The notes under the pieces: model-generated
What the model saw: the letters and a program-made list of their open reading frames with translations, nothing else
Told to the model about the DNA's origin: nothing
Database searches by the model: none
Source: Candidatus Hydrogenedentota bacterium
Lineage (GTDB): Bacteria; UBA8481; J006
NCBI GenBank assembly: GCA_003697085.1
Contig: RFFU01000040.1
Coordinates: 3,133 to 67,132, forward strand
DNA length: 64,000 nt
Direction of reading: 5' to 3'
In this document: positions 1-64,000 of the stretch, piece by piece
Layout of the letters: the number at the start of each line of letters is the position of its first letter
Numbering within the stretch: the first letter of the stretch is position 1
Translations under genes and position numbers: made by a program

Positions 1-776
1 TTGGTGGGAGGCGTCGGCGAGAAGGTGAACGTGAAACGGCCGTTACGAAGAGTGAGTCGGAGGCCGACGGGGAGGATTTCCTCGCCGTCCTCGAGAAAGT
101 CTTCAACACTCACGCTTTGATCAGGCAAACGGGTGAAAGCCGTTTCAAAGCGGCGGGCCTGCGTTTCGAGAATCGCTTTCAACATTTCGTCGAGGGGATG
201 ATTCCGCTTTTCGAGCGCCTCGAGTCTCTCGAAGCCGGCGTGGAGGGCGGCGGTTTGAGCCTGAAGGTCGGCGCGGCGTTCCCGCGGGTTCCGGCTCCGC
301 CGCGCGAATTCCTCGAGAAGCGAGTTCGAGAAGCGCGTGGGCGCGATCCGGAATCCTTCCTCCGCAATTTCCCTCGTTCCCGCCATCGAGCCGGGATGGA
401 GTCCTCCGACATCGGCGTGATGGGCGCGGACGGCGAGCCAAAGTCCCGCCTTCGCACGCGCCGCCAACGTGATGTCGGGAAGATGGGTTCCTCCCGCGAA
501 GGGGTCGTTGAGGATCAGAATTTCGCGCTCATCCGGCTCGAGCGCGCGGCAGGCTGCAACCGCAGTATCGATCGAGCCGAGGTGGACGGGGATGTGCGCC
601 GCTTGCGCCGCCACTTCGAGGCCGTGCTCCGTTTCGATCAATAACGCGCAGGAATAATCTCTTCGTGTCTTGATGTTGGGCGAATCCGCCGCTCGCCGCA
701 GTCGGTTCCCCATCTCCTCGCAGATTCCCGCCGCAATCTCGGCGTAAATCTCCATCCGTGCTTCCGAGACGATCAC
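1..776 (-). CDS. hyuB: N-methylhydantoinase B / hydantoinase B-oxoprolinase family (5' part; C-terminus lies beyond the window start)
   Basis: The minus frame reads (V)IVSEARMEIYAEIAAGICEEMGNRLRRAADSPNIKTRRDYSCALL...HIPVHLGSI. That matches the conserved HyuB N-terminus (EEMG...SPNIK...DYSCA) and its PVHLGS motif. GTG 776-774 overlaps the hyuA TGA stop (GTGA); ATG 755-753 is an alternative start. The plus-strand ORF 117..644 is antisense to this gene. Confidence 0.7.
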   Translation of the reverse strand, partial: MIVSEARMEIYAEIAAGICEEMGNRLRRAADSPNIKTRRDYSCALLIETEHGLEVAAQAAHIPVHLGSIDTAVAACRALEPDEREILILNDPFAGGTHLPDITLAARAKAGLWLAVRAHHADVGGLHPGSMAGTREIAEEGFRIAPTRFSNSLLEEFARRSRNPRERRADLQAQTAALHAGFERLEALEKRNHPLDEMLKAILETQARRFETAFTRLPDQSVSVEDFLEDGEEILPVGLRLTLRNGRFTFTFSPTPPT

Positions 777-2710
777 GAATCGATCCTTTCGAGCCGGAGG
801 TCGTTCCCCCAGAGGCCTCGGACCGAGATCGCCGTCCAATTCTCAGCGACGAAGACGGTGGTGTCGGAGGCGAGAATGACGGCGGGGCCGGGGACGGGAC
901 CGGCGATTTCGCCCCAGTCGTAAACCGGATACGCGATGTCATCGGAGAGGTCTCGAATTCGGCTTGCTTCGACGTCCTTTTCGATCGAAAAGCGCGGCGG
1001 TGCGGCCCCCTCGGCCTCCAGAAGAATGTCCTGAATGACAATCGGATCTTGACGGCGGTAACCGTGGAGCATTTCGTGAAGACGATGAAAAACGGATTCC
1101 GGCCCGGTCGATTCGTTCCAGGGAACAGGTATGGTACTCGATTGTCCGCGATAGCGGCAGAAGGCCGTTTTGCGGAATGTGGTTTCGGGGATCGGGCCGA
1201 GGTCGGAGAGGACGCGGCGTTCGAGGGATTTCCAGGGAAGGATCCCGGGATTGCGAACGGCATCGTTCCAGGAAACGAGGACGGATTTCCGTGCGAGGGA
1301 GCGAGGAGGAGCGGAGAGCATTCCAAGGGCGGAGAGGACGCCGGCTCCTTGCGGGATCAGGACCGTGCGGCAGCCGAGGGCGTCGGCGAGCGTGCAGGAA
1401 TGAAGCGGTCCCGCGCCGCCGAACGGGATCAATACGGCTTCCGCCGGATCGTAACCGGCCTCGACGGCGACGGCTCGGCAGGCACGGCTCATTCTTGCTT
1501 CGATCACCTCGAGCGCGATCGCGGCGGTTTCCTTCGGATTGAGTCCGAGAGGATGTCCGACCTTTGCCAGGGCGTTCTCGGAGAGTTCTCGTGAGAGCGT
1601 GAGACCGCCGGGGAGGCGGAGGCGCGGTATGTGTCCGAGAAGGAGGTGGCAGTCGGTGACGGTCGGCGGACCGCTTCGGCCGTAGCAAGCCGGGCCGGGA
1701 TCCGCTCCCGCGGATTCCGGACCGACGCGGATGGTACCGTCTTGGTTCCGGATAATGCTTCCCCCTCCGGCACCGATCGTCTCAACTCCGACACGTGTTC
1801 CTCCGACGAACCACCCTCCGACGGAGAGGGCGTCCCGGAGGGAGGTTCGTCCCTTCTCGATCAGGCAGAGGTCCGTGCTCGTGCCGCCCATATCGAAGGC
1901 GAGCGCGGTCGTGAGTTGATGATGGCGCGATACGGCCGCGGCGCCCGCCGCTCCGCCCGCGGGACCGGAAAGAAGGGTGCGTACTGGAAAGTCCGCCGCG
2001 GATTTCGGCCGGATGACACCGCCGTGAGAGGCGAGGATCGAGAAGCGTTTGGGTGAGGCGATCTCCCGTAAGTGACGGGCGAGTTTCGAAAAGAAGGGAC
2101 GGATTCGAGGAATCAACATCGCATTGATAACCGTTGTCATCGCCCGCTCGTACTCGTTCTGGACGGGCAGGACTTCGGAGGAAAGAACGATGGGACAGGT
2201 GAGTGGGAGAGAAGCGCGTAGGGCACATTCCACGGAATCGTCGAGGTGAGAGAAGAGGAGGCAGACGGCAAGGGATTCGAGATCGGGCGGAAGGCGCTTT
2301 CGGAGGGCGGCGATGTTTTCGGCGGCGAGGGTGTGACGGAAAGAATCAGAAACGGGGGGTATGTTGAATTCAAGGACCAAGTCGGGGGGGAGGGGAGGTT
2401 CGATCGGGCGCGGATGGAAATCGTAGAGCGCGGGGCGTTGCTGGCGACCGATCGAGAGCAGATCACGGAAGCCGCGGTTGGTAACGAGCGCGGTTCTTGC
2501 CAGCGAACGGGTGAGGACGGCGTTGGTGGCGACCGTCGTTCCGTAACGGATGTCGCTTCTCGAAGGGAGGCTTTCCGCGATGGCAAGGACGGGTTTTTCG
2601 GGAGCGTGAGGTTGAGAGGGGATTTTTGAAAGGTGCGCGGTTTTGTCCGGGCCGACGGAGACGACGTCGGTGAAGGTACCGCCGGTATCGATTCCCGTGA
2701 TCGTGGTCAT
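773..2710 (-). CDS. hyuA: N-methylhydantoinase A / hydantoinase A / oxoprolinase family
   Basis: The protein starts MTTITGIDTGGTFTDVV, the classic hydantoinase_A N-terminus. It continues with the FDMGGTSTD and GGGS motifs over about 645 aa. The start is placed at ATG 2710-2708; ORF 773..2860 extends further upstream, but the conserved N-terminus begins at M51. Confidence 0.85.
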   Translation of the reverse strand: MTTITGIDTGGTFTDVVSVGPDKTAHLSKIPSQPHAPEKPVLAIAESLPSRSDIRYGTTVATNAVLTRSLARTALVTNRGFRDLLSIGRQQRPALYDFHPRPIEPPLPPDLVLEFNIPPVSDSFRHTLAAENIAALRKRLPPDLESLAVCLLFSHLDDSVECALRASLPLTCPIVLSSEVLPVQNEYERAMTTVINAMLIPRIRPFFSKLARHLREIASPKRFSILASHGGVIRPKSAADFPVRTLLSGPAGGAAGAAAVSRHHQLTTALAFDMGGTSTDLCLIEKGRTSLRDALSVGGWFVGGTRVGVETIGAGGGSIIRNQDGTIRVGPESAGADPGPACYGRSGPPTVTDCHLLLGHIPRLRLPGGLTLSRELSENALAKVGHPLGLNPKETAAIALEVIEARMSRACRAVAVEAGYDPAEAVLIPFGGAGPLHSCTLADALGCRTVLIPQGAGVLSALGMLSAPPRSLARKSVLVSWNDAVRNPGILPWKSLERRVLSDLGPIPETTFRKTAFCRYRGQSSTIPVPWNESTGPESVFHRLHEMLHGYRRQDPIVIQDILLEAEGAAPPRFSIEKDVEASRIRDLSDDIAYPVYDWGEIAGPVPGPAVILASDTTVFVAENWTAISVRGLWGNDLRLERIDS

Positions 2711-3106
2711 AGAAGGTACGGTATGAAGAACGGAGGAGTGAATCAAGCCGATGCAGCGCGTTTGGGGAGGAAGCGGGGGATTAGCTGGAGCGCGGACTTT
2801 CTTGTCTGCAGATTGCCGATCCACCCGTGGTGTCATTCCGGGGAGGCCGGAGGCCGACAAGGAATCCCCCAGAAGTGTTAGCGCCCGCGTTATTCTCCCT
2901 CACCGGTGCAGGGACCTTCCTGCCGCGACGCATCACAGCGCAGGCAGGGACGGGTGGGGACGAGGGGTAGGAGATTGCCGCCTCCGCGGGACACCGCGTG
3001 GCGGCAATTCCAGGGCTCGAACGCACCTTGGAACGACAAGGGGTTCGTCCTGGGAGGCGGAAGGATTTGTTCAAGATTGGAAGGAAAAAGGCCGAGAAGA
3101 AATACG

Positions 3107-3352
3107 ATGATACGTGTCACGAGGATTAATGATAAGGAGTTCTGGATTGCGAGCGAGCAGATCGAATCGGTGGAAGCGACACCGGACACAGTGGTGACAC
3201 TGTTGTCGGGAAAGAAGGTGATCGTCAAAGAAAGTCCGGAGGAGATCCGGCGCCGGATCATCGAGTACCGAGGGATGGTGATTCGGGAGGGAGCAAAAGT
3301 TGTGGAAAACTCGGGGAAAGAAAGTTCGGGCCCCGAGGAGGGAGACATTTGA
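3107..3352 (+). CDS. flbD: flagellar protein FlbD
   Basis: MIRVTRINDKEFWIASEQIESVEATPDTVVTLLSGKKVIVKESPEEIRRRIIEYRG is the FlbD family signature. The RBS ggaaggaaaaag lies upstream. It sits directly before motA, as in fla/che-type operons. Confidence 0.8.
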   Translation: MIRVTRINDKEFWIASEQIESVEATPDTVVTLLSGKKVIVKESPEEIRRRIIEYRGMVIREGAKVVENSGKESSGPEEGDI

Positions 3353-3429
3353 CGGGAAGGTGTGAAAGCGTTTAGTGTAGCGTTGCCTGGCATATTGTAA
3401 GGAACGCAGTTGAGATGCAGTAAGGGTGG

Positions 3430-4212
3430 TTGAACGTGGATCCATTTTACATAGTTTCATTGATCTTCGGTGTGGGTTCGATCGTTGTGATGACGATCCT
3501 ATCGGCCCACGGTGACGTCAGGAACTTCATCGACATTGCATCGGTTTTCTGCACCGTCGGAGGAACGACGGTCGCGACACTGATTTCCACGCATTACAAG
3601 AATTACAAGAAGGTCTGGCAGTTGGCGGTGATCGGAGCGAAGCCGCCGAAGGAGAACCCCCGGGACATCATTCCGACTTTGGTTTCGTTCGCGGAGAAGG
3701 CGCGGCGGGAGGGGCTTTTGGCTTTGGAGGACAACATCGAGGAATTGGACGACGAATTCCTGAAGAAAGGGATTCAGTTGGTCGTGGACGGAACGGATCC
3801 GGAGTTGGTGAAAGCGATCATGAACACGGAGTTGAACGCGCTGGCGACGCGGCATGAAGCGGCGAACAAGATTTATCGAGACATGGCGGCGTTGGCTCCG
3901 GCCTGGGGAATGATCGGCACGCTGATCGGACTCGTTTTGATGTTGAAAAATCTTTCGGATCCGTCTCAGATCGGACAGGGCATGGCGACGGCCTTGATCA
4001 CAACATTTTACGGAGCGGTTCTGGCGAACGGGGTCTTCAGCCCGGTCGCGAACCGTCTGGAGGAATACTCGCGGGTGGAGTATACTACGAAAGAGGTGAT
4101 GATCGAGGGTATGTTATCGATTCAGTCCGGAGACAACCCGCGGATCGTGGAAGAGAAATTGTTGGCGTTTCTGTCGCCGGCGGAGCGCCGGCAGGCGCGG
4201 CAATCGCGCTGA
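3430..4212 (+). CDS. motA: flagellar motor stator protein MotA
   Basis: 260 aa with four predicted TM segments. The conserved MotA C-terminal region is present: AAMAPAWGMIGTLIGLV...GMATALITTFYGAVLAN. Start is TTG 3430 or GTG 3436. Confidence 0.9.
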   Translation: MNVDPFYIVSLIFGVGSIVVMTILSAHGDVRNFIDIASVFCTVGGTTVATLISTHYKNYKKVWQLAVIGAKPPKENPRDIIPTLVSFAEKARREGLLALEDNIEELDDEFLKKGIQLVVDGTDPELVKAIMNTELNALATRHEAANKIYRDMAALAPAWGMIGTLIGLVLMLKNLSDPSQIGQGMATALITTFYGAVLANGVFSPVANRLEEYSRVEYTTKEVMIEGMLSIQSGDNPRIVEEKLLAFLSPAERRQARQSR

Positions 4213-4952
4213 TGCCGCCGCCGAAGAAATGTCCGGATCCCGGAGCCCCCGCATGGATGTTGACCTTCGGCGATATGAACACGCTTCTTTTGACCTTCTT
4301 CGTCTTTCTGATCACGACGATGACCGTGGATATCAAGAAATTCAATCTCGTTCTTTCCGCCTTCCAGGGGGCGATCGGTGTTATGGAGCAAGGAAAGAGC
4401 ATCAACTTGACGCGGGAAGAACTGATGAACATGGGGCAGAAGACGGAGAGGCTGGGCCAACAAAAACAGATCGTGCGGCCGACCCAAGAGGTCCAGCAGA
4501 TTCTCGGGTGGATATCGAAGAACTTCAAGAAGAAGGAAGTGCAGGTCCAGATCACGGAGCGGGGTTTCAAGATTCTTTTGACGGACGAGGCGATCTTCGA
4601 GCGTGGATCGGATCGCCTTACGCCGGACGCGCGGAATCTCGTCGGGCGGATCGCGTACTTCCTGAACACGGTCGTGCCGCGCGACAATTTGCGCGTGGAG
4701 GGGCACACGGACGACGTGCCGATCGAGGGAGCGCGGGGGTTTCGAAGCAATCTGGTGTTATCGGCGGCGCGGGCGGCACGGGTTTACGAGGCGTTGGAGA
4801 ATTTCGGCGTGCGGCCTGAGCGGATGTCGATCGCGGGATACGGAGCAATGCGGCCAGTGAAGCGCCGGGAGGGGGAGAGCATCGAGGCCTGGCGAGCGCG
4901 GAACCGCCGGGTGGAAATCGTGGTTTTATGGAGGCAGGGAGAAAGTGGCTGA
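4212..4952 (+). CDS. motB: flagellar motor stator protein MotB (OmpA-like peptidoglycan-binding C-terminus)
   Basis: N-terminal TM (WMLTFGDMNTLLLTFFVFLI) followed by an OmpA_C-like segment (RVEGHTDDVPI...NLVLSAARAARVYEAL...NRRVEIVV). The ATG overlaps the motA stop. Confidence 0.9.
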   Translation: MPPPKKCPDPGAPAWMLTFGDMNTLLLTFFVFLITTMTVDIKKFNLVLSAFQGAIGVMEQGKSINLTREELMNMGQKTERLGQQKQIVRPTQEVQQILGWISKNFKKKEVQVQITERGFKILLTDEAIFERGSDRLTPDARNLVGRIAYFLNTVVPRDNLRVEGHTDDVPIEGARGFRSNLVLSAARAARVYEALENFGVRPERMSIAGYGAMRPVKRREGESIEAWRARNRRVEIVVLWRQGESG

Positions 4953-5493
4953 GGAAGAGGCGGTAGAGGCGCAGGAAAGCACGGCAAAGCGGGAATCGCT
5001 TCTGGAGTCGAAGGGGGTCCGCTTGGCTCTGGGGATATTGGCGATCGTCGTTCTGGTTGCCATCGTGGTAGGGATCGCCTACGTGGTGGCGAAGAAGGTC
5101 GGCCTGGACCAACGCTCCACGGGGTCGGTGATCCGGCAAGAAAAGGAAGAGATTCAGCCTCCCCCGGAGGTGTCCGATCTGGGAACCTTCACCACGGTCC
5201 TCTTCGACGAGGGGGGGCGGCCGTACAGTATGAAGATCCACGTGAAGATCGCCGTCAATTCGGATCGTCCTGATAAGCCGGAGGTGACACGGGAGATTTC
5301 CGAACGAAGCGACCAGTTGACGGATGCCGTCTACGAGGTGCTTTCGGCGACGAATCCGAAGAATTTCATCGGCGGGCCGAACAAACTCCAGCAGGGGTAC
5401 AAGGAATTGCGGGCCAGTCTCAAGAAGGCGATCAATTCGCGGATGAAGCACAAGGTCGATGACGTTTTGCTTGTGGAGCGTGTGATCCAGTGA
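4945..5493 (+). CDS. fliL: flagellar basal body-associated protein FliL
   Basis: Single N-terminal TM (LALGILAIVVLVAIVVGIAYVV) and the FliL C-terminal pattern (FTTVLFDEGGRPYSMKIHVKIAV...LLVERVIQ). GTG start with an RBS ggaggcagggag. Confidence 0.85.
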   Translation: MAEEEAVEAQESTAKRESLLESKGVRLALGILAIVVLVAIVVGIAYVVAKKVGLDQRSTGSVIRQEKEEIQPPPEVSDLGTFTTVLFDEGGRPYSMKIHVKIAVNSDRPDKPEVTREISERSDQLTDAVYEVLSATNPKNFIGGPNKLQQGYKELRASLKKAINSRMKHKVDDVLLVERVIQ

Positions 5494-6602
5494 CGGAGGT
5501 TCTTTCTCAGGAGGAGATCGACGCCCTTCTGACGGCGATCTCGACGGGGGACATCGAGACGGAGGCGCCGGCGGCGGGCACGGGCGCTCCCGCCGCGGCC
5601 GAAGTGTCACTCGGCGGGCCGGCCGTGACGCCTTCCCCGACGGCGAAGGCGGCCCAACGGCATCGCAGAATCAAAATCTACGACTTCAAACGGCCGGATA
5701 AGTTTTCGAAGGACCAAATTCGAACGCTGCAGATGATGCACGAGGCGTTCGCTCGGTTGGCCACCACCGCTCTCTCGGCGCGCCTGAGGACGCTCGTGGG
5801 GGTCCACGTCTCCAGCGTGGATCAGTTGACGTACGAAGAGTTCATCAAGTCGATTCCGAACCCGACCACCTTGGCGGTGGTGGATATGAGCCCGTTGAAA
5901 GGGAGCGCGGTTCTCGAGATGGATCCGGCGATCACCTTCTCGATGATCGACCGTCTCTTCGGGGGCAAGGGGAAGCCGGTGAATTTGAACCGAGAGATGA
6001 CGGACATCGAGCGGGGGGTGATCGAGCGGATCATACTGAGAATTCTGAACGATTTGAAAGAGGCCTGGGCGAACGTGGTCGATCTTCGGCCGCGCCTGGC
6101 GACCTTCGAGTCGAATCCGCAGTTTGTTCAGATCGTCCCTCCGAACGATATGACTGTTTTGATCACATTGGAGACGCGGGTCGGAGAGGTCGAGGGATTG
6201 ACGAACCTCTGTATTCCGTACATCACATTGGAGCCGATTATCACGAAACTCTCGGCCCAATATTGGTATTCCTCGATCCGGCGCGGCAAGGCCACCGACT
6301 CGCTCGACTCCATCAAGGGGCGCCTGGCGCGCACGCCGATCCCTGTCGTCGGAGTCTTGGGATCCACGACGATCACGATGCGGGAGTTGATGAGTTTGAA
6401 GGTCGGCGATGTCTTGAAATTGGATCAGCCCATTACGGCTGAGGCTTCGGTGCGGGTCCACAACCGGAGGAAGTTTCAGGGGAGAGTCGGAATATCGGGC
6501 CGGAAGATGGCGATTCAGATTACGCGCCTGGTGGAGGATCTCTATTCGGACGAGATGGTCTTCAAGAAGGGCGGGAAGCGAGGTGAGGCGAAGTATGGCT
6601 GA
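5490..6602 (+). CDS. fliM: flagellar motor switch protein FliM
   Basis: N-terminal LSQEEIDALL CheY-binding motif, FliM middle domain, and a C-terminal SpoA (FliN-like) domain. The GTG overlaps the fliL TGA (GTGA). Confidence 0.9.
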   Translation: MTEVLSQEEIDALLTAISTGDIETEAPAAGTGAPAAAEVSLGGPAVTPSPTAKAAQRHRRIKIYDFKRPDKFSKDQIRTLQMMHEAFARLATTALSARLRTLVGVHVSSVDQLTYEEFIKSIPNPTTLAVVDMSPLKGSAVLEMDPAITFSMIDRLFGGKGKPVNLNREMTDIERGVIERIILRILNDLKEAWANVVDLRPRLATFESNPQFVQIVPPNDMTVLITLETRVGEVEGLTNLCIPYITLEPIITKLSAQYWYSSIRRGKATDSLDSIKGRLARTPIPVVGVLGSTTITMRELMSLKVGDVLKLDQPITAEASVRVHNRRKFQGRVGISGRKMAIQITRLVEDLYSDEMVFKKGGKRGEAKYG

Positions 6603-7716
6603 GGGAATGTTGACACAGGAAGAGATTGACGCGTTGCTTTCGGGCGCGGCGCTGGACGACACCGATTCGACCGCCGGTGTGACATCGCCGGGGGGCGGGA
6701 CGACCGCGCCGGCCGCGGCTCCGGCGGCTCAGGCTTCCCCCGGAGGCGCGTTGGATGGAGAGAGTCTCAAGGCGCTCGGAGAACGTCTCAAGCAATGTAT
6801 GGCCTCGGCCGGTGAGACGGCCTCGACCCTGATCGGAAAGCCGATCACGCTGACGCCGATTTCCGTCGATATGCTCGATGACGACGGCCTGAGTGCGGTA
6901 TTGCCGCCGGATTCGGTGGGGTTCGAGTTTTCCTTGAGTGGTGGTTTGACAGGGCCGGCGGCGGTCGTTTTGAGTCGTCCGGAAGCGGCGGTCATCGCCG
7001 CCACGCTGATGGGCTCGTCGGAAATCCCCGAAGGCGACCTCGACGAACTGCACCAACAGGCGGCGAAGGAAGGCGTAACCCATCTCGTCAATGCTCTGAC
7101 GACGGCGATGGGACGGGAACTGCTTTCGGATGTACAGGCGGGCGAGATTTCGATCCGTGCCAACGCCGGGTCTCCGCCTCCGTTGGCGGGCAGCGGCTTG
7201 CGCGCCGTCGCGCAGTACAGCCTCGAGATCGAGGGAGGGGGTTCGGGGATGCTGGCGTTGGTGATGGATTCCGGCAGCGCGCGGAAACTCAGCGGGGTCC
7301 AGGAGAAGCCGCTCGTTCAGGTTGTGTCGGAGCCCGCGGGGGCGCCGGCGGCGACATCCGGAGCGGGAGCGACCGGCGCGGCGGGAGCGGGAGGCGGAGT
7401 CGCTGTCCAGCAGGTTCAGTTTCCCGCGTTGACCCCATCGTTGACGGAAGGTCAGCAGAAGAACATCGAGATTCTTCTCGATGTCTCGATGCAGGTGACG
7501 GTGGAATTGGGGCGGACGACGATGATGATCCGCGACATACTCGAGCTGGGAACGGGTTCGATCATCGAGTTGGACAAATTGGCGGGCGAGCCCGTGGATC
7601 TTCTGGTGAACAACAAGTTGATCGCGCGCGGTGAGGTCGTGGTGATCGACGAGAATTTCGGTGTTCGGGTGACGGACATCGTCAGTCCCTTGGAGAGGAT
7701 CAAGGGGTTGCAGTAG
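6595..7716 (+). CDS. fliY: flagellar motor switch protein FliY/FliN: FliN C-terminal SpoA domain with a long N-terminal, possibly CheC-like, extension
   Basis: N-terminal MLTQEEIDALLSG. The C-terminus (IEILLDVSMQVTVELGRTTMMIRDILELGTGSIIELDKLAGEPVDLLVNNKLIARGEVVVIDENFGVRVTDIV) is a canonical FliN/SpoA domain. The 377-aa length is typical of FliY rather than short FliN. ATG 6595 sits just before the fliM TGA; ATG 6607 is an alternative. Confidence 0.85.
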   Translation: MAEGMLTQEEIDALLSGAALDDTDSTAGVTSPGGGTTAPAAAPAAQASPGGALDGESLKALGERLKQCMASAGETASTLIGKPITLTPISVDMLDDDGLSAVLPPDSVGFEFSLSGGLTGPAAVVLSRPEAAVIAATLMGSSEIPEGDLDELHQQAAKEGVTHLVNALTTAMGRELLSDVQAGEISIRANAGSPPPLAGSGLRAVAQYSLEIEGGGSGMLALVMDSGSARKLSGVQEKPLVQVVSEPAGAPAATSGAGATGAAGAGGGVAVQQVQFPALTPSLTEGQQKNIEILLDVSMQVTVELGRTTMMIRDILELGTGSIIELDKLAGEPVDLLVNNKLIARGEVVVIDENFGVRVTDIVSPLERIKGLQ

Positions 7717-7720
7717 AAGG

Positions 7721-8446
7721 ATGAGGTTTCCGGGAGGGGAGATGAGAGAACGAGCCGTAGTTGTGGGAGCAGCGGTGGTGGTTTCGCTGGTCTTGGCGGG
7801 GGGGATTTCGCTGCCCGTCGCCGCCGCATCCTTTCGGCGTGGTATCGACGACTCTTTTTTCCGTCCGGGCGGGGCCTTGGACGAAGCGGGCGGAACGCCT
7901 TCGGCCGCCGCGGAGGCGAATCCCGCGGCTCCAACCGTGCGGCGCGCCGCAAAGGATCTTCTTGTCGAGACGCTGAAGATGACCGGGGCGCTTCTCTTCG
8001 TGATTGCGCTGATCTTCGCTACATCACGTTTCTTGCGAAAAGGACGACTGCCGTTCTTTCGGGACGGCCTGATTCGCCGGATCGCGGCCGAGCCTCTTTC
8101 GGGGAACAATTTTCTTCACGTGGTCGAGATTGGAGGAAAGGTTCTCGTCTTGAGTGTCGGAGAGAAGGGTGTGGGCAAGATTGCGGAGTTGGAAGGGGAA
8201 GCGGCGGATCGCGTGAAGTTATGGGATTCCCGCCGGGAAGGCGAGGGGCGGGGCGGAGGCGAGGAGAGCGCCCGGCCTACGGTACCGCGCGAATCCTTTC
8301 GGCGGGCGCTTTCGCGGTTTATCGAGCCGGAAGAGGTGCCGAGAAGTGCGACGGCTCGAAACCCGCTTTCGGACGCCGCAGTGTTTCTCGAGCGGGAGCG
8401 GGAACGTTTGGCGGGTCTGGGTTGGAGGGAGGTGAGGCCGAGATAG
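7721..8446 (+). CDS. fliO: flagellar biosynthesis protein FliO/FliZ family
   Basis: N-terminal TM, then the motif FRDGLIRRIAAEPLSGNNFLHVVEIGGKVLVLSVGEKGVGKIAELEGE. This resembles the FliO/FliZ core (L..ERR.LGP..SLYLV.VGG..LLLGVTD..V.LL.EL). It is positioned before fliP. ATG 7742 is a possible alternative start. Confidence 0.6.
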   Translation: MRFPGGEMRERAVVVGAAVVVSLVLAGGISLPVAAASFRRGIDDSFFRPGGALDEAGGTPSAAAEANPAAPTVRRAAKDLLVETLKMTGALLFVIALIFATSRFLRKGRLPFFRDGLIRRIAAEPLSGNNFLHVVEIGGKVLVLSVGEKGVGKIAELEGEAADRVKLWDSRREGEGRGGGEESARPTVPRESFRRALSRFIEPEEVPRSATARNPLSDAAVFLERERERLAGLGWREVRPR

Positions 8447-8590
8447 ACAAATTTTTTCGTTGAGTAGGATTCCGCGGATATTCCTTTCGAATGACGAAAG
8501 GCCCGCGGGGCCGGTCGGGTCAAGAGAGAGAGGCCGAAACCGGCGGTTGAGAACGCGGATGCAATACAGCAAGAAACACGGGAGGGTACG

Positions 8591-9430
8591 ATGGCAAAAA
8601 GGGAGGGAGAAAATTCGGTGATCTCCGCGGGTCGGGAGGAACGGTCCGGCTTGCGGAATTGGGGAAGAAAGAGTCTTCTTTCGATGGTTTTGATCGCCGT
8701 TTTCAGCACGGCGGTTGCGGCGGCGCTGCCTCATAAACCATCCCCGCCCTACGTGGCGCCTCTGCCAAAGATCACGTTCCTCCAGGGAACTGACAATCCG
8801 GAAGACGTCACCTTAGCCTTGAAATTCCTCTTCCTTCTGACGTTTTTCGCGGTGGCACCGTCGTTCGTCTTGATGACGACCTGTTACACGCGGATTGTGA
8901 TCATCCTTTCCTTCGTGCGGCGGGCCATGGGGACGCAGGATCTTCCTCCGACCCAGGTGACGTTGGCCCTGGCGCTCTTTCTTTCCTTCTTTGTCATGGC
9001 GCCGACGATCAAGGAGATCAAGGAGAAGGCCTGGGATCCTTACCAGGCGAAGCAGATCACGACCGTCGAGGCTTACGAAGCGGCGATCGGGCCGGTAAGG
9101 CGTTTTATGTTGAAGGAGACGCGCCCGAAGGACCTGGCGCTCTTCATCCGGATGTCCGGTCTTCCACGGCCGCGTAACGTCGATGACGTTCCGACGTACA
9201 TAATCGTTCCTTCCTTTATCGTGTCCGAACTGACGACGGCTTTCCTGATGGGAGTCTATATCTTCCTGCCGTTTCTCGTGATCGATATGGTCGTCGCTTC
9301 GACATTGATGTCGATGGGAATGATCATGCTTCCGCCGGTGATGATCAGCCTTCCCTTCAAGATTCTTCTCTTCGTTCTCGTAGACGGCTGGAACCTGATT
9401 GCGCTCAGCGCGGTCAAATCGTTCGGATAG
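8591..9430 (+). CDS. fliP: flagellar type III export apparatus protein FliP
   Basis: Strong FliP motifs: LMTTCYTRIVIILSFVRRAMGTQDLPPTQVTLALALFLSFFVMAP...FLMGVYIFLPFLVIDMVVASTLMSMGMIMLPP. Good RBS (gggagggtacgATG). ATG 8684 is an alternative start. Confidence 0.9.
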   Translation: MAKREGENSVISAGREERSGLRNWGRKSLLSMVLIAVFSTAVAAALPHKPSPPYVAPLPKITFLQGTDNPEDVTLALKFLFLLTFFAVAPSFVLMTTCYTRIVIILSFVRRAMGTQDLPPTQVTLALALFLSFFVMAPTIKEIKEKAWDPYQAKQITTVEAYEAAIGPVRRFMLKETRPKDLALFIRMSGLPRPRNVDDVPTYIIVPSFIVSELTTAFLMGVYIFLPFLVIDMVVASTLMSMGMIMLPPVMISLPFKILLFVLVDGWNLIALSAVKSFG

Positions 9431-9440
9431 GAGAGATTCG

Positions 9441-9710
9441 ATGACGCAGCACATGGCGGTGGATCTGACGCGGGATGTTCTCACAATGACGATCATCATC
9501 GCTTCTCCGATGCTGGTCATCGGCCTCATCGTGGGCCTGATGATCTCCATCATCCAAACGACGACCTCCATTCAGGAGCAGACACTGACCTTCGTTCCGA
9601 AACTCTTCGCGATTCTCATTTCGGTTGCGATCTTTGGACCGTGGATGATCCGTATGATGACCGAATATGTTACGCTGTTGATCACAACGATGTCGCGGGT
9701 GGCGCCGTGA
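9441..9710 (+). CDS. fliQ: flagellar type III export apparatus protein FliQ
   Basis: 89 aa. MTQHMAVDLTRDVLTMTIIIASPMLVIGLIVGLMISIIQTTTSIQEQTLTFVPKLFAILISV fits FliQ. RBS aggagag precedes ATG 9441. ORF 9399.. includes an upstream extension. Confidence 0.85.
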   Translation: MTQHMAVDLTRDVLTMTIIIASPMLVIGLIVGLMISIIQTTTSIQEQTLTFVPKLFAILISVAIFGPWMIRMMTEYVTLLITTMSRVAP

Positions 9711-10486
9711 CGGCGGCGGAATTCCTCGAAGCACACACCCTGCCCTTTACGCTCGTCTTCGTCCGGATGGGATCGATCTTCGTGCTCACCCCTGTCTTCA
9801 ACATCGCGGAACTTCCGCGCCGCGTCAAGGGTTGGACCGCGGCCGCGCTGGCGCTGGTGGTCTATCCGTTCACCGCTCCTTTCCTGCCTCCCGTGGCTGG
9901 ATTCGGACCGGTCTATCTCCTCCATCTCTTCCAGTCCGCTCTCGTGGGAATCCTGATCGGATTGATTGTCCAGGTCTATTACACGTCGTTTCTGATGGCC
10001 GGCGAGTTCTACAGTCTCCAGTTGGGCTTCGGTATCGTGAACGTCCTTGATCCGCTCTCCGCCACCTCCATTCCGATTCTCGGGCAGTTGAAGTCGCTCT
10101 TTGCGATCATCGTTTTCATATTGATCGGGGGGCATCGGATGGTGATCGAGGCGTTGATTTACTCCTTCAAGGCGGTTCCGGTCTTTGGAATCGCCGCGGC
10201 GCGGCCGTTGGCGGCGGTGATGGTCGGAAGTCTCCGGGAGATGTTCATCATCGCCTTCCAGATCGCGGCGCCGATGATGGGAACGATCTTTCTCGTTGAA
10301 CTGGTCTTGGGGATTCTCTCGAAGATGGCTCCGCAGATGAACATTATGGTGGCCGGGTTTCAGATCAAGATCGCGGTGGGGCTCATCATCCTCTTGATGA
10401 TCATTCCCGCAATCTATACCGTCGTGGATAACACGTTCTACCACTCGTTTCTCGTGATCCGCGCGGTTTTGAGGAGTATGGCGTGA
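9707..10486 (+). CDS. fliR: flagellar type III export apparatus protein FliR
   Basis: Multi-TM protein beginning FLEAHTLPFTLVFVRMGSIFVLTPVF (FliR N-terminal pattern). GTG 9707 overlaps the fliQ TGA (GTGA). The ORF track's upstream extension to 9641 would overlap fliQ by 70 nt and is unlikely. Confidence 0.8.
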   Translation: MTAAEFLEAHTLPFTLVFVRMGSIFVLTPVFNIAELPRRVKGWTAAALALVVYPFTAPFLPPVAGFGPVYLLHLFQSALVGILIGLIVQVYYTSFLMAGEFYSLQLGFGIVNVLDPLSATSIPILGQLKSLFAIIVFILIGGHRMVIEALIYSFKAVPVFGIAAARPLAAVMVGSLREMFIIAFQIAAPMMGTIFLVELVLGILSKMAPQMNIMVAGFQIKIAVGLIILLMIIPAIYTVVDNTFYHSFLVIRAVLRSMA

Positions 10487-11712
10487 ACGGAAGAGTGCGC
10501 CAGATCGCCGATTTCATAATGCCTTTCTCTTTTCCTCCGCTCTTCGGTAAGGGTCTTCTCGTGAGGGGTCGTGAAAGCGGAGAAGGAAGAGGAAAGTACC
10601 GGGCGGCCGCCGGGCGACTTTATTTTGATCTCCAAATGTTCGCCGCCGAGGACGAAGGGCGGACGGAGGATCCGACAAACAAGAAGATATCGAAAGCGCG
10701 CGAGCAAGGACAGGTTGCGAAATCTCAAGAGGTGAACCAGATCGTCACGTTGTTTATGGGCTGCCTTATCGGGTTTCTCGTCTTCCCCAGGGTCGTGATG
10801 AAGGAAGTGGATCACCTCCGGTACTTCTTCGAGAACCTCGGCACTCTCGAACTCACGGACGGCTCCTTGAGGACTTTGATCCTCGAGAACATTCTCCATC
10901 TCTTGAACGTGATTTGGCCCGTCATTCTCGTGCAGGTGATCGTGGCGATAGGGATCAACGTGCTGCAGGTCGGTTGGCTCTTTACGTGGAATCCGCTCAA
11001 GCCGAAACTGAATAAGATCTTTCCGCAGCCGAAGAAACTGATCGACCGGCTCGTCATCGGAAAGACGGTCCTCTTCAACCTCTTCAAATCCTTCTTGAAA
11101 GTGGTCGGGTGCGGTTTCATCGCGTATCTCGTTTTGAAGAAGAACCTTCCGCAACTTCTGACGCTGTGGAAATTGATGCCCTATCCGGTAACGGCGACGA
11201 TCCTGAAGATCGCCTTCGAGCTTCTCTGGAAGATCAGCGTGTTGTTGGGGATTTTGGCGCTGGCCGACTATGCCTATTCGCGCTACCAGTGGAAGGATTC
11301 TTTGAAGATGACGAAGCAGGAAGTGAAGGACGAACGGCGGCAGTCGGAAGGGGACCCCGAGATCAAGAAAGCGCAGCGGCGGCGGATGATGGAAGTGGTG
11401 CGACGGAGGATGATGCGGGAGATCCCGACGGCGGATGTCGTCATCACGAATCCGACGCACTATGCCGTGGCCATCAAGTACGACAACGCGACGATGCAGG
11501 CCCCGACGGTCGTCGCGAAAGGGGAAGGGTTTTTGGCGATCAAGATCCGGCAGATCGCCGAGGAGAACGGGGTGCCGGTCGTGGAGAACAAGCCGTTGGC
11601 GCAGGCACTGTATCGCGGGGTCGAGATCGGATCGGAGATCCCGCCGCAGTTCTATCAGGCCGTGGCTGAGGTCTTGGCGTACGTGTACCGTATGAAGAGG
11701 AAGGCTTCCTGA
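10483..11712 (+). CDS. flhB: flagellar type III export apparatus switch protein FlhB
   Basis: Conserved FlhB N-terminus (AAEDEGRTEDPTNKKISKAREQGQVAKSQEV). Four TM segments and the NPTH autocleavage site (VVITNPTHYAVAIKY) are present. GTG 10483 overlaps the fliR TGA but adds 51 non-conserved residues. ATG 10636 (MFAAEDEG...) is the conserved-core start. Confidence 0.85.
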   Translation: MNGRVRQIADFIMPFSFPPLFGKGLLVRGRESGEGRGKYRAAAGRLYFDLQMFAAEDEGRTEDPTNKKISKAREQGQVAKSQEVNQIVTLFMGCLIGFLVFPRVVMKEVDHLRYFFENLGTLELTDGSLRTLILENILHLLNVIWPVILVQVIVAIGINVLQVGWLFTWNPLKPKLNKIFPQPKKLIDRLVIGKTVLFNLFKSFLKVVGCGFIAYLVLKKNLPQLLTLWKLMPYPVTATILKIAFELLWKISVLLGILALADYAYSRYQWKDSLKMTKQEVKDERRQSEGDPEIKKAQRRRMMEVVRRRMMREIPTADVVITNPTHYAVAIKYDNATMQAPTVVAKGEGFLAIKIRQIAEENGVPVVENKPLAQALYRGVEIGSEIPPQFYQAVAEVLAYVYRMKRKAS

Positions 11713-13775
11713 TGGCACGCCCGAAGACGCTTCCCGATTCGATTCTCAAGAACGCCGATGCCATGATCGCGCTCGGCGTCGCCGTCGTCGTGATCATGAT
11801 GGTCATTCCCATCCCCGCTTGGGTTTTGGATATCGGTATGGCTCTCTCGATCACGATCTCGATGATCGTACTCCTTTCCGTTATGTACACGGTGAAGGCG
11901 ATCGATTTTTCGGCGTTCCCCTCGCTTCTGCTTCTCACCACCGTTTACCGCCTCTCGCTCAACGTCTCCTCGACGCGCTTGATCCTGTCACAAGGAACCG
12001 CGTTTCAAGGAAAGATCATCCGTTTCTTCGGGGAGGTGGTCGTTTCGGGAAATTACGTCATCGGGATCGTCGTCTTTCTGATATTGGTGGCGATTCAATT
12101 TATGGTGATCGTCAAGGGCGCGACGCGGGTATCAGAGGTGGCGGCGCGGTTCACCCTCGATGCCATGCCGGGAAAACAGATGGCGATCGATGCCGACCTC
12201 AACTCGGGCATCATTACGGAGAAGGAAGCCATTGAGCGGCGGGAGGAGATTCGGAGGGAAGCGGACTTTTACGGTGCCATGGACGGCGCCAGCAAATTCG
12301 TGCAGGGAGATGTCATCGCGGGGCTGGTGATCACCGCGATCAATATCATCGGCGGACTCTCGATCGGTGTCCTGATGAAAGGAGAGCCGGTCGTGGAGGC
12401 GGCGAGCACATACACGTTATTGACGATCGGCGACGGGCTCGTCTCGCAGATTCCCTCGCTTCTCATCTCGATGTCCACCGGCTTGATCGTGACGCGCGCC
12501 GCCTCGGAGGATAACCTCGGTGTGGATGTAATATCTCAGCTGACGATGCAACCGCGGGCTCTTATGATCGCCAGCGGAATGCTGGGATTCCTCGGCGCGC
12601 TCTATCTCGGTTGGCCGATGTTGCTCTTCAGTGCGCTCACCGGCACGCTCGCCTGGACCTGCCAGAGGACGGTCAAGGAACTTCAGAAGGAGGAGGAGGT
12701 CCGCGAGAAGAAGGACCAGGCGAAACAAAGAAAACCCGAGAACGTGGCCTCGCTTTTGGCCGTCGATCCGTTGGAGGTCGAGATCGGATACGCACTGATT
12801 CCGCTTGTCGATCCCGAGCAAGGGGGGGATCTCCTGGAGCGGATCACGATGATTCGAAGGCAGATGGCGTTGGAACTGGGGTTGATTGTTCCGCCGATCC
12901 GCATTCGGGACAATATGCAGTTCCGGCCGAATCAGTATGCGATCAAGATCAAGGGAGTCGAGGTCGCCTCCGCCTCGATCAAGACGGACCAATATCTCGC
13001 GATGAATCCGGGGACGGCGACGGCGGAGCTCAAGGGGGAGGCCACGCGCGAACCGGCGTTCGGATTGCCCGCCGTCTGGATCCGCGAACGGGATCGGCAG
13101 AAGGCGGAATTGGCGGGGTACACGGTCGTCGATCCGCCGTCGGTGATTGCCACGCATTTGACCGAGATTCTCAAGCGGCATGCTTTCGAGATTCTGGGAC
13201 GGCAGGAGACCCAACAGATTCTCGACGAGATCAAGAAGCATTATCCGGCATTGGTCGAAGATGCGACGAAGGCGCTCAGTGTCGGCGAGATTCACAAGAT
13301 TCTGCAGAACCTGTTGCGGGAAGGAGTGCCGATCCGCGATATGGTGACGATTCTGGAGACGATCGCGGATCGAACCGCAGCGTATGGGAAGGATCTGGAC
13401 CGGTTGACGGAAGTCGTTCGGGCCGCCTTGGCGCGCCACATTACGAAGCAGTATCTCTCCGACGACGGGACACTGGCGGTCATAACGTTGGATCCGAGGT
13501 TGGAGGAGGAAGTTGTTGCGGGGGTCGAGATCACACCGGAGGGGCGAACGATCAATATGGATCCGGCGCGGATCCAACGAATTCTGGAGAAGTTGGGAGT
13601 GGAGGCGGAGAAGGCGGTTCAGGCGGGAATCAGTCCTTTGGTTTTGACTTCGCCGCGAGCCCGGGCTGCGTTCAAGACACTGACCCAGCGGGCTGCTCCG
13701 AACCTGGTGGTGCTGTCCTTCAGTGAGATTATTCCGGATATCGAGATTCGGACGATTGGGACGGTGGCGGCGTGA
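11712..13775 (+). CDS. flhA: flagellar type III export apparatus protein FlhA
   Basis: 687 aa with an N-terminal multi-TM domain (FHIPD-like region), then the large cytoplasmic FlhA domain. The ATG overlaps the flhB TGA (ATGA). Confidence 0.9.
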   Translation: MARPKTLPDSILKNADAMIALGVAVVVIMMVIPIPAWVLDIGMALSITISMIVLLSVMYTVKAIDFSAFPSLLLLTTVYRLSLNVSSTRLILSQGTAFQGKIIRFFGEVVVSGNYVIGIVVFLILVAIQFMVIVKGATRVSEVAARFTLDAMPGKQMAIDADLNSGIITEKEAIERREEIRREADFYGAMDGASKFVQGDVIAGLVITAINIIGGLSIGVLMKGEPVVEAASTYTLLTIGDGLVSQIPSLLISMSTGLIVTRAASEDNLGVDVISQLTMQPRALMIASGMLGFLGALYLGWPMLLFSALTGTLAWTCQRTVKELQKEEEVREKKDQAKQRKPENVASLLAVDPLEVEIGYALIPLVDPEQGGDLLERITMIRRQMALELGLIVPPIRIRDNMQFRPNQYAIKIKGVEVASASIKTDQYLAMNPGTATAELKGEATREPAFGLPAVWIRERDRQKAELAGYTVVDPPSVIATHLTEILKRHAFEILGRQETQQILDEIKKHYPALVEDATKALSVGEIHKILQNLLREGVPIRDMVTILETIADRTAAYGKDLDRLTEVVRAALARHITKQYLSDDGTLAVITLDPRLEEEVVAGVEITPEGRTINMDPARIQRILEKLGVEAEKAVQAGISPLVLTSPRARAAFKTLTQRAAPNLVVLSFSEIIPDIEIRTIGTVAA

Positions 13776-14040
13776 CGGACCACGGAAAGAACGGAAGAGA
13801 ACGGAAGGGAGGAGACCACGGAAGACACGGAGGACACGGAAGGGAAGGAACCACGGAAAGCACGGAGAGCACGGAAAGAAGGAAAACCACGGAAAGCACG
13901 GAAGACGCGGAAGAAAGGAAGGCAAAAGGAAAAAATCAAAAGGAGGGGCGATATTGGGGCGCAGGAGTGCGGTATGCCGCGCCCAAAAAAAGAGGCGAGG
14001 AGGGTTTTCGAGAAAAGAATGAGAAAGGAAAACAAAGGAA
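13776..14040 (+). repeat. Purine-rich degenerate tandem repeat (CACGGAAG / GGCAAAAGG units) in the flhA-flhF spacer
   Basis: gaccacggaaagaacggaagagaacggaagggaggagaccacggaagacacggaggacacggaagggaaggaaccacggaaagcacggagagcacggaaag...ggcaaaaggaaaaaatcaaaagg. About 28 of 30 nt are shared with a unit at 29020-29050. ORFs 13723..14022 and 13772..14050 translate it as low-complexity HGK/TTEST repeats. Confidence 0.7.
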
Positions 14041-14050
14041 AGGGAGGTAG

Positions 14051-15544
14051 ATGAGGATGGTAGGGATTCGGCGGACGTTCGAGGGCGAGACGATGGGGGA
14101 GGCGCTGATCGCGATGAAGCAGCAGCTGGGAGCCGAGGCTGTTCTTTTGGGGCACTGGACGGAGAGGCGCGGCGGGTTTTTCGGCCTCGGCGGGAAAAAG
14201 ATCTACGTGGTGGAGGGCGAACGGCTGCCGCGCTGGCTGGGCGGCGAGCGGGGCGAAGAGAGCAAGAGGGGTGCCGGTGGGCGGGCAGACGTTTCAAGAA
14301 GTCCCGGTTCTGAGAGAGTGTCACGCGAGACGATCGAAAAGATTATTTCAGCGGCAAATTCGGTACGAGCAGGAACATCGAGGCGGGATTGGATTATCGA
14401 AGAAGAAGCAAAACCGGATTATTCCGCAGCGGGAGTCTATGGTTGGCCGCGTCGTCCCGCTCGAGGGAAAGACGTCATCGAGAGGGAGGTTCGTTCCGAG
14501 GAGAGGGCGACGGAAGGTCTTTCCGCGGATGAAATGATGAAGGAATTTCGCAGGGAGATTCATTCGTTGATCCGGGATGAAATCCGAGTGGCGCTGGGTG
14601 GATTTTCCGCTGATGCTTCCATTTCCTCGGGGCCCGAAGTGGAGAAAGCGGGAGGTGGGAAACGGACCGATTCCCTTTCGGAGGGACGCAACACGGTTTC
14701 GGAACCTTCTTCAGCGGGGTCCGTTCCGGTGATCGAGACGAGTAACGAGAGCGAGGTACTGGAGAAACTCTTGAAGAGGTTGGAAGCGGAGGCGGTGGAG
14801 GAAGAGATCGTGGCCGAGTTGAAGCACGCGATTTTGGATCGGACTGCGGCGGAAGAGCGGGAGGAAGAGACGATTCTACGCGCGCGGTTGGCGAAGGAAT
14901 TGGGTGGACGCCTCAGGATAGCCAAACCCCTTGCTCCGGACCCCGATTATCCGACGATTCTGGTGGCGGTGGGTCCGACAGGGGTGGGCAAAACGACGAC
15001 TCTGGCGAAGTTGGGAGCGCAGCTGCACGAAGCGGAAGGCCGAACGCTCGCTTATGTTTCACTCGACTATTACCGCATCGGCGCCGCCGAGCAGCTCAAG
15101 ACTTATTGTGACATTATGGAAGTCCCGTTCGAACAGGCAACGGAACCGGAGGAACTTCAGGAGGTCATCGAACGGCATTACGACAAGGAATTTATTCTTG
15201 TGGATACGGCGGGGAGGAGTCCGTATAACACGGAAGGGATCGATGGATTGAGAAAGATGCTTGCGGGAGCGCCGTATCGGCCGAAAGCCCTTTTGATGGT
15301 TTCGGGATCGACCGAGATCGAGGAGATGCGGCGTATTTTGGAGGAGTTTTCGATCGTCGAGGATGTCCAATTGATCTTCACGAAGGTGGACGAGACGAAT
15401 CGGTGGGGGAGGATGTTCACGGTTGCGGCGGAATCCTTGCTTCCGGTATCCTTCCTCACGACGGGACAAAGCGTTCCGGACGACATTCTCCCGGCGACGG
15501 CCGAGGCTTTCGTCGATCGGTTTCTGTCGCGGGAGGAGGCGTAG
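14051..15544 (+). CDS. flhF: flagellar biosynthesis GTPase FlhF (SRP-type GTPase)
   Basis: N-terminal FlhF-like segment (GEALIAMKQQLGAEAVLL). C-terminal SRP54-type GTPase motifs: ILVAVGPTGVGKTTTLAKLGAQ, DTAGRS, TKVDET. Strong RBS agggaggtagATG. Confidence 0.85.
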   Translation: MRMVGIRRTFEGETMGEALIAMKQQLGAEAVLLGHWTERRGGFFGLGGKKIYVVEGERLPRWLGGERGEESKRGAGGRADVSRSPGSERVSRETIEKIISAANSVRAGTSRRDWIIEEEAKPDYSAAGVYGWPRRPARGKDVIEREVRSEERATEGLSADEMMKEFRREIHSLIRDEIRVALGGFSADASISSGPEVEKAGGGKRTDSLSEGRNTVSEPSSAGSVPVIETSNESEVLEKLLKRLEAEAVEEEIVAELKHAILDRTAAEEREEETILRARLAKELGGRLRIAKPLAPDPDYPTILVAVGPTGVGKTTTLAKLGAQLHEAEGRTLAYVSLDYYRIGAAEQLKTYCDIMEVPFEQATEPEELQEVIERHYDKEFILVDTAGRSPYNTEGIDGLRKMLAGAPYRPKALLMVSGSTEIEEMRRILEEFSIVEDVQLIFTKVDETNRWGRMFTVAAESLLPVSFLTTGQSVPDDILPATAEAFVDRFLSREEA

Positions 15545-15546
15545 AG

Positions 15547-16452
15547 ATGAAGGCGGACCAAGCGGCGGCCTTACGGCTCTTACGAGGGCGGAACGGGGCG
15601 AAGCAGCGGCCATCGAGGATCGTCGGGGTCGGAAGCGGAAAGGGCGGTGTCGGCAAGACGAACGTGGCCTTGAATTTGGCAATCGAATTGGCGATGCGGG
15701 GACGGCAGACCTGTATCTTCGACGCGGATTTCGGGACGGCCAACGTCTGTATTCTGGCGGGGATCACTCCGCGATACACGGTCTCTCATGTTTTGAAACG
15801 GGGGATGGGGATCTCGGAAGTCATCGTAGAAGGTCCGGCAGGATTAAAGATCGTTCCGGGATCGAGTGGCATGCCGGACCTGGCGGATCTGGATGATTCC
15901 CGCCGCCGCCGGCTGCGGAACGCTCTCTCGAACGCAACATCACCCGCGGATTACCTTGTCGTGGACGTTGGCGCGGGGATGTCAAGCCGGGTGTTGGGGT
16001 TTCTGGAGAACGCCGATATCGTTCTGCTCGTGACGACCCCGGAACCGACTTCGGTCGCCGACGCGTATGCGTTGTTGAAGGGGCTCGTTGCGCGCGATTT
16101 CCGTTCCCGAATCGGACTGATCGTGAACCGTGCCGAGAGTATCCAACAGGCGAGAACGACGGCGGAGCGGTTCCGTGTCTCGGCGATGAAATATCTCGAA
16201 CAGCCGGTGGAGTGGAGCGGGTTTATTCTGGAGGACGCGGAGGTAAGGAAAGCCGTGGCCCGGCGGCGGCCGTTTGCCTGCGCGGCGCGGTGCAGTCGCG
16301 CGGCGCGTTCCGTGGCGATGATCGCGGACCGTATCGAAGGGGCCTCCGTTCCGGAACGAGCCTTCGATGCTCTCGAATGCGGCTGGTCGTTTCTCAGATT
16401 GTTTCGGAGTCTCCTTTTTACGGGGCCGCGGGAAGAGCCCGCGTTGTGCTGA
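15547..16452 (+). CDS. flhG: MinD/ParA-family ATPase FlhG (FleN)
   Basis: Deviant Walker A motif GVGSGKGGVGKTNVALNLA, plus DADFG and DVGAG motifs, immediately downstream of flhF. ATG 15547 follows the flhF TAG. ORF track 15403.. is an upstream extension overlapping flhF. Confidence 0.8.
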   Translation: MKADQAAALRLLRGRNGAKQRPSRIVGVGSGKGGVGKTNVALNLAIELAMRGRQTCIFDADFGTANVCILAGITPRYTVSHVLKRGMGISEVIVEGPAGLKIVPGSSGMPDLADLDDSRRRRLRNALSNATSPADYLVVDVGAGMSSRVLGFLENADIVLLVTTPEPTSVADAYALLKGLVARDFRSRIGLIVNRAESIQQARTTAERFRVSAMKYLEQPVEWSGFILEDAEVRKAVARRRPFACAARCSRAARSVAMIADRIEGASVPERAFDALECGWSFLRLFRSLLFTGPREEPALC

Positions 16453-16465
16453 AGAGTTTGATCGT

Positions 16466-17059
16466 ATGACGGGAAGGGACTGGAACGAGCGAAGACTGAA
16501 ATGGGCCCGGCGCCGGGCCCGCGAGCGGAACGATATCGAATCGTGGAGGCTACTGCGCGATCTTGCCGCGGCGCTTGGGTTCACCGAGGAAGCGCGCGCG
16601 GCCGCTCTTCACATCGAGGAATTTACGGCCGGAACTCCGGCGCGATCTGGTTCCAAACGAGCAAAGAGAAGAAGTCAGGAGAATAACGATCGAAGTCAGG
16701 AGGATAAGGTTCAGGAAACGCAGCGGGAGGCGCCTCGGCGGGAAAAGCCTCCTCTTTCCGTTGAAAGGAACGAAGCGGAGTCCCTTGCTGTTCGAGAAAA
16801 AGAAGTCGACGACAAGGCCCGTGGTTTGGACGAAACGTACTCCCCGGCCCCGGTTCGCTATCGATTGAAGACGGGGTTGGGAGAGTTGCGCCGGGTGTGG
16901 TGGGAGGAGTTCAAGAGAGTTACGGGACGGAGCGGTTCAGCGATACGTTTTTCCACGACGGAGCCGAATGAGATGGAGTTGGCGGTGGTTTCGGAGAAGG
17001 AAAGGCGGCTGGCCGCGCTCCTCGAGCAACATCCGGACATCGAGAAGGCGGCGTCTTGA
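16466..17059 (+). CDS. hypothetical protein, charged/coiled, no recognised domain, in the flhG-fliA gap
   Basis: 197 aa (MTGRDWNERRLKWARRRARERNDIESW...). ATG lies 14 nt after the flhG stop. The ORF is maintained within a tightly packed operon. No family is recognised. Confidence 0.4.
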   Translation: MTGRDWNERRLKWARRRARERNDIESWRLLRDLAAALGFTEEARAAALHIEEFTAGTPARSGSKRAKRRSQENNDRSQEDKVQETQREAPRREKPPLSVERNEAESLAVREKEVDDKARGLDETYSPAPVRYRLKTGLGELRRVWWEEFKRVTGRSGSAIRFSTTEPNEMELAVVSEKERRLAALLEQHPDIEKAAS

Positions 17060-17466
17060 TCAGGAGACGGAGGTGTGGTGGATTTTCAATCCTTCTGTTT
17101 CTCTTCTTTTGCGGTGTGGCATTGATTGCGGGAGCGGTTCGATGGATTCAGATGGGCGACCTTTCCCCTCAAGCGAAGGCTCTGGAGTCCGGACTCATTG
17201 CGGTAGCGGTTCTGGGTGTCGGTGTTGTGATCCAAATCATCCTTTTGACGCTGGAGGGAGGCAAAGCATCCTCGGCTCCGGTTCGGTCACGGGGCGGTCC
17301 CACCAAGACCGATATTTCCTCGATTCGACCCGAGGAATTGGCTAACATTGAATCGGAGTTGCCTGAGGTGGAGAAACCGGAGGTGACCGGAGTGCACGGC
17401 CGGCCCCCTGAGGAACTGGCCCAGGTCCTCCGAGAGATGGCGGGCGAAGAGGAGAAGGGGGAATGA
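17056..17466 (+). CDS. hypothetical small membrane protein (2 predicted TM)
   Basis: TTG start overlaps the upstream TGA. Two hydrophobic helices (FSILLFLFFCGVALIAGAV and LIAVAVLGVGVVIQIILLTL) precede an acidic tail. The start is uncertain. Confidence 0.35.
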   Translation: MIRRRRCGGFSILLFLFFCGVALIAGAVRWIQMGDLSPQAKALESGLIAVAVLGVGVVIQIILLTLEGGKASSAPVRSRGGPTKTDISSIRPEELANIESELPEVEKPEVTGVHGRPPEELAQVLREMAGEEEKGE

Positions 17467-17500
17467 GTCAGCGGCGAGCCGAGGGTGTGGAGCGGATTTG

Positions 17501-18538
17501 ATGGTGGAAGAGAGAGGAACAAGCTTGGAGACGGACATCCCGAGAGAGCGCGGGGATTCCGCTCCCCTCCTCGAGGTATCCTCGAGCGGGCGGATACGCC
17601 ATATGTGCGCGGTCAAGGGCGCCTTTGCCGGGGATTTCACGGAGGTTCGTGGAGCCTTCATCGCGATCTTCGATATGGATCGCGAGATGGTCGAGCGGGT
17701 CTTCGTCGCGGTTGTCGGGGACAGCACGGATCTGAGGATGAGGGTGGACCAGGGGTGGAAGGAATTGGAAGACGCGATCGTCTCGGCGAAACTCTCCGGG
17801 CTGACGGCGAACCAAATGACTTCCGATGTCCAAAAATATCTCCGTCAGATGTTGCGTGACGATTTCGGGACGGAGGTGATCGAGGGGATCAAGACGGATC
17901 ACGAGGCGGATGTGCGAAGAATCCTGATGGAGATATTATCGCGAGCGATCGCGGACAGCCGGGTTCTTTTGCAGATCGATGTGGAGCGTTTCGAACAGGT
18001 GGAGGGGGAAGAGGAGGATCGCGGAGAGGAGCGGGAGGGGGATGAGGCGAAGGACACGGATGCGGTGCCGGGGGCCGAGGCGGTGAAGCCGATGGACCGG
18101 TTGTTGACGATCAAAGTTGATCCGATTTTGGCGCCGGTCACGGGAACCCCAGCGAAGGATCTTTCTCCCGGAACGACGATCCTTGTTTACCCGCGCGAGA
18201 CCTCGACGGTGCGAAAGAACGCGATGAAATTGCTGGCGGCGCGGCAAGGGCGAAAGGAAGGGGAAGCGTTGGAGGGGCGGGTTCTTTCGGTGACTCCAGC
18301 CGAGTTTGATCGCGTAACGATTCGGATGTCGATGGGGGAGAGTCTGCAGGGCCTGGCGAACATCTCGGGGGAGTTGCGCGTGAAGACGGCTGAGGCGACC
18401 GTATCGCAGGGGTTCCTCTGGTCGGATGAACCGGCGGTTGGCGGTGGAATCACCACGAAACATTTTGTGCTCGCCGCGCTCGCGATTCTGTTGATAATGG
18501 CGGTTATGGCCTATTTCGTTTTTGGAGGAGAGTTCTAG
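17501..18538 (+). CDS. hypothetical protein with C-terminal TM anchor
   Basis: About 345 aa with an acidic low-complexity linker (EGEEEDRGEEREGDEAKD). A C-terminal TM (HFVLAALAILLIMAVMAYFVF) is present. It ends 2 nt before the fliA ATG. No recognised family. Confidence 0.45.
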   Translation: MVEERGTSLETDIPRERGDSAPLLEVSSSGRIRHMCAVKGAFAGDFTEVRGAFIAIFDMDREMVERVFVAVVGDSTDLRMRVDQGWKELEDAIVSAKLSGLTANQMTSDVQKYLRQMLRDDFGTEVIEGIKTDHEADVRRILMEILSRAIADSRVLLQIDVERFEQVEGEEEDRGEEREGDEAKDTDAVPGAEAVKPMDRLLTIKVDPILAPVTGTPAKDLSPGTTILVYPRETSTVRKNAMKLLAARQGRKEGEALEGRVLSVTPAEFDRVTIRMSMGESLQGLANISGELRVKTAEATVSQGFLWSDEPAVGGGITTKHFVLAALAILLIMAVMAYFVFGGEF

Positions 18539-18539
18539 G

Positions 18540-19328
18540 ATGGCGACCTCCGAGAAGGATGTGCTTTCCGACGAGGAGATTTGGAAGCGCTACAAAGACA
18601 CGGGGGACATCGAGGTCCGGAACCAGTTGATCGAACGGTACGCGCCCTTGGTGAAGTATGTTGCGGGCCGGATGGCCGTGAATATGCCCGCGAATGTCGA
18701 ATTCGATGATCTCGTTTCCTATGGTATCTTCGGACTGATCGACGCCATCGAGAAATACAAGCCATCGCTCGGATACAAGTTCAAGACCTACGCGACGACG
18801 CGGATTCGCGGCGGAATCATCGACGAATTGCGTGCTCTGGATTGGATACCGCGTTCCGTACGACAGAAGTCGCGGCAACTTCAGGCCGCCTACGCGGAGT
18901 TGGAGAATCGTCTCGGTCGCGCGGCTACGGATGAGGAGGTGGCTGCGGAATTGGGGTTGAGTATGGCGGAGTTCGAGCAGTTGGTGAACGACGTCTCCGG
19001 TACGGCCGTGATGTCGCTGGAGGACGTCTGGCATGTCGGCTCGGACGACGACGAGGTTCAACTCGGGGATACCCTGGCGGGAAGCGAGAAGGACCATCCG
19101 AATTACAATATCGAGCGGGAGGAAGTGAAGCGGATCTTGATCGAGGCGATCAAGGAACTTCCGCCGCGGGAGAAGGAAGTCATCGCGCTGTATTACTACG
19201 AGGAGCTCACGTTGAAGGAGATCGGGCTGGTTTTGGAAGTGACGGAGTCTCGCGTATCTCAACTCCATTCGAAGGCGATCCACCGCCTCCGGGCGAAACT
19301 CCAGAAGAATCGCGAGGCCTTCACATGA
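18540..19328 (+). CDS. fliA: RNA polymerase sigma factor FliA/WhiG (sigma-28)
   Basis: Sigma-70 region 2 (LIERYAPLVKYVAGRM...DDLVSYGIFGLIDAIEKYKPSLGYKFKTYATTRIRGGIIDELR). Region 3 and region 4 (LPPREKEVIALYYYEELTLKEIGLVLEVTESRVSQLHSKAIHRLR) are also present. Size and context fit FliA. Confidence 0.9.
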   Translation: MATSEKDVLSDEEIWKRYKDTGDIEVRNQLIERYAPLVKYVAGRMAVNMPANVEFDDLVSYGIFGLIDAIEKYKPSLGYKFKTYATTRIRGGIIDELRALDWIPRSVRQKSRQLQAAYAELENRLGRAATDEEVAAELGLSMAEFEQLVNDVSGTAVMSLEDVWHVGSDDDEVQLGDTLAGSEKDHPNYNIEREEVKRILIEAIKELPPREKEVIALYYYEELTLKEIGLVLEVTESRVSQLHSKAIHRLRAKLQKNREAFT

Positions 19329-19346
19329 GCCGGGGGGGCTGCAGGC

Positions 19347-21068
19347 GTGTCGGAGCGTAAGGAAGAAGAGAAGGCCGTCGAGACCGCGGCGGAAGCAACG
19401 TCTGGTGCCGCCGCGCGGAACCTCTTTCGCATCTCGATCGACGAGGAGAACCGCGCGCTTTTGCTTCTCAATATCAAGGATGAGACGGCGCCTCCGACGG
19501 TGGAGGAGATCGTAACGGCGGCGCGGCGGGAGCGCGTCGAGCAGATCAATCAGGACGCCATTCGCCAGGCGATCGAACAGCGGGCGAAGGAGCCGATTTT
19601 GATCGGAAAATATCGGCCGCGGCCGGCTCAACCCGAAGTCTCGATCGCCAAGGATGGTATGACGGCTCATCTCCGCATTCTTCCCCCGGAACCCGGCGGC
19701 GCGAAACTTTCGCTCGAGGAACTGAAGACCGCTTTGAAACAGGAAGGAATCCTCTACGGTGTGGACGAAGCCCGTCTCGAGAAATTGGCTTCCGATCCCG
19801 TTTACGACGAGGCCGTTGAGATTGCGAAGGGACGACCGACGGAGGACGGCGAGGATGGATGGATCGAATATCTCTTCGAGACGGAGAAGACCTTTCGGCC
19901 CGCCGTGGCCGACGAGCACGGCCGGATCGACTTCAAGGAACTCAATCTCGTCGAGAACGTGGTCGAGGGACAGGTGCTGGCGGTTCTGCACCCCCCGACG
20001 GCCGGAAGGGCCGGAATCACCGTGCGAAACGAATATCTGGCCGCGAAGCCCGGACGCCCGGCTCGGCTTTTGGCGGGAAAGAATGTCGAGATTACGCCGG
20101 ACGGAAAGGAAGCGCGTGCTCTCTGTAACGGCGTCGTGTCGCTTCTGGCGAACAAGATTCAGGTTTCCGAGGTCTTTACGGTAAGCGGAAACGTCGGCCC
20201 GGAGACCGGGAACATCAATTTTCTCGGAACGGTGCAGATCACAGGGGGGGTCGAGGACGGGTATAGCGTCAAGGCGACCGGTGATATTGTTGTTGGTAAG
20301 ACGGTCGGAAAAGCGGTATTGGAGGCGGACGGCGATATTACGGTGCAGGGAGGAGTGATGGGGCATGAGGAGGGGAGAATCGTCTGTAACGGTGCGTTTC
20401 GAGCCCGCTTCGTCCAGGAGACGAATTTGGATGTTCGCGAGGACATTACGGTCGTCGATGCGATTATGCATTCCAACGTGGATTGCGGCGGGAGAATCAT
20501 TGTTGGCACGGGGGGAAAGAAGGGGATGATCGTGGGCGGGTTGGTACGGGCCTTTCGCGGCGTCTACTGCAAGACGCTCGGCTCGCCGATGTCCACGAAG
20601 ACTCAGGTGGAGGTCGGTGTTCAGCCGAAACTGGCGGCGCGGATGGAGGAACTCCAGCAATCCATTGTTCAGGACAGGAAGAATTTCGAGAACGTTCGGA
20701 AGGGAATTGCGGCTCTCGCGGCTTTGAAGCAGAAGCTGGGGCATCTTCCGCCGGACAAGGTGAAGATCCTTCAGACGTTGAGCGCGGCGCAGAATTCGCT
20801 CAAAGCGCGTATCCAGGAAATGGCGGCGGAGCTGAAGGACGTGCAGGCACGGGCTTCGGAAAAGGTGCGGGCCGTCGTGGCGGTTTCGGACACGCTCTAT
20901 CCCGGTGTCAAGATCACGATCGGTTCGGTTCCGTTCTATGTGACGCAGGAGGAGAAATATGTGACGGTCAAGGAACTCAATGGGGAGATATCCGTTGGTT
21001 CCTACGAAGAGCCGCGAAGCGAGAAGAATCGGAAGAAGAAGGACTCCGATTCGGGAAAGGGGAAATAA
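19347..21068 (+). CDS. fapA: flagellar assembly protein A family (FapA, DUF342)
   Basis: 573 aa with an N-terminal DUF342-like region. Repeated beta-solenoid G-rich segments follow (GNINFLGTVQITGGVEDGYSVKATGDIVVGKTV...ADGDITVQGGV...CGGRIIVGTGG), then a C-terminal coiled coil. GTG start. Confidence 0.75.
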   Translation: MSERKEEEKAVETAAEATSGAAARNLFRISIDEENRALLLLNIKDETAPPTVEEIVTAARRERVEQINQDAIRQAIEQRAKEPILIGKYRPRPAQPEVSIAKDGMTAHLRILPPEPGGAKLSLEELKTALKQEGILYGVDEARLEKLASDPVYDEAVEIAKGRPTEDGEDGWIEYLFETEKTFRPAVADEHGRIDFKELNLVENVVEGQVLAVLHPPTAGRAGITVRNEYLAAKPGRPARLLAGKNVEITPDGKEARALCNGVVSLLANKIQVSEVFTVSGNVGPETGNINFLGTVQITGGVEDGYSVKATGDIVVGKTVGKAVLEADGDITVQGGVMGHEEGRIVCNGAFRARFVQETNLDVREDITVVDAIMHSNVDCGGRIIVGTGGKKGMIVGGLVRAFRGVYCKTLGSPMSTKTQVEVGVQPKLAARMEELQQSIVQDRKNFENVRKGIAALAALKQKLGHLPPDKVKILQTLSAAQNSLKARIQEMAAELKDVQARASEKVRAVVAVSDTLYPGVKITIGSVPFYVTQEEKYVTVKELNGEISVGSYEEPRSEKNRKKKDSDSGKGK

Positions 21069-21069
21069 G

Positions 21070-21387
21070 GTGGCCGAACCGATTCACCTCCAGGTGAACG
21101 TCCTCCAAGGTGACGACGTGGCGCGGCAGATGCAAGCGCAGAAGGATGTCACGTCCCACCAGCAGATCGGACAGGAAGAGGATCGGGTGCAAGAGTCCCA
21201 GCAGGAAGAGACGACGGTCCAGGAGAGTCCGGAATCCCAGGAGAGCGAATTGGATCCCGAGGGCTCAGGGCGAGGTCGGGCGTTTCTCCGAAAGAGGCGG
21301 ACGGGCGGGGAGGAAGAAGAGGAGGATGAGGAGGTGCGGGGGGCACCGGAACCGAACAAGGGCATCAAGGTTGATCTCGTCGGATGA
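21070..21387 (+). CDS. hypothetical acidic low-complexity protein
   Basis: About 105 aa, E/Q-rich (QESQQEETTVQESPESQESELDPEG...EEEEEDEE). GTG 21070 lies 1 nt after the fapA stop. Coding status is uncertain. Confidence 0.3.
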   Translation: MAEPIHLQVNVLQGDDVARQMQAQKDVTSHQQIGQEEDRVQESQQEETTVQESPESQESELDPEGSGRGRAFLRKRRTGGEEEEEDEEVRGAPEPNKGIKVDLVG

Positions 21388-21453
21388 GCATACGATCTAA
21401 AAAAACCGTCCTGGGGAGCGGCGGCCGGTGGGGGAGACCAGGGAGGTGAACCG

Positions 21454-21981
21454 ATGGAACTAATCTTGGCGTCCGTTCTGCTTTCTCTGGGGGTGGGTTT
21501 GGCGGTTTATGTCGTGTTGAGCCGAAGGATCGAGCAACTCGTGGGACGTTTGGAGGGAGTGCCGGGCGAGGAGATGACGGAATTGGAGAGCCGTGTGGCC
21601 AATTTTATCTCGGAGTTGACGCGGGTGGCCAATTCTCACGCCAATGCCGTTGAGGATCGTCGTGAGGAATTGCGTCGTGTGATCGACTTGGCGAACGAGC
21701 GGGTGAGAAGGCTGAATTCGCTTTTGTCGGATCTGGAGGTGCTGGAGAGGCGGTTACGGGCGGGGATGGCGGAATGGAAGGAGGGCGTGGCCGATGAGGC
21801 GGTGCGGAGAGAGGCGGGGGAAGCGATTCGGGAAGCGAAGCCGGTCGGAGGGAGGGACGAGATCGTCAAGGAAGTCCGGCGGCTTTCCGCGAACGGACGA
21901 ACGGCGCGGGAGATCGCCGCCCATATGAAGAGGCCGGAGGACGAGATCCGGTTGATTCAACGCCGTCTGATGGATACATAA
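21454..21981 (+). CDS. hypothetical membrane-anchored coiled-coil protein with C-terminal HTH-like segment (DUF2802-like)
   Basis: RBS gggaggtgaaccgATG. N-terminal TM (LILASVLLSLGVGLAVYVVL), a coiled coil, and C-terminal RLSANGRTAREIAAHMKRPEDEIRLIQR resembling a sigma-70 region-4/LuxR-type HTH. Confidence 0.5.
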   Translation: MELILASVLLSLGVGLAVYVVLSRRIEQLVGRLEGVPGEEMTELESRVANFISELTRVANSHANAVEDRREELRRVIDLANERVRRLNSLLSDLEVLERRLRAGMAEWKEGVADEAVRREAGEAIREAKPVGGRDEIVKEVRRLSANGRTAREIAAHMKRPEDEIRLIQRRLMDT

Positions 21982-22556
21982 ATCGAGGGGCCAAGCGGGA
22001 GCGGGCCGAAAGGGAGGAGACTGACAGCCCGATTTTTCGGCTTTAGAGGGACGAAGGAGGTTGGAGCGGTTTTCGAGGAGAAGAATGTTTTCCCATCGGA
22101 AACCTTCTGACCAGGAATTCCTTTATCCTTCCCCGTGTCTTTTTGTTGGCAAGCAGGGCAGGCATCGCAAATCATGGCCGAAGAGAAATCTCAGTATACT
22201 TGCTTTTCCTGGGAGTACAAACTTCTTACTTGTTGGAACAGGTTTGCAGGGGTTGACGGAACGCACGTAGGTCATCCGACGAAAATCAGAGTCCGTCGAA
22301 ACGGCGTCCGAGGTCCAGCCAGTTGTCGAGGATACTGGCATCGCGGCGTTGCCTGTTAGTGGGTGAGAATTCCGCGCGGGGGAGGGTCTGGCGGATGCTG
22401 ATTTAAATCCTTTGGAAAAGATAAATTTTCTGTTAATTTCCCACAGTAAGGATGTATTCGGTGCAATGTAATGAGTCGAATCCAGAAGAACTGCGGTGAA
22501 AATAATTTTGAAACGCAGAATTATCTGACGACTGCACAAAGGTGGTGTAGGTAGAA

Positions 22557-23780
22557 ATGTCGAATATTCGGAATGAATCGAATGGTCCGATCCGGCTGGA
22601 GATGTTCAAAACTCCGGAATCGATCCGAGAAGAAATGGGAAACCGAGACCTTTATTTTTGGGGAGTGGGAGAGTGGTTTGAGAAAACCATTCGGAGGTGT
22701 GGGTTGCGACCGAAGTACGTTGTGGATTCCAACCCGGCTTTGACCGGTGGAACGACGATGGGTGTTCCCATAGTGAGTCCGGAAACCTTTTTTCGAGATA
22801 AACAACCAAAATACCTTGTTATAACGACAGGATCCTATGAGAGCGTAGTGGAAGCACTTATACGAAAGGGCGTTTCGGAATCGTGTTATTGTTGTACTCC
22901 CTTATTGAAAAACATGTATTTGGGACGCCGCCTAAAATGTGTTGATCAGACATTGGTTTTCTCGGTTGCCGACCAGGAGACGGGAGGTATTTTTCGGTAT
23001 CGAATCCGTGATAAGACATTGACTCGTTGGTATCAAGGAAAATGTCGCGGGTTGATCCGTTATCCCGGGGGCTATGCATTTGTCGACGAACTTCACGGAA
23101 TGCGCTTGATGGACAAGAAGGGAAACATTTTCCAGTCGTTCGATTTTCCCGAAGTAAACAGTTTGGTCGGTTTGACCTATGACGAGGATCACAGGCGTTT
23201 TTATATCGTAGATAGCGGGCGGGACAAAATTTTGGTCGTAAGCGAGGAGGGGGAATTAGAGAAAATGCTTTCGTTTAGTGAAAAGTATGAGGAGGATGGG
23301 ATAGAGCACCACCATTTGAATGACATTTGTTATTATGAGGGGCGATTATATCTGTCATTATTTTCCTTATCAGGAACGTGGCAAATCGGAGGGTACGACG
23401 GTTGCATCGTAGAAACTGATCTTTCGTTGCAAAGGATCTCAAGTCCCCTCGTCAGCAATCTCTGGATGCCCCACACCATAACATACATCAACAACGAACT
23501 CTTTTATGTCGAAAGTATGCGAGGTCGGATAGTTCGCAATACCTGGATGGAAGTTGTGCGATACCCAGCTTTTATTCGGGGGTTTGCTTGGGACGGTCAA
23601 TTTTATTATGTAGGCCAGAGCGAAAATCGGTATTATGATCGACTGGCTCGCGAAGCCAGCGTAATACCAGTGACCTGCTGCATTCACGTCTTCGATCCAG
23701 AGAGCAGGGCGTCCCGTGAGCACGTCTTCGATCAGTTTGAAAACATCCACGATATCGTGATTGCTCATAGTTCCGTTTAA
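22557..23780 (+). CDS. hypothetical protein: N-terminal Rossmann-like segment plus C-terminal beta-propeller-like repeats (function unknown)
   Basis: 407-aa ORF in a lower-GC stretch (about 45-50% versus 60%+ elsewhere). N-terminal DLYFWGVGEWF...KYVVDSNPALTGGTTMGVPIVSPETFF...KYLVITTGSYESVVEAL. C-terminal repeated FYIVDSGRDKILVV / LYLSLFS / FYYVGQ strands. Confidence 0.5.
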   Translation: MSNIRNESNGPIRLEMFKTPESIREEMGNRDLYFWGVGEWFEKTIRRCGLRPKYVVDSNPALTGGTTMGVPIVSPETFFRDKQPKYLVITTGSYESVVEALIRKGVSESCYCCTPLLKNMYLGRRLKCVDQTLVFSVADQETGGIFRYRIRDKTLTRWYQGKCRGLIRYPGGYAFVDELHGMRLMDKKGNIFQSFDFPEVNSLVGLTYDEDHRRFYIVDSGRDKILVVSEEGELEKMLSFSEKYEEDGIEHHHLNDICYYEGRLYLSLFSLSGTWQIGGYDGCIVETDLSLQRISSPLVSNLWMPHTITYINNELFYVESMRGRIVRNTWMEVVRYPAFIRGFAWDGQFYYVGQSENRYYDRLAREASVIPVTCCIHVFDPESRASREHVFDQFENIHDIVIAHSSV

Positions 23781-23910
23781 CCGAATTCCTTCTCGTTATT
23801 CCGAAAGAGAGAAAGGGTAAGCGAGGGGAAAATATAGTGCGATTTTGGCGGCATGGCTCACATTCCGCACTTCGGATCGGCGTTTTCGGTTTCTTGTAAC
23901 TAGCGTGTAA

Positions 23911-24291
23911 TCAGGCCTTCGGGCTGGTTTTGCCCCGTATAATCTTCATCGAACTTTGCTCCCATTCGCGCAAAAGAGACGAAATCTCCCGCTTGTTCTC
24001 GATCGCGCGCTTGAGTTTCTCGACTTCCTCCGGCTTGAGAACGGTATGCCTGAGGCGCCCATCCTCAAGACGGCTCCACTCATGGTATGGACCGTGCCGG
24101 GCCTCGGGATCGGTGTGACAACGGCACGTCTTCTTTCCGCAGACTTTCCTTCTGGTATGCAGTGTTCCGGAACAGACGAGATCCATCGAAAGAATTCGTT
24201 TCTGGATCTCCTTGATCCTTCGCCGGGGATCCTTTTCGGCTCGTTTTGATCTCCCCGAACTTTTTTCTCTTTTTTTGCTTGACAACCTCAT
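23911..24291 (-). CDS. hypothetical small basic Cys-rich protein (putative zinc-ribbon) adjacent to the IS element
   Basis: 126 aa, K/R-rich, with the motif CSGTLHTRRKVCGKKTCRCHTDPEARHGPYHEW. Its 5' end abuts the hairpin at 24277-24333. Confidence 0.35.
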   Translation of the reverse strand: MRLSSKKREKSSGRSKRAEKDPRRRIKEIQKRILSMDLVCSGTLHTRRKVCGKKTCRCHTDPEARHGPYHEWSRLEDGRLRHTVLKPEEVEKLKRAIENKREISSLLREWEQSSMKIIRGKTSPKA

Positions 24292-24333
24292 AATCTGGCG
24301 ATATTATAATCGCCGGATTGAGGTCTTGTCAAG
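24277..24333. repeat. Imperfect inverted repeat / hairpin immediately upstream of the transposase start
   Basis: cttgacaacctcataatctggcgat | attataatcgccggattgaggtcttgtcaag. The arms are near-complementary over about 25 nt. Candidate IS terminal/operator structure. Confidence 0.5.
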
Positions 24334-24340
24334 GGAAAAG

Positions 24341-26061
24341 ATGATTTCTAGATCGAAAAACTCCGCTTCCCTCCGACTCGTGACGGAACGCCTTGGCCCG
24401 CTTCCGATCATCAACCGCTTTCTTGCTCGTCTCGATCTCGATTCGCTTCTTGACCGGTTCGTTCCGACAGATGACAGAAGAGTGCGCCTTCGCTATTCCA
24501 AGGCGCTGGGAGTTTTCCTTCGGTCTATCCTGGTGGAACGAGAGCCGATCTATAGGCAGGAAGAGACGGTCCACATTCGCCACTCGGCATTCGGTATAAC
24601 GGAGGAAGAAAGAGAGCGGATCTCGGATGACAGGATAGGGCGGAGCCTGGATCGCCTCTTCGACGCGGATCGAGGAACTCTGCTGACCGAGGTTGTCATC
24701 AAGGCGGGAGAGGAATTCGGCTTGAAGTTCGAGGAGTTCCACAACGATACGACAGACAATCCGCTTCTGTGGGCGTTATCGAGAGGCGAAGGGACGGTCT
24801 ATCAGGGGAAACCGGGCCCCATGGATAACCCGGGGGTATTCGAAGGATCACAGGCCGGACCTGAAACAACTTTTGTATCTTCTCACGACCTCCTCGGATG
24901 GCGGGGTCCCCGTCCAGTTTCGGTGCGACTCCCGGAATGTGAACGATTCGACGACACGCATCGAGACATGGGAGGCGCTATGTTCCATCGCAGGGGGGGC
25001 GGGCTTTCTCTATGTGGCCGATTCCAAACTCTGCACCCGCGAGAACATGGATTACATCGATAAAAGAGGCGGAAGATTCATAACGGTGATACCGAGATCC
25101 CGCCTGGAGGATCGCGAGTTCAGGGAATGGATCCAGAAGAACGATCCGCCGCGGGAACAGGTGTGGGACCGGCCGAATCCCAGGAAGAAATGGGGACCGC
25201 GGGATCGATGGTGGGTGTATCGCTATCATTTACCTTCGAGAGAAGCGTGGCCGATCATCTGGGTCTTCAGTTCGCTCTTGGCCGTGAAACAAGAAGAGAC
25301 GAGAAGGAGGCAAATTTCTTCAAGCCGAAGAGGAACTGGGAGATCTGAAGAAGCAACTGGCCAGTTCTCGAACGCGGCGGCGAGGACGAGGGAAGATCGG
25401 AGAGAAGATAGAGGAGATCCTTACGCGGACCCACACCGCGAGGTATATCGATGTGCGGATCGTAACCCGGGAGGATCATAGTTACAGGCAGGAGCGACGA
25501 GGACGCCCGGGCTCGGATACGCGATACCGGAGAATCACGAAGAGGCGTCACGACATCGAATGGTCGCTCAACGATGAAAAGATCGCTTACGATCGCAAAA
25601 GCGACGGGCTGTATCCACTTCTCACGAACGATCGGACTCTCTCGGCGCGCCAGGTACTCGAGGCGCATAAAAGGCAGCCGTCCGTGGAAGGACGCTTTCG
25701 GGACCTCAAATCGGTCAACGAGATAGCCCCGATTTTCCTCAAGAACGAAGGGAGAATCGAGGCGCTCTTCTTTCTCTATTTCCTCGCGCTTCTCGTGCAG
25801 GGACTCATCGAGCGTGAAGTCCGGCAATCGATGCGAAGAAAGGAAATCGAGGAGTTGCCCATATATCCGGAGGAGAGGAGCGGCAAGAGTCCAACCGCCG
25901 AGCAGATACTGCGGCTTTTCGGCCTGATCGAGCGTCATCGGCTGATGAAGCACGGGGCCCTCGTCCAGACATTCGTTACTGAACTGACGGAACTACAGAA
26001 AACGGTGCTAAAATTGCTCGGGGTATCCGAATCAGCCTACAAGGACCTTGAAGACATGTGA
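24341..26061 (+). pseudogene. IS1634-family (IS4-like) DDE transposase, disrupted: split across three reading frames
   Basis: Three consecutive overlapping ORFs in different frames each match successive parts of IS1634-type transposases. 24212..25063 matches the N-terminus (LGPLPIINRFLARLDLDSLLDRFVP...). 24873..25481 matches the DDE core (FLYVADSKLCTRENMDYIDKRGGRFITVIP). 25453..26061 matches the C-terminus (SDGLYPLLTNDRT...IEALFFLYFLALLVQGLIERE). This implies two frameshifts, near 24880-25060 and 25450-25480. Confidence 0.7.
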
Positions 26062-26341
26062 CCGAAATTCACCGAAAACCGTCGGTGAGATGTACGGAAG
26101 GTGAGGCATGCTGGTAATGGAGTCCGGGTTTTTCTGTCCGCGGCGCCATCCCTCTCATTTTTTCCTAAACGGCCGCGTTTTTCCTGGTTTTTCCACTCCC
26201 TTTCTTAAGCGACTTTGTGCGCCGGGCGAAGAGGGAACTATACTTACAGACTGTGAAGAGATCACAATGAAAATTTGCATGAATGGCCTCGGAAACGAAA
26301 AGGAAATAGGAATTTTGTGGACGACGTTCTTTTCTAAAAGT

Positions 26342-27238
26342 TCATAATTGCGACAGCACGTCAGGATCGAGAGGACAAAGACGTCGCGAGCGGGTCAGTG
26401 GTATGCCTCGAAGAGTTTCACCGGACGACGGGGCTATTTTCCATACCAGTGTCACTGCCCCGGGAACGGTGAAATCTCTTCTTTCATCCCGGCGGGCTTC
26501 CTCCTTCAACCAAAGGACGCCTGGCTCTTCCTTCCCAACGCCGCCGGCCAATACAAAAGCGCCCCACAGGACCCGGTGTAGATCTGTATCTCTACACGCG
26601 GTTTTTTCTTTCTTTTCAAAAGATCTTGCTCTTGTGAAGCATTTGAGTGTGCCGCCGATCGCGATCAAATACTCCTCTAAATCCAAATCTCCCCCCATAA
26701 TTTCGATTGCAGAAGAGAGAATACGGGGATGCCGACGCAGATTCTCGAAGAAGGGTGAAACGAAGTTCGGCCAGCGAATTCCCGCAACCGCATCTTCTTC
26801 CAGAAAGTCGAAAGGAACTCCGGCTGCGGTCTCGTGCAGAAGAATGGGATCGCTGTGCAGGCCGACGCGCCGATAGAGGCGGGTACGGGAGGACAAGTCC
26901 ATGGCGATTCCCAAAATTTCGCCTTTCATTTTCATCTGCGAGAGTCTTCCGGCGGAAACCCATTCCCCCGTTGAAAGGTGCTGACGGAGTTTCGTGGCTT
27001 CCTTATTTGAGAAACCCGGGCCGGGAATTATCGAAAGGGGGGCGAATCCGCTTTCGAAAGAACGGCGCGCCGTTTCCGGAGGTGATTCTGTTCTTTCTTC
27101 AGCAGGCCTTGCGGCCTCTTCTTCGGAAGCTTCCGTGTAATTCGTCCGCAGATGCCGCGGCAACCCTCCACGCTTCCATGCCCGCAGAAATTCCCGCGCA
27201 AAAGCTTTTACCGACCTCACAAATGGTCGTTGTCGCAT
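26342..27238 (-). CDS. hypothetical protein (no family recognised)
   Basis: 298-aa ORF divergent from fumC, maintained over about 0.9 kb. No motifs I can assign. Confidence 0.35.
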   Translation of the reverse strand: MRQRPFVRSVKAFAREFLRAWKRGGLPRHLRTNYTEASEEEAARPAEERTESPPETARRSFESGFAPLSIIPGPGFSNKEATKLRQHLSTGEWVSAGRLSQMKMKGEILGIAMDLSSRTRLYRRVGLHSDPILLHETAAGVPFDFLEEDAVAGIRWPNFVSPFFENLRRHPRILSSAIEIMGGDLDLEEYLIAIGGTLKCFTRARSFEKKEKTACRDTDLHRVLWGAFVLAGGVGKEEPGVLWLKEEARRDERRDFTVPGAVTLVWKIAPSSGETLRGIPLTRSRRLCPLDPDVLSQL

Positions 27239-27577
27239 TTCTTCTCCCCTTTCTACTCTCCGCCCCGGGCTATCAAATCGGCCCCGAAAGAGACCGTTAC
27301 CGAATATTTTTGTTTTGTGAAACGCAACTTTATAACCACTAAAAGTCTATGAGAAGGCTTTTGCATCCGGATGATGAGGGAAGGGAACGAGATATCGGAG
27401 AAAAACGGAGTCTCTTTCTTGTTCAAGGAGCGTGGGACGTTTAGTTCAGGCTTTCGTTTTTCTGTTTTTCGAGGTAAGTTCCTTCCGTTAGGTGGAAGGA
27501 GTCGGATGAAAAGGCGTTGACCGTAGAACGGAAGATAAAGAAAGACACTTGAGATGTAGGAAAGAGGAGGACGGAAT

Positions 27578-28969
27578 ATGCAGTATCGTATTGAGACAGA
27601 CAGTCTGGGAGAGGTGAAGGTGCCGGCGGACCGGTATTGGGGGGCGCAGACGGAACGTTCGCGAAAAAACTTTCCGATCGGGGGCGAAAAGATGCCGGCG
27701 GAATTGATCCGTGCCTTTGGAATATTGAAAAAAGCAGCCGCCTTGGTGAATGCGGAACTGGGAACACTCCCTCGCGAAAAGGCGGATCTGATTACTCGGG
27801 CGGCCGACGAGGTTATAGATGGAAAACTTCTTGATCATTTTCCTCTCGTCGTCTGGCAGACGGGAAGCGGAACGCAGACAAATATGAACGCGAACGAGGT
27901 GATCGCCAATCGAGCGATTGAAATGGCCGGGGGAACGCTCGGATCGAAAAATCCCATTCATCCGAACGACGATGTCAACAAGGCGCAGTCCTCGAACGAT
28001 ACCTTTCCCACCGCCATGCACATCGCCGTCGTGGAACGGATCCACCATCATCTTCTTCCTTCGCTCGAGAAGATTCGAGATGCACTGAGAGAGAAAGCCG
28101 ACGCGTTTCGCGGCATCATCAAGATCGGTCGAACCCACCTTATGGACGCGACACCGTTGACGTTGGGGCAGGAATTTTCCGGATATGTTCAACAAATGGA
28201 AAACGGGATCGAACGGGTTCACGGCGCCTTGCCGCGCCTTTACGAACTGGCTTTGGGGGGGACGGCCGTGGGAACCGGGCTGAACACGCATCCGGAATTC
28301 GCGGAACGTTCCGCCGCGAAGATCGCGGAATTGACCGGTCTTCCTTTTGTAACGGCGCGGAACAAGTTCGAAGCCTTGGCCGCCCACGATGCGCTCGTTG
28401 AATTCAGCGGCGTACTCAAGACGATCGCTTGTTCGCTGATGAAAATCGCCAACGATATTCGTTGGCTCGGCTCGGGGCCCCGCTGTGGGCTCGCGGAGCT
28501 CGTTCTTCCAGCAAACGAACCGGGAAGTTCGATCATGCCGGGCAAGGTCAACCCGACGCAGTGCGAGGCGATGACGATGGTTTGTGTGCAGGTTCTCGGG
28601 AACGATGCGGCGGTGGGCGTCGCCGGCGCCTCCGGCAATTTCGAACTCAATGTCTTCAAGCCCGTCATCGCGCATAACGTTCTTCGGTCCCTGACTCTGA
28701 TCGCCGATGCCTGTTCGAGTTTCACGGACCGGTGTCTCAGAGGGATTGTTCCGAACGAAAGGAAGATCGCCGAACACCTATCCAATTCCCTGATGCTTGT
28801 AACGGCACTCAACCCCCACATCGGCTACGATAATGCGGCGAAGGTGGCGAAGAAGGCTCACGCGGAAGGGCTGACGTTGAAGCAGGCGGCGAAGGAACTG
28901 GGATTGCTTTCGGAAGAAGAGTTCTCGGAACTCGTGCGGCCCGAAAAGATGATCGGGCCTTCTTGCTGA
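27578..28969 (+). CDS. fumC: class II fumarate hydratase
   Basis: [28 protein letters not shown]... and the fumarase/aspartase signature [18 protein letters not shown]. Full 463 aa. RBS aggaggacggaatATG. Confidence 0.95.
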
Positions 28970-28974
28970 CGGTT

Positions 28975-29300
28975 TCAACCACGGACCGCGAAGAGGGAAG
29001 ATGCATCTGAGGGGACCACGGAAGACACGGAAGACGCGGAAAAAGGGTTTGCCACAGAGACACGGAGACACAGAGAATTGGGGGAGGGAACGAAGGAAAA
29101 GAGAAAATCGACGAAAAGGACGCCCCACTTTCCCGTCAATCGGCAAAGAAACGAAAAACGGTGGACGAAAACGGTGAACGAAAGGACCACGGAACACACG
29201 GAATGACACGGAAGGGGAGGGGACCATGGAACACACGGAAAAAAGAGAAAGGCAAAAGTCAAAAGTCAAAAATCAGAAGGCAAAGGGAAAAAGGCGAGGG
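28975..29300 (+). repeat. Second locus of the purine-rich CACGGAAG / GGCAAAAGG repeat family, in the fumC downstream spacer
   Basis: ggaccacggaagacacggaagacgcggaaaaaggg...ggaccacggaacacacggaatgacacggaagggg...ggcaaaagtcaaaagtcaaaaatcagaaggcaaaggg. It shares the gaccacggaagacacgga unit with 13776-14040. Confidence 0.65.
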
Positions 29301-29613
29301 TAGGGTTGAGGGCTAGGACAAGGACAAGAAAGAGGAGGATCGAAGCGGGGTGAAAGAGGGGCGCACCGGGACGCCCGTCACTTCATCGTTTCCGTTTACC
29401 TACGCGGCGAAACATACTTTGACGTCCTCGCCCCTTCCCGCGGTTCCGGCATCGCGCTCTTGACGTTCGGATTGGTTACGGCGTACCATCTCTCGTAACG
29501 CGTTTGTAACCCAGGGTAATCTCCCGCGTCGGAACTCTTGGAGAGGGGCGGGTGGAGCGTTCGGCGGAAGAGGTCAATGAGATCGAGAAGGACGGAAGAG
29601 GAGGCGGCGAAAA

Positions 29614-31542
29614 ATGAAACGATCAATGAGGCGCATTATCTTTGCGTTAGTGGTGTTGGGAGGGGGGATATTCGGTTCGGTCCTTTCGACGAAAGCGGTG
29701 GTCCTGTCGAACAACGATCTGGCGGGGAACTGGAATCTGGCGGCCGGATACGCAACCGGCGTCGCATCGGGAACAATCACATTCCAGAACGGCGCGCCGT
29801 TCGGGCGCCGGAGCGCCGGGGTGGACACGGTTGTTTTCGACGACGGGCAGACGGATGTCAGCGGAGCGGGAGCATTGATCAGCCTGAACGAGGTGGCGGA
29901 ATCCTACGTCGTCTTTTCCGATGGAACCTTCATGGCGGATACGACGGAAGCGGGTCTGGCGGGTAAATTGGTGGACACCTCGCCGCAGGACCGCGTGGTC
30001 GGAGCGATAGCGGACACGGGAGCGAACGGTATCTTTTTCGCCTTGCGTCTCTTGGCGAACGGAACCGACGATCTCTACGTCGGTATCGCTCGGAATTCTC
30101 TCGATTCGAGCCAAATTGCGAAGAAGGGGGATACCTTCATCGGGGCGGCCTTGTTCAACGCGCCCGGGTACCCCGGCGGTCCCGACGTGGCCGTCTTCGC
30201 CCTGGGGCGAAACGACACCTTCTTCACCGTTTCGACGATGAACCTCGGGGCGACGACTCCGGACAGCAAGATCGGGGGGACGGCGGACACCAGCGGCATC
30301 GGAGGGATGTTTGTATTCCGTCCGGATTCGGCGTTGACGGAGTGGGCCGCGGGAGACCTCTCGAATTTTGACGACACGTCCGCGGAGTATCGCGTCATCG
30401 TTTCGGCGGATACGAGTCTCGGGGTGATCGTGAGGGATACGACGCCGTTGGCTCAGCGGGAGCAATTGATCGCCTTCATGGTGGACCCGGAGCCGGCGTT
30501 GGATACGGCGCTTCTTTTCGGTCCGTGGCAGGCGGGGGCGGCGATCGCTGAGACGGGAGCGCTTAACGCGACGATGGGATTTTTCGAGTTTCGAGGTGAC
30601 GGCACGGGCAGTTTCAACAACGGCGAACCGCCTCCGGGAATGTTCATCGACACCGACGTACGTTATCTCGTCAAGGAAGACGATCTCGGAGGTATTCTTT
30701 CGGCTCCGCAAAAGTATTACGAGGTTACCTTTCGTCCAGGACCGGAGCCGCCCGTAACCGCGCGTTTTTATCTTGCACGCGGGGCCCGGTTCGCCATTGC
30801 GTTCGGTGATACGAATGCGGACGAGTTCATCGCGGTCGCGGCCCGCCGTCTCAATGCGGTGAACAATCATTTCTCCTTCGGCGCGCCCGATACACCGATT
30901 CAAGAACAGGGGTTGGCGGTCGGAATGGTCGTGGAAACGGGTGCAACCGAGGCTCCGCCAACCTTCTCGATGTCCCAACTCGATTCGAGCAACGTCTTGA
31001 TACAGAATTTCGAGGCGTTACGGGACACGGATGTCAGGAATGCGGGAGTCGAAACGATCGCCGTGGCCGTCTCGATAGTTCCGGACACCACGATTCTCGA
31101 TCCGGATTCCGTCATCATAACGCTGGATCTACGGGGGTCCTCGGCCGACACAGGCAACGGAACCTTTCTTGTTCCTCTCGTCTTCAACGACTCGACGGGA
31201 CTTTGGGAGCGGGTTCCGGAATCGTTGATCGTGAGTCGGGAGAACGGAATCGTCACCTATCACGCCCCTCACTTCTCCGTGCAAGGAGGAGGAAACGGTT
31301 CTTCCTCTTCCTCGACCACCGTGGCGAAGAGTGACAATGTCTGTTTGATCGCGGCGTCCCCCGTTCTGACAAGGGTTCTTCCTGTGATGCTTCTGCGTTT
31401 CGCAAGAGACGGTGTTCTCGATTCGATGGCCGGTCGGAGTTTGGTGACGTTCTACTACGGTAAGTTCGTCGCGGGAGGCCTGTTTCTGTTCTTTGGAGTC
31501 TTCCTGGCGATGGCGGCTCGCCGGAGGCGCAAGGAGGGATAG
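29614..31542 (+). CDS. hypothetical secreted protein with C-terminal hydrophobic anchor and basic tail
   Basis: Signal peptide (MKRSMRRIIFALVVLGGGIFGSVLSTKA). About 600 aa, G/T/D-rich. It ends ...YYGKFVAGGLFLFFGVFLAMAARRRRKEG (TM + RRRRK), like exosortase/sortase-type C-terminal sorting signals but without PEP or LPXTG. Confidence 0.55.
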   Translation: MKRSMRRIIFALVVLGGGIFGSVLSTKAVVLSNNDLAGNWNLAAGYATGVASGTITFQNGAPFGRRSAGVDTVVFDDGQTDVSGAGALISLNEVAESYVVFSDGTFMADTTEAGLAGKLVDTSPQDRVVGAIADTGANGIFFALRLLANGTDDLYVGIARNSLDSSQIAKKGDTFIGAALFNAPGYPGGPDVAVFALGRNDTFFTVSTMNLGATTPDSKIGGTADTSGIGGMFVFRPDSALTEWAAGDLSNFDDTSAEYRVIVSADTSLGVIVRDTTPLAQREQLIAFMVDPEPALDTALLFGPWQAGAAIAETGALNATMGFFEFRGDGTGSFNNGEPPPGMFIDTDVRYLVKEDDLGGILSAPQKYYEVTFRPGPEPPVTARFYLARGARFAIAFGDTNADEFIAVAARRLNAVNNHFSFGAPDTPIQEQGLAVGMVVETGATEAPPTFSMSQLDSSNVLIQNFEALRDTDVRNAGVETIAVAVSIVPDTTILDPDSVIITLDLRGSSADTGNGTFLVPLVFNDSTGLWERVPESLIVSRENGIVTYHAPHFSVQGGGNGSSSSSTTVAKSDNVCLIAASPVLTRVLPVMLLRFARDGVLDSMAGRSLVTFYYGKFVAGGLFLFFGVFLAMAARRRRKEG

Positions 31543-31561
31543 AAACCATCAGAAACGAGAG

Positions 31562-31604
31562 CGGCGGAACACATCGAGAGTGTTCCGCCACTTTTCTTTT
31601 TCCT
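31562..31604 (+). terminator. Rho-independent terminator after the 29614..31542 gene
   Basis: gcggcggaacac-atcgaga-gtgttccgcc stem-loop followed by acttttctttttcc. Confidence 0.6.
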
Positions 31605-31894
31605 CCTCTTCCTTCTCACCCCCGTGGTTCAACCTGTTCGTCTGGCAGGCGTGCATGAGATATCGTTAGCCTTCCGCAGGACCTTTAGGGCCTGCGTTAT
31701 CGGAATCGGCATTCCTGAAATTCGATTGAACCGGTTTAGATTCTCGAAATCCGCGAAATGGTGTTGACACGGCCTCCTCTTCGGGGAATGATTCCTCGGT
31801 CTCCAGTAACGAGGTACTTGCCTTCGGCGGCGAAGAGAGAGAAGATCGAGGGCGTGCCGAGGACGAAACCAAGCGGAGAGGGCCTTTAAGAGTT

Positions 31895-32953
31895 ATGTCG
31901 ACGCGTCAAACCCACAGGGAAGTCGTGCCGTTCCTGCTTCCCTTCACCGTGATCTTTGTCATTTTCCTCTTCTTTCCCGCCCTCTACTCCATCTACCTCT
32001 CTTTCCGAAAGGCGTCGCTCTATTCGGACCTGACGAACATCTTCACAACGATGAAATATGTGGGGTTTCAGAACTACATCGATCTCCTTCACGACCGCGA
32101 TTTCCTCTGGTCGCTCGTAATGACCACGTATTACGGAATTCTGGTTGTTCCGCCGGGCATCTTCGTCTCATTGGTTCTGGCGGCGTTGCTTTCGAATCGA
32201 CTTCCGGGGCACAAGATCTTCCGGAGCGCCTTTTTTCTCCCAAACGTTCTCGACCTTTTCGTGGTTTCCATCGTCTGGACGGCGATCTACGCCCCGAAGT
32301 TAGGGGTTCTTGACCAACTCTTTCACGCCTTGAAACTTCCCGTACTTTTCAAACACGGGATTCTCGCCGATCCCGTCTGGGCTTTGCCGGGGATTGCTCT
32401 GATGGTGATCCTGAAAGATTCCGGTTTCGGCATGATCCTTTATCTTGCGGCGATCCAGAATATTCCGCGGGACGTTTACGAAGCCGCGGACATCGACGGA
32501 GCGACGGCGTGGCAGAAGTTCACGAAGATCACCTTTCCGCTTGTCAAGCCCGTCACGCTTCTGCTCATCGTCACAGGAATTCTGCGAAGTCTGATGGCGT
32601 TTCCCGAGATCTACGCGCTGACGCAAGGCAGGCCCTTTCAGGAGATACCGAACTGGGTGCCGTATTTCGCCGGGGCGACGTTGGGAATGACGAAGATCGC
32701 GGGGTACTATCTCTTTGAAAAGTTTTATCTTTCTTATCAATACGGCTACGCGGCGGCGATGTCGGTCATTCTCCTCTTCATCTCCTTGCCGCTCTCCTTC
32801 CTTTCCTTCTTTGCCTTGCGGACGGAGGGGCCGTCGGTGGGAGAGATGTGGAGGAAGTGGCGGCGGAGCCGACGCGGAATCTCGATGGGAAATGCCGAGG
32901 GGGAAAGTACATCTCCTTTTGGGGAAGGCCTGAAACCGGGAGAGGTCGGATGA
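31895..32953 (+). CDS. ABC sugar transporter permease (MalF/UgpA-like)
   Basis: Six TMs and the EAA loop AADIDGATAWQKFTKITFPLVKPV. Start ATG 31895. Confidence 0.85.
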   Translation: MSTRQTHREVVPFLLPFTVIFVIFLFFPALYSIYLSFRKASLYSDLTNIFTTMKYVGFQNYIDLLHDRDFLWSLVMTTYYGILVVPPGIFVSLVLAALLSNRLPGHKIFRSAFFLPNVLDLFVVSIVWTAIYAPKLGVLDQLFHALKLPVLFKHGILADPVWALPGIALMVILKDSGFGMILYLAAIQNIPRDVYEAADIDGATAWQKFTKITFPLVKPVTLLLIVTGILRSLMAFPEIYALTQGRPFQEIPNWVPYFAGATLGMTKIAGYYLFEKFYLSYQYGYAAAMSVILLFISLPLSFLSFFALRTEGPSVGEMWRKWRRSRRGISMGNAEGESTSPFGEGLKPGEVG

Positions 32954-34077
32954 TGTCGGGCTATCGATTTCTTCGTATGATCCGCGGGTCGCTATTGGCG
33001 GCGATACTTCTCGTGGCAGCCGTCTTCGTCCTCTTTCCCTTTTTCTGGATGCTTTCGACGTCGCTGAAGACCGAAGGAAGGGGAATGAAATTCGAGTTTC
33101 TTCCACGGCGTGTCGCGGAGGTCGGCCCGGTTGAAATTGATACGGCGGGGGTTCGTGTCGGAGAGATTCAGTTCGATCGAACGACGGTGGATGAAACCGG
33201 GGTTCATCCGGCACTGAGGAGCGCGGGGGCGGACGAAGTAATATTCGTCGCCGAGGAAGCGAAGGGGAAGCGGGTATCAGGAAGATTGTTTCCAAAAGAC
33301 ACGGAAGTCTGGGCGGCGAGGGAGGCGCTGCCAGCGGGGAATTGGAAGATCACATATACGGTGAAGCGCGGATGGAAGGCCGCCTTTTTCAATCTCTACA
33401 CCTTCAACAATTACAGGCGCCTTATCAGAAATAAATCTTTTCCTTTCAAGACGTATCTTTTCAACTCCTTTCTCGTTTCCGTTTCCGCCGCGATCCTAAC
33501 TGTCATCCTCTGCGCGTTGGCCGCTTACGTTTTCGCGAAGAAGGAGTTTCCGGGGAAGACGGTTCTCTTCTGGTCTTTCATGGCGGCGATGATGATTCCG
33601 GGAATGATGTATATGGTACCGCAATTCGCCATTGTAACTCAGTTCGGATGGATCAACACGCTGCAAGGCCTGGTTGTTCCGCACCTGGCCAATGTCTTCG
33701 GGCTCTTTCTTCTGAAGCAATTCATGGAGGCGATCCCCGACTCGCTGCTCGAGGCGGCTGAGATGGACGGTGCGACGGAGACGACGAAATTTCTCAAGAT
33801 CATCACGCCGCTTTCGATGCCTTCTCTGGCGATCCTTTTTCTTCTGACCTTCATCACGCAGTGGAACAATTTCTTTTGGCAGCTGATCGTGAACACTCCT
33901 GATTCGCCTTATATCACGCTTCCTTACGGAATCGCCCTCTTCAGGGGCCAGTACGAGACGAAGTACGAACTGATGATGGCGGCTTCTTCCTTCTCGATCG
34001 TTCCGATCGTGATCCTGTTTCTCTTCACACAGCGGTATCTGATCGAGGGGCTGACCGCGGGAGGTGTTAAGGAATGA
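32950..34077 (+). CDS. ABC sugar transporter permease (MalG/UgpE-like) with a large periplasmic loop after TM1
   Basis: EAA loop EAAEMDGATETTKFLKIITPLSMP. ATGATG overlaps the upstream TGA. A roughly 140-aa hydrophilic insert follows TM1. ORF track 32848.. is an upstream extension. Confidence 0.85.
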   Translation: MMSGYRFLRMIRGSLLAAILLVAAVFVLFPFFWMLSTSLKTEGRGMKFEFLPRRVAEVGPVEIDTAGVRVGEIQFDRTTVDETGVHPALRSAGADEVIFVAEEAKGKRVSGRLFPKDTEVWAAREALPAGNWKITYTVKRGWKAAFFNLYTFNNYRRLIRNKSFPFKTYLFNSFLVSVSAAILTVILCALAAYVFAKKEFPGKTVLFWSFMAAMMIPGMMYMVPQFAIVTQFGWINTLQGLVVPHLANVFGLFLLKQFMEAIPDSLLEAAEMDGATETTKFLKIITPLSMPSLAILFLLTFITQWNNFFWQLIVNTPDSPYITLPYGIALFRGQYETKYELMMAASSFSIVPIVILFLFTQRYLIEGLTAGGVKE

Positions 34078-35489
34078 TTAGAGGAACGAATAGAACTCCG
34101 GGGATCGCACGGAAGGGAGGAGCCTGTCTGCTTGGGATTCTTTTCCTTTTCTCGGTTGGTTGCGGCGGCGGCCGGATCGCTCAAGAGAAAGGAACGATCA
34201 CACTCTGGGAGACCTACAACAACGAGGAACACGATGTTTTTATGGAGATCGTGAAGTCATTCGAGGAATGGTACGCGAAGGAGCGCGGAGAAGAGGTTCA
34301 TGTGCGCGTCAAACGGATCCCCTTTGACCAGCACATTCAAAAGATCAAATTCTCCGCCATTACGCGAACGGCTCCGGACATCGTGCGTGTCGATGCGGGA
34401 GAACTGATCGATCTCGTTTACGGCCAGATCGTTTATGACTTGAAGGAGATCGATCCGAAGATCGAGGAATATCTTTCGACGTTTATGCCGGTGGCGCGGG
34501 AATCGGTTCGGATTCCCTTACGCCATCCGGACGGAAAGGTTCGAACGGGCGTCTATGGGATCCCGGATCAATTGACCGGGGTTGCGATTTACTACAATCG
34601 AACGATGTTCAAGGAAGCGGGGATTCCGTTTCCGCCGCGGACCTTACGGGAGTTGCGGGACGCGGATCCGCCATGGGATTTCAAGCGGTTCCGGGAGGTC
34701 GCGAAGGCCCTGACGAAGCCCGAGCGGAACCAGTACGGCGTGGCGCTCAATTCCTCGCTGTGGTTCAGTCTGCCCTTTTTCAACGCCTTCGGAGCGGATT
34801 TCATCAAGATCGATCCGGACGGCAAGTTCCGCTGCGTTCTCGATTCGGACTCGGGAATAAATGCTCTCACGGCGCTCGCTTCGCTCTACTGGGATGGTTC
34901 CGAGCCGGGGGCGTGGTTGGCCGGGGCCATCAACCCCGATCGCGGTTTCATCAACAACAAGTACGCGATGATCGTTTCCGGTCCGTGGAACCTCAAGACC
35001 TTTCGCAAATCGGGAGTCGATTTCGGCGTGACGTTCATTCCGGAGGGGCCGAATCGTCGGGAGATTCCCGTGCCCGGAGGGGGAACGATCCGCGTGGGAA
35101 CCTCGACCAATGTCGGCGGCACGGACATGGCGATTCTGAAGACGACGCGCCAGCCCCGATTGTGTTATGAATTCCTGAAGTACCTCACGAGGCCGGAAGT
35201 GCACGCAAAGTGGTGCAATGCCCTAGGGCAGATTCCCGTCCAGACCTTGGCTGAACCGTTGGTGGATTTTTCCGGGAACCCGGACCTGAAGGTTTTCGTG
35301 GAGCAGATGCGGACGGCGGTCCCGCGCCCGAAGATACCGCGGTACGGGGTATTGGAGGTTTCGATCATGGTGCCGCAGATCGAGCGGGCGTTCCGCGCGA
35401 GGAATCGCGCCGGTGTTCGTCTCGCTTTGGGGAAAGCGGTCGAGGAGATCGACCGGCGGATTCTCCGGGACGTTAATGTACCGCGATGA
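34074..35489 (+). CDS. ABC transporter extracellular solute-binding lipoprotein (sugar-binding family 1)
   Basis: Lipobox LFLFSVGCGG and an SBP_bac_1-like sequence of 471 aa. The ATG overlaps the permease TGA (ATGA). Confidence 0.8.
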   Translation: MIRGTNRTPGIARKGGACLLGILFLFSVGCGGGRIAQEKGTITLWETYNNEEHDVFMEIVKSFEEWYAKERGEEVHVRVKRIPFDQHIQKIKFSAITRTAPDIVRVDAGELIDLVYGQIVYDLKEIDPKIEEYLSTFMPVARESVRIPLRHPDGKVRTGVYGIPDQLTGVAIYYNRTMFKEAGIPFPPRTLRELRDADPPWDFKRFREVAKALTKPERNQYGVALNSSLWFSLPFFNAFGADFIKIDPDGKFRCVLDSDSGINALTALASLYWDGSEPGAWLAGAINPDRGFINNKYAMIVSGPWNLKTFRKSGVDFGVTFIPEGPNRREIPVPGGGTIRVGTSTNVGGTDMAILKTTRQPRLCYEFLKYLTRPEVHAKWCNALGQIPVQTLAEPLVDFSGNPDLKVFVEQMRTAVPRPKIPRYGVLEVSIMVPQIERAFRARNRAGVRLALGKAVEEIDRRILRDVNVPR

Positions 35490-37239
35490 GCGGTCGGCTG
35501 GGAAGGAAGACCGGCTTCCGTGCCGACGGCGGCGTGCCGGACTGGCTCCCGGGAGCGGGCGTCTCCCGCGAAATCTGATTCCGTTTCTTTTCGTGATGCT
35601 TTTCCTGTTGGAACCGTTCGCTTTTGCGGGAGCGGTTCGAGCCGGCTCGATTCGATTGGAAGGGAACGTGGACCTTTCAGCGGAGATACGGCGGGACGCC
35701 GACCGCGAGTTGGACGACCGCCAGATCGGATTCGAGCGGCCGTTTTACGACAACCGCAAACGCCCTGCGTACAATCTGGAGTTCTTCGATCCACGGGTCG
35801 AGATCCGCGCGTACGCGACGCCGGCGGCGCCGGTTGAGATCTTCGCGAAATTTTTCAATTCCAATGATCTTTTTCTCGGCGAGGCACACACGCGTCTGAG
35901 GTACACCAAAGGGCGCGACAAGAAGGAGCGGGGGATCGAGTCGTATTTTTTCTACCGGCAAGGGCGACTGAACCTGGGCGATCCCGTCGTGACGATTGCC
36001 TTCGACCAGTTCGGAAACGGTATTGCGACGGCGTGGTGGTTGGGGCAGGGGGATTTCGCTCCCAAGAAGGGGCGTTGGTCCGGCGAATTGAATCTCCAGA
36101 ACAACACGGGCGAATTGAATTCCTTCGGAGAGGACAACGAATTCATCACCGCGAAACTCCGGCATGACTACGAGGTGAACGAGGATTGGAATCTGGCCGG
36201 CGAACTGCTGTACGCCAGAAAGAACTTCACGGACAGGAATGTGGAGCGGCAGTTCAACGAGGTGTACGGTTCGGCCTTCACCGTTTCGTGGAAGAATACG
36301 AACCTGGCGCTTCAATACAATTTCTCGCAGGCGCAGGAGCTGGGATTTTCGGCTCCGGACAACGGTGTTTTCGGAATCGATCTCAGAAATCTGATCCTGC
36401 TGGATCGGAAGAAGACGGGCCGTTGGGGGCTGAACGCGACCTATGTCGATTTCGGCCGAAACTACCGGAACTTCATCGGACGAAACGCAAGCACCATCTC
36501 CTACGCGCATCGGATCGCCAACGGAGTGGAATCGACGGCGGGGGATGTCAATGATCACGAGTTCTTCGGGGAACTCTACTGGGACGTACCGAAATACGAT
36601 ATCAATCTGACTTTGAGGCAGACGGACCGATACGGAAGGGAGACGGGACGTCGGCTGGAGCGGCAGCAGGAAGTGGATTTGAATCTGAAACTGGTGAGAC
36701 ACTTTTCGCTTCGTTCGCTCTATGTAAGGAGACTCTTCGGGCTCGAGGAGATATTGGAGGATCTCGATGCGAACCGAATCATCCGAACGCGAAGTATGCG
36801 GAGTGACGATTATTATTTGGCTCTGACGATGGTTCGAAAATGGGGACAGGTGAAACTTGACTACCGTCGCGTGCGGCATCGCGCCCGCGTGCGAACCCAT
36901 TACGTCGGCGCCGAGGCCACCTACAAGGCGAACAAGAAGCTGACCTTTCTGGCCCGCGGCGCCATGGCCTTCGTGAGATTGCCGCAAACGACGTGGGCCA
37001 TCACCACCACCCCGTATGACTTCGGAACGCAGAGGCGGATTAGTTTCGTGGAGCCGTTTTCCCGTCGGAAGACGCTCTTCGCGCAGATCCAATACCGCCC
37101 AAACGACAATTCGCAGATCTTCCTCGAATACGGCAACGGTTTTCATCTCGACAACGACCTTTCGTTGGACGGGGATTTTCAGATTCCCGACCGGCATACG
37201 GATCATCGAATTTTTATGAAGGCGGAGATGTGGTTCTGA
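35476..37239 (+). CDS. putative outer-membrane beta-barrel protein (porin-like) co-transcribed with the sugar ABC transporter
   Basis: Signal-like RNLIPFLFVMLFLLEPFAFAGAVRA. Alternating amphipathic beta-strand pattern, aromatic girdle residues, and the C-terminal ...KAEMWF (terminal Phe typical of OMPs). Start uncertain among 35413, 35476 and 35596. Confidence 0.55.
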   Translation: MYRDERSAGKEDRLPCRRRRAGLAPGSGRLPRNLIPFLFVMLFLLEPFAFAGAVRAGSIRLEGNVDLSAEIRRDADRELDDRQIGFERPFYDNRKRPAYNLEFFDPRVEIRAYATPAAPVEIFAKFFNSNDLFLGEAHTRLRYTKGRDKKERGIESYFFYRQGRLNLGDPVVTIAFDQFGNGIATAWWLGQGDFAPKKGRWSGELNLQNNTGELNSFGEDNEFITAKLRHDYEVNEDWNLAGELLYARKNFTDRNVERQFNEVYGSAFTVSWKNTNLALQYNFSQAQELGFSAPDNGVFGIDLRNLILLDRKKTGRWGLNATYVDFGRNYRNFIGRNASTISYAHRIANGVESTAGDVNDHEFFGELYWDVPKYDINLTLRQTDRYGRETGRRLERQQEVDLNLKLVRHFSLRSLYVRRLFGLEEILEDLDANRIIRTRSMRSDDYYLALTMVRKWGQVKLDYRRVRHRARVRTHYVGAEATYKANKKLTFLARGAMAFVRLPQTTWAITTTPYDFGTQRRISFVEPFSRRKTLFAQIQYRPNDNSQIFLEYGNGFHLDNDLSLDGDFQIPDRHTDHRIFMKAEMWF

Positions 37240-37276
37240 TGGAAGAAAAGACGCGGGAAGGAAGAGGAAGAGGGTT

Positions 37277-39484
37277 ATGAGACGCGGCGAGGAATCTCGA
37301 GAGAAACCGGCCGGGAGGGAGAGACGGCGGCCGGGGCGGAATGTGATTCAAAGCCTCGGCGTCTTTCTCCTTCTTTCGGGCGTTCTGCTTCTGATCGGTT
37401 CGGGGAGGGTGCGAAGCGAGGAGGAAAAGAGCGAACGTGTATTGCCGCCGGCGATGGCGATGCCTTACGGAAAAATCCGCTTTCTCTGGGACGACGAGTT
37501 CGCGAAGAAGGTGGAGATCGGCGCGGATTTCAACAACTGGAATCCCTCGGCAACGCCGTTGCACCAAGGGCCCTACAACATCTGGATGACGGAGGTGGAC
37601 CTCAAGCCGGGGAAGTATTCCTACAAGTTCGTGATCGACGGGCAGTGGGAGTCGGGGGACAATCGGACCTTGATCGTGGTGAGGAAGAAGGACGGGACGA
37701 TCGGGATCAAGGAGACGCGTCCCGCCTCGAACACGCCCTACAATTCGCGGATCTGGTTTGAGGGGAGAGCCTGGGCGCAGGCGGTTCTGCGGAGGGTTCC
37801 GGACGGCGAGCAGGTCGATACGGGGCGCTGGCGGTTCGCTCCGTTCGAGTACAACCTTCTTCCCCGGATGTATTTCACGGCGGGGGACAACTTTACGGGA
37901 ATGGTGGAGATGAATATGAATCAGAGGCGGGATCGGTTCACGACCTTCTTCAACCAGGGCGAGGTGGCGTTGGAGGAGGATTTCGGACGGTTCTTTCTCT
38001 TTCGCCGGCGGCGGGCTTTCACATTCGACAATCCGATGCGCACCTTGGATCGGTTCCGTGACACGTTGGACGACGAGGTTTATTTCACGACGGAGCAGCG
38101 GCCGAAATGGCACAACTTCGGCCGCCGGTTCGATTTCATCACGCGGAATCAATCGGACAGCGATTTCACCTTTACCGCGGACGGCTGGCAGGGGTTCGTG
38201 TCGGACGTGCATCCGGGAAAATGGAGTCTGTTGGCGTTCGGAGCCGACCAGATGCGCAAGAACGAGGATCTTTGGGGAAGCCGAGTGAAGTGGGAGGGGA
38301 AGTACTTCACGGTGGGTGGGCATTATCTGATGAACAACCATCAGCGGGGTTTGATTGCGGCGCCGGCCGGAGGGAATTCCGTGCGGCAGAATGCGGCTTT
38401 CACGGATACCGACGGCGGCGTCTTCTTCTATCCCTACATCAATTCGGCGACGGATGACGGCCGTAATTATCTCAACTACGATGCCCTTGTCCTCTTCGAT
38501 CCGAATGCTCCGAACCGGGATCAATGGATGGGATTGGACTTCAAACTCGGCACGGAGAAGCATCATTTGTTCGGCGAGTGGGAATTTTATCGGAAGGACT
38601 GGTCGTACGTGGCGTTCGAGAACGGGGACGGGATGCTTCCGAACGGAGCGGGATTCTTCAACACGAGTGTCCACAATATCGGCGAGTTTCTCTTTGGAGG
38701 CCAGGAGAGAAAACACACGATTCTTTTCGGCGGTGTCTGGAAGCCGTGGGAGGCGTTGGGATTGGAGTTGGCGCTGAAGGCGGACGACGCCTCGGCGCTG
38801 ACGCTCGATCAGAACCGCAATCTCGTTCGCACGGATCCCAGTGGAGTGGAGTTCGCGTTTCGGGGAAAGTACCAGGCCGAGAAGTTCCGCTATGGGGCGG
38901 AATTCATCAGGCGAACGGTGCGCGATTTTCCGAACAACACCTTTCAGGCCAACTTCGACAACTTCGATTTCGTGGGCGTGGATGTGCTGGGCGCAAACGA
39001 TCTCTTCCAGTTCAAACAGTTGCTTGTGGCAACTCCGGGACGGTTCACGATCCACCTCGGGCATCGGTTCCGCAGTTACGATCTCACCGCCGCCACGCTC
39101 CAGACGAACGAACTCAAGCTCCGACTGGGCTATCAATTCACGAAACGGCTGGGGCTCGAGGCGGCGGGGCGGTACAAAAGTTACGATCTTCCCAACGATC
39201 CCTCCCTGACTGTTCAACCCGGTGTCCGTGAAAACTTTTTTGCCGGCGGGCTCCGCCTGATCTACCGCGTCTCGAAATATGTTACTCTGAATGCGGGGTA
39301 CGGGGTGAATTTCGAGAATGACGAGGATGTGGAATGGGGACAACTCTTCTTTATGCGCGAGGCCCTGGCGCGAGCGCAACGGCCGCAGTCGCCGACGACC
39401 CACGCATTGGATCAGGTGTTGGAGGCGGAGCGGGCCTTGCAGCGCGAACGGCGTTTCGAGTTCAACATCGATGCGCGGTTTTGA
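37277..39484 (+). CDS. outer-membrane beta-barrel protein with an N-terminal CBM48 / AMPK-beta glycogen-binding-type domain
   Basis: Signal/TM (VIQSLGVFLLLSGVLLLIGSG), then KIRFLWDDEFAKKVEIGADFNNWNPSATPLHQGPYNIWMTEVDLKPGKYSYKFVIDGQWESGDN (CBM48/GBD signature F.W....V.V.G.FN.W.....L.......W.....L..G.Y.YKF.VDG.W). About 600 aa of barrel-like sequence follows, ending ...FEFNIDARF. Confidence 0.6.
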   Translation: MRRGEESREKPAGRERRRPGRNVIQSLGVFLLLSGVLLLIGSGRVRSEEEKSERVLPPAMAMPYGKIRFLWDDEFAKKVEIGADFNNWNPSATPLHQGPYNIWMTEVDLKPGKYSYKFVIDGQWESGDNRTLIVVRKKDGTIGIKETRPASNTPYNSRIWFEGRAWAQAVLRRVPDGEQVDTGRWRFAPFEYNLLPRMYFTAGDNFTGMVEMNMNQRRDRFTTFFNQGEVALEEDFGRFFLFRRRRAFTFDNPMRTLDRFRDTLDDEVYFTTEQRPKWHNFGRRFDFITRNQSDSDFTFTADGWQGFVSDVHPGKWSLLAFGADQMRKNEDLWGSRVKWEGKYFTVGGHYLMNNHQRGLIAAPAGGNSVRQNAAFTDTDGGVFFYPYINSATDDGRNYLNYDALVLFDPNAPNRDQWMGLDFKLGTEKHHLFGEWEFYRKDWSYVAFENGDGMLPNGAGFFNTSVHNIGEFLFGGQERKHTILFGGVWKPWEALGLELALKADDASALTLDQNRNLVRTDPSGVEFAFRGKYQAEKFRYGAEFIRRTVRDFPNNTFQANFDNFDFVGVDVLGANDLFQFKQLLVATPGRFTIHLGHRFRSYDLTAATLQTNELKLRLGYQFTKRLGLEAAGRYKSYDLPNDPSLTVQPGVRENFFAGGLRLIYRVSKYVTLNAGYGVNFENDEDVEWGQLFFMREALARAQRPQSPTTHALDQVLEAERALQRERRFEFNIDARF

Positions 39485-39595
39485 GGCGGACGGGTGTCCC
39501 GCTTTGTTTTCCTTCCCGTTTTCTTTTCTTTCTCCGCGTGCGCTGACATTTTCAGGGAGGCGACGAGAAAATTTGAAGTTGGGAGGTTGGAGCGG

Positions 39596-40066
39596 ATGAC
39601 GAGGACGACTCATAAAAAGGGACGGTTTTCGGCGGAGCGTTTTGTGACGCTGGGGATGTTTACGTTGTTTCTCCTCTTGGCGTCCGGTTGCCTGGTGCGC
39701 GAAAGGCTGGAATCGGCCACCGTCGCGCAGAATCCCAAGGGCGTGCTTTTCGTTTACGACGATCTTTCGGCGAACGAGGTCTGGCTCGCCGGCCAGTTCA
39801 ACCACTGGGCGGCGAAGAAGGGAGATCGGTTTCTCATCGAGATGAAGCAAGGAGAGGACGGATTATGGCGCGCTGTCATTCCGTATCGCGAATACATCCG
39901 CGATCCCGAGTTCGATGAACTGGATGACGATATCTATGTCCAGCATGGACGGCGCTATCAGTACAAGTTCGTGATTGATCAGAACCGTTGGGTCACGGAC
40001 CCGAACAACCGGAGCCTGAAGAAGAACCCGGACGGGACCGAGAATTCCCTGCTGGTGGCGCCTTGA
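39596..40066 (+). CDS. lipoprotein with CBM48 / glycogen-binding domain
   Basis: RBS gggaggttggagcggATG. Lipobox LLLASGC, then GVLFVYDDLSANEVWLAGQFNHWAAKKGDRFLIEMKQGEDGLWRAVIPY...RRYQYKFVIDQNRWVTDPNN. ORF track 39494.. has an upstream extension. Confidence 0.65.
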   Translation: MTRTTHKKGRFSAERFVTLGMFTLFLLLASGCLVRERLESATVAQNPKGVLFVYDDLSANEVWLAGQFNHWAAKKGDRFLIEMKQGEDGLWRAVIPYREYIRDPEFDELDDDIYVQHGRRYQYKFVIDQNRWVTDPNNRSLKKNPDGTENSLLVAP

Positions 40067-42508
40067 ATGGATTGTGAGACTGGTTTTGTTTCCGGGCACC
40101 GAAGGCGGCGAGAGAAGGTGCGCGTCGTCTTGTTTGCCGGGCTGTGTCTTCTTCTTTTGTGCGCGGCGGCGATGCTTGTGGAAGATCGGGTGGCGGGCGA
40201 GGTTGTTCCGGCGGCGGTAGTCCGGGCGGCGGCGGTAGGCCCGTCGGCCGATGGAGAGGTCATCGTCGTTCCGCGCGACGAAGCCGCCTTGTCGGTGCTC
40301 GAGACGCTCGGGTATTCGATCAAGAGGCGCCTCTCGCCGCTCAACGCCGTTCTGTTGGCGGTTCCGGTGGGAAAGACGACAGAAGAAGCCGTCGCGGAAC
40401 TGGCTGTTCGGGCGGACCTCGTGGACGTAAGGCGGAACCGTCTCTATTCGCGGGCGGTAACTCCGAATGATCCGCAGTTCTCGAATCAATGGCAGTTCGA
40501 TTCGATCGTGGCGGAGCCGGCGTGGGACATCGATACGGGAACGGCTTCGGAGACGATCGCGATCATCGATGACGGAATCGACACGGATCACGTCGATCTG
40601 GCGGCGAGGCTCGTCTTTGTGAAGGGCGCCGATGTCGTCAACAACGATGACGATCCTTCCCAATTCGTCAACATTCACGGAACGGAGGTGGCCGGGATGG
40701 CGGCCGCGATCACGAACAACGGTCAAGATGCCGCCGGGGTGGATTGGAACGCAAAAATCATGCCGATCCAGGTTTTTGCCGATGTCGCGGGATCGAGCGC
40801 AACGAGTGCGGATATTGCCGCAGGAATCATCAAGGCGGTCGAGAATCACGCGAGTGTGATCAATCTTTCCTTGATGGGATTTCTCGATTTTGCTCCGGAC
40901 GATACGATCGAAGATGCGATCGCCTATGCCGTGAACGCCGGTATTCCGGTGGTGGCCGCCGCCGGGAATTTCAACAGTGGCGGGACGACGTGGCCGGAGA
41001 CGGTACCCATCCATCGATTTCCAGGGAGTTCGTTTCTCACGATTTCGGTTGGGGCCACGAACCGTGCGGATTCCTGGGCCAATTTTTCCGCCTACGTTCG
41101 TCCGGACGAAGCATCCTATCAGACGTGGATCAATCCCGGCGGGACCCTTCTCGGAGATTTGGGGATTCAGGAAGGGCAGTTGACGACGCTCGATCTTGTC
41201 GCTCCGGGCGAAAGTGTCGTGACGTTAACGGCGGGTGTTGGCGTGGCGACCGTGAATGGGACCTCGTTTTCGGCTCCTTTGGTTTTCGGAGCCGTGACAC
41301 TGGTGAAGCATATCCGGAGCGAGTATTCGCCGGAGAACCTACGCGAGATTCTCCGGGTCACCGCGCGCGACATCGGGCCGGGAGGGTACGATGCGCCAAC
41401 CGGCGCCGGTGTCCTCGATCTCAACAAACTTCTCGGGACGGCTCTTTATGAATCGCTCTATCCCTTTTCGGACGACACGCGGACGATCCGAGCGGATTCC
41501 TTTTCCGCGGCTGTTCCGGGAGACACCGGCAATGCTCTTTCGGCGGCAAATGGGCGAGTCGGGCGGCGTTCTCTCGAGATCACGGGAAACAACGTTTACA
41601 CGGGATACGACGGCGCTCTGGGAGCGGAGAGCGGGACGATCGAATTCTACGTTTGGTTCGACGCAACTCAACCGAACGATACGGCTTACGTGGTTACTCA
41701 AAAGGGGAATCTGGCGAAAGGGGGGGGGAGCTTGGATCTCATCTATCGTTCGGACGGACATCTGGAGTATCGGTTGGCGGATACGGTGACGCTTGTCAGC
41801 GCCGATACGCTTTTCGCCCAGCGTTGGTACCACGTCGCGATGACGTATGGCGACAGCGGAGCCTTTCTTTATGTGAACGGAGAATCGCAGGCGTCGTCGG
41901 GGGTCACCGGCGGCCCGCCGGTTCAAGACACGGTCTTTTTCGGCGCACCGGGTTCCGTGGGCTCCTCGGCGGTATGCCGAATCGATTCGCTCAGATTTTC
42001 GCGAGGGCAGCGCCTGATCTTTCCGAGCGCTCTGGCGGTGACGGTCTGGAGCCAGAAGGCCACGACCAACGCGCTCGATGCCGTCAGTGTTCGGTGGACG
42101 GCGTTGCGGAACGAGACATCGCCCGTGACAATCTCGATCTATGCCGACGAGAACCGCGAGGGATTCGATGGGATCCCCCTGGCGACGGGGTTGGCGAACG
42201 ATGGTCAGGAGACGGTAAGCCTTGCGGCTCTCGCCTCGACGGGAAAGGAGTATTTTCTCTACGTGACGGCGGAGGATCTTGTTTACGGTAACGAGAGCGT
42301 CTCGGCCTATTCGGACACAGCCTTCAAGGCTTTTACGGCTTTATCGGATTTGTTGACCGCGACTCCGGGGCGGTCGGGAGAGTGCCGGTTGGCCACCGTT
42401 ACCGGCGCGCGGGGAGTGAAGTGGTTGAGATGGTTTCGGGATCGGGCGATGAGCCTTCCCTTCGGCCGTTGGCTCGTCGGTTTTTACTATCGTGTATGGG
42501 GCTGTTGA
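40067..42508 (+). CDS. secreted S8 subtilisin-like serine peptidase with C-terminal LamG/concanavalin-like domain
   Basis: Catalytic triad contexts: AIIDDGIDTDHVDL (Asp), HGTEVAGMAAA (His), VNGTSFSAPLVFGA (Ser). C-terminal laminin-G-like region (IEFYVWFDATQP...LDLIYRSDGHLEYRLAD...WYHVAMTYGDSGAFLYVNGE). Signal peptide present. Confidence 0.85.
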   Translation: MDCETGFVSGHRRRREKVRVVLFAGLCLLLLCAAAMLVEDRVAGEVVPAAVVRAAAVGPSADGEVIVVPRDEAALSVLETLGYSIKRRLSPLNAVLLAVPVGKTTEEAVAELAVRADLVDVRRNRLYSRAVTPNDPQFSNQWQFDSIVAEPAWDIDTGTASETIAIIDDGIDTDHVDLAARLVFVKGADVVNNDDDPSQFVNIHGTEVAGMAAAITNNGQDAAGVDWNAKIMPIQVFADVAGSSATSADIAAGIIKAVENHASVINLSLMGFLDFAPDDTIEDAIAYAVNAGIPVVAAAGNFNSGGTTWPETVPIHRFPGSSFLTISVGATNRADSWANFSAYVRPDEASYQTWINPGGTLLGDLGIQEGQLTTLDLVAPGESVVTLTAGVGVATVNGTSFSAPLVFGAVTLVKHIRSEYSPENLREILRVTARDIGPGGYDAPTGAGVLDLNKLLGTALYESLYPFSDDTRTIRADSFSAAVPGDTGNALSAANGRVGRRSLEITGNNVYTGYDGALGAESGTIEFYVWFDATQPNDTAYVVTQKGNLAKGGGSLDLIYRSDGHLEYRLADTVTLVSADTLFAQRWYHVAMTYGDSGAFLYVNGESQASSGVTGGPPVQDTVFFGAPGSVGSSAVCRIDSLRFSRGQRLIFPSALAVTVWSQKATTNALDAVSVRWTALRNETSPVTISIYADENREGFDGIPLATGLANDGQETVSLAALASTGKEYFLYVTAEDLVYGNESVSAYSDTAFKAFTALSDLLTATPGRSGECRLATVTGARGVKWLRWFRDRAMSLPFGRWLVGFYYRVWGC

Positions 42509-42520
42509 CGGGCGCGGCCG

Positions 42521-43909
42521 GTGAGTAAGAGAGTGCATCGGGACGGGCACGGTTCGTCCGTGTGGCGTGCCGGAAGAGAGATTGTTTACCAGATCTTTCC
42601 GGATCGCTGGAGGCGTTCGAAGAGTTCGCCGGAAGTTCTGCCACGAGGGAGGAGGTGGCGGGGGAGACCGGTGATCGTGACGAGCAACGCCCGGCTTCTC
42701 GGTTCCCGGCGCAACGGCCAGCGCACCTTTTACGGCGGAGACCTGCAGGGAATCACGGATTCGCTGGATTATCTTTCGAGTCTCGGAGTCACGATCCTGT
42801 ATCTGAACCCGATCTTCGAGGGGAGAAGTTGTCACCGATACGACACGGTCGATCATTTGCGGATCGACCCGATGCTGGGAACGCGCGAGGATTTCGAGGT
42901 GCTGTGTCGAGAGGCGAAGAGCCGGGGGATGAAGATCGTTCTGGACGGCGTCTTCAATCACACGTCGCTGGATCACCCCTGGTACCGATCATCGAGCCTG
43001 CGCCGGCGATATTATCTGATGAAGAACGAGACCGAAACTATGACGTGGATGAACGGCGGAGGGTTACCGAAACTGGATACGGAAAATCCGCGGGTGTTGA
43101 GCGCTATCCGGAAAACGATCGAGGCGTGGCCGGAGGCGGACGGCTGGAGGCTGGACGCGGCGCATCTTCTTCCGGAGAGGTGTTTGCGGGAGATCCGCGG
43201 GGCAGCCGGGACGCGGAAGATCGTGATCGAGGATTGGGAACATTCGGCTCATTATTTCCGGAAGGGATTGGCAGATTCCGTCACGAACTTTCTTTTTCGG
43301 GACGCGATGGAGAGGTATTTCATCGAGGATCTGGCTCCAGAGACGTTGGTGGAGCGGCTTCGGGTCTGGATCGAGGGGTATCCTCGAGCGCAACTACCTT
43401 GGGTGTGGAATTTTCTCGACAATCATGACACGGCGCGTCTGTTGGGGAGGGTGGGGCGTGAGCGGTTTTTTCGAGCGGCGGTTTTCCTCTTCACTTTACC
43501 GGGAACGCCGATGGTTTTTCACGGGGACGAGGTCGGATTGGGCGGCGGTGGAGCGCGGAAGAACCACGACGCGGGGCGGCAGGTGATGCCGTGGAACGAG
43601 CGGTGGTGGGATCGGGGTATCTTGGAGCATTTTCGAGCATTGGCGTCTTTCCGGAAGCGGTTTGGACCGGCGACGCGGGGGCGGTTCCGGGTTCTGGCGG
43701 CGGAGAATGGCAGCCGGACGGTAGTGTGGGAGATGGAGTGGGGTGGATATCGAATCTATTCGGCCGTGAATGATGGGTATCGGGGATCGCGGGTTCCAGG
43801 TATGGACGGAAGACGGGTGAGACTGAAACCGGGCGAGTGGATAGTAAGGGGCGAGGATCGAGAGGGGGAGATGCGGTTGGGATCGGAGCAAATTTCCTAC
43901 TCAACGTAA
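42521..43909 (+). CDS. GH13 alpha-amylase-family glycosidase (cytoplasmic type, no signal peptide)
   Basis: VYQIFPDRW, GGDLQGITDSLDYLSSLGVTILYLNPIF, GMKIVLDGVFNHTS (region I), GWRLDAAHLL (region II), WNFLDNHDTARL (region IV). GTG start. Confidence 0.85.
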   Translation: MSKRVHRDGHGSSVWRAGREIVYQIFPDRWRRSKSSPEVLPRGRRWRGRPVIVTSNARLLGSRRNGQRTFYGGDLQGITDSLDYLSSLGVTILYLNPIFEGRSCHRYDTVDHLRIDPMLGTREDFEVLCREAKSRGMKIVLDGVFNHTSLDHPWYRSSSLRRRYYLMKNETETMTWMNGGGLPKLDTENPRVLSAIRKTIEAWPEADGWRLDAAHLLPERCLREIRGAAGTRKIVIEDWEHSAHYFRKGLADSVTNFLFRDAMERYFIEDLAPETLVERLRVWIEGYPRAQLPWVWNFLDNHDTARLLGRVGRERFFRAAVFLFTLPGTPMVFHGDEVGLGGGGARKNHDAGRQVMPWNERWWDRGILEHFRALASFRKRFGPATRGRFRVLAAENGSRTVVWEMEWGGYRIYSAVNDGYRGSRVPGMDGRRVRLKPGEWIVRGEDREGEMRLGSEQISYST

Positions 43910-44063
43910 GTTTTTCCACGGTTTCCGCGACTTGCGGGTGGGCGTGGAAGTGATAGAATTAAGGCGTAACGATACGAAAGAGAAGAATCGGAAAGAAAAA
44001 AGGAACGCAGGAGGAAAAGGAAGCGGTGGTACTGGCGCGACCGTTGAAGAGGGACCGGATGCT

Positions 44064-47000
44064 GTGCGTCCTTTCGATCAGGCTGTGAAGAGACCGTCAC
44101 ACGGAAAGCGGCGGAGGGAGATCGAGCGGGGGCGGTCTTTCGTTTCGATAGGGCTTTTACTTTTCGGAGGGGGCTTGCTTTTTCAGATTTTCGCGCCCGT
44201 TTATGCGACGAATCCGGTGACGGTGCCGGGAGATTTCAACGGCTGGAACAATTCCTCGGGAAACAAGATGACGTACATCAACACTTGGAACGGAAGGGAT
44301 GTCTTTGCGGTACTGACGACGATCGACTCGGTCGCGTATGGAACCGGTCACCAATACAAGATTTACGTCGGCGATTGGGCGACGCCTTCCGGGGGGTGGT
44401 TGGGTGGCGGAACGTCCTCCGGGTTGAAACTTCCGCAGGTTGTCAATCAACTGGATTCTCAACCCGTAACACCCACCATTACCATCGATATCGACACTTC
44501 GGTTTATCACGATACACCGGGAATGTTTTATATTCAGTTTCGTGTTAAGCCTTCAGGTGGGGGGCTGGGAACGATCAACGATGTGGTTTTCAAGAGGGCG
44601 ACCGTCCAAGCCCCGGGAACGTATAACGGGTGGGATACGGACGGCGCAGCCACGGAGATGGCGAAGATTGGGTTGACGGACACGTGGGTGAAATACGTCT
44701 CGATAAGCGCGGTCGGCACCGTGCAATTCAAGATCATTACCGGAAACTCGTGGGACTGGTACCACTGGGGCTGGTCGAACGCGAACACGCTTTCGGTTCC
44801 GGTGGACACGACGGCATTCGAGGGACCAAGTTTCGGGGCGGGGCAGCCGCAGAATATCCAGGTGAACGTCACGGAAACCGGTGTCTATCGCCTGACATTC
44901 AACACGGTGACGGATCAGATCACGTTTACGAAGGTCACGGAACCGTTGATCAGCCAAGTGCAGACGTCGGGAGCGTCGGCGACGGACGATTTCATCGAGT
45001 TGTACAATCCCACGCCGGATTCGATCGAGATGAGCAACTATTTTCTGGCGCAGAGAGCCTCTTCGGAGGAGACGGTCACAGTCATCCATCGATTCACATC
45101 GGACAGCATTCCTCCTCACGGATATTACCTTTGGGCGCACGCGACGGGTTATACGGGCGAGACACCAGCCAACCAGACTTCCTTGGTCAACGTTACGAAT
45201 GACAATTTGATTTTGCTGAAGAAGAACGGCGACACGACGAGTGAGTATTTGGCGGAGGTGGTGGATGCCGTCGGATACGGTGCCTGGGCGGCACCGACAT
45301 CACTGGCTGCGCAGGAATCGGGCTATTGGCGCTCGGCGTTTTACGAAGGCAGCGGATTGGCGTCCAATCCCGCGGCGAATGGGAGTTTGATGCGGTTGCC
45401 GGGGGGGATCGGCGGGGAGCATTCGGACAGTCAAGACAACGCCAACGATTTCATAACGCTTTCCGCGTCGATGCCGAGAAACAAGACAGGTTACAGGACT
45501 CCTTACACTTTTTCGGACACGGTTTCCCCTTCCTCAGTCGTTTCGGGAGAGACCTTTCTCTTAACGATGGTGGTGAAGGACTGGTTGGGGGAGACGGTGG
45601 GTCTCTATTCGGATACCGCGGATCTGAGTGTTTCGGCGGGAACGATCAATCCGAAGAAGACACAAGCCTTTTCAGCGGGAACACGGAGCGAATCGGCCAG
45701 CATCACCGGTGCGCCGGCGACCGTGACGATCACGACGACGGCTCCGGACGGCTCCTTTCAAGGAACGGTGGATATCACGGTGACGCCGGATCTTGTCAAC
45801 GGATGGCATATACCAAAGAACAACGAGCCGGATACGGCGGTGGATGCGGACAGTTTTATGAGGACGGCAACGAATACGGAAGGGGGGACGAACAACGATA
45901 CGATGTGGCCGCGACGACGGACCACGGACAATCCGATTCTTTTGTGGGTGGGGAAGGCTCCTGTGGATCCGGACTCTCCGCAGAGCGCGGCTTTTCGATA
46001 TCAGACGGCTACGACGGCGTGGTCGGCGTGGCAGAATTTCGACGACACGGTGATCGTGGGGGGGAATCTCTACTATCGTTTTACGTTGAACCAGGGCGCA
46101 ACGACGGACTGGGATTTCCGGGATACGGTGGCGTACTATTTCCGCCTGGAGCAGGTCGGCAAGGACACGACCTACATTTACGGGAGCGGCGTGGCGGACG
46201 ATGTCACGACGAGCCAAAAGACACCGGTCGAGGCGACCGCGCAGGCGAGCCCGTTTATCTACAAGATTCGTTCGACCCGTCCCTTGCCGCCGGATACCGC
46301 GATCTCACCGACCGACGGCCAGACGGATGTCGGGACGAGGAAACCGACGTTCACCTGGAAGGAGTCGTTCGACATCGACACGGCGGCGGGGGACACGATC
46401 GTCGATTACTATTTCGAGATTGCGACGAAGCCGGATATGAGTGACAGCGCCTCGCTGGGGTTGTCGAAGTGGTTGGGTTCGGGGAACACCTCGTACACGA
46501 TCGATTCACCGCTTCAAGCCTTCACGTGGTACTACTGGAGGGTTCGCGCCAAGGATTCCGGGAGTCAGGTCAGCGACTATTCCGAGACCTTCCAGTTCAA
46601 GATCAACGCGATCATCGCCGTGGACGGGGACATATCGGACTGGATTCTGGGAGAGACGTTCCCGACGATCAACGCGGGGAATATGAGTCATTCGACCTCG
46701 ATGGGGATCACGTGGGATTCCAACAGTATCTATGTGATGTGGGACAAGAAGGAGTCGCTTCACGATTCGGACGTGCTTTTCATTTACATCGATGCGGTTC
46801 CGGGGGGGAGCAACACGTCGATCAATTGGAGCGGAACGCACAATCTCCCGTTCGCGGCCGACACGGCGTTTCATATGGAACCGAAAGGACTGAAGTTCGA
46901 GTATCGGTACTGGAACGGGGGGGCGTGGGTCTGGAAGGGGGCGATCGGACAAAAGGCCCAGAATTACGCCGGCGGGATCGCGGAAGTCAGTTTCCCGTGG

Positions 47001-50000
47001 TCGTTGATTGGTTCGCCGTCCCGATTCAAGATTCTCGTCTATGCAATGAACAACGCCTCGTCAAACCATAACATTTACTCGATCATTCCGGTCCAGAATC
47101 GAACCGGCCCTTCTTCCCAAAAACTGGTGAATTACTTCGAGTTCCCGTCCTCGCAATCGACGGTTCCGAACACGCCGAAGTATTATAAGACGACGGTTGT
47201 GTGGCCGGCGGCCTCCAAAGGGGTGACTTCCTTCACGCCCTTGATCGACGGGGTGAAGGACCCCGGCTGGGGCGACGTACCGACGGCCACGAGCGCCTCG
47301 TACCGCCAGCCGTTCCCGGGGCCGGCGGACACTCCGATCGAGGTACCCCCCGGCGGAATTTGCCGCGACGTCTATGTGACAAACGACGCGCAGTGGCTCT
47401 ATATCGGGTGGGAAGCCTTCAGTGATCCGTACCAATTGGAGACGGATAACACCGAGCAGAATGCCGATTATGGCTTCTTCGTGACGGACACGGGCGTTTG
47501 GGGATCGCCGGTGGATCCTTGGCGATGGTACGATGCGAACCGAAACTTCAATGCGACCCACCGTACGACGGGATACGGCGTCAACGTTGTTGCAAATGGG
47601 ACGGTCGGGTTTCAGGAATCGAACTTTTCGAGTGCCTTCAAGTACACGACGGTTGATGGCGTCAACTGGGAGAACGGAGTGACGATGACGATCGACGAGG
47701 ACTGGTCCGCCGACTTCAACGATTCCGGCCAGGGGTGGGGAGAACTGAGAATACCGTTATCGGATATTCGGGCGGACATCGGGCCGGGAGACACGATCGC
47801 CATCGTTCATTTCGGGCGTCATTCCGCTGCAAAGCCTGGGGTGAACGATGTCACGCCGTTCGACGGAGCGGCGGCGAGCAACTGGGCGGACAACAATGCC
47901 GTCCACGAGATGGGGGACACGGCGGTTTTCGTCTATGTGATTCAGCCGGGGGTGATCGACGCCTTTCACATACCCGATTCCGCTCCCGTACTGGGCCGTG
48001 GTTTGATGCGGCAGCCGGCGTCTCCCAATACCTCCGACAACATCGAACTCTTCCTCCGGGCCAATCCCGAGGGCGTGGCGACGACGGTCGATCTTATCTA
48101 TTCGACGGACACGTGGGCGAGCAGTACGAGTACCTCGATGGCGGTGGCCTACGCCAGTGGAGGAGCGGATTTCTGGTCTGTGACGCTTCCCTCGATCCCC
48201 GCCGGCACGATCTTGCGTTATTACTTCAAGGCGCAGTCGGATGTGATGACGACGTACGTCTACGGTTATGACACGCAATCGTACACGACTTCGGTTCAAG
48301 CGACGGCGCAAGCGAACGCATTCTCCGTTTTGCTCGGGAACACTCCCCCGACCACTCCTACCGAGGTGACACTTTTGCCGACGTCGCCTTCGACAAACGA
48401 CACACTGGTGGCAACCGCCTCCGGCGCTTCCGACTCAGACGTGGATGTCGGGGTGGACACGCTGATCTATCGTTTCCGCTGGTACAAGGGGGAGGTGTTC
48501 CAGTTCGAGACGTTCGATTCGGTGCCGCCTTATACCTCGCAAGTCGTTCCGGCTTCCACTGCCTCGGGCGAGACGTGGTTCGTGAAGGTTGCCGCGGGGG
48601 ACGGGGAAGACACATCGAGCGAGATCACGAGCGCGGTACGCCTGATCTCGACGTTGGCCGTCTGGCCCGCTCCCTTGCACGACCGTGTCAACTCCGCGCG
48701 GATCGTCACCAGTGTCAGCGGAGGGAAGCAGGTGAGAGAGTGGGTTTGGAAGGACAAGGACGGCGACGTCCGCTCGGGCCGAAGTGATCTCGACTTGAAG
48801 GAAGTGCGGATTCAAGCGGATACCGATTACATCTATTTCCTCTTACGGCTCGGGACCTTCTCGATCGACAAACCATTTATCGCGATCGCGGTCGATACGA
48901 GCCTGGATGCTTCAGGGGGAACGGAGATGGGGGATCAGACGGCGCTTCTTCTCGGAGGCGGTTTTGCCACGCCCGCGCTGAAATTCGAACGAATGATCGC
49001 GATTCACGCGGTTTCGAGCGGGAGTCTTGCGGTGGAATTGGATACAGGGGCGGGGGTTCCTGATTGGGGAACGCCCCGTTCCGGCTACCTTTTGAATGTA
49101 CGGCGCGAAGCGGGAACGATCGAGGTGCGGTTGGCCCGCTCGGATCTTCTGCTTAAAGGAATCTGTACGGCTCGGTTTGCCGTGGCGACCTTCGACAACG
49201 TCGTGGGGTCGGCGGCGGCGATCGATGCTACGAAGGATTACAGCGGCAACGATGCGTTCGACGCCGTCTCAATGCCCGCGTTTTCGTCGAACGATGCGGA
49301 CTTTTCGATGTCAGCCTGGGATGAAGATCTCTCCGACAACGACCTCGATTACTGGTTCCAACTTTCCTTTGCGGACACGATTCTCGAGGCGAACGATTCC
49401 CCCTCGAGTACGCCCGGAATGCTTCCGGCAACGGGAGACAGCGAGACGACCAACCCTCCGTTTTTCAGTTGGGGGCAGCCGGATGATTTGGGGACGAACG
49501 ATACGGTCATTGCGTACATCTTCGAGTTGGGAGACTCGGGGGCGGACTTCGAGCAAGCCGTAACGTACAGGGTGATAACGAGCGCTCGGAATTACACTCC
49601 GCCGACCTTTCTCACGGACAGCACCTACCATTCGTGGCTTGTCCGAGCCGTGGATCGAAGCGGGCAGATCGGAACGGCGGTCGTCCAGACCTATTTCCAA
49701 GAGAATGCCACTTCGATTCTTGTCACGGCTCCCGATGACAAGCAGAACCTCAATAACCTTGGAGCGAGGAATGGAGACGAAGTTGCGGTGACCTCGATCA
49801 TTTGGACCTGGCCGGCGGCGATTCATTCGGAAAGTGCTCCGATCGATTCGTACATCATCGAGATCGATACCTCCACGGCGTTCACGAAACCGATCCTTGT
49901 GGATACGCTGCCCGGTTCGCAGAGGAGTTACACGTATGCGGGAGCGGTGCGAGGCGAGGTCTATTACGCCAGACTCAAAGCGGTTGATACGGGAGGTTTC

Positions 50001-53000
50001 ACCGGCACATCGTCGCCTTCGGACGGAATCTATGTCAGCCGGAGGTACGCCAACGGTGACTCGACCGATTGGGCCTCGGCGGGCGGAATGGCTCCGGACA
50101 CCATCAACACGCCGGCGGCTCCGTCGTGGGAAGGAATCTGGATGGATTCGGTGACGGACAACCGAACGGACGACGCCGGAAACGCGTCCCGAGATCTGAA
50201 GGAGTTCCACGTGACCGCCGATTCCTTCAACCTTTATCTCCTAATGACTTTTCGAGATTTCACGAACGATGCCATCATCCAGGTCGCGGTTTCGACGGAC
50301 AATTCCTCCGACAAGCGTGTTTACGAAGGGCGAAGCGTTTATGCGGAGGATTCCTATACGTCGGTGGAGGGAGCCTGGGAACGAATGATACGGGTGAGGA
50401 CGGGAAACGACGATGTTTACACCTTAAACACGGCCTTTGCCGGCCAAGCGGCGAAATATACCGAGAATGTGTCGCAGAGAATGGTGGAGGTGGCGGTGCC
50501 GCTTTCGCGGTTGGGAGGTCGGGAGAAGATCTTGGGAAACACGGTAGGGTTCACGGTGGCGACCTTCATTAATTCAGCGGGAAGCGTCGGGCAGAACGGA
50601 GCGAACAATTCGAACATCGTCGATGTAATCACGACGAACAACGGCACGGGGACGTGGGGCGAGGTGAGCGATCGGGACGTCGATTTCCTCTTGAATGTGA
50701 CGTTCGATGGCGAAGGGAGGGTTACGGCGATCTCGGCCGATACCGTCTCGAGCACGATTCCTGACGAACCGACGCAGACGGGAGCCGCTGCTTCTTCAAA
50801 CTTTGATCTCATCTTCTACAATCTCTTCGTCGATCGCTTTCTTTCTGGGCGGAGTGACAATCCTCCTTCCGATCTGGATATGACCGGCGGCGATCTCGAG
50901 GGTATCGCGGATTCTTTCACCTATTTCAACAAGATGGGGGTCACCTGCGTGTATCTTTCGCCGATCATGGATTTCGGCGGCGGGGTTTGGGGATACAATC
51001 AGAGCGATCTGTATCGTCTCCAATGGAGTTTTGGTTCGCCGAGTGCGCCGCGGAATGGAACGCTGGATTTCGTCGATTTCGTCAAACGCGCCCGCCATCA
51101 CAATCTCAAAGTGGGTTTCGACTGGGTTCCGGGACAGGTATATAACGGGCGAACCGTTTCGAATCATCCGGAACTCTTCGAGGGAAAGCGATTCGGCGGC
51201 GAGGCGGTGCGGCAGGAATCGGTCGAGGCGCGGCAGTTCTTCTCGGACCATTCGCTTTTCTGGGCGGCGCTGGGGTCGTCGGCGTATCGTGTCGATAATC
51301 CCAAATTCTACCCAGATGATTACACGACCGGTTTGCCTTTCTTTGCTTACACGCGTGAGTTTTGGGACAAGTACGTTCCCGACCTGTACACCTTTGGAGA
51401 GGTGCCGGACAACGAGGGAGTGGTGGGGGCGTTTTGTAAGGACGGGCAGAGGCTCACGGGGATGCTTGACTTTCCGATGATGTTCGGATTGCAGCAGTGG
51501 GCCGCCGGAAACAAGAATGCCAGCGATTTCAAGACACAGGATATCGAAGGAAAGGAGCCGAGTTACCAAGGAGCCGTGAAGGCGTTGATGGCGACTCTTA
51601 TCGAAAATCACGATCATAGTCGGACTTATCATCAAGTCGGCGGAGGTCCGGATCTGGACGGATCGAAGGATCCGGCGATCATGGCGAACATTCAGTTGGC
51701 GTATCTCTTTGCCGGCGCGCACAGTCACAATCCGGTGATCTGGTACGGCGACGAGGTCCCCATTACGGGATGGAAGGATTACACCTATCCGGGGTTCACC
51801 TATACGACGAGCACGAGCAAATTCGGGAATACCAGGGCCTTCCCGTGGGATTTCCCGGACGGGACGTGGTTGCGAGACAATTTTCGGGCGATCTTCACCG
51901 CACGGAACATCTTCCGCGCGCTTCGGACGGACAATGCCGGGCGCTTTTTCGATATTCCGGATCTCAATGTGATGACGATGCAGAGATTCACTGGGGGAGC
52001 GGGGGATTACGAGAAGGTGGTGGCGGTGATCAACAACGCCAATGTGGACAAGAATGTTACGATTGCCACGGGCGACAGCAACAAGTTCTTCCGCGATTGG
52101 CTCAACCCCGCCGTGACGGGGACCACGGATGCTTCCGGAAATCTCGTCGGCTGGAATGTGCCGTCGAACTGGGGGTTTTATCTTGTGCGCGGGGGATTCG
52201 GACAGAGGCAGTTGCACGTGGATGCGGGAATGAGCGGTGTGATCGTCTCGATAGACAATACTTCTTCCTGGACTTGTGTGACGGGGGACGACGGGAGTTG
52301 CACGATCACGCGGATTCTCGTCAACGACGAAGGCAATGGGAACTTTAATTCGTGGGATCGCACCTTGCGGGCCTGGAAGAAAGGGTACAAGGAGTACGTC
52401 GGGACGTACACCTTCGGTTCCTCGAACGGAGTGGCGGCGGTTGCCGATGACACGACGATTACGTTGCAAGCGGATGATGGCGTTCCCCCGGCGGCTCCGC
52501 AGGGCCTTTCGGCCCAGCCGCGGGACCGAGCCGCGTTCCTGACCTGGGAGAAGAACAATGAAAGCGATTTCGAGTCGTACAAGGTCTATCGATCCAAAAC
52601 GCCCAACGATCCCTCACCGACCTTGATCGCCGAAACACTTCGTCCGTTCCTTTACGATAACGATCTCGATAACTTTCTGACCAACGGCGATACCTATTAT
52701 TACAAGGTTCGCGCGATGGACTGGAACGAGAACTTGTCCGGGTTTTCGAACGAGGTGGCGGTGGTTCCGGGAAAGTACAACGTGAAGTTTTATTTGGAAC
52801 TTGAAGGTTCGGGACTGAGCGGAGTGCAATACGCCATGATTGCAGGGAACCATGACGCCCTCGGCGCCTGGACTCCAGTTCAGATGACACAGGTCGATAC
52901 CACGCTCTGGATGATAGAGACTGAGATGGATCCGACCTCGATGCCGGAGTACAAATATGTTGTTCAAACGGCTTCCGGGCAGATATGGGAGAACGATTTC

Positions 53001-54347
53001 GGTAACAACAAAATCTTCACGCAGAACCGCCTCGTGGACATTGTCGATCACACGGGAAATCGCGAAGCGATCTTCACGAACAAGTGGAACATTGCCGGGG
53101 ACGCGGCGCCGCGGCAGGTGAAGAATGTCACCGCGGTGAGCGCGGATTCAGGGGTAAAGGTGGGATGGAGTCCGAATCCCGAGCCGGACGTGGTTCGGTA
53201 TGTTATCCAGCGGGCCACGAACCCCGCCGGACCGTTTACCTATTTGGGTGACGCCGATGCTTCTCAGAACGTTTTTTGGGATACGAATGTGACGTTGGGA
53301 TTGACGTATTACTATCAGGTTCGAGCCGTCGATTGGTGGAACTCGGGCGGGGATTTCTCCGCCAACGCGTCCGTGACGGTCTCTCCAGCCGACCTTGTCG
53401 CCCCGGCGGCTCCCACCGGCCTCACGCTCAATCCCGCTGGAACGTCCTCGATCAAACTCACGTGGTTGGCAAATTCCGAAGGGGATGTTTCTGGGTACGA
53501 TGTGTATCGGAGTACCGATCCGACGGTTCCGATTGCCCCGGAAAACAAGGTGAACGCGAGTCGGATCTTGCATTCGTTGTCACCGAGCTACACGGATACG
53601 GGGGTGACGGCGGGGCAGCGATATTACTACCGCGTCGTTGCCATCGACAATGCGAACAACCAATCCTCGGGGAGCGACACGGCTTCCGCGTATCTTGTCG
53701 CGGCGACCTTCGTTCTTGATTTGGGCAATGTGTCGCCGTCTTCGGTCGAAATCTCGGGGAATGCGGCGACAATGGGCCCGAGTCCGTCGCGGGTTAAACT
53801 TTCGAGCATCGGAGGAAGCCAGTGGTCCGTCACATTGGGAGTCTTTGCCGGCGTGCAACTGACGTATAAGTACAGCTACAACAACGGAACGGTCGAGGAA
53901 GCAAATTTTCAGACGAATTCGCTCAAGAGGGAGTGGACCCCCTCGGAGCAAGCCAGCGTAACTCGGCAGGAAGATTGGGAGGAGGAGCCCGCCGGAGTAA
54001 GATCGCCGGCCGGTTATCCTGGAAATAAAAAGGCATATCTCAGCTGGACTGGGGATTCCAGCGTGGATGTGTACGCCTACGTCATCGATCGCGCATCGGC
54101 CTCCGATACCACTTTTCATAGACTGACTCCTTCTCCGACGACCAATACGTATTACACCGATTCCAATCTGACGAACGGAGAGACCTACTATTACGTGATT
54201 CGTTCGGTCGATGCGGGGACGTTTCAGTTGGAGAGTCCGCCGTCGAAGATGCTGGTAGTGATGCCGAATGAGCCGATTTGGGTACGGTTTCGCGTCGAGC
54301 GGCCGGATGCGGATCGGATTCGAAGGCCGAAGGTGGTTTGGAGATGA
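44064..54347 (+). CDS. giant multidomain secreted protein (about 3420 aa from the probable start): N-terminal CBM-like modules, lamin-tail domain, multiple fibronectin-III domains, an internal alpha-amylase-superfamily (GH13-like) catalytic module and CBM20-like starch-binding modules
   Basis: Single uninterrupted 10.4-kb ORF (43932..54347). Probable start GTG 44064 or 44085, giving the signal peptide KRPSHGKRRREIERGRSFVSIGLLLFGGGLLFQIFAPVYA. Modules: GDFNGWNN / GTYNGWDTDG CBM-like at 44200-44800. Lamin-tail domain (SGASATDDFIELYNPTPDSIEMSNYFL) around 44950-45300. Fn3-like units (e.g. PTFTWKES...WYYWRVRAKDSGSQVSDYS). GH13-like core about 50790-52200 (LIFYNLFVDRF, GGDLEGIADSFTYFNKMGVTCVYLSPI, YTFGEVPDN, LIENHDHSRTY). 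CBM20-like module (KFYLELEGSGLSGVQYAMIAGNHDALGAWTPVQMTQVD...YKYVVQTASGQIWENDFGNNKIF) about 52780-53080. Confidence 0.85.
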   Translation: MRPFDQAVKRPSHGKRRREIERGRSFVSIGLLLFGGGLLFQIFAPVYATNPVTVPGDFNGWNNSSGNKMTYINTWNGRDVFAVLTTIDSVAYGTGHQYKIYVGDWATPSGGWLGGGTSSGLKLPQVVNQLDSQPVTPTITIDIDTSVYHDTPGMFYIQFRVKPSGGGLGTINDVVFKRATVQAPGTYNGWDTDGAATEMAKIGLTDTWVKYVSISAVGTVQFKIITGNSWDWYHWGWSNANTLSVPVDTTAFEGPSFGAGQPQNIQVNVTETGVYRLTFNTVTDQITFTKVTEPLISQVQTSGASATDDFIELYNPTPDSIEMSNYFLAQRASSEETVTVIHRFTSDSIPPHGYYLWAHATGYTGETPANQTSLVNVTNDNLILLKKNGDTTSEYLAEVVDAVGYGAWAAPTSLAAQESGYWRSAFYEGSGLASNPAANGSLMRLPGGIGGEHSDSQDNANDFITLSASMPRNKTGYRTPYTFSDTVSPSSVVSGETFLLTMVVKDWLGETVGLYSDTADLSVSAGTINPKKTQAFSAGTRSESASITGAPATVTITTTAPDGSFQGTVDITVTPDLVNGWHIPKNNEPDTAVDADSFMRTATNTEGGTNNDTMWPRRRTTDNPILLWVGKAPVDPDSPQSAAFRYQTATTAWSAWQNFDDTVIVGGNLYYRFTLNQGATTDWDFRDTVAYYFRLEQVGKDTTYIYGSGVADDVTTSQKTPVEATAQASPFIYKIRSTRPLPPDTAISPTDGQTDVGTRKPTFTWKESFDIDTAAGDTIVDYYFEIATKPDMSDSASLGLSKWLGSGNTSYTIDSPLQAFTWYYWRVRAKDSGSQVSDYSETFQFKINAIIAVDGDISDWILGETFPTINAGNMSHSTSMGITWDSNSIYVMWDKKESLHDSDVLFIYIDAVPGGSNTSINWSGTHNLPFAADTAFHMEPKGLKFEYRYWNGGAWVWKGAIGQKAQNYAGGIAEVSFPWSLIGSPSRFKILVYAMNNASSNHNIYSIIPVQNRTGPSSQKLVNYFEFPSSQSTVPNTPKYYKTTVVWPAASKGVTSFTPLIDGVKDPGWGDVPTATSASYRQPFPGPADTPIEVPPGGICRDVYVTNDAQWLYIGWEAFSDPYQLETDNTEQNADYGFFVTDTGVWGSPVDPWRWYDANRNFNATHRTTGYGVNVVANGTVGFQESNFSSAFKYTTVDGVNWENGVTMTIDEDWSADFNDSGQGWGELRIPLSDIRADIGPGDTIAIVHFGRHSAAKPGVNDVTPFDGAAASNWADNNAVHEMGDTAVFVYVIQPGVIDAFHIPDSAPVLGRGLMRQPASPNTSDNIELFLRANPEGVATTVDLIYSTDTWASSTSTSMAVAYASGGADFWSVTLPSIPAGTILRYYFKAQSDVMTTYVYGYDTQSYTTSVQATAQANAFSVLLGNTPPTTPTEVTLLPTSPSTNDTLVATASGASDSDVDVGVDTLIYRFRWYKGEVFQFETFDSVPPYTSQVVPASTASGETWFVKVAAGDGEDTSSEITSAVRLISTLAVWPAPLHDRVNSARIVTSVSGGKQVREWVWKDKDGDVRSGRSDLDLKEVRIQADTDYIYFLLRLGTFSIDKPFIAIAVDTSLDASGGTEMGDQTALLLGGGFATPALKFERMIAIHAVSSGSLAVELDTGAGVPDWGTPRSGYLLNVRREAGTIEVRLARSDLLLKGICTARFAVATFDNVVGSAAAIDATKDYSGNDAFDAVSMPAFSSNDADFSMSAWDEDLSDNDLDYWFQLSFADTILEANDSPSSTPGMLPATGDSETTNPPFFSWGQPDDLGTNDTVIAYIFELGDSGADFEQAVTYRVITSARNYTPPTFLTDSTYHSWLVRAVDRSGQIGTAVVQTYFQENATSILVTAPDDKQNLNNLGARNGDEVAVTSIIWTWPAAIHSESAPIDSYIIEIDTSTAFTKPILVDTLPGSQRSYTYAGAVRGEVYYARLKAVDTGGFTGTSSPSDGIYVSRRYANGDSTDWASAGGMAPDTINTPAAPSWEGIWMDSVTDNRTDDAGNASRDLKEFHVTADSFNLYLLMTFRDFTNDAIIQVAVSTDNSSDKRVYEGRSVYAEDSYTSVEGAWERMIRVRTGNDDVYTLNTAFAGQAAKYTENVSQRMVEVAVPLSRLGGREKILGNTVGFTVATFINSAGSVGQNGANNSNIVDVITTNNGTGTWGEVSDRDVDFLLNVTFDGEGRVTAISADTVSSTIPDEPTQTGAAASSNFDLIFYNLFVDRFLSGRSDNPPSDLDMTGGDLEGIADSFTYFNKMGVTCVYLSPIMDFGGGVWGYNQSDLYRLQWSFGSPSAPRNGTLDFVDFVKRARHHNLKVGFDWVPGQVYNGRTVSNHPELFEGKRFGGEAVRQESVEARQFFSDHSLFWAALGSSAYRVDNPKFYPDDYTTGLPFFAYTREFWDKYVPDLYTFGEVPDNEGVVGAFCKDGQRLTGMLDFPMMFGLQQWAAGNKNASDFKTQDIEGKEPSYQGAVKALMATLIENHDHSRTYHQVGGGPDLDGSKDPAIMANIQLAYLFAGAHSHNPVIWYGDEVPITGWKDYTYPGFTYTTSTSKFGNTRAFPWDFPDGTWLRDNFRAIFTARNIFRALRTDNAGRFFDIPDLNVMTMQRFTGGAGDYEKVVAVINNANVDKNVTIATGDSNKFFRDWLNPAVTGTTDASGNLVGWNVPSNWGFYLVRGGFGQRQLHVDAGMSGVIVSIDNTSSWTCVTGDDGSCTITRILVNDEGNGNFNSWDRTLRAWKKGYKEYVGTYTFGSSNGVAAVADDTTITLQADDGVPPAAPQGLSAQPRDRAAFLTWEKNNESDFESYKVYRSKTPNDPSPTLIAETLRPFLYDNDLDNFLTNGDTYYYKVRAMDWNENLSGFSNEVAVVPGKYNVKFYLELEGSGLSGVQYAMIAGNHDALGAWTPVQMTQVDTTLWMIETEMDPTSMPEYKYVVQTASGQIWENDFGNNKIFTQNRLVDIVDHTGNREAIFTNKWNIAGDAAPRQVKNVTAVSADSGVKVGWSPNPEPDVVRYVIQRATNPAGPFTYLGDADASQNVFWDTNVTLGLTYYYQVRAVDWWNSGGDFSANASVTVSPADLVAPAAPTGLTLNPAGTSSIKLTWLANSEGDVSGYDVYRSTDPTVPIAPENKVNASRILHSLSPSYTDTGVTAGQRYYYRVVAIDNANNQSSGSDTASAYLVAATFVLDLGNVSPSSVEISGNAATMGPSPSRVKLSSIGGSQWSVTLGVFAGVQLTYKYSYNNGTVEEANFQTNSLKREWTPSEQASVTRQEDWEEEPAGVRSPAGYPGNKKAYLSWTGDSSVDVYAYVIDRASASDTTFHRLTPSPTTNTYYTDSNLTNGETYYYVIRSVDAGTFQLESPPSKMLVVMPNEPIWVRFRVERPDADRIRRPKVVWR

Positions 54348-55435
54348 GCCGATCTGTGTTCCGGATCGCGGTAGCGATAGCGCTCTTTCTCTGCGCGGCC
54401 CCTTCGACTTATGCTCAGACGGCGCGTGACACGTGGGCGCAGGTGACAAAGACGATCGTGGTCCAACCGGGCTTGGACGTCTCTTGTTGGAAGGATGCCG
54501 GAAGAAGTCAGATTACGGAAGGGCCGATGACGATGACCGCGGTCGGCGATGGTACCTATGAGGCGATTATCGGCCTTCAGCGGGGACAAAAATACAACTA
54601 TCTCTTTTTTGCCAATGCCGGATTTCCCGCGCCCGGCGGTTTGATGGATTTCAACGAATATTACGATGTCGTACCCACAAGCGGTTTCATCCGGGCTTCG
54701 ACAAACGGCGTTACGGTGAACGATACCGTTTCAGCATATTACGGATCCGTAGGGCTCACCTTCGATGCGCGGCGAATTCTCTCCGTTCCAACGACGATTC
54801 CTCCGGGAGACACGCTTTGGGTCTTCAACAATTTCGGGGAAACTCCGGGCATCGTCTCTTCCTTTTCGGCGTTTCCGGAGGGAGAAACGAAAATTCGGCT
54901 CGTTTGGGGAGATCCTTATGGGTTTTGGGGTCAGAATGGAGAGGCCTTCAAGGCGGCGGATGTTTTGGCGGGAGGGCAGTTTCTGATCTACCGGAGTCTG
55001 AGTGAGTCCGGTCCGTTTCGATTGATAGCCGCGTTGGACGGCAAGGAGAACACCTTCGTGGACGACAGCGGAACGACGGGACTTGCCATGGCCGAGACCT
55101 ATTACTACGTCATCCGGTGTCGCGACGCGTACGAGGGAACGAACCTGGCGACCGATTCTTTTCCTACACTTTCCAGTGACTCTTCGAATGTGGTTCATGC
55201 CACGACCAGCGGGCCGCTCATCGGGTTCTTTGTGGTTCAGGCGGCGGATTGGCATGTTATTGAAAGAACCCGTGGTCGTGTCTTTCTCTCGCCTCCGGAA
55301 GCTCCTCCGTGGGGAAGGAAGTATGAGGCTCGAATGGTGCGGGTTTATCTCCCTCCTGGAGATTTGCGAAAAAACGCGTTTATTGATTCAGGATCATCGA
55401 ACATGGAGAAAAGAAAAAGAGGAAGGGAAGAATAA
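54344..55435 (+). CDS. secreted hypothetical protein with Fn3-like region, translationally coupled to the giant gene
   Basis: ATG overlaps the giant-gene TGA (ATGA). Signal peptide MSRSVFRIAVAIALFLCAAPSTYAQ. Fn3-like GQFLIYRSLSESGPFRLIAALDGKENTFVDDSGTTGLAMAETYYYVIRCRDAYEGTNLAT. Confidence 0.55.
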   Translation: MSRSVFRIAVAIALFLCAAPSTYAQTARDTWAQVTKTIVVQPGLDVSCWKDAGRSQITEGPMTMTAVGDGTYEAIIGLQRGQKYNYLFFANAGFPAPGGLMDFNEYYDVVPTSGFIRASTNGVTVNDTVSAYYGSVGLTFDARRILSVPTTIPPGDTLWVFNNFGETPGIVSSFSAFPEGETKIRLVWGDPYGFWGQNGEAFKAADVLAGGQFLIYRSLSESGPFRLIAALDGKENTFVDDSGTTGLAMAETYYYVIRCRDAYEGTNLATDSFPTLSSDSSNVVHATTSGPLIGFFVVQAADWHVIERTRGRVFLSPPEAPPWGRKYEARMVRVYLPPGDLRKNAFIDSGSSNMEKRKRGREE

Positions 55436-55506
55436 AGGAAAACACCGGATGCGAGCGTAGCGCACCGAGGGGAAACGTGGAAGTCAATGGAATCCCGTGG
55501 AAATCT

Positions 55507-55580
55507 GTCCCCAACGGGATTCGAACCCGTGTCTTCACCGTGAAAGGGTGATGTCCTAGGCCTGCCTAGACGATGGGGAC
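55507..55580 (-). tRNA. tRNA-Glu (anticodon TTC)
   Basis: The reverse complement GTCCCCATCGTCTAGGCAGGCCTAGGACATCACCCTTTCACGGTGAAGACACGGGTTCGAATCCCGTTGGGGAC folds as a cloverleaf: 7-bp acceptor stem, anticodon loop CTTTCAC, T-arm GGGTTCGAATCCC. CCA is not encoded. Confidence 0.85.
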
Positions 55581-55754
55581 GATGAGAGGAACGCATTGTA
55601 CGGCAAACTCCCTCTCCAGGACAAGCGAAAAGGGGGAAAAGGTGTCGGGAAAAGGTGTCATTCTTCCATTTTGCCAATTTTGTTCGAGAAAGAGAGAGGG
55701 GAAAAAGAGAGGAACTTTTTGCCGGATTTTCGTTTTTTTTTCAAGGATTGCCAC

Positions 55755-55831
<77 letters not shown>

Positions 55832-56011
55832 ACGGCGACGGCCCGCTGGTATTTGAATTTGCCGAAGGAAACTGTTTCACGGTGCAAACCGCCACCAAAA
55901 TTTATTTTACCATCCTTTTCCCGCAAGGCAAAAAAAATCCTCTTTTTGAAACGATTCGGCCAGGCGCGGTCGACTTTGGTCCATCGAATATCATTTATTT
56001 CCCAGCAGATC

Positions 56012-57373
56012 TTATACTCCACTGTAATCGTAGGACGAGCCTCCGATGAATTCCCGCAACAAGGCGTTTTTAGGGATCACCGTTTCGTCTTCCCAAGAAG
56101 AGAGGGAGTCAAGCAATTTCGAGACTCGCGCCGCACGCCGGGCCGCATCGGCGTGTTCCGTATTATCGGTATACTCCTGTGTCCATTGGCGGAAAAGATT
56201 GCCTACGCGCGCGGCCCAGAGGGGAAGTTCATAGGGAAGAGAACTGTTAATGACATAATCGGCGGAGTTTGCGTGCGGTACGATGTAGCGAAGTTCCGAT
56301 CGGCGCACGTAGTGCCAATGTTCCAGCGTTTGTTTCGGCGCGACGTTCCTGTCGCGACTGTCTCGGACGATCCTACGGATCAGTCGGATGTCCGTCCAGC
56401 GAATATAGCCTCCATCGGGGGAGCGGCACTGAAGGAGCGGCTCGATGTAAAGACGGCATTTCGCCTCGTTCGGTATGCCCGCCGTTACCGGATCGTGAAG
56501 GCCGTGAAGAGAGTCGATCAAGAGGATTTCACCGGGACCGATCCGGACGGGGGGAGCGGTTCCTTCGCGTTTCCCCGTCTTGAAATTGAAGAACGGTGGA
56601 CGAACCTCCTTCCCTTCGTAAAGCGCTCGCAGGTCTCTATTGAGCAATTCGAGGTCGATCGCTTCCGGGGTTTCATAGTCATAATCTCCGTGTTCGTCCT
56701 TTGGGTGAAGTTCCAGATCAAGAAAATAATTGTCCACGTGAAACGGCACGAAGACGAACCCCTCATTTCGAAGATGTTCGGCGACTTTGATTGTGCTGGT
56801 GGTCTTACCCGAGGAGCTCGGGCCCGCCACGATCACGAAGCGAATCTCGTCCCGCCGCCGTAGAATCCGATCCGCGGCGCGGGCAATGTCCAGTTGATAG
56901 GCCTCCTCGCATTCCCGTACCAGTTCCCGGAAAGAGCCGTCGGTGACCCGAGCATTAAGTTGTTCGACGGTGAAGACGTTGTGATCGATCGCCCAGTTGA
57001 GCGACTTCCAGACCTTGCGCCAAGGAATGCCGTCGCCACGGGCGGGGCTGTCGCCAAGAGTTTCGCGCTCGGCACGGTTCCGCGCTCGTTCGTTCCGATA
57101 AAGGATGAAGGCCTTGGCCGTTTGTGCGTGGCCCTGTTCGATCAAGACCTTCTCGATCGCATCTTGAATCTGCTCGACGTGCGGCGGATCGGCAATCTCG
57201 GGTTTCTTCAGAAGATATCGGATGACCCGCGTCGTGAGATATTCGGCGGTGCGCCGGTCGCGCCCTCCGACGGCGATCGCGGCACGATAGATCGCGTTCG
57301 TGATTCGCACGTCCGTGAAGGGAACGACGGATCCGTCTCGCTTGACAACGTGAGTGAACGGGGTGGTTTCCAT
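56012..57373 (-). CDS. uridine-kinase/P-loop nucleoside kinase-like protein with N-terminal ATP-cone domain
   Basis: N-terminus HVVKRDGSVVPFTDVRITNAIYRAA (ATP-cone pattern). Walker A FVIVAGPSSSGKTTSTIKVAEHL and a uridine-kinase-like downstream region. 453 aa. Confidence 0.7.
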   Translation of the reverse strand: METTPFTHVVKRDGSVVPFTDVRITNAIYRAAIAVGGRDRRTAEYLTTRVIRYLLKKPEIADPPHVEQIQDAIEKVLIEQGHAQTAKAFILYRNERARNRAERETLGDSPARGDGIPWRKVWKSLNWAIDHNVFTVEQLNARVTDGSFRELVRECEEAYQLDIARAADRILRRRDEIRFVIVAGPSSSGKTTSTIKVAEHLRNEGFVFVPFHVDNYFLDLELHPKDEHGDYDYETPEAIDLELLNRDLRALYEGKEVRPPFFNFKTGKREGTAPPVRIGPGEILLIDSLHGLHDPVTAGIPNEAKCRLYIEPLLQCRSPDGGYIRWTDIRLIRRIVRDSRDRNVAPKQTLEHWHYVRRSELRYIVPHANSADYVINSSLPYELPLWAARVGNLFRQWTQEYTDNTEHADAARRAARVSKLLDSLSSWEDETVIPKNALLREFIGGSSYDYSGV

Positions 57374-57519
57374 ATCTCTACGCTATCGAAGAAGCCCCGC
57401 GATGACAAGTCGCGCCGCGGGGGGCGTGCCTTCTCCGTGTTCCCTGTGCACCGCTGGCGGATATCCTTTTCGAGCGACTTACACGGTCCCGGTGGTCAAT
57501 GTTACTTGCCGCTTTCCGG

Positions 57520-57738
57520 TTAAAATCCGAAATAGGAGACAAGAATGACCGAAAGGCCGAGTGTGACAAGGACGATGCGTTCAAACCAGAGAAGGGATTC
57601 CCAGCGGTGCCGGCGTTTCTTTTTCAGGATGAGGCGCCAGTAGGTATGGTTGTAATAGAGTTCGCTGGCGACGTAGATCAAGAGGACGAAGTAGAACGCG
57701 CCGGCCAACGTAAAGACGATCAGGCGTTGAACGGTCAT
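57520..57738 (-). CDS. hypothetical small membrane protein (2 TM)
   Basis: 72 aa with two hydrophobic helices. Its start codon overlaps the stop of the upstream gene (57738). Confidence 0.35.
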   Translation of the reverse strand: MTVQRLIVFTLAGAFYFVLLIYVASELYYNHTYWRLILKKKRRHRWESLLWFERIVLVTLGLSVILVSYFGF

Positions 57739-58418
57739 CAGTGCAAGGCGATGACGCGCTTCCAGAGAAACGCGAGAAGAATTCCTGTCAGGACCATGGC
57801 GGTTGCGATGAAGAGGAGGGAGCGGTCGAGGATGCGCGATTGCCGTTGGATCGCCTTGTGGAGCAATTCGAGCCTGGAGCGACTTCCCGCCGCGGCGCTA
57901 CGCAACTCCTCCTGCGCCTCGACCAACACCCGCGTCTCCGTGACGGCCTTTAGGGGCCGCCGCGCCGCTGCGTCCTCCTTCATTCGCCGCCATAATTGAT
58001 CGCGGGCTCGGAGGTCCTCAAGCGCGGCCGTGAGCGTTTCGCGGGCACGCTCCCATTCCGGTGCGAGGGGTTCCTTGCGCGCCAGGATATCCGACGCCCG
58101 GCTCACCGCGATCGTGTATGTGGTCGTCGCTTCCTCGTTGCCGCGCATTCGTGAAGCCAACGCCCGCGAGCCGGCCTCGAGGTCCATCAAGGCCAGGGTC
58201 AAGTCGCGCAGAGTGGCTTCCTCGGTCAGACTCTTTCCCAAAAGGTCGGAGAGCGTGCCGGCGTTGTAGAGAGCCAAGGCTTGGCTGACGATCGTGAGGA
58301 AGAGAACGGAAAAGAAGGCGAAGAGAAGCGCCCGGCTGATGGGCTCCGGAGGCGCCCCCGCCTCTTCCTCGCTCTCGTTCCGAGTCTCCAGTGCCTTCTC
58401 GTCATCCCAATCGCTCAT
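57738..58418 (-). CDS. hypothetical bitopic membrane protein (TM - ~150-aa coiled region - TM), immediately after gspM
   Basis: 226 aa. TMs LLFAFFSVLFLTIVSQALAL and LLFIATAMVLTGILLAFLW. Candidate accessory component of the T2SS operon, or a standalone sensor-like module. Confidence 0.45.
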   Translation of the reverse strand: MSDWDDEKALETRNESEEEAGAPPEPISRALLFAFFSVLFLTIVSQALALYNAGTLSDLLGKSLTEEATLRDLTLALMDLEAGSRALASRMRGNEEATTTYTIAVSRASDILARKEPLAPEWERARETLTAALEDLRARDQLWRRMKEDAAARRPLKAVTETRVLVEAQEELRSAAAGSRSRLELLHKAIQRQSRILDRSLLFIATAMVLTGILLAFLWKRVIALH

Positions 58419-58450
58419 TTTCGAGGCCCCTTTCGTTCAACAGCGGTCCA

Positions 58451-59008
58451 TCAAATTTCGGAGGTTCTCCCGCCCGACAACATCTTCGAGTCCCGCTCTT
58501 CCTTCCTTGGAACGCGCCATTCCTTTCCGGAAAGGTAGCCGAGGATGACATCGGCGTCGAGTCGATCGTTGCGATCGAGCGAGCGGCGGATCGTCAACTC
58601 GCGCACGACGATTCCGGGACCGGACGTTTCCAGAGACGCCAGATATGTGAAGAGACGATCGGGTTCGAGGTCGCGGAGGGAAAGCGAAATCCGAGATTCC
58701 CCCTCCGTTTCCGGAAGGCTGCTGACGGATCGGATCGAGATGCCGCTTGCTGTTCCCTTATCCTGAACAAGTTTGACCGCGGCGGGCGTCTCCGCGATTC
58801 TCGCGTGGATCCGGTTCACTTCGGACCGGAGTCGAACATATTCCTTCGCGAAACGTTCGATCTTTTCCGCTTGCGCGCGCAACGCACGCACGCGAGCGGA
58901 ATTCGCCGCGAGGCGGTCCGAGCCGGCCAGAAAGGCAACGGCGAGGAGGACAAATCCCAGAATCCGAAGAACCGGAGAGGCGAGAAATTCGCGAAAAGAT
59001 TCGTTCAT
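58451..59008 (-). CDS. gspM: type II secretion system protein M-like
   Basis: MNESFREFLASPVLRILGFVLLAVAFLAGSDRL... has bitopic topology and about 185 aa. The ATG overlaps the gspL TGA (ATGA). Position is after gspL. ORF 58451..59158 has an upstream extension. Confidence 0.55.
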   Translation of the reverse strand: MNESFREFLASPVLRILGFVLLAVAFLAGSDRLAANSARVRALRAQAEKIERFAKEYVRLRSEVNRIHARIAETPAAVKLVQDKGTASGISIRSVSSLPETEGESRISLSLRDLEPDRLFTYLASLETSGPGIVVRELTIRRSLDRNDRLDADVILGYLSGKEWRVPRKEERDSKMLSGGRTSEI

Positions 59009-60306
59009 TTCCGCCGAGCCTCGATCGAGAAGTCGAAACGGTCTCCCGAACGTTGAACGTCCGGATCGGAAACGACGAGTTCTTCGCCGGGAAGGTATTT
59101 CCCGGCTCGTTCCCTGAGCCGCGTGGCGAACTGTTGCGCCTCCGCGATTCCCGCGCATCGGCCGGAGACCTTGATGGTGTGTTCTCCGATTCCGGCGTCA
59201 TCGAATGTCAGATCCAGTCCCTCGGCCGCGTCCGCCAAAAGGCTCCATGCGTTCAAGGCCGAACCCCGTTTCTCCAACCGAGTCAGAAGGGAATCCCGTT
59301 CGGAACGGATTCCCTTCAGCGCGCGACGCAATTGTTCCTCCGGCGCCACCATCCTCTTCGCCGGCAGCGCTCGATGAAAGGCCTTCTCCATTTCCGCGTG
59401 CAAAAGTTTCTCGTCGGCACGGATGGTTCGCAGACGCAGTCCTCCTCCCGCAAGTAAAAGAAGGATCGTAATCGCCGCCAGGAAAGAGGTGAAATGCCGA
59501 AAGAAAAAGGCTCTCCGGCGCGGTTTCGCCACCCAAGCCCCCCGTGGCGCGCTTCCGCCTGCGCGTGAAAACAACTCTATCGCCTCGTATTTCTTCCAGG
59601 CGAGAGGGGGAGATTTATCGAGCGCGGAAAGAAGAACTTCGTGGCGCATTTCCCTGTCGGGGCCGCACTGGCAGAGCCGCCAACGTCCGCCCGAAGCGAA
59701 TCCGCTCCAGGAATCATAGTCATAGCCGCCGTCGTCCGGTTTGGTCATGACGGCGGGCACCGGGCCGATCCACTCCGGCTTTGGAGGAGTGATCCCGTCC
59801 GGAACGCGGGCGTAATACCAGGCTTCGGCGGCCGTGAGAAATTTCCTTCCGGTTACCGCCGCTAAAACCTCACGGTTTCTCCTGGGTCTCTCAGAAGGAA
59901 AACAGATCGCGGTTTCTTCCACGTGGAAGGGTAATGTGGTCTCGAGTTCACTCAGGACTGTTGAGAGCAATTCCTCCGGTTCAACCGGAGGAATGAAGGT
60001 CTCCCGGTAGAAGGTCTTGCCCGTGAAAAGGATCCTGACGGCCGGAACGGGCGCGAACCAGTCGGCGGGAAACCGTTTCTCGGCGCTAAGACCACTTTCC
60101 CTCTTGGGCGCCTCCGACGCTTCCTCCAATGTGCCGGCCTTCTCCCCTTCCGGCTCCGTACTTCCGAATTCGCTTCTATTGGCCGCGGGTGGTTCCGGCG
60201 AATCCGTTTCGTCCTCGAAAGAGGAGATCAAGCGGGTTCCGGTAGCACGATGCTCGATCAACCCCGCCTTTCCTTCCGGCCATAGAATGACGATGATCCG
60301 TTTCAA
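59005..60306 (-). CDS. gspL: type II secretion system protein L-like
   Basis: 433 aa: cytoplasmic N-domain (MKRIIVILWPEGKAGLIEH...), a single TM (FTSFLAAITILLLLAGGGL), and a periplasmic C-domain. Position between gspK and gspM. Confidence 0.6.
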   Translation of the reverse strand: MKRIIVILWPEGKAGLIEHRATGTRLISSFEDETDSPEPPAANRSEFGSTEPEGEKAGTLEEASEAPKRESGLSAEKRFPADWFAPVPAVRILFTGKTFYRETFIPPVEPEELLSTVLSELETTLPFHVEETAICFPSERPRRNREVLAAVTGRKFLTAAEAWYYARVPDGITPPKPEWIGPVPAVMTKPDDGGYDYDSWSGFASGGRWRLCQCGPDREMRHEVLLSALDKSPPLAWKKYEAIELFSRAGGSAPRGAWVAKPRRRAFFFRHFTSFLAAITILLLLAGGGLRLRTIRADEKLLHAEMEKAFHRALPAKRMVAPEEQLRRALKGIRSERDSLLTRLEKRGSALNAWSLLADAAEGLDLTFDDAGIGEHTIKVSGRCAGIAEAQQFATRLRERAGKYLPGEELVVSDPDVQRSGDRFDFSIEARRK

Positions 60307-60399
60307 TGCCGCTGCTCCTTGCTTCTCTTCGCCCGCATTTCCGTCCGCCGATCATCTCCGCCTTTCGGCCGACGCCGGTTAGTGTAGCGGAAAATGAGG

Positions 60400-60480
60400 T
60401 TGACGCATCCGGAAAAGGCAAAAGGAAGAAGGCAAAAGGAAGAAAGCAAAAGGCAAAAGGGAGAAGGGAAAGGAGGCGTT
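60400..60480 (+). repeat. GGCAAAAGG-type purine-rich tandem repeat in the gspK-gspL spacer (third locus of the family)
   Basis: ggaaaaggcaaaaggaagaaggcaaaaggaagaaagcaaaaggcaaaagggagaagggaaaggagg. It is purine-rich on the plus strand although the flanking genes are on the minus strand. Confidence 0.6.
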
Positions 60481-60508
60481 CCGAGGTCAAGTTTTCCGCG
60501 GCGAGCGT

Positions 60509-61468
60509 TCAGCGAATCTCCTCCCTTTCGAGGAGCAAGTCGCCGTTCGGGGACCGTTTCAGAACCGCCGTCAAGGTTACCTTGGCCCGCCCTTTTTTCG
60601 CGGTTGCCGTAACGAGGTACGCATCGGAAGAGACCGAAAGATACGGCGCCAATTCCGCGAATTCCTCGTCCGTCAAATCCGTGTACGGCTTCACGTCCTC
60701 GACCGCGTTGAAGGGGTGAAGCCGGGCCTGCGAATGAATTCTTCCGGCGTCGGCAAGCGTAAGGGACGGCGCGAGCGCCGCCAGAACATCCGGCTTCGCC
60801 GTGTTGACATTGACCGAGCCGGAGCCGAAGAGCGTGAGGCGTGCGACCAGGTCGGAATCGATTTCGTCCGTCATTCCCAGGACCCGGCCCAGTTCCGAGA
60901 GATGGTAAAGCGGCCGGTTGTTGGGAAGCGTGGGAGGATCCTGGGCGAAATACCGATCACGTTCGGCTCCGTTCGCCAGCGGAGCGTCGTCGGGGTCGAT
61001 GAAATCCGCGATGCGATCCGCCAGATTGTGGGGACGAGCGAGGAGCGCGAAAAGCCGCTCCAGCTGATCCCGCCGTGCGATATCGAGTCGTCCGTCCGGT
61101 TTTACGAGCGTATGGATCGGGAAGAAGCGGTTGGTGTCGCGAATCCGCACTGCGACCTTTGCTCCGGGGCGGGAAAGGTTCAACGGCTGCGCCCACGGTT
61201 CCAAAAGATCGTCCCGGCCGTTCCGGTCGGCGGCAAGGAGGAGGCGGGCGGCGAGGAGGCCGTCGCGTGCATAGAGTTCCGCCTGCAATCGATCCCGCTC
61301 CGAGCGGATCCTTTCCCCATCAACACGGACCAGCGCGGCGATTTCGAGCGTGATGGCGGCGGCCAGTGCCGTTATCGCCAAAACCGCGATCAGGACGGCT
61401 CCGGCTCGGTCTTCTCCGGTGCTTTTCTTCCGGCGCGTTACTCGGTCCGCCGTCGCGTATCTTCTCAT
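60509..61468 (-). CDS. gspK: type II secretion system minor pseudopilin GspK
   Basis: MRRYATADR...GAVLIAVLAITALAAAITLEIAALVRVDGERIRSERDRLQAELYARDGLLAARLL matches the GspK N-terminal helix plus GspK fold. Start ATG 61468 is adjacent to the gspJ stop. Confidence 0.8.
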   Translation of the reverse strand: MRRYATADRVTRRKKSTGEDRAGAVLIAVLAITALAAAITLEIAALVRVDGERIRSERDRLQAELYARDGLLAARLLLAADRNGRDDLLEPWAQPLNLSRPGAKVAVRIRDTNRFFPIHTLVKPDGRLDIARRDQLERLFALLARPHNLADRIADFIDPDDAPLANGAERDRYFAQDPPTLPNNRPLYHLSELGRVLGMTDEIDSDLVARLTLFGSGSVNVNTAKPDVLAALAPSLTLADAGRIHSQARLHPFNAVEDVKPYTDLTDEEFAELAPYLSVSSDAYLVTATAKKGRAKVTLTAVLKRSPNGDLLLEREEIR

Positions 61469-62004
61469 CGCGTCACGATCGTTCCGTAATGCTTCCGTCC
61501 GATCCGAAGTTCGATCGCCAAACCCCGGGGAGGCTGATCCTTCTTCCACTCCGCGCTCCACCCTTCCTTACCGTAGTAACGGAGTCCAAGTCCCGTCACG
61601 TCCGGAATTACATCCACCACGGGAGGCGAGAGTGACGGTGAGGTCCGGGAGATTCGAACGAGTCGGTCACCCTCCCAACGATAGGTGACGCGTTTCGGCG
61701 TCTCCTCCGCCGAGGTCCACCAGGTCACTTCATCCCGGTCACCGAAGTTTCGGGTAAGGAGGGGGATCGTATCGGAAGGATAGAGAAGCGAAATGAATTC
61801 ACGGGCGAGGGAATCGAGGAGGCGTCGCGCGATGCGGTCCTCTCGGGACATCCGCGAGACGGAATCCTCCAACCGCGTCACGGAAGCCATGATTTGTTGT
61901 AGGGAAGCCAAGACCAGCACACCGATCGTCAGGGCCAACAAAACCTCCAGCAGCGTCAGGCCGCGTGGGCGACAAAAACGCCGCGCGCTCCCCCGACGGT
62001 TCAT
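61465..62004 (-). CDS. gspJ: type II secretion system minor pseudopilin GspJ
   Basis: MNRRGSARRFCRPRG|LTLLEVLLALTIGVLVLAS is a prepilin-type leader plus hydrophobic helix. About 180 aa. Confidence 0.75.
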   Translation of the reverse strand: MNRRGSARRFCRPRGLTLLEVLLALTIGVLVLASLQQIMASVTRLEDSVSRMSREDRIARRLLDSLAREFISLLYPSDTIPLLTRNFGDRDEVTWWTSAEETPKRVTYRWEGDRLVRISRTSPSLSPPVVDVIPDVTGLGLRYYGKEGWSAEWKKDQPPRGLAIELRIGRKHYGTIVTR

Positions 62005-62519
62005 CGTGGATTCGTCGGAGCCCACATCCGCATTCGGATCATGATGTGATGGGGACTTTCGACGGTGAGGGTCAGGGAACGGATCGCGTCGGCTTCTTTT
62101 CCGAGCGGAAGGTTCGAAAGGTCGGGCTCGTCCATCTCGATCGTCCAATGATAATCGCGATGGGTATCGAAGGAGCCGGTTCGCTTCCGGGGAATCCCGC
62201 GAAGCGCGATATCGGAGGCAAGAGCGCGGGCGAGGTAGACGAGTTGAACGTCATCCGCGAACCGCTTCGTCTGTCCCGTCATTACGAGAAGCGACCCGAG
62301 AATGCCCACGGTAAGCACGGCGAGCACGGCTGTCGCGACGAGGACTTCCGCCAAGGTGAACCCCGACCACGCCGGAGAAAGGCGCCGTCCTTCGGCGCAT
62401 GTTGAGTCGGGTGGCCTGGGGGAGGAACGGCGAATTGCCCGCAGGATTGAATTCCGGTAAACAGGACTTCCTGGGAGCGCCGGCATCTTGTCTGCAAAAA
62501 CGGGTTTGTGGAGGATCAC
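62001..62519 (-). CDS. gspI: type II secretion system minor pseudopilin GspI (N-terminus / start anomalous)
   Basis: Core SG|FTLAEVLVATAVLAVLTVGILGSL plus pseudopilin body. No canonical start lies within 40 codons upstream of the G|F site in frame. An out-of-frame ATG (MRRRTAPFSGVVG) would join in frame if the gggg run at about 62362-62365 were ggg. Confidence 0.6.
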   Translation of the reverse strand: MILHKPVFADKMPALPGSPVYRNSILRAIRRSSPRPPDSTCAEGRRLSPAWSGFTLAEVLVATAVLAVLTVGILGSLLVMTGQTKRFADDVQLVYLARALASDIALRGIPRKRTGSFDTHRDYHWTIEMDEPDLSNLPLGKEADAIRSLTLTVESPHHIMIRMRMWAPTNPR

Positions 62520-62631
62520 CCTTCAGCTCCCCCGACCAGGTGTGGGTTTCCGCTCGGGGAAGGCTTGGCACGATCCGGCAAAAAGCGCGCGTTTTTCGCC
62601 ATGCACCGGAGAAGGGGAAGCGTCGGGAACA

Positions 62632-63240
62632 TCACGTCCGTTCCTCGAGCAATCCCGTGAACGGATTGAGCGATTTGATTTTGTGCTCGATCCGGACTGA
62701 GAAACGAGGCGTTCGTCCGCGGGCGTCCACGGGAACCTCGAACCGCCCCCGCGAGCGGAAGGAAACGTCCTTTTCCCCCCGAACCGCGATCGATAGTTCT
62801 TCGTTCCACGTGAAAGCAATGTGCGTTTCCGGTACGAAGACGCGATGTTGCGAGAAATCGAAGACGATCCGAACCGGGCGTCCGAGGAGTACCGCGTAAT
62901 CCTGCGCCTCCGTGATGGTCGCGGCCAAAATTCTCCAAGCGCGGTTCTCCGTTCCCGCGCTCGTGATCGCCTCGTATCGGGGGATCATGAAGAGCGTGAG
63001 GATTCCGATTATGACAAGAACGACGAGAATCTCGGCGAGGGTAAAACCGGAAGGGGTGTCGCGGAACAGGGGGCGGCTGCGGAAAAGCGAACCGCGACGA
63101 TTGCCCGAAACGGAAAGGAACGTTATTGCCAGTTTCCGATGTCGTCGTCCGTGCCCGAAAGACCATCGGGCCCGGAAGACCAGAGATCGTAGTCGTAATT
63201 GTGTTCCCCTGGTTGGAGATAATGGTAGGGGTTCCCCCAC
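62632..63240 (-). CDS. gspH: type II secretion system pseudopilin GspH-like (long N-terminal extension)
   Basis: PSG|FTLAEILVVLVIIGILTLF pseudopilin helix. The only in-frame start (GTG 63240) gives a 66-aa leader overlapping the gspG 3' end by 118 nt. Confidence 0.6.
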   Translation of the reverse strand: MGEPLPLSPTRGTQLRLRSLVFRARWSFGHGRRHRKLAITFLSVSGNRRGSLFRSRPLFRDTPSGFTLAEILVVLVIIGILTLFMIPRYEAITSAGTENRAWRILAATITEAQDYAVLLGRPVRIVFDFSQHRVFVPETHIAFTWNEELSIAVRGEKDVSFRSRGRFEVPVDARGRTPRFSVRIEHKIKSLNPFTGLLEERT

Positions 63241-63560
63241 GGATCGGTGGGGACCGCAGTGGTTTTCTCGAGATACGGCCCATGGCCGTCCTTGTCTTTT
63301 TTTAACAGGGCCTCGAGTCCCTCGTCGGTCGTGGGAAAGCGGTCGTGATCTATGTTGTAGTTCCGCAGGGCCGTCGCCAGGGCGGCGATCTCGCCGCGGG
63401 CCGCCGTCAGTCGGGCCTCCTCGGTCTTCCCGACAAAACGCGGAAGTACGAAGGCGGCCAGGATTCCGATGATGACGACGACCACAAGGATTTCGGCCAA
63501 AGTGAAGCCGGAATCGGGTTCCGACGCTGGAAGTCGTCTCTCTCGGGGCTTCGGTATCAT
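63123..63560 (-). CDS. gspG: type II secretion system major pseudopilin GspG
   Basis: MIPKPRERRLPASEPDSG|FTLAEILVVVVIIGILAAFVLPRF...TAARGEIAALATAL...DPWGNPYHYLQPG...DLWSSGPDGLSGTDDD is the canonical GspG. TTATAAT lies 7 nt upstream of ATG 63560. ORF track 63123..63782 extends 74 codons upstream. Confidence 0.85.
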   Translation of the reverse strand: MIPKPRERRLPASEPDSGFTLAEILVVVVIIGILAAFVLPRFVGKTEEARLTAARGEIAALATALRNYNIDHDRFPTTDEGLEALLKKDKDGHGPYLEKTTAVPTDPWGNPYHYLQPGEHNYDYDLWSSGPDGLSGTDDDIGNWQ

Positions 63561-63811
63561 GGAAGAAATTATAAAGGTGATCGGGTTTTGCGAAAGAGAA
63601 AACTGCGGCACGAAGGATAGGGCACGGATCGGCGGTGAGCCGTTGCCAGGACGGGAGATAAGAAGCCGGTGTCGAAGCGCGATCCCCGGAATCGCCGGCA
63701 TCTTGCCTGCGGGAACCGGTTTAGGAAGGCCTTCCACGAACGTCCGCTCCGTACCTAGGCCGAATACGAAGCGGAACTTCAACAGCGGAGATGCATTCTA
63801 TGCGCCGCCGA

Positions 63812-63840
63812 TTGACATTTGAACGCACGCTACGTATATT
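63812..63840 (+). promoter_or_regulatory. near-consensus sigma-70 promoter (TTGACA-N17-TATATT)
   Basis: attgacatttgaacgcacgctacgtatatt: -35 TTGACA at 63812-63817, a 17-nt spacer, -10 TATATT at 63835-63840. ATG 63854 follows. Confidence 0.45.
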
Positions 63841-63853
63841 CCTCTCTAAGAAA

Positions 63854-63967
63854 ATGAATATCGCATTGACGGACGATCTTGCTTCAGAAGCGGTGAAGTA
63901 CGGTTCCAGCAAGACGAAGAAGGGACTGAACGAGGAAGCGCTTCGGACCTTGAAGAGAGGTACGTGA
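63854..63967 (+). CDS. small ORF (37 aa) with ribbon-helix-helix antitoxin-like N-terminus
   Basis: MNIALTDDLASEAVKYGSSKTKKGLNEEALRTLKRGT. The pattern resembles RHH/ParD/CopG-type N-termini (M.I.L.D.L). It lies downstream of the promoter at 63812-63840. The window ends 30 nt later. Confidence 0.3.
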   Translation: MNIALTDDLASEAVKYGSSKTKKGLNEEALRTLKRGT

Positions 63968-64000
63968 CACGAAACCGATAATTTCAACCCAGCGCCCTTA

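Follow-up and report, generated by a model that had tools for sequence, protein, structure and literature searches.

To our knowledge, little has been established on how polysaccharide fragments pass the outer membrane in diderm bacteria other than Proteobacteria and Bacteroidota. A locus in a metagenome-assembled genome of a Candidatus Hydrogenedentota bacterium raises this question in concrete form: by what route might alpha-glucan reach its ABC importer when the locus encodes neither a maltoporin nor a SusC-type transporter? We analyzed a DNA stretch of 64,000 nucleotides (hereinafter the window), of which the locus occupies positions 31895–55435 with ten genes, all on the plus strand and mostly overlapping.

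Organization of the locus and its importer

The features discussed below are, in positions of the window:

31563–31792, plus: upstream boundary; terminator-like hairpin (31563–31589) that follows the gene upstream, and beyond it a sigma-70-like promoter match
31895–32953, plus: ABC permease 1, MalF-like, CUT1 (Pfam BPD_transp_1, E 6e-12)
32950–34077, plus: ABC permease 2, MalG-like (BPD_transp_1, E 5e-12)
34074–35489, plus: oligosaccharide-binding lipoprotein, SBP (SBP_bac_8 and SBP_bac_1; lipobox FSVGC)
35476–37239, plus: OMP-A, predicted barrel without a CBM, about 587 aa (signal peptide; ends in AEMWF; start codon approximate)
37277–39484, plus: OMP-B, 735 aa, signal peptide, CBM48 (residues ~59–145) and predicted barrel (159–734); ends in DARF
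39596–40066 (ORF 39494–40066), plus: small CBM48 lipoprotein, about 156 aa (lipobox LLASGC, then LVRERL)
40067–42508, plus: secreted subtilase with a LamG-like domain (Peptidase_S8, E 5e-38; Laminin_G_3, E 6e-12)
42521–43909, plus: cytoplasmic GH13 enzyme of the neopullulanase/cyclomaltodextrinase/MalZ type, 462 aa (Alpha-amylase, E 2.6e-48)
44085–54347, plus: giant secreted multimodular alpha-glucan enzyme, 3420 aa (Alpha-amylase, CBM_20, fn3, LTD, Ig_Rha78A_N)
54344–55435, plus: coupled secreted partner, 363 aa, CBM-like and fn3-like (ATG overlaps the giant's stop codon as ATGA; signal peptide)
57738–63782, minus: T2SS genes GspG, H, I, J and K and an L-like gene, convergent to the locus

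Adjacent genes overlap at their start and stop codons or lie 0–38 nt apart, the exception being a 175-nt gap 5′ of the giant gene; since this spacing is combined with an order that is kept in relatives, the arrangement is not a matter of chance. The terminator-like hairpin and the promoter match upstream (TTGACA-17-AATGAT at 31764–31792 in a consensus scan) suggest that the locus forms its own transcription unit; on the downstream side lie tRNA genes convergent to it. No regulator gene is found among the ten. The related loci L001–L005 show synteny at 44–68% protein identity, and in relatives the gene order is kept at ~47% identity: L004 retains it entirely, including the S8 protease, the cytoplasmic GH13 and the giant, and L001–L003 retain permease–permease–SBP–OMP–CBM48 OMP–CBM48 lipoprotein–giant. 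The preliminary description of a co-directional, tightly packed gene set is therefore sound, save that its eleven genes are ten; the genes stay together in homologous genomes, and Pfam searches recovered the GH13 and CBM domains that it had read in the giant and its neighbors, with Alpha-amylase matches for both of its GH13 modules (42521–43909 and the giant). We consider that the ten genes probably act as one operon-like unit through which alpha-glucan from outside the cell is used, be it starch, glycogen, pullulan or dextrins.

The inner-membrane component is a CUT1 oligosaccharide importer, comprising a binding protein with SBP_bac_1/8 matches and two BPD_transp_1 permeases. Neither the locus nor the 64-kb window encodes an ABC ATPase (MalK/MsiK); CUT1 systems commonly share one ATPase, encoded away from the transporter locus. 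Permease 1 is 66–68% identical to its counterparts in L001–L004, the ATG of permease 2, as read from the sequence, overlaps its stop codon, and the best solved relatives of the SBP include the acarbose/maltose-binding GacH (E 1e-18) and maltose/maltodextrin-binding proteins. The SBP would thus pass dextrins to the two permeases, with the ATPase supplied from elsewhere in the genome, and the GH13 enzyme without a signal peptide (42521–43909) would break them down to maltose and glucose. The catalytic domain of the latter belongs to the neopullulanase/MalZ-like GH13 enzymes, matching TVAII (E 1.6e-55) and neopullulanases (E 1e-55) in the PDB, and maltodextrin glucosidase (MalZ; E 7e-75) and cyclomaltodextrinase (E 3e-73) in NCBIfam, neither score reaching the equivalog cut-off; an N-terminal domain that the solved enzymes possess is missing from it, the alignment beginning at their residue ~128.

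These genes also bear on the direction of transport. Were the locus to export or remodel a self-made alpha-glucan, such as a capsule or a glycogen-like exopolymer, its barrels would be polysaccharide export pores. We regard this as very improbable: SBP-dependent CUT1 transport is import, the cytoplasmic GH13 is of a maltodextrin-degrading type, and no glycosyltransferase, synthase, Wza/OPX or polymerase gene lies in or beside the locus.

The giant enzyme and its associates

The single 3471-codon ORF noted earlier is present at 43932–54347; its translation most likely starts at GTG 44085, yielding 3420 aa with a signal peptide that ends in FAPVYA before TNP. Two starch-binding-like modules with a GxFNxW motif are followed by an LTD domain, Ig/fn3-like and DOMON-like modules, a divergent GH13 domain (about nt 50800–52330; Alpha-amylase, E 3.9e-17) and C-terminal fn3/CBM20 repeats. 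The GH13 assignment rests on conserved regions I–IV with the catalytic Asp (II), Glu (III) and Asp (IV) invariant across five family members, as are RVDNPKF, FGEVP and ENHDHSR. The best solved relative is a type II pullulanase (E 2e-14), and the nearest solved sequences to the catalytic domain are TK-PUL (5ot1), 8jnx, Anoxybacillus amylases and AmyP (E 1e-14 to 1e-6). The predicted enzyme may be a hydrolase or a transferase. Upon Sec-dependent export, it would presumably reach the cell surface or the medium, where its starch-binding modules might hold the polymer while the GH13 domain cuts it to maltodextrins.

Thermococcus TK-PUL and the Ruminococcus bromii amylosome enzymes likewise have a GH13 domain flanked by starch-binding modules and fn3/Ig spacers. 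Unlike such large multimodular amylases and amylopullulanases, the giant has about 1700 aa without a Pfam or PDB sequence match, an atypical region I (DWVPGQ, with Gln in place of the usual His of DxVxNH), and no dockerin, LPXTG, lipobox or T9SS tail. Its N-terminal 2178 aa matched nothing meaningful among PDB sequences, and self-BLAST (E 1e-3) revealed no repeats within the giant, the repeated fn3-like units being visible by motif only. Residues 826–3084 are 47% identical to the giants of L001 and L002, L086 encodes a relative of 3851 aa, and a homologue search with a 931-aa piece returned three partial relatives only. The giant represents a very large, divergent GH13 family with an unusual active-site motif.

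Of the downstream gene, previously called a coupled Fn3 partner, the coupling and a resemblance to the giant's C-terminal fn3/CBM units are borne out, though Pfam finds no match in it, fn3 included. Its own ATG, its signal peptide and the occurrence of a 40% identical homologue as a separate gene after the giant in L086 rule out that it is a part of the giant split off by a frameshift. The S8/LamG protease, present in L004 and absent from L001–L003, is an accessory gene; its tail is weakly CFI-box-CTERM-like (NF041770, E 0.0026, below the cut-off). The protease and the fn3-like partner are both accessory and may serve to mature the giant or to retain it at the surface.

A T2SS operon downstream had been put forward as a possible exporter of the giant. 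The genes are indeed there, but on the opposite strand and set off by two tRNA genes and an ATP-cone/PRK (kinase) gene, and in L086 the 6 kb that follow the giant's relative have no T2SS matches. The connection is one of proximity only, and a role in export is putative; we know of no sequence signal that marks T2SS substrates.

The outer-membrane proteins

OMP-B combines a signal peptide, an N-terminal CBM48, an all-beta barrel and an aromatic C-terminal beta-signal. Its N-terminus scores above the Pfam gathering cut-offs for both AMPK1_CBM (38.4 bits against 26.8) and CBM_48 (27.3 against 22.4), aligns best with the CBMs of AMPK beta1 and beta2 (E 1e-7), and keeps the FNNW and YKFxxDGQW motifs, which we take to hold the sugar-contacting Trp, Lys and Trp of the cyclodextrin complexes 1Z0M and 1Z0N. 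The same module is found in AMPK beta, SEX4/LSF1 and branching and debranching enzymes; here it is joined to a barrel rather than to an enzyme or kinase scaffold, making OMP-B a new type of fusion, that of a carbohydrate-binding module to a large outer-membrane barrel. An AlphaFold model built on a 38-sequence alignment (pLDDT 82.3; a five-sequence run gave 43.6, too poor for use) predicts the CBM48 followed by a barrel of about 22 strands, and its Foldseek neighbors are generic outer-membrane barrels only, in keeping with the CBM48–barrel fusion of the preliminary description.

OMP-A, described there as porin-like, has no Pfam or NCBIfam match and found nothing in a PDB sequence search; the barrel of OMP-B is equally without coverage in these three databases. 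The prediction that OMP-A resides in the outer membrane rests on three features: a signal peptide, the terminal residues MWF, and a profile homologous to that of the OMP-B barrel. When the alignment of its family (A6) is compared with the latter profile, hhalign gives a probability of 97.1% (E 6e-11) over the first ~10 strands, while the single OMP-A sequence scores 1.4%, the homology being visible only in profile–profile comparison. By this measure, OMP-A is a distant paralogue of the OMP-B barrel; it is 47% identical to its L001 counterpart. The third protein, the small lipoprotein, scores 22.0 bits for CBM_48, just below the 22.4 cut-off; its orthologue in L019 reaches 24.0 bits, and those in L084 and L085 have recorded CBM_48/AMPK1_CBM matches.

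The best Foldseek matches to OMP-B are 22-strand TonB-dependent transporters (Fiu, PirA, FrpB, BtuB), and the gene for a carbohydrate-binding lipoprotein adjoins that of the barrel as SusD does SusC. That the locus is a true Sus-like, TonB-energized system with OMP-B as its SusC analogue is nevertheless scarcely credible. None of the ten proteins has a Pfam match to Plug, TonB_dep_Rec or SusD and hence they do not constitute a SusC/SusD-type PUL; the structural matches are at TM-scores of 0.3–0.45 and about 10% identity, and the ExbB/MotA-like genes of the window are only those of a flagellar cluster. The sole N-terminal domain before the barrel is a CBM48, present in one to three copies in OMP-B relatives, and relatives with two or three copies rule out that it acts as a lumen plug in the manner of TonB-dependent transporters. 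The barrels also lack the LamB signature of LamB/ScrY maltoporins.

Because the barrels have neither a plug nor a TonB box, passage through them would be passive. We posit that dextrins cross the outer membrane via OMP-A and/or OMP-B as large paralogous channels, with the CBM48 modules of OMP-B and of the lipoprotein binding chains at the channel. Facing outward, these modules would enrich substrate where the channel opens; in the periplasm, where standard barrel topology would place them, they might block back-diffusion and act as a ratchet.

The earlier characterization of a Sus-like logic with unrelated parts is right as to the parts. As to the logic, genes for binding, cleavage and import do lie together, but the locus is equally close to the enterobacterial mal/pul regulon (LamB, MalEFGK2, MalS/MalZ; PulA secreted by the Pul T2SS in Klebsiella). 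With Bacteroides SusCDEFG it shares barrel genes beside genes for a starch-binding lipoprotein and a starch-binding GH13; it differs in lacking the TonB-dependent SusC and the SusD fold, in binding modules that are CBM48 rather than SusD/E/F types, in an ABC instead of an MFS inner-membrane transporter, and in a lipoprotein that is only putatively surface-exposed. With mal/pul it shares a secreted GH13, an SBP with two CUT1 permeases, a cytoplasmic MalZ-like GH13, a T2SS nearby and, on the predicted channel role, a passive sugar-specific outer-membrane channel. In contrast to mal/pul, it has no MalK; two paralogous ~22-strand barrels, one of them fused to CBM48, and a CBM48 lipoprotein stand in place of LamB; the secreted enzyme is ten-fold larger and not a PulA-type lipoprotein; and the T2SS, of putative role, is convergent and set apart by unrelated genes. 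In sum, the enzymes and the inner-membrane transporter are ordinary, and the three outer-membrane proteins are an undescribed module.

A conserved outer-membrane cassette

This module is not peculiar to the locus, and in this respect the preliminary description undersold the finding. About 50 loci, which represent at least nine lineages, most of them uncultured, contain the triad of OMP-A, CBM48-bearing OMP-B and CBM48 lipoprotein, and it is conserved across many candidate phyla. In 49 of 57 loci, OMP-A is the immediate upstream neighbor of OMP-B, and homologues of the lipoprotein with clear CBM48 and LPAM_1 matches follow OMP-B in 45 of 58. The cassette usually lies beside CUT1 importers and GH13 enzymes: importer genes occur within 10 kb in 29 of the 57 loci, as do, in the same number, cytoplasmic GH13 genes, and secreted CBM-rich GH13 enzymes adjoin it. 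A literature search that combined CBM48 with outer membrane, porin, Hydrogenedentes or Cloacimonadota turned up no account of the cassette.

A different reading of this conservation is that the triad is a display or anchoring platform, with dextrins entering by some other porin. The barrels would then let the lipoprotein, the OMP-B N-terminus or the giant reach or stay on the surface, comparably to MtrB sheathing MtrA/MtrC, RcsF passing through porins, or type V secretion. The lipoproteins have a common, strongly conserved motif directly after the lipidated Cys, C-x(2-5)-[FIL][IV][KR]xRL[PS][PA]P, which hints at a specific interaction with a protein at the membrane; MtrB (6r2q_B) and fimbrial ushers are among the structural matches of OMP-B; and domains N-terminal to a C-terminal barrel, with up to three CBM48 modules in relatives, recall the layout of autotransporters. 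However, a 22-strand barrel far exceeds the size needed for threading one linker, each locus has two paralogous barrels, and our locus has no porin candidate besides them. Moreover, the cassette is tied to SBP-dependent importers and not to a particular secreted enzyme. From lineage to lineage, the enzymes change, as do their secretion signals (L084 and L019 have T9SS tails, our locus has none), but the triad is constant. We therefore judge a display platform unlikely.

Returning to uptake, we tentatively propose, as a model whose correctness as a whole is distinctly uncertain, that the triad might be an unrecognized third kind of outer-membrane glycan-uptake machine, beside LamB porins and TonB-dependent SusCD. 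Paired large, plug-less barrels with tethered glycogen-binding arrays would feed or ratchet long alpha-glucan chains without TonB energy. If so, this machine would be the standard starch and glycogen gateway of Hydrogenedentota, Cloacimonadota, Eisenbacteria, Zixibacteria, WOR-3, Marinimicrobia and related uncultured phyla. The phyla bearing the cassette are almost all uncultured, yet abundant in digesters, sediments and hot springs; for them, it offers a genomic marker of starch and glycogen use in metagenomes, and the locus a concrete, conserved and experimentally tractable candidate for glycan passage in the form of a three- to five-gene set.

In Cloacimonadota, Eisenbacteria, Zixibacteria, WOR-3 and others, the cassette has the same order and adjoins CUT1 importers and GH13 genes, and is unannotated in public records. 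Most loci of these other lineages have two extra conserved upstream genes, both absent here, for a protein of ~400 aa and a TraF_2/PorP-like OMP of ~290 aa, which in the proposed model would also be parts of the machine. Their secreted enzymes carry T9SS tails. In Hydrogenedentota, the cassette is instead accompanied by the 3.4-kaa enzyme and its partner, to which some loci add the S8 protease.

Organization and conservation of the locus

The locus at 31895-55435 is real, and its earlier interpretation as an alpha-glucan utilization locus is supported. As stated in the preliminary description, all its genes are co-directional, with the ORF listing giving ten of them rather than the eleven counted there; nearly all the domain calls made by eye were recovered by Pfam.

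Features of the locus and its downstream border
31895-32953, +, ABC permease 1 (Pfam BPD_transp_1)
32950-34077, +, ABC permease 2 (Pfam BPD_transp_1)
34074-35489, +, solute-binding lipoprotein, SBP (Pfam SBP_bac_1/8; lipobox)
37277-39484, +, OMP-B, 735 aa (N-terminus above the Pfam AMPK1_CBM and CBM_48 thresholds)
39596-40066 (ORF 39494-40066), +, small CBM48 lipoprotein (lipobox; borderline Pfam CBM_48 score)
40067-42508, +, S8 protease (Pfam Peptidase S8 and Laminin_G_3)
42521-43909, +, cytoplasmic GH13 (Pfam E 2.6e-48; leaderless)
43932-54347, +, giant ORF, 3471 codons (Pfam Alpha-amylase, CBM_20, several fn3, LTD and Ig_Rha78A_N)
55506-55580, -, tRNA-Glu(TTC), convergent to the locus end
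55755-55831, -, tRNA-Pro(GGG), convergent to the locus end

The genes are indeed tightly packed, with most borders overlapping or 0-38 nt apart and the sole sizeable gap being the 175 nt found 5′ of the giant gene, which most likely starts at GTG 44085 to yield a 3420-aa protein with a clear signal peptide. The gene for its 363-aa partner is coupled to it as proposed: the ATG at 54344 overlaps the stop codon of the giant, and the product bears its own signal peptide. A hairpin resembling a terminator (31563-31589) and a site resembling a promoter (31764-31792) lie ahead of the first gene, both consensus matches only, while the downstream boundary is marked by the two convergent tRNA genes.

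The gene order is kept in related genomes. Three metagenomic contigs (L001-L003) bear relatives at ~47% identity and show the order permease-permease-SBP-545 aa-725 aa (CBM48)-163 aa-giant (3452/3488 aa), with both the S8 protease and the cytoplasmic GH13 missing; an uncultured MAG from the genome-collection scan (L004, contig CAZJQD010000004.1) has the complete order including the S8 protease, cytoplasmic GH13 and giant. The giants share 47% identity across residues 826-3084 and diverge in the first ~825 residues. A more distant 3851-aa giant relative is followed by a 40%-identical partner homolog in another locus (L086). The order kept in the first four loci and the recurrence of the giant-partner pair in L086 indicate that the locus is a conserved unit with accessory genes.

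The two predicted GH13 modules are both present, one in the leaderless protein and the other as a divergent catalytic domain in the giant. The former has matches to neopullulanase/TVAII, cyclomaltodextrinase and MalZ (E 1e-55 to 1e-48; NCBIfam also). For the SBP, GacH, an acarbose/maltose-binding protein, and several proteins that bind maltose or maltodextrin are among the best solved relatives. In the domain of the giant (50799-52331), neither GH13 regions II-IV nor the Asp/Glu/Asp triad vary among five family members. Region I reads DW[VI]PGQ[IV]Y in all five, with the near-universal Asn-His replaced by Gly-Gln, and region II ends in K-F, not K-H; the best solved match is a type II pullulanase, at only E 2e-14. 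These deviant motifs define a separate GH13 lineage. The N-terminus has two GxFNxW starch-binding-like modules, one with a weak X25 match, and the catalytic domain is further surrounded by LTD, DOMON-like stretches and C-terminal fn3/CBM20 repeats. Eight fn3-like units are visible by motif, and for ~1700 residues neither Pfam nor a PDB sequence search gave a match.

A widespread outer-membrane module

Between the importer and enzyme genes lies a triad comprising the 587-aa OMP-A, OMP-B and the small CBM48 lipoprotein. OMP-B, whose sequence equals that of the hypothetical protein D6679_04600 from a Candidatus Hydrogenedentota MAG, had been read as a CBM48-barrel fusion, which a confident AlphaFold model bears out (pLDDT 82.3, pTM 0.81; input alignment of 38 sequences, with full-length relatives added from an exhaustive profile search). 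In it, a signal helix is followed by a CBM48 sandwich (residues 59-145) and ~22 long strands across 159-734, with a helical insert (683-722) directly ahead of the last strand. The CBM48 aligns best with AMPK beta CBMs and keeps the FNNW and YKFxxDGQW motifs. We found no plug and no TonB signature in OMP-B; the features tested contradict TonB-dependent, Sus-like transport as a rival reading. In logic, the systems closest to this locus are the mal/pul regulon and Sus. The CBM48 itself is ruled out as a lumen plug: relatives have one, two or three such modules before the barrel, and therefore these constitute a tethered array.

OMP-A has no match in Pfam, NCBIfam or a PDB sequence search. Its alignment of 41 sequences, 40 of which are encoded directly upstream of an OMP-B gene (the exception being in L085), aligns to the profile of the OMP-B barrel (probability 97%, E 6e-11), which makes the two proteins distant paralogs.

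A genome scan returned 80 loci, in 58 of which the CBM48 match lies inside an ORF ending in a conserved ExRxQLEAIVRF, with a CBM48-to-stop span of ~550-780 aa. The gene directly upstream codes for a 470-600-aa protein ending in K[FL]ILKGxF, KFWF or MEMWF in 49 of 57 loci, and that directly downstream for a 130-160-aa lipoprotein with C-x(2-5)-[FIL][IV][KR]xRL[PS][PA]P in 45 of 58 (C-LVRERL in the window). This basic/proline motif, immediately after the lipidated Cys, is strikingly conserved across many phyla (window; L007-L081); it resembles a peptide for docking or sorting more than a free tether. By record titles, the module occurs in Eisenbacteria, Cloacimonadota, Zixibacteria, WOR-3, Elusimicrobia/Endomicrobiia, Lindowbacteria, Neomarinimicrobiota, Krumholzibacteriia, Hydrothermota and Gemmatimonadota.

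Of 57 loci, 29 have CUT1 importer genes no more than 10 kb away, and 29 have a gene for a cytoplasmic GH13 in that range; many of the contigs are truncated. The alpha-glucan context is supported by the annotated neighbors in two loci. L084 has, in order, a 1853-aa Glucodextran_C/CHU_C protein, 291-aa and 495-aa proteins, the CBM48 OMP, a 2xCBM48 lipoprotein, SBP, two permeases, a CBM20 protein and a GH13 with a T9SS tail. The complete Cloacimonadales chromosome (L019) shares this core and adds a T9SS-tailed CBM20/X25 protein and a 1281-aa 6xCBM48-GH13. Most loci outside Hydrogenedentota show two more conserved genes upstream of OMP-A (L019 6175-8332 and ~40 other loci), one of ~400 aa without a Pfam match and one coding for a ~290-aa TraF_2/PorP-like OMP. 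Hence, the full cassette has five genes in most lineages; as both extra genes are absent from the window, it carries a reduced three-gene cassette with a lineage-specific giant. Literature searches yielded no account of a module of this kind; this cassette, broadly conserved in uncultured phyla, appears undescribed and is the part of the locus deserving follow-up.

The profile search also returned proteins with 14-20 tandem CBM48-like stretches (P0024, P0029, P0036 and P0063), some up to 6207 aa, which shows that metagenomes contain CBM48 arrays of very large size.

Proposed path of the glucan and the question of export

We propose that the giant binds and cleaves the extracellular polymer and that the resulting dextrins would cross the outer membrane passively via OMP-A and/or OMP-B, with the tethered CBM48 modules assisting. 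The SBP and two permeases would then import them for final degradation by the cytoplasmic GH13. Rival readings take the outer-membrane module as a display platform or the locus as one for polysaccharide export. What the analysis shows is the domain content, the barrel fold, the paralogy of the two barrels and the conserved linkage of the module to genes for importers and alpha-glucan enzymes. Standard barrels have an even strand count and a C-terminal beta-signal on the periplasmic side. On this topology, the N-terminal CBM48 array is predicted to be periplasmic and would serve as a ratchet, not as a trap at the surface; by analogy, surface exposure via autotransporter-like or RcsF-like threading is possible.

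The T2SS pseudopilin genes noted downstream of the locus are present, but on the opposite strand and past the two tRNA genes and an ATP-cone gene that appears unrelated to both the locus and the T2SS.

Features downstream of the tRNA genes
56012-57373, -, ATP-cone and phosphoribulokinase/uridine-kinase fusion, between the locus and the T2SS genes
57738-63782, -, T2SS operon segment (GspG, three further pseudopilins, GspK, GspL-like)
59005-60306, -, GspL-like gene
60509-61561, -, GspK
63123-63782, -, GspG
within 57738-63782, -, three N_methyl pseudopilins, one GspJ-like
within 57738-63782, -, two small coiled-coil or membrane ORFs

Genes for the secretin, ATPase and platform are expected past the window end. 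No T2SS genes occur within 6 kb downstream of the giant relative in L086, and related loci in other phyla have T9SS tails instead (L084, L019). That this T2SS exports the giant is possible but unsupported.

Other features of the window

Just upstream of the locus, a 642-aa secreted protein (29614-31542, +) has a complete CFI-box-CTERM-like tail (CLIAAS...LRFARD...FYYG, a hydrophobic helix and RRRRK), and the S8 protease ends in a truncated version (42370-42508; NF041770, E 0.0026). These tail sequences hint that the organism has a dedicated system for C-terminal sorting. A large flagellar cluster at 3430-21068 (+) codes for MotA, MotB, FliL, FliM, FliN, FliO, FliP, FliR, FlhB, FlhA, FlhF-like and MinD/FlhG-like proteins and FapA, from which Hydrogenedentota are predicted to be motile. 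Beyond it, the stretch 22001-24000 has a GC content of 0.47 as compared to ~0.58 elsewhere and is possibly an insert of mobile or foreign origin.

Genes at the low-GC stretch
22557-23780, DUF4915 protein, within the stretch
24212-25063, DUF4277 protein, after the DUF4915 gene

Follow-up and report, generated by a model that had tools for sequence, protein, structure and literature searches.

A CBM48 module fused to a predicted 22-strand outer-membrane beta-barrel, within a conserved cassette of alpha-glucan utilisation loci

Known CBM48 modules sit on kinases, phosphatases and GH13 enzymes, and none is known to sit on a membrane barrel. A gene in the window (the whole stretch of 64,000 nucleotides from a Candidatus Hydrogenedentota bacterium that was analysed here) encodes such a combination, and this raises the question of what a glycogen-binding module does on a barrel of the outer membrane. 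No description of an architecture joining a CBM48 or glycogen-binding domain to an outer-membrane barrel was found in the literature, including that on Hydrogenedentes. All features of the locus are summarized in Table 1.

Table 1. Features of the fusion gene and its operon (positions within the window).
Feature	Position	Strand	Details
Sugar ABC importer	31895..35489	+	Permeases 31895-32953 and 32848-34077; solute-binding protein 34074-35489
Upstream partner, CBM-less paralogous outer-membrane barrel	35476..37239	+	Ends ...KAEMWF
CBM48-barrel fusion gene	37277..39484	+	735 aa + stop, ATG start; ORF list, translation
Predicted Sec signal peptide	37277..37420	+	Residues ~1-48, SLGVFLLLSGVLLLIGSG; Arg-rich N-region and hydrophobic stretch, by inspection
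CBM48 / AMPK-beta glycogen-binding-type beta-sandwich	37451..37714	+	Residues 59-146; Pfam, PDB matches, model
12-residue linker	37715..37750	+	Residues 147-158, TRPASNTPYNSR; conserved N-T-P-x-x-S-(R/K) junction motif
22-strand outer-membrane beta-barrel (predicted), undescribed family	37751..39481	+	Residues 159-735
Two conserved alpha-helices in L11, the last long loop, before the final strand	39341..39445	+	Residues 689-700 and 710-723; DSSP of model
C-terminal beta-signal	39452..39481	+	RFEFNIDARF; terminal Phe, alternating hydrophobic positions
Small CBM48-like lipoprotein, downstream	39596..40066	+	Lipobox LLASGC, then LVRERLES; weak Pfam matches
S8 subtilase with Laminin_G_3 domain, in operon	40067..42508	+	Peptidase_S8 131 bits, Laminin_G_3 46 bits
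GH13 alpha-amylase-family enzyme, predicted cytoplasmic	42521..43909	+	Pfam Alpha-amylase 165.8 bits
Giant secreted amylase, 3471 aa	43932..54347	+	LTD, Ig_Rha78A_N, GH13, CBM20, FN3; Pfam

The fusion protein and its predicted fold

The encoded protein is a 100% match to the NCBI MAG protein D6679_04600 of Candidatus Hydrogenedentota, which carries the name 'hypothetical protein'. Its ATG is preceded by a purine-rich, SD-like stretch, and the strings IRFLWDDEFAKKVEIGADFNNWNP and GKYSYKFVIDGQW as well as the C-terminal IDARF, which the initial annotation had quoted, were all recovered in the translation. A long antisense ORF (37214..39850, minus strand) was dismissed as an artefact of the high GC3 (75%); the homologues belong to the plus-strand ORF. 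The signal peptide, which appears as a low-confidence helix in the AlphaFold2 model, is probably cleaved near VRS/EEE; those of the homologues, equally judged by inspection, are short and classical (AXA-type), with AFS, AHA or AAA at the end.

The N-terminal domain is a genuine member of the CBM48/AMPK-beta-GBD type, as the initial annotation had proposed. Residues 68-131 matched Pfam AMPK1_CBM (PF16561) with 38.4 bits (cut-off 26.8) and residues 76-129 matched CBM_48 (PF02922) with 27.3 bits (cut-off 22.4), while the solved glycogen-binding domains of AMPK beta (1z0m, 1z0n, 2f15) were hit with an E-value of about 1e-7, and the motifs FNNW, YKF and DGQW were identical to these chains in the alignment. 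The model folds the module into seven strands with a pLDDT of 91-97. In comparison with the AMPK beta domain, the CBM48 of the Hydrogenedentota subgroup has a shortened loop after DGQW. With regard to sugar binding, W88, K117, W124 and N129 are kept in 57-62 of the about 63 family members that have a CBM. In the alignment, the sugar-contacting Trp/Lys/Trp residues of AMPK beta1 (W100, K126 and W133 in the numbering of the published GBD-cyclodextrin structure) are thus conserved in the fused module; N129 may be the equivalent of AMPK N150.

Between the module and the barrel lies a short linker (pLDDT 77-84), in which N152, T153, P154, S157 and R158 are invariant in six full-length relatives and frequent across 70 members. 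For the remainder of the protein, the AlphaFold2 model, which was built with 70 family sequences, reached a pLDDT of 87.2 and a pTM of 0.85 and placed 22 long strands between residues 159 and 734. Across the same 70 members, the connections between strands alternate strictly between short turns (T1-T10, median lengths of 2-6 aa) and long loops (L1-L11, medians of 3-51 aa with high variance). The last of these loops, L11, is conserved in length (median 51 aa), and E718 and L721 in its helices are nearly invariant. At the C-terminus, a terminal Phe was found in 86 of the 93 proteins checked, and the residues at -2, -6 and -8 were hydrophobic in 100% and at -4 in 82%. Model, beta-signal and alternating turn and loop lengths agree, so that the outer-membrane character assigned earlier to this part holds, and the protein is predicted to be a plug-less beta-barrel substrate of the BAM type.

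Sequence searches with the barrel part gave no significant match in Pfam, NCBIfam or PDB chains; a weak NCBIfam match (E 0.0027), to the C-terminal portion of a GSU2204-family protein, scored 16.5 bits where the cut-off is 350. The fold of the model, a closed antiparallel barrel, agrees with that of solved outer-membrane proteins, and MtrB and LptD are among its best Foldseek matches. The 22-strand barrel is shared with TonB-dependent transporters (FyuA, 4epa; FhuA, 1qff; SusC/RagA-type), and the protein could be viewed as a divergent, SusC-like member with the CBM48 in place of the N-terminal extension. However, the model has no plug domain and only 12 residues between CBM48 and strand 1, neither Pfam Plug (PF07715) nor TonB_dep_Rec matched even at E-values up to 1, NCBIfam likewise gave no such match, the identity to TonB-dependent transporters is 7-11%, and the signal peptide leads into strand 0 of the CBM and not into a TonB box. 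We consider such an origin extremely improbable. Three further families were rejected: the maltoporins (LamB, PF02264), with no LamB HMM match and no 18-strand barrel; the fimbrial ushers (PF00577), with no usher HMM match and no 24-strand plugged barrel flanked by periplasmic N- and C-terminal domains; and the type V autotransporters, with no Autotransporter match, 22 strands and a linker that is a 12-residue coil instead of an alpha-helix. The suggestion of the initial annotation that the barrel may act as an usher accordingly finds no support at the family level.

Among 1.84 billion clusters, the barrel family has 87 representatives, which are unnamed or carry generic names such as 'hypothetical' or 'glycogen-binding domain-containing protein'. 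A search for related loci with closer sequences led only to Hydrogenedentes-type MAGs. Whether homologues keep the fusion had been posed as a question beforehand, and they do: the N-terminal CBM48 is retained in 59 of 70 near-full-length members. Some members carry three to four tandem starch modules (CBM48/X25/CBM53), in two members CBM20 takes the place of CBM48, and the N-terminal arrays of homologues comprise as many as four starch-binding modules in tandem, together with the Ig-like domain Big_13. Since starch modules were gained repeatedly and independently on the same barrel, glucan binding appears integral to its job. The barrel domain merits its own family definition.

A three-gene cassette in alpha-glucan utilisation loci

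The fusion gene occupies the central place in a conserved cassette, with a paralogous barrel without a CBM before it and a small CBM48 lipoprotein after it. This three-gene arrangement had not been noticed in the initial annotation. The upstream partner has no Pfam or NCBIfam match and shares 48% identity with the gene in the same position of the related locus L001 and 22% with that of L003. As a single sequence, it gave no match to the barrel alignment in hhalign; this is attributed to sensitivity, because the profile-profile comparison with the barrel family was positive (probability 97.6%, E 3e-12). A CBM-less barrel lies directly upstream of the CBM48-barrel in all ten loci with enough sequence, and a cassette contains two or three paralogous barrels.

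The downstream lipoprotein scored 22.0 bits for CBM_48, just below the cut-off of 22.4, and 20.8 bits for AMPK1_CBM, and its homologues directly follow the barrel gene in 11 of 11 loci tested. A signal peptide ending in Cys was visible in nine of the ten lipoproteins inspected, the one of locus L009 showing only a lipobox-like pattern match. After the lipidated Cys, six of these ten, including that of this window, carry the motif (I/V)(V/I)xERL(E/K).

Upstream, a promoter-like site (31764-31792) follows a strong terminator (31563-31589) and precedes the ABC importer, whose genes matched BPD_transp_1 (twice), SBP_bac_1 and SBP_bac_8 in Pfam and stand in the same order in the related loci L001 and L002. 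With ABC permeases, a binding protein, two GH13 enzymes and CBM20, and with the 3471-aa amylase as its last gene, the operon bears out the alpha-glucan setting claimed previously. However, the giant enzyme is not adjacent to the fusion gene, as had been stated, since three genes separate the two in this window. The N-terminus of the giant amylase is a hydrophobic signal or anchor, while that of the smaller GH13 enzyme leads directly to the catalytic domain; because the latter has no signal peptide, oligosaccharides must enter the cytoplasm. A T2SS GspK gene (60509-61561) in the window indicates that the host is diderm.

Across the 14 loci examined, which stem from divergent uncultured lineages, the cassette forms part of gene clusters for the utilisation of alpha-glucan. 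The cassettes sit among amylases, with sugar ABC-importer genes in most loci; GH13, GH57, Glucodextran_C and MalK lie near several of them, though a glycoside hydrolase was not seen in every locus within the stretch of sequence covered. Enzymes of the same architecture as the giant amylase (Ig_Rha78A_N/FN3/GH13) were found in L001, L002 and L011, giant amylases of this kind recur beside the cassette in distant lineages, and several cassettes accompany enzymes only about 1000 aa long. Other lineages have a protein with CHU_C, a T9SS type-B C-terminal domain, ahead of the cassette and, in one locus, also a gene with a weak PorP_SprF match; elsewhere genes of the same size hold that position.

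This neighbourhood also bears on the direction of transport. Like AlgE, PgaA or BcsC, the barrel might export a self-made alpha-glucan (capsule or EPS), with the N-terminal periplasmic domain guiding the polymer. No glycosyltransferase, synthase or Wza/Wzc-type gene was found in any of the 14 loci, though, and the assignable neighbours are hydrolases and importers. Given this catabolic context, the role of a polysaccharide exporter was rejected as very improbable.

Position of the module and possible roles of the cassette

With 22 strands and the short turns all on one side, the N-terminus of the fusion protein would lie on the periplasmic side, like the C-terminal beta-signal. By this strand parity, the CBM48 is most likely located in the lumen or at its periplasmic mouth; exposure at the surface, which would require the linker to thread through the lumen, is less likely. 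The description of the protein as a surface barrel that itself binds glucan thus needs qualification, as strand parity makes a periplasmic or lumenal module the default.

Considering fold and neighbourhood together, we propose with moderate confidence that the cassette is a TonB-independent uptake module for alpha-glucan in the outer membrane. The giant secreted amylase would cleave alpha-glucan outside the cell. Without energy from TonB, maltooligosaccharides or glucan chains would then use the 22-strand barrel or barrels to pass the outer membrane, the binding protein in the periplasm and the ABC permeases would import the sugars, and in the cytoplasm the signal-less GH13 enzyme would complete hydrolysis. 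At the channel, the fused CBM48 may retain alpha-glucan. From the periplasmic mouth or the lumen, it could capture the emerging chain, block its back-sliding and pass it on to the binding protein; if threaded to the surface, it could instead dock the cell or the channel onto starch.

Several points speak against an uptake channel. Unless something occludes it, a barrel of 22 strands without a plug would form a pore of dangerous width; candidates for the occlusion are the long conserved loops L3 (with its F-D-x-P motif), L5 and L11 (with its two helices), the CBM and the lipoprotein. Up to four starch modules in a row, as in some homologues, are more typical of surface adhesion than of a periplasmic role, and such tandem arrays are known from extracellular starch-binding proteins (SusE/F, amylosome proteins). 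The protein might therefore be a surface starch adhesin, with the barrel mainly as an anchor, the CBM48 threaded out in the manner of an autotransporter and the sugars entering by another route; CBM48 and the CBM48 lipoprotein would then keep the cell attached to glycogen or starch granules in the vicinity of the giant amylase. The additional Big_13 domain and the CBM20 of some homologues fit this picture, as do the conserved linker and the lumen of a 22-strand barrel, which geometrically accommodates a folded domain of ~10 kDa. However, a barrel of 580 residues with conserved long loops and a paralogous partner far exceeds the needs of an anchor, type Va autotransporter barrels having 12 strands. 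Moreover, the 12-residue linker is barely long enough to cross the barrel, the fusion protein lacks a Pfam Autotransporter match, and the operon holds no other outer-membrane channel gene to carry the sugars. All in all, an adhesin appears rather unlikely.

The co-occurrence of giant amylases in distant lineages would suit anchoring or assembly by the barrels equally well as uptake. The paralogous barrels would then serve as a platform for assembly or anchoring that exports, holds at the surface, or both, either the CBM48 lipoprotein, by a threading like that of Slam, LptDE or RcsF, or the giant amylase. Broadly taken, this corresponds to the earlier usher idea. The lipoprotein is invariably the next gene, the motif behind its lipidated Cys (six of ten) would suit insertion into a barrel, and the best Foldseek matches, MtrB and LptD, are partner-enclosing barrels; besides the recurring giant amylases, the CHU_C protein and the weak PorP_SprF match preceding the cassette in other lineages recall a known cargo-anchor pair. 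In contrast, the likeness to ushers, Slam (DUF560), LptD and TpsB is limited to the generic barrel fold, the nearby T2SS gene could serve amylase export, and several cassettes are accompanied only by the shorter enzymes. A platform would also leave the barrel's own conserved starch-binding residues unexplained, and we regard it as improbable, more so than the adhesin.

A further point against the uptake module is that a simple porin would not need two or three paralogous barrels per cassette. We tentatively suggest, at a clearly lower confidence than for uptake as such, that these barrels form a hetero-oligomeric alpha-glucan translocon, in which the CBM48 at the periplasmic exit or in the lumen and the adjacent lipoprotein would ratchet long glucan chains inwards across the outer membrane without an energy source. 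Such a translocon might represent a TonB-independent alternative to SusCD import in several uncultured phyla.

Comparison with known systems and significance

The overall layout resembles the Bacteroides Sus system (SusC/D, SusE/F, SusG), with a large barrel, small lipoproteins carrying starch modules, a large amylase and downstream genes for import and hydrolysis. However, all protein families differ, SusC and SusD are absent, an ABC importer serves the inner membrane, the CBM is fused, and a surface location of CBM and lipoprotein is only putative here. While SusC-type transporters gain glycan binding through the lid formed by SusD, a SusD-like lipoprotein partner, the glycan-binding module is covalently fused in the present case and the partner is a paralogous barrel. 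LamB, ScrY and CymA are barrels of 18 or 14 strands with an internal aromatic 'greasy slide' and no separate CBM; they show no sequence or Pfam relationship to the fusion protein, which differs by its 22 strands, its CBM48 and its paralogous-barrel and lipoprotein partners. In LptD-LptE and MtrB-MtrA, which are also large plug-less barrels, a lipoprotein or partner occupies the lumen. That an outer-membrane barrel can have a carbohydrate-binding function has a precedent in the lectin barrel Wzi. These proteins are likewise unrelated in sequence, and none of them has a CBM or belongs to a catabolic glycan locus.

For the passage of starch-derived chains through the diderm outer membrane, two paradigms exist, namely small specific porins (LamB, CymA) and the TonB-powered SusCD machines. 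The cassette matches neither, as it combines a large, plug-less and unannotated barrel, which is duplicated in the locus and carries its own starch module, with a CBM48 lipoprotein, and it recurs, in lineages known solely through metagenomes, beside amylases of which some are giant. Should it prove to be a transporter, it would add a third architecture to those used for glycan uptake, would mark loci of alpha-glucan utilisation beyond Bacteroidota, and would raise the question of whether a tethered CBM can provide directionality in place of TonB energy.

CBM48 module and barrel domain

The ORF encoding the CBM48-barrel, an N-terminal CBM48 fused to an outer-membrane beta-barrel, was confirmed; a purine-rich SD-like stretch lies 5' of its ATG, and the 735-aa product is identical to a Candidatus Hydrogenedentota MAG protein annotated only as 'hypothetical protein'. 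A longer antisense ORF was rejected as a gene because it is a by-product of the high third-position GC (75%). As the initial annotation had proposed, the N-terminus carries a CBM48/GBD-type domain: residues 68-131 exceed the curated Pfam thresholds of both AMPK1_CBM (38.4 vs. 26.8 bits) and CBM_48 (27.3 vs. 22.4 bits), two related starch modules, X25 and CBM20, give weaker Pfam matches, and the segment aligns with the experimentally determined structures of the AMPK beta1 and beta2 glycogen-binding domains (E values of about 1e-7). The motifs FNNW, YKF, and DGQW are identical in this alignment, and we take the sugar-stacking Trp100 and Trp133 as well as Lys126 of the AMPK beta1 domain (cyclodextrin structure) to fall within them.

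For the C-terminal 580 residues, no significant match was obtained in Pfam, NCBIfam, or PDB sequences. An AlphaFold2 model built on 70 family members (pLDDT 87.2, pTM 0.85) predicts a seven-strand CBM48 sandwich (residues 59-146), a linker of 12 residues, and a barrel of 22 long strands (residues 159-734) whose last loop holds two helices (residues 689-723). Foldseek bears out the barrel, its top matches being MtrB, Fiu, PirA, and LptD. The barrel fold is supported by two model-independent features. Firstly, 86 of the 93 proteins checked end in Phe, and positions -2, -6, and -8 are always hydrophobic (100%; 82% at -4) with polar residues in between, which is, judged by sequence, the classical BAM beta-signal. 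Secondly, the connections between strands alternate across the 70 members: the ten with even numbers have median lengths of 2-6 residues and almost no variance, and the eleven with odd numbers are long (medians up to 51) and vary. The barrel character assumed initially is thus borne out, and the domain belongs to an undescribed family. With a barrel-only profile, only 87 proteins were found among 1.84 billion cluster representatives (E <= 1e-3); the family is unannotated, and those looked up are named 'hypothetical' or 'glycogen-binding domain-containing protein [bacterium]'. Residues 597-681 weakly match the C-terminal part of a GSU2204-family CXXCH (seleno)protein (NCBIfam, E 0.0027), which, with MtrB as top Foldseek match, may hint at remote kinship with porin-cytochrome complex barrels.

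Pfam and NCBIfam HMMs for TonB-dependent transporters, ushers, autotransporters, and maltoporins did not match the CBM48-barrel, which resembles these proteins in barrel size and fold only. The latter three identities were rejected on this basis, and the usher role suggested earlier finds no support at the family level. A divergent TonB-dependent transporter is hardly credible: besides the missing HMM match, there is no plug, with only the short linker between CBM and strand 1, and no TonB box either. The residues conserved behind the signal peptide form strand 0 of the CBM.

Homologues keep the fusion, with an N-terminal AMPK1_CBM in 59 and CBM_48 in 55 of the 70 near-full-length members. Two members carry CBM20 in place of CBM48, and P0010 and P0011 (family proteins of ~1000 aa) place three to four tandem CBM48/X25/CBM53 modules before the same barrel. 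W88, K117, W124, and N129 are conserved in 57-62 of approximately 63 CBM-bearing members. This repeated accretion of different starch modules and the purifying selection on binding residues indicate that binding alpha-glucan is an integral part of what the protein does.

Operon and conserved cassette

The gene lies in a tightly packed plus-strand series behind a strong terminator (31563-31589) and a promoter-like site (see table). Directly upstream lies the partner, which hhalign identifies as a distant paralogue of the barrel (probability 97.6%, E 3e-12) and which lacks a CBM; a small CBM48-like lipoprotein follows downstream.

Features of the window and of related loci (L, P: locus and protein handles)
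Feature	Positions	Strand	Remark
DUF4277 and DUF4915 (sub-threshold) ORFs	24212-25063, 22557-23780	+	upstream of fumarate hydratase gene
Fumarate hydratase gene	27578-28969		
642-aa secreted protein	29614-31542	+	no family match
Strong bidirectional terminator hairpin	31560-31592		after 642-aa protein gene, before operon
Promoter-like site	31764-31792		ahead of plus-strand series
Gene series	31895-54347	+	
Two ABC permeases	31895-34077	+	
Solute-binding protein	34074-35489	+	
Partner	~35476-37239	+	ends ...AEMWF, no family name
Antisense ORF	37214-39850		rejected
CBM48-barrel	37277-39484	+	
Hairpin and T-run	39485-39525	+	right after barrel stop codon
Small CBM48-like lipoprotein	39596-40066	+	LLASGC
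S8 subtilase	40067-42508	+	
GH13	42521-43909	+	signal-less
3471-aa amylase	43932-54347	+	LTD, Ig_Rha78A_N, GH13, CBM20, FN3
ATP-cone/kinase protein	56012-57373	-	
ORFs beside GspK gene	59005-60306, 62516-63283		no Pfam match
T2SS GspK homologue	60509-61561	-	T2SSK_1st, T2SSK
Third barrel paralogue P0057	L008 7319-8944		
Third barrel paralogue P0090	L011 8001-9653		
Third barrel paralogue P0061	L012 5226-7097		
CHU_C/FlgD_ig protein and ~280-aa gene	L003 2067-8500, L008 1841-3803, L010 4504-6440, L013 1370-6454		upstream of cassette

The imperfect, GC-rich hairpin and T-run after the barrel gene (GGCGGACGGGTGTCCCGC TTTGTTTTCC) were not flagged by the terminator scan and may be an attenuator ahead of the lipoprotein gene. 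The secreted amylase has an N-terminal hydrophobic anchor, a Lamin-tail domain, a split GH13, and two FN3 domains; L001, L002, and L011 likewise carry, next to the cassette (partner, CBM48-barrel, and lipoprotein), enzymes longer than 3200 aa that have this domain set. The subtilase, with a fervidolysin-like prodomain, Laminin_G_3, and a Kre9/KNH-like Ig domain, may process the giant amylase; it is absent at the equivalent position in L001 and L002. The 642-aa protein ends in a hydrophobic helix and basic tail (...GLFLFFGVFLAMAARRRRKEG) that looks like a sorting or anchor signal. Approximately 6 kb past the operon, the GspK gene fits a diderm host, and the amylase may leave the cell through a T2SS. 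A further protein joins an ATP-cone to a phosphoribulokinase/uridine-kinase domain.

When the ten loci fetched first were searched by HMM and phmmer, the partner was found immediately upstream of the CBM48-barrel wherever sequence exists (10/10 loci including the window) and the small CBM48 protein immediately downstream (11/11); three further loci show the identical order, judged from gene calls only. The Cys ending the signal peptide is visible in nine of ten small proteins inspected; in L009, only a match to a lipobox-like pattern points to it. Directly after this Cys, six of the ten, including the window's, share the motif (I/V)(V/I)xERL(E/K) (e.g., C-LVRERLES, C-KSIVRERLEG), which could be a tether docking the lipoprotein into one of the barrels. 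We consider it unlikely that the barrels are a platform on which the lipoprotein or the giant amylase is assembled or anchored.

In three distant lineages, a third, CBM-less paralogue directly follows the CBM48-barrel, giving three paralogous barrels; in P0061 and related proteins, an acidic low-complexity N-terminus replaces the CBM. Non-Hydrogenedentota lineages carry a CHU_C or FlgD_ig C-terminal-domain protein and a ~280-aa gene upstream. If the latter's weak PorP_SprF match, seen in one locus (L010), holds, this would be a T9SS type-B cargo-anchor pair linking the barrels to type IX cargo anchoring. Starch- or alpha-glucan-related genes occur in 14/14 loci, with CBM48/CBM20 proteins throughout and GH13, GH57, or glucodextranase-like enzymes in most; distant-lineage neighbours also include MalK and sugar ABC components.

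Topology and proposed role

In the model and the 70 members, all short turns are found at the same end of the barrel as the C-terminal beta-signal, and with an even strand number, strand 1 therefore starts at the periplasmic rim. The partner's mature N-terminus, which aligns directly with strand 1, supports this. Such a start would by default place the fused CBM48 in the periplasm or inside the lumen, where the N-terminal domains of LptD, BamA, PgaA, and SusC reside. For the CBM48 to reach the surface, the short conserved linker TRPASNTPYNSR would have to thread the lumen. Of the glucan-binding surface barrel put forward initially, the CBM48 and the barrel stand, but the surface site is not established, and a barrel-anchored surface starch adhesin appears doubtful.

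On balance, we slightly favor a role of the cassette in the outer-membrane step by which starch or glycogen is used. The secreted amylase would release chains outside the cell, one or more plug-less 22-strand barrels would pass them across the outer membrane without TonB, the binding protein and ABC system would import them, and the cytoplasmic GH13 would finish hydrolysis. The fused CBM48 would hold glucan at the channel. Its likeliest site is the periplasmic mouth or the lumen, where it would capture the chain or work as a ratchet; a docking role on the cell surface is less probable. The data show the domain identities, the barrel fold, the conserved fusion with its binding residues, and the synteny, and from there we infer transport itself, its directionality, the element that occludes the pore, and complex formation. 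A glucan exporter seems very improbable.

Outer-membrane glycan channels and loci combining a barrel with CBM-bearing lipoproteins are already known (LamB, CymA, SusCDEFG); no description of a CBM covalently fused to a barrel that has a paralogous partner was found in the literature searched. A tentative proposal, of considerable interest should it prove correct, is a translocon of different barrels that works independently of TonB and uses the CBM as a ratchet.

Follow-up and report, generated by a model that had tools for sequence, protein, structure and literature searches.

A giant, probably extracellular protein with a divergent GH13 core in a predicted alpha-glucan utilisation locus of Candidatus Hydrogenedentota

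Results

A real 10.4-kb gene and its neighbours

Within a 64-kb stretch of DNA from a Candidatus Hydrogenedentota metagenome-assembled genome (MAG; the stretch is hereafter called the window), a single frame counted from its first TTG encodes a giant of 3471 aa with no internal stop in its translation (Table 1). The same gene is deposited at NCBI as RMH58484.1 (3469 aa, start at 43938; 100% identity over the 550 residues compared), where it is annotated as "hypothetical protein". The neighbouring genes include a secreted S8 subtilase and a 462-aa GH13 enzyme that is probably cytoplasmic because it lacks a signal peptide. The locus also encodes an SBP lipoprotein and two permeases of an ABC importer, a CBM48/CBM20 protein and a 608-aa protein ending in ...AEMWF. 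A putative outer-membrane barrel is encoded near the giant. Judged from these predicted products, the giant sits in an alpha-glucan utilisation locus.

Table 1. Features of the giant gene, its modules and its neighbours, in window coordinates
Feature	Position	Strand	Basis or remark
Secreted S8 subtilase with LamG-like domain	40067..42508	+	syntenic in L005
Upstream GH13 enzyme, 462 aa	42521..43909	+	canonical NH and H motifs, no signal peptide; syntenic in L004 and L005
Giant ORF	43932..54347	+	single open frame, 10.4 kb, 3471 codons
Probable start and Sec signal peptide	44064..44207	+	signal peptide read by eye
N-terminal CBM-like unit 1 (GDFNGW, aa 100)	44208..44576	+	from motif
N-terminal CBM-like unit 2 (GTYNGW, aa 229)	44595..44936	+	weak match, pullulanase X25 domain
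Lamin-tail domain (LTD)	44946..45239	+	PF00932, 40.8-43.7 bits (gathering cutoff 34.3)
M4, Ig-like beta-sandwich	45789..46277	+	paralogue of M8, hhalign 96.9%
Ig_Rha78A_N-type Ig/Fn3-like domain	46326..46604	+	Pfam, 39.6 bits (cutoff 27.4)
M6, beta-sandwich	46608..47201	+	paralogue of M7, hhalign 92%
M7, probable CBM9/CBM74-like beta-sandwich	47214..47951	+	low-confidence structure model
M8, Ig-like, related to Listeria Lmo2446 N-terminal domain	47943..48347	+	5f7u/4kmq, E 5e-7
M9, conserved beta-rich unit of ~110 aa	48339..48671	+	ASGxxDSD...FxWYKN
M10, CBM9/CBM74-like beta-sandwich	48669..49415	+	paralogue of M13, hhalign 98.5%
Ig_Rha78A_N-like domain, then Fn3	49419..50036	+	profile matches including Pfam
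M13, CBM9/CBM74/glucodextranase-domain-like beta-sandwich	50037..50756	+	directly N-terminal of GH13 core
GH13 core: (beta/alpha)8 barrel with very short domain B, plus domain C	50799..52196	+	Pfam; domain B/C boundaries read from sequence
Region I FDWVPGQ (aa 2396; D2397, Q2402)	51120-51137	+	
Region II YRVDNPKF (aa 2451; R2453, F2459), nucleophile D2455	51294-51296	+	
Region III FGEVP (aa 2486), acid/base E2490	51399-51401	+	
Region IV ENHDH (LIENHDHSR at aa 2556), H2560 and D2561	51609-51614	+	
CarboxypepD_reg-like beta-sandwich	52200..52406	+	L012 orthologue matches PF13620, E 5.5e-12; giant's copy by alignment
Fn3	52479..52766	+	Pfam
CBM20 starch-binding module	52773..53096	+	PF00686, aa 2968-3030, 34.2-37.9 bits (cutoff 23.3)
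Two Fn3 domains	53109..53696	+	Pfam
Second CBM20-like module (aa 3250-3352)	53679..53987	+	via L012 orthologue, PF00686 23.5 bits; L011 weak
Fn3	53994..54266	+	Pfam
Conserved C-terminal strand P-I-W-V-R-F-R-V and basic tail	54267..54344	+	comparison with homologues
Partner gene, 363 aa	54344..55435	+	signal peptide, CBM-like beta-sandwich (predicted), Fn3, small C-terminal domain

A frame of this length might reflect a chimeric join or a frameshift-masked fusion of several genes introduced during assembly or binning, and it is true that the source is a MAG, that the N-terminal ~780 aa are poorly conserved and that an N-gap interrupts one related scaffold (L001). However, homologues of 2,611 to >4,526 aa from at least 15 independent assemblies (NCBI, JGI, ENA and Logan; MAGs and metagenomes) are collinear with residues ~780-3471 of the giant, although in the three most distant ones collinearity begins only near aa 1830; independent gene calls yield products of 3452 and 4390 aa whose Pfam content is the same, and GC and GC skew are uniform along the ORF. 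The probability of 3471 stop-free codons, computed with the base composition of the window, is ~1e-59. We therefore regard an artefact as extremely improbable: the giant ORF is a real gene, as a sequence-only reading of this DNA had proposed when it described a single 10.4-kb ORF and named a frameshift or chimeric join as the threat to that view. Its estimate of a GC content above 60% was too high, as the ORF measures 57.0% and the window 57.6%. The giant belongs to a rare family of such proteins: collinear giants accompanied by the partner gene were found at 12 loci in a contig scan and on three further metagenome contigs.

Export signal, C-terminus and partner gene

Translation probably begins further into the frame, at a GTG (44064 or 44085). 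The signal peptide has a basic n-region, a hydrophobic stretch FVSIGLLLFGGGLLFQIF and a cleavage site between ...LLFQIFAPVYA and TNP (assigned by eye), with no lipobox Cys, and the mature protein is computed at ~3,379 aa and 368.5 kDa with a pI of 4.6. Signal peptides are likewise present in homologues P0004 and P0006; that of P0004 (MRVF...SSARA, cleaved before INNPL) is followed, as in the giant, by a GxFNGW unit. The earlier suggestion that the protein is secreted is thus consistent with a signal peptide kept among homologues. Its companion claim, that no C-terminal anchor is evident, agrees with our searches of Pfam and NCBIfam, in which no sorting or anchor family (T9SS CTD, SLH, LPXTG, PEP-CTERM or MYXO-CTERM) was matched; the only hit, NF045522, spans an Fn3 region at a score far below cutoff.

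The giant ends instead in a conserved strand, whose counterparts in giants of other lineages read ...V-x-V-x-F-(R/K)-N-COOH. Immediately downstream, the partner gene starts within the giant's stop through a 4-nt ATGA overlap, and it is found in every related locus whose sequence continues past the giant. By this overlap the giant is translationally coupled to its conserved partner gene. In-frame fusions of partner and giant, in which the C-terminal strand runs into the partner module, occur in Ignavibacteria (locus L012) and Elusimicrobia (locus L013) as well as in locus L014 and protein P0011; in other phyla between one and four partner modules follow this strand on the same polypeptide. The CBM-like beta-sandwich predicted in the partner has no Pfam or PDB match.

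Predicted sugar-binding and spacer modules surround one catalytic domain

Some two dozen modules, predicted to bind sugars or to act as spacers, surround a single catalytic domain, and non-catalytic beta-sandwiches make up >85% of the giant. Several modules had been recognised from the letters of the sequence alone, and the lamin-tail domain (motif DDFIELYNPTPDS at aa 352) and the CBM20-like module (motif YKYVVQTASG at aa 3007), for which starch binding is predicted, both score above the Pfam gathering cutoffs. So do the "many Fn3 units", of which Pfam finds five copies (fn3, 66.1 bits versus a cutoff of 25). Two N-terminal G.FNGW units had also been proposed; both are present, but the second reads YNGW rather than FNGW. 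Unit 1 has no Pfam assignment, and unit 2 matches the pullulanase X25 domain (PF22058) below cutoff (E 7.7e-4). The Ig_Rha78A_N-type domain recurs at aa 1840-1913, M8 weakly matches Alpha-amylase_N (PF02903, E 0.066), and the Pfam scan of the giant shows a second CBM20 stretch.

The long stretches said to match nothing remain so only in part, as most resolve into four CBM9/CBM74-like sandwiches, two Lmo2446-type Ig-like domains, the CarboxypepD_reg-like domain and the second CBM20. The CBM9/CBM74-like modules resemble CBM9 (1i82) and the CBM74 of Sas6 (7uwu) in fold, whereas profile searches with them against PDB sequences found nothing, M7 had no Pfam match when scanned alone or via homologues, and the full-length Pfam scan placed no domain in the M13 region. 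Because proteins that bind ligands other than starch, and haem or DOMON proteins, adopt a CBM9-like fold too, alpha-glucan binding by M6, M7, M10 and M13 is only putative. M13 adjoins the GH13 core in the giant and in all 15 of the 15 other members scanned, some sequences breaking off inside M13. The C-terminal domains of Arthrobacter globiformis glucodextranase (1ulv), compared here, gave 17% sequence identity; the catalytic domain of that enzyme is GH15, not GH13, and the function of its C-terminal domain is only partly known.

The GH13 core retains the catalytic residues

The core matches Alpha-amylase (PF00128) at 63.1 bits against a gathering cutoff of 22 and carries a GGDLEGI motif at aa 2319. 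Its four motifs follow the non-permuted order I-II-III-IV (2396, 2451, 2486 and 2556). Four residues are invariant in GH13 enzymes: region II supplies an Arg and the nucleophile Asp, region III the acid/base Glu and region IV a further Asp. In a residue-level alignment R2453/D2455, E2490 and H2560/D2561 are in register with TK-PUL (5ot1), an Anoxybacillus amylase (5a2a) and neopullulanase (1j0h). The internal, divergent GH13 core of the sequence-only reading is thus upheld, and the Asp/Glu/Asp triad, whose absence would have told against it, is intact (Asp2455, Glu2490 and Asp2561).

Two of the three His residues that usually, though not universally, line subsite -1 are replaced, by Gln2402 in region I and by Phe2459 in region II, while the region IV His2560 is kept; outgroup GH13 enzymes carry the usual NH in region I and His in region II. 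The lack of the usual NH had been seen before, and it proves to be a conserved family signature and no one-off degeneration: closer family members keep DW[VI]PGQ in region I, and region II ends in ...KF in all. In GH70 enzymes, a Gln occupies motif I in place of the GH13 His and is compatible with catalysis (PMC4919382). PF00128 score, invariant residues and motif order all place the core in clan GH-H, and the missing region I and II His lower the typicality of the core, not its clan membership.

With two active-site His gone, most of the polypeptide non-catalytic, and an LTD and numerous Fn3/Ig domains of the kind typical of adhesins, the GH13 module could be a catalytically dead binder in a surface adhesin or S-layer-like scaffold for alpha-glucans or cells. 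We consider this improbable, on the basis that the Arg, Asp, Glu and Asp and the region IV His are invariant in all members covering those motifs (27-52% identity), even in very divergent ones, which is unexpected for a pseudoenzyme. Moreover, the substitutions are fixed rather than drifted, with Phe in all members covering the motif and Gln in the closer ones. The core is apparently an unusual but functional alpha-amylase-family catalytic domain.

Relationship to characterised enzymes

Profile searches of the core against the PDB returned 163 matches at 1e-8 or better, and 67 PDB GH13 sequences matched at E up to 0.01. The best matches (E 2.5e-28 to 1e-22) were the neopullulanase group (1j0h, 1sma, 1ea9, 1bvz TVAII and 5ot1 TK-PUL), together with Anoxybacillus 5a2a and AmyP 5h06; we take the former to be GH13_20 (neopullulanase/cyclomaltodextrinase/maltogenic amylase) and the latter two to be 'intermediate' GH13_36/37 enzymes. 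The core shares little sequence identity with characterised GH13 enzymes, and none of the curated NCBIfam GH13 equivalogs (MalZ, cyclomaltodextrinase, GlgB, TreS, pullulanase and others) was matched above cutoff, the best scoring 36.6 bits versus 568 (MalZ) and cyclomaltodextrinase 28 versus 540. Eleven of the 13 NCBIfam matches are alpha-glucan-enzyme equivalogs, all of them partial and confined to the N-terminal barrel.

The giant and the neopullulanase/GH13_36 group have in common the motif order, the catalytic Arg/Asp, Glu and His/Asp, the GGD(L/F)xG(I/L) and Y(L)SPI segments and domain C, and TK-PUL and neopullulanase, like the giant, lack the TAA-type His in region II. By contrast, the giant has a region I Gln for the conserved His, RFGGExV rather than MPKLN/LPDLx at CSR-V, a very short domain B, a CBM9/CBM74-like module N-terminal to the core where the neopullulanase group has CBM34, and 5 to 7 times the length. 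The core probably represents an undescribed GH13 clade nearest this group. Its domain B/CSR-V segment is unlike that of any characterised subfamily, so that substrate and product specificity are unreadable from sequence.

GH70 glucansucrases and 4,6-alpha-glucanotransferases (including the non-permuted GtfC/GtfD) share the motif I Gln with the giant, in which DWVPxQ(I)Y almost reproduces what we take to be the GH70 motif, ADWVPDQ; both are very large and multidomain, and GH70 enzymes are extracellular and act on alpha-glucan, as predicted for the giant. Membership of GH70 was rejected, as there was no PF02324 match at E <=0.1, the barrel is not permuted and motifs II-IV (RVDN, GEVP and ENHD) are GH13-type, unlike those of GH70. 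On reading, no glucan-binding YG repeats of the GH70 kind were noticed.

Discussion

We consider it likely that the giant is a Sec-exported, extracellular protein of ~370 kDa whose single catalytic module is a divergent, predicted active GH13 retaining glycosidase. Most likely, it would serve as an extracellular starch- or glycogen-degrading machine. The two CBM20, four CBM9/CBM74-like and two Lmo2446-type Ig-like modules and the X25-like N-terminal units would keep the enzyme attached to alpha-glucan in insoluble or polymeric form, e.g. starch granules, glycogen or pullulan, with the Fn3/Ig spacers supplying reach. M13, GH13, domain C and the CarboxypepD_reg-like unit would together cleave, and possibly transfer, alpha-1,4 and/or alpha-1,6 glucosidic bonds, with Asp2455 as nucleophile, Glu2490 as acid/base, Asp2561 as transition-state stabiliser and Gln2402 standing in for the usual region I His, as in GH70. 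Released maltooligosaccharides may then cross the putative outer-membrane barrel and be taken in by the ABC importer, and the adjacent signal-less GH13 enzyme could complete their breakdown. The co-translated partner would act as an accessory subunit, probably binding the conserved C-terminal strand of the giant.

Alternatively, the core might be mainly an alpha-glucanotransferase or a branching, cyclising or alternating-linkage enzyme rather than a hydrolase, remodelling or building an extracellular alpha-glucan (e.g. matrix or storage polymer) while the CBMs hold the growing product. The nearest solved relatives (neopullulanase, TVAII and CGTase) include transglycosylating enzymes, and the N-terminal domain that M4 and M8 resemble, that of Listeria Lmo2446, comes from a cycloalternan-forming enzyme. 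In addition, the His-to-Gln change in DWVPGQ(I/V)Y is the hallmark of GH70 glucansucrases and 4,6-alpha-glucanotransferases (PMC4919382). We nonetheless think this unlikely: the change alone does not dictate transfer over hydrolysis, regions II to IV and the PF02324 search speak for GH13 rather than GH70, and the locus, with its importer and cytoplasmic GH13, looks catabolic.

A degradative giant would follow the logic of the multimodular resistant-starch amylases and amylosome proteins that Firmicutes and Bifidobacteria of the gut possess, for example Sas6 of Ruminococcus bromii (CBM26 and CBM74) and GH13 amylases bearing CBM74: a GH13 module is combined with multiple starch-binding modules, among them a large CBM9-like sandwich, to attack granular starch. 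CBM74 itself has a CBM9-like core (10.1101/2022.11.20.514607). Unlike amylosome proteins, the giant has no dockerin or cohesin and no detectable CBM74 sequence membership, whereas it does have a dedicated, conserved partner gene; all its modules lie on one polypeptide of ~3,400 aa rather than in a multi-protein assembly, and giants occur in Hydrogenedentota, Ignavibacteria and Elusimicrobia rather than in gut Firmicutes and Bifidobacteria. A bolder reading, which we hold to be rather doubtful, is that the giant and its partner(s) form an undescribed 'amylosome on one polypeptide', a cell-surface fibre that is built via the C-terminal strand, could measure up to ~100 nm by a crude count of modules, and is endowed with an uncatalogued GH13 specificity. 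If this were true, the core with its GH70-type Gln would count as a GH13 subfamily of its own, with new chemistry of alpha-glucan transfer or cleavage.

An uninterrupted giant ORF with a predicted signal peptide

The single long ORF claimed by the sequence-only reading is present without interruption and spans 3471 codons counted from its first TTG (residue numbers below follow this count), a length for which the chance of a random frame staying open is ~1e-59 at the base composition of the window. The GC content had been overestimated at above 60%: the ORF has 57.0% and the window as a whole 57.6% (GC3 70%). Moreover, the quoted motifs were all found in place, save that the second "G.FNGW" unit reads GTYNGW. 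The encoded protein, hereafter the giant, corresponds to RMH58484.1 (NCBI, 3469 aa, carried on a 112-kb contig; 100% identity across 550 residues compared), and exact-sequence look-ups returned no record for the giant or for the GH13 amylase encoded upstream. Since NCBI names RMH58484.1 "hypothetical" (one homologue there is named "alpha-amylase family glycosyl hydrolase"), giant multimodular CAZymes escape routine pipelines.

An internal GTG (44064 or 44085) is the most plausible true start; downstream of it a basic n-region leads into the hydrophobic core FVSIGLLLFGGGLLFQIF, and cleavage would fall between VYA and TNP. An equivalent signal peptide is present in homologues, where, as in the giant, an NNP..G.FNGW unit comes next. 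The predicted mature protein of ~3,379 aa (368.5 kDa, pI 4.6, six Cys) would be exported by Sec, and in agreement with the claim that no C-terminal anchor is evident, Pfam and NCBIfam show no known anchor or sorting domain.

The giant belongs to a rare family and is coupled to a partner gene

Scanning 1.84 billion cluster representatives in full by HMMER, with the GH13 core as query, revealed 14 proteins below 1e-30, mostly giants, including P0003 (4361 aa, 52% identity to the core), P0004 (3160 aa, 51%), P0006 (3350 aa, 49%), P0008 (3851 aa, 44%), P0009 (4125 aa, 42%), P0010 (3606 aa, 38%) and P0011 (4409 aa, 37%). P0015 (2748 aa, 32%, 6.6e-30) and P0016 (3299 aa, 27%, 2.8e-21) lie just outside these 14, and beyond the giants scores fall steadily into ordinary GH13s from about 1e-18 and weaker. 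A word-indexed search of a 5.8-billion-protein database with the core gave one fragment only (P0001). Scanning a single genome for each species yielded 12 loci, carried by Ca. Hydrogenedentes/Hydrogenedentota MAGs, several further MAGs and one each of a Dependentiae-labelled bin, an Ignavibacteria MAG and an Elusimicrobia MAG. The family is rare, with only five loci in a JGI metagenome pattern scan. At L001 (ENA ERZ28564009 scaffold_43887), the only homologue from the word-indexed protein search, a run of N at about 1300-1430 splits the gene into two called genes, showing how giant genes fragment in databases.

Homologues are collinear with residues ~780-3471 of the giant, with a universal region at ~1830-3455 and a variable N-terminal ~780 aa, and in all members module M13 comes immediately ahead of the GH13 core. 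A homologue of the 363-aa secreted partner protein adjoins the giant gene 3' in every locus with downstream sequence (the window, L003-L014 and L020-L022). In the Hydrogenedentota clade the giant stop and partner start overlap as ATGA or GTGA (ATGA in the window), while at L012 (Ignavibacteria), L013 (Elusimicrobia), L014 and in P0011 the giant reads in frame into partner modules, two of them in the locus comparison and one to several overall, with extra separate copies at L012-L014. On the basis of these collinear giants and the conserved or fused partner, the notion that the long ORF is an assembly artefact, which we regard as exceedingly improbable, is disposed of, and the two genes form a unit under joint selection.

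Pfam and PDB searches with the partner recognised nothing beyond a central Fn3. A frameshift masking one longer protein was rejected, as the downstream ORF starts at an ATG of its own and encodes a separate signal peptide, and the gene boundary is identical in seven related loci. At the C-terminus of the giant lies a conserved strand, either P-[IV]-W-[VI]-R-F-R-V with a basic tail after it or V-x-V-x-F-[RK]-N-COOH, and in fused forms this strand continues into the partner module. We downgraded the idea that it supplies a first strand lacking from the partner CBM-like domain, because the fused partner module, following the VWVHF strand, brings a first strand of its own.

Most of the seemingly unmatched stretches are carbohydrate-associated beta-sandwiches

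Pfam assignments were counted if above the gathering score, and modules outside Pfam hits (the beta-rich M4, M6-M10 and M13) were delimited from the family alignment and then studied singly. Stretches outside the Pfam hits had no match in Pfam, NCBIfam or PDB sequences. The earlier statement that long stretches match nothing holds for M9, residues 520-619 and the first N-terminal unit; most of the others are carbohydrate-associated beta-sandwiches. Internal repeats were visible by BLAST self-comparison only with 120-aa pieces. With M13, M10 and M7 as queries, PDB profile searches gave no relatives by sequence, and a Pfam scan of M7 homologues found nothing meaningful; the M7 structure model is of low confidence (pLDDT 57.5), and its tentative CBM9/CBM74-like fold assignment relies on a hit list that agrees with that of M13. 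In the giant and in the two larger homologues scanned, the sole catalytic domain is GH13.

Features of the window and modules of the giant
Feature	Position	Strand	Assignment
Flagellar export/regulation block	10438-21068	+	FlhB-like, FlhA (FHIPEP), FlhF (SRP54-type GTPase), MinD/ParA-like ATPase, FapA
Low-GC island	22001-27000		GC 0.47 at 22-24 kb
DUF4915 protein	22557-23780		in low-GC island
DUF4277 protein	24212-25063		in low-GC island
642-aa secreted protein	29614-31542	+	no Pfam match
Two ABC permeases	31895-34077	+
Solute-binding protein	34074-35489	+	lipoprotein-type
608-aa secreted protein	35413-37239	+	no Pfam match; signal-peptide-like N-terminus
Secreted CBM48/CBM20 protein	37277-39484	+
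Secreted S8 subtilase	40067-42508	+	LamG-like domain
462-aa GH13 enzyme	42521-43909	+	canonical motifs, without signal peptide
Giant ORF	43932-54347	+
GH13 core of giant	50799-52196	+
Partner gene	54344-55435	+
tRNA-Glu	55506-55580	-
tRNA-Pro	55755-55831	-
453-aa fusion protein	56012-57373	-	ATP-cone + phosphoribulokinase/uridine kinase
Type II secretion pseudopilin cluster	58451-63782	-	GspG-, J-, K-, M-like; N-methylation motifs
First N-terminal unit			none
LTD	aa 339-436		Pfam
Unassigned	aa 520-619		none
M4	aa 620-782		paralogue of M8, hhalign 96.9%
Ig_Rha78A_N	aa 799-891		Pfam
M6	aa 893-1090		paralogue of M7, hhalign 92%
M8	aa 1338-1472		N-terminal domain of Listeria Lmo2446 cycloalternan-forming enzyme, E 5e-7
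M9			none
M10	aa 1580-1828		paralogue of M13, hhalign 98.5%
fn3, five copies			Pfam
Alpha-amylase PF00128	from aa 2299		Pfam
CarboxypepD_reg-like	aa 2757-2825		label transferred from orthologue
CBM20	aa 2968-3030		Pfam
Second CBM20	aa 3250-3352		label transferred from orthologue

The GH13 core retains the catalytic residues but not two subsite -1 histidines

Residue-by-residue alignment of the core to TK-PUL (5ot1), an Anoxybacillus amylase (5a2a) and neopullulanase (1j0h) places R2453 and D2455 (region II), E2490 (region III) and H2560 and D2561 (region IV) at the canonical catalytic positions. The objection that so divergent a GH13 core might lack the Asp/Glu/Asp triad therefore fails. The usual His of region I is indeed missing, as noticed earlier: FDWVPGQ keeps the Asp, and Gln2402 replaces the His. 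In region II (YRVDNPKF), Phe2459 occupies the position of the His in TAA-type enzymes. We aligned 16 family members (27-52% identity, two of them fragments short of some motifs) and found DW[VI]PGQ as the region I signature in closer members, DWPGTA in the distant sub-clade of P0014, P0016 and P0018, and KF[YWED] ending the region II signature in all. The Arg, Asp, Glu, Asp and region-IV His are invariant across members covering these motifs, so that two of the three subsite -1 His are replaced family-wide and the catalytic quartet is retained; the next-best matches are ordinary GH13s carrying NH and (K/R)H. That the giant is a catalytically dead adhesin or scaffold is quite improbable in the face of this invariant quartet.

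In the catalytically active GH70 enzymes, the same His-to-Gln replacement is the sole change among seven conserved GH13 residues (PMC4919382). The core has no match to the GH70 Pfam family, and its motifs II-IV and motif order are of the GH13 type. A core acting mainly as a transglycosylase would fit the GH70-like Gln, the proneness of relatives to transfer and the cycloalternan-enzyme-like domain; we consider it unlikely. The best PDB profile matches (E 2.5e-28 to 1e-22) are neopullulanase, maltogenic amylase, TVAII, TK-PUL and the group that we take to be GH13_36, and all NCBIfam equivalogs scored far under cutoff for the core. We conclude that the core is a GH13 (clan GH-H) member that, judged by these equivalogs, lies outside every curated functional subfamily.

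A predicted alpha-glucan utilization locus

We infer that the giant is probably an extracellular alpha-glucan-cleaving enzyme. Its many CBMs would bind it to polymeric or granular alpha-glucan, which would be cleaved by the retaining GH13 mechanism with D2455 as nucleophile, E2490 as acid/base and D2561 and H2560 as stabilisers, Q2402 standing in for the region-I His. The partner would probably be an accessory subunit for binding or assembly. Oligosaccharides might then enter through a putative porin and the ABC importer, to be broken down by the probably cytoplasmic GH13. Sequence features, folds, conservation, synteny and fusions are the observed part of this picture; secretion, substrate, activity, the partner interaction and the route of uptake are its inferred part. 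Outer-membrane beta-barrels end like ...AEMWF, and the 608-aa secreted protein, with its ...FMKAEMWF end, may represent a new family of maltoporin-like channels. Synteny with the giant recurs in other MAGs for the small GH13 and the S8 subtilase (the subtilase in at least one, L005 320-2476), and the subtilase might process the giant protein. The pseudopilin genes, 4-9 kb 3' of the giant on the opposite strand, belong to a type II secretion cluster that is a candidate route across the outer membrane, a step that we put forward as a guess.

Elsewhere in the window, the 642-aa secreted protein ends in a hydrophobic helix and Arg-rich tail (GGLFLFFGVFLAMAARRRRKEG) resembling an exosortase-type C-terminal sorting signal, with no obvious PEP motif. 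The low-GC island (GC about 0.58 elsewhere) may represent mobile DNA or a horizontal acquisition. The flagellar block, whose FlhB-like label derives from a neighbour gene in a matching Logan contig and whose exact FlhA sequence is present in Logan read set SRR7905022, indicates a motile organism. The ATP-cone fusion, an unusual regulatory combination, is adjoined upstream by the two tRNA genes.

Significance of the giant family

A large CBM-rich GH13 in a starch locus is by itself not surprising, and the giant functionally resembles multimodular extracellular GH13 amylases/pullulanases and CBM74-bearing resistant-starch systems. Unlike those, it has a 2,700-aa collinear scaffold in Hydrogenedentota-type members (the last ~1,600 aa being common to all phyla found), a distinctive signature in active-site regions I, II and V, a CBM9/CBM74-like module obligatorily joined to the barrel and a dedicated coupled partner. 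Literature searches on the signature motifs and on amylases of Hydrogenedentes turned up no account of the family. The active site is a natural experiment, and characterising it could establish a new GH13 subfamily and inform GH13/GH70 evolution. As candidate binders of granular starch, the partner and the four CBM9/CBM74-like modules are relevant to resistant starch and enzyme engineering. The carriers, Hydrogenedentota and other phyla, are almost entirely uncultivated. The locus around this predicted 370-kDa alpha-glucanase is a clue to their lifestyle, and its conservation is concrete evidence for living on what would be particulate starch or glycogen.
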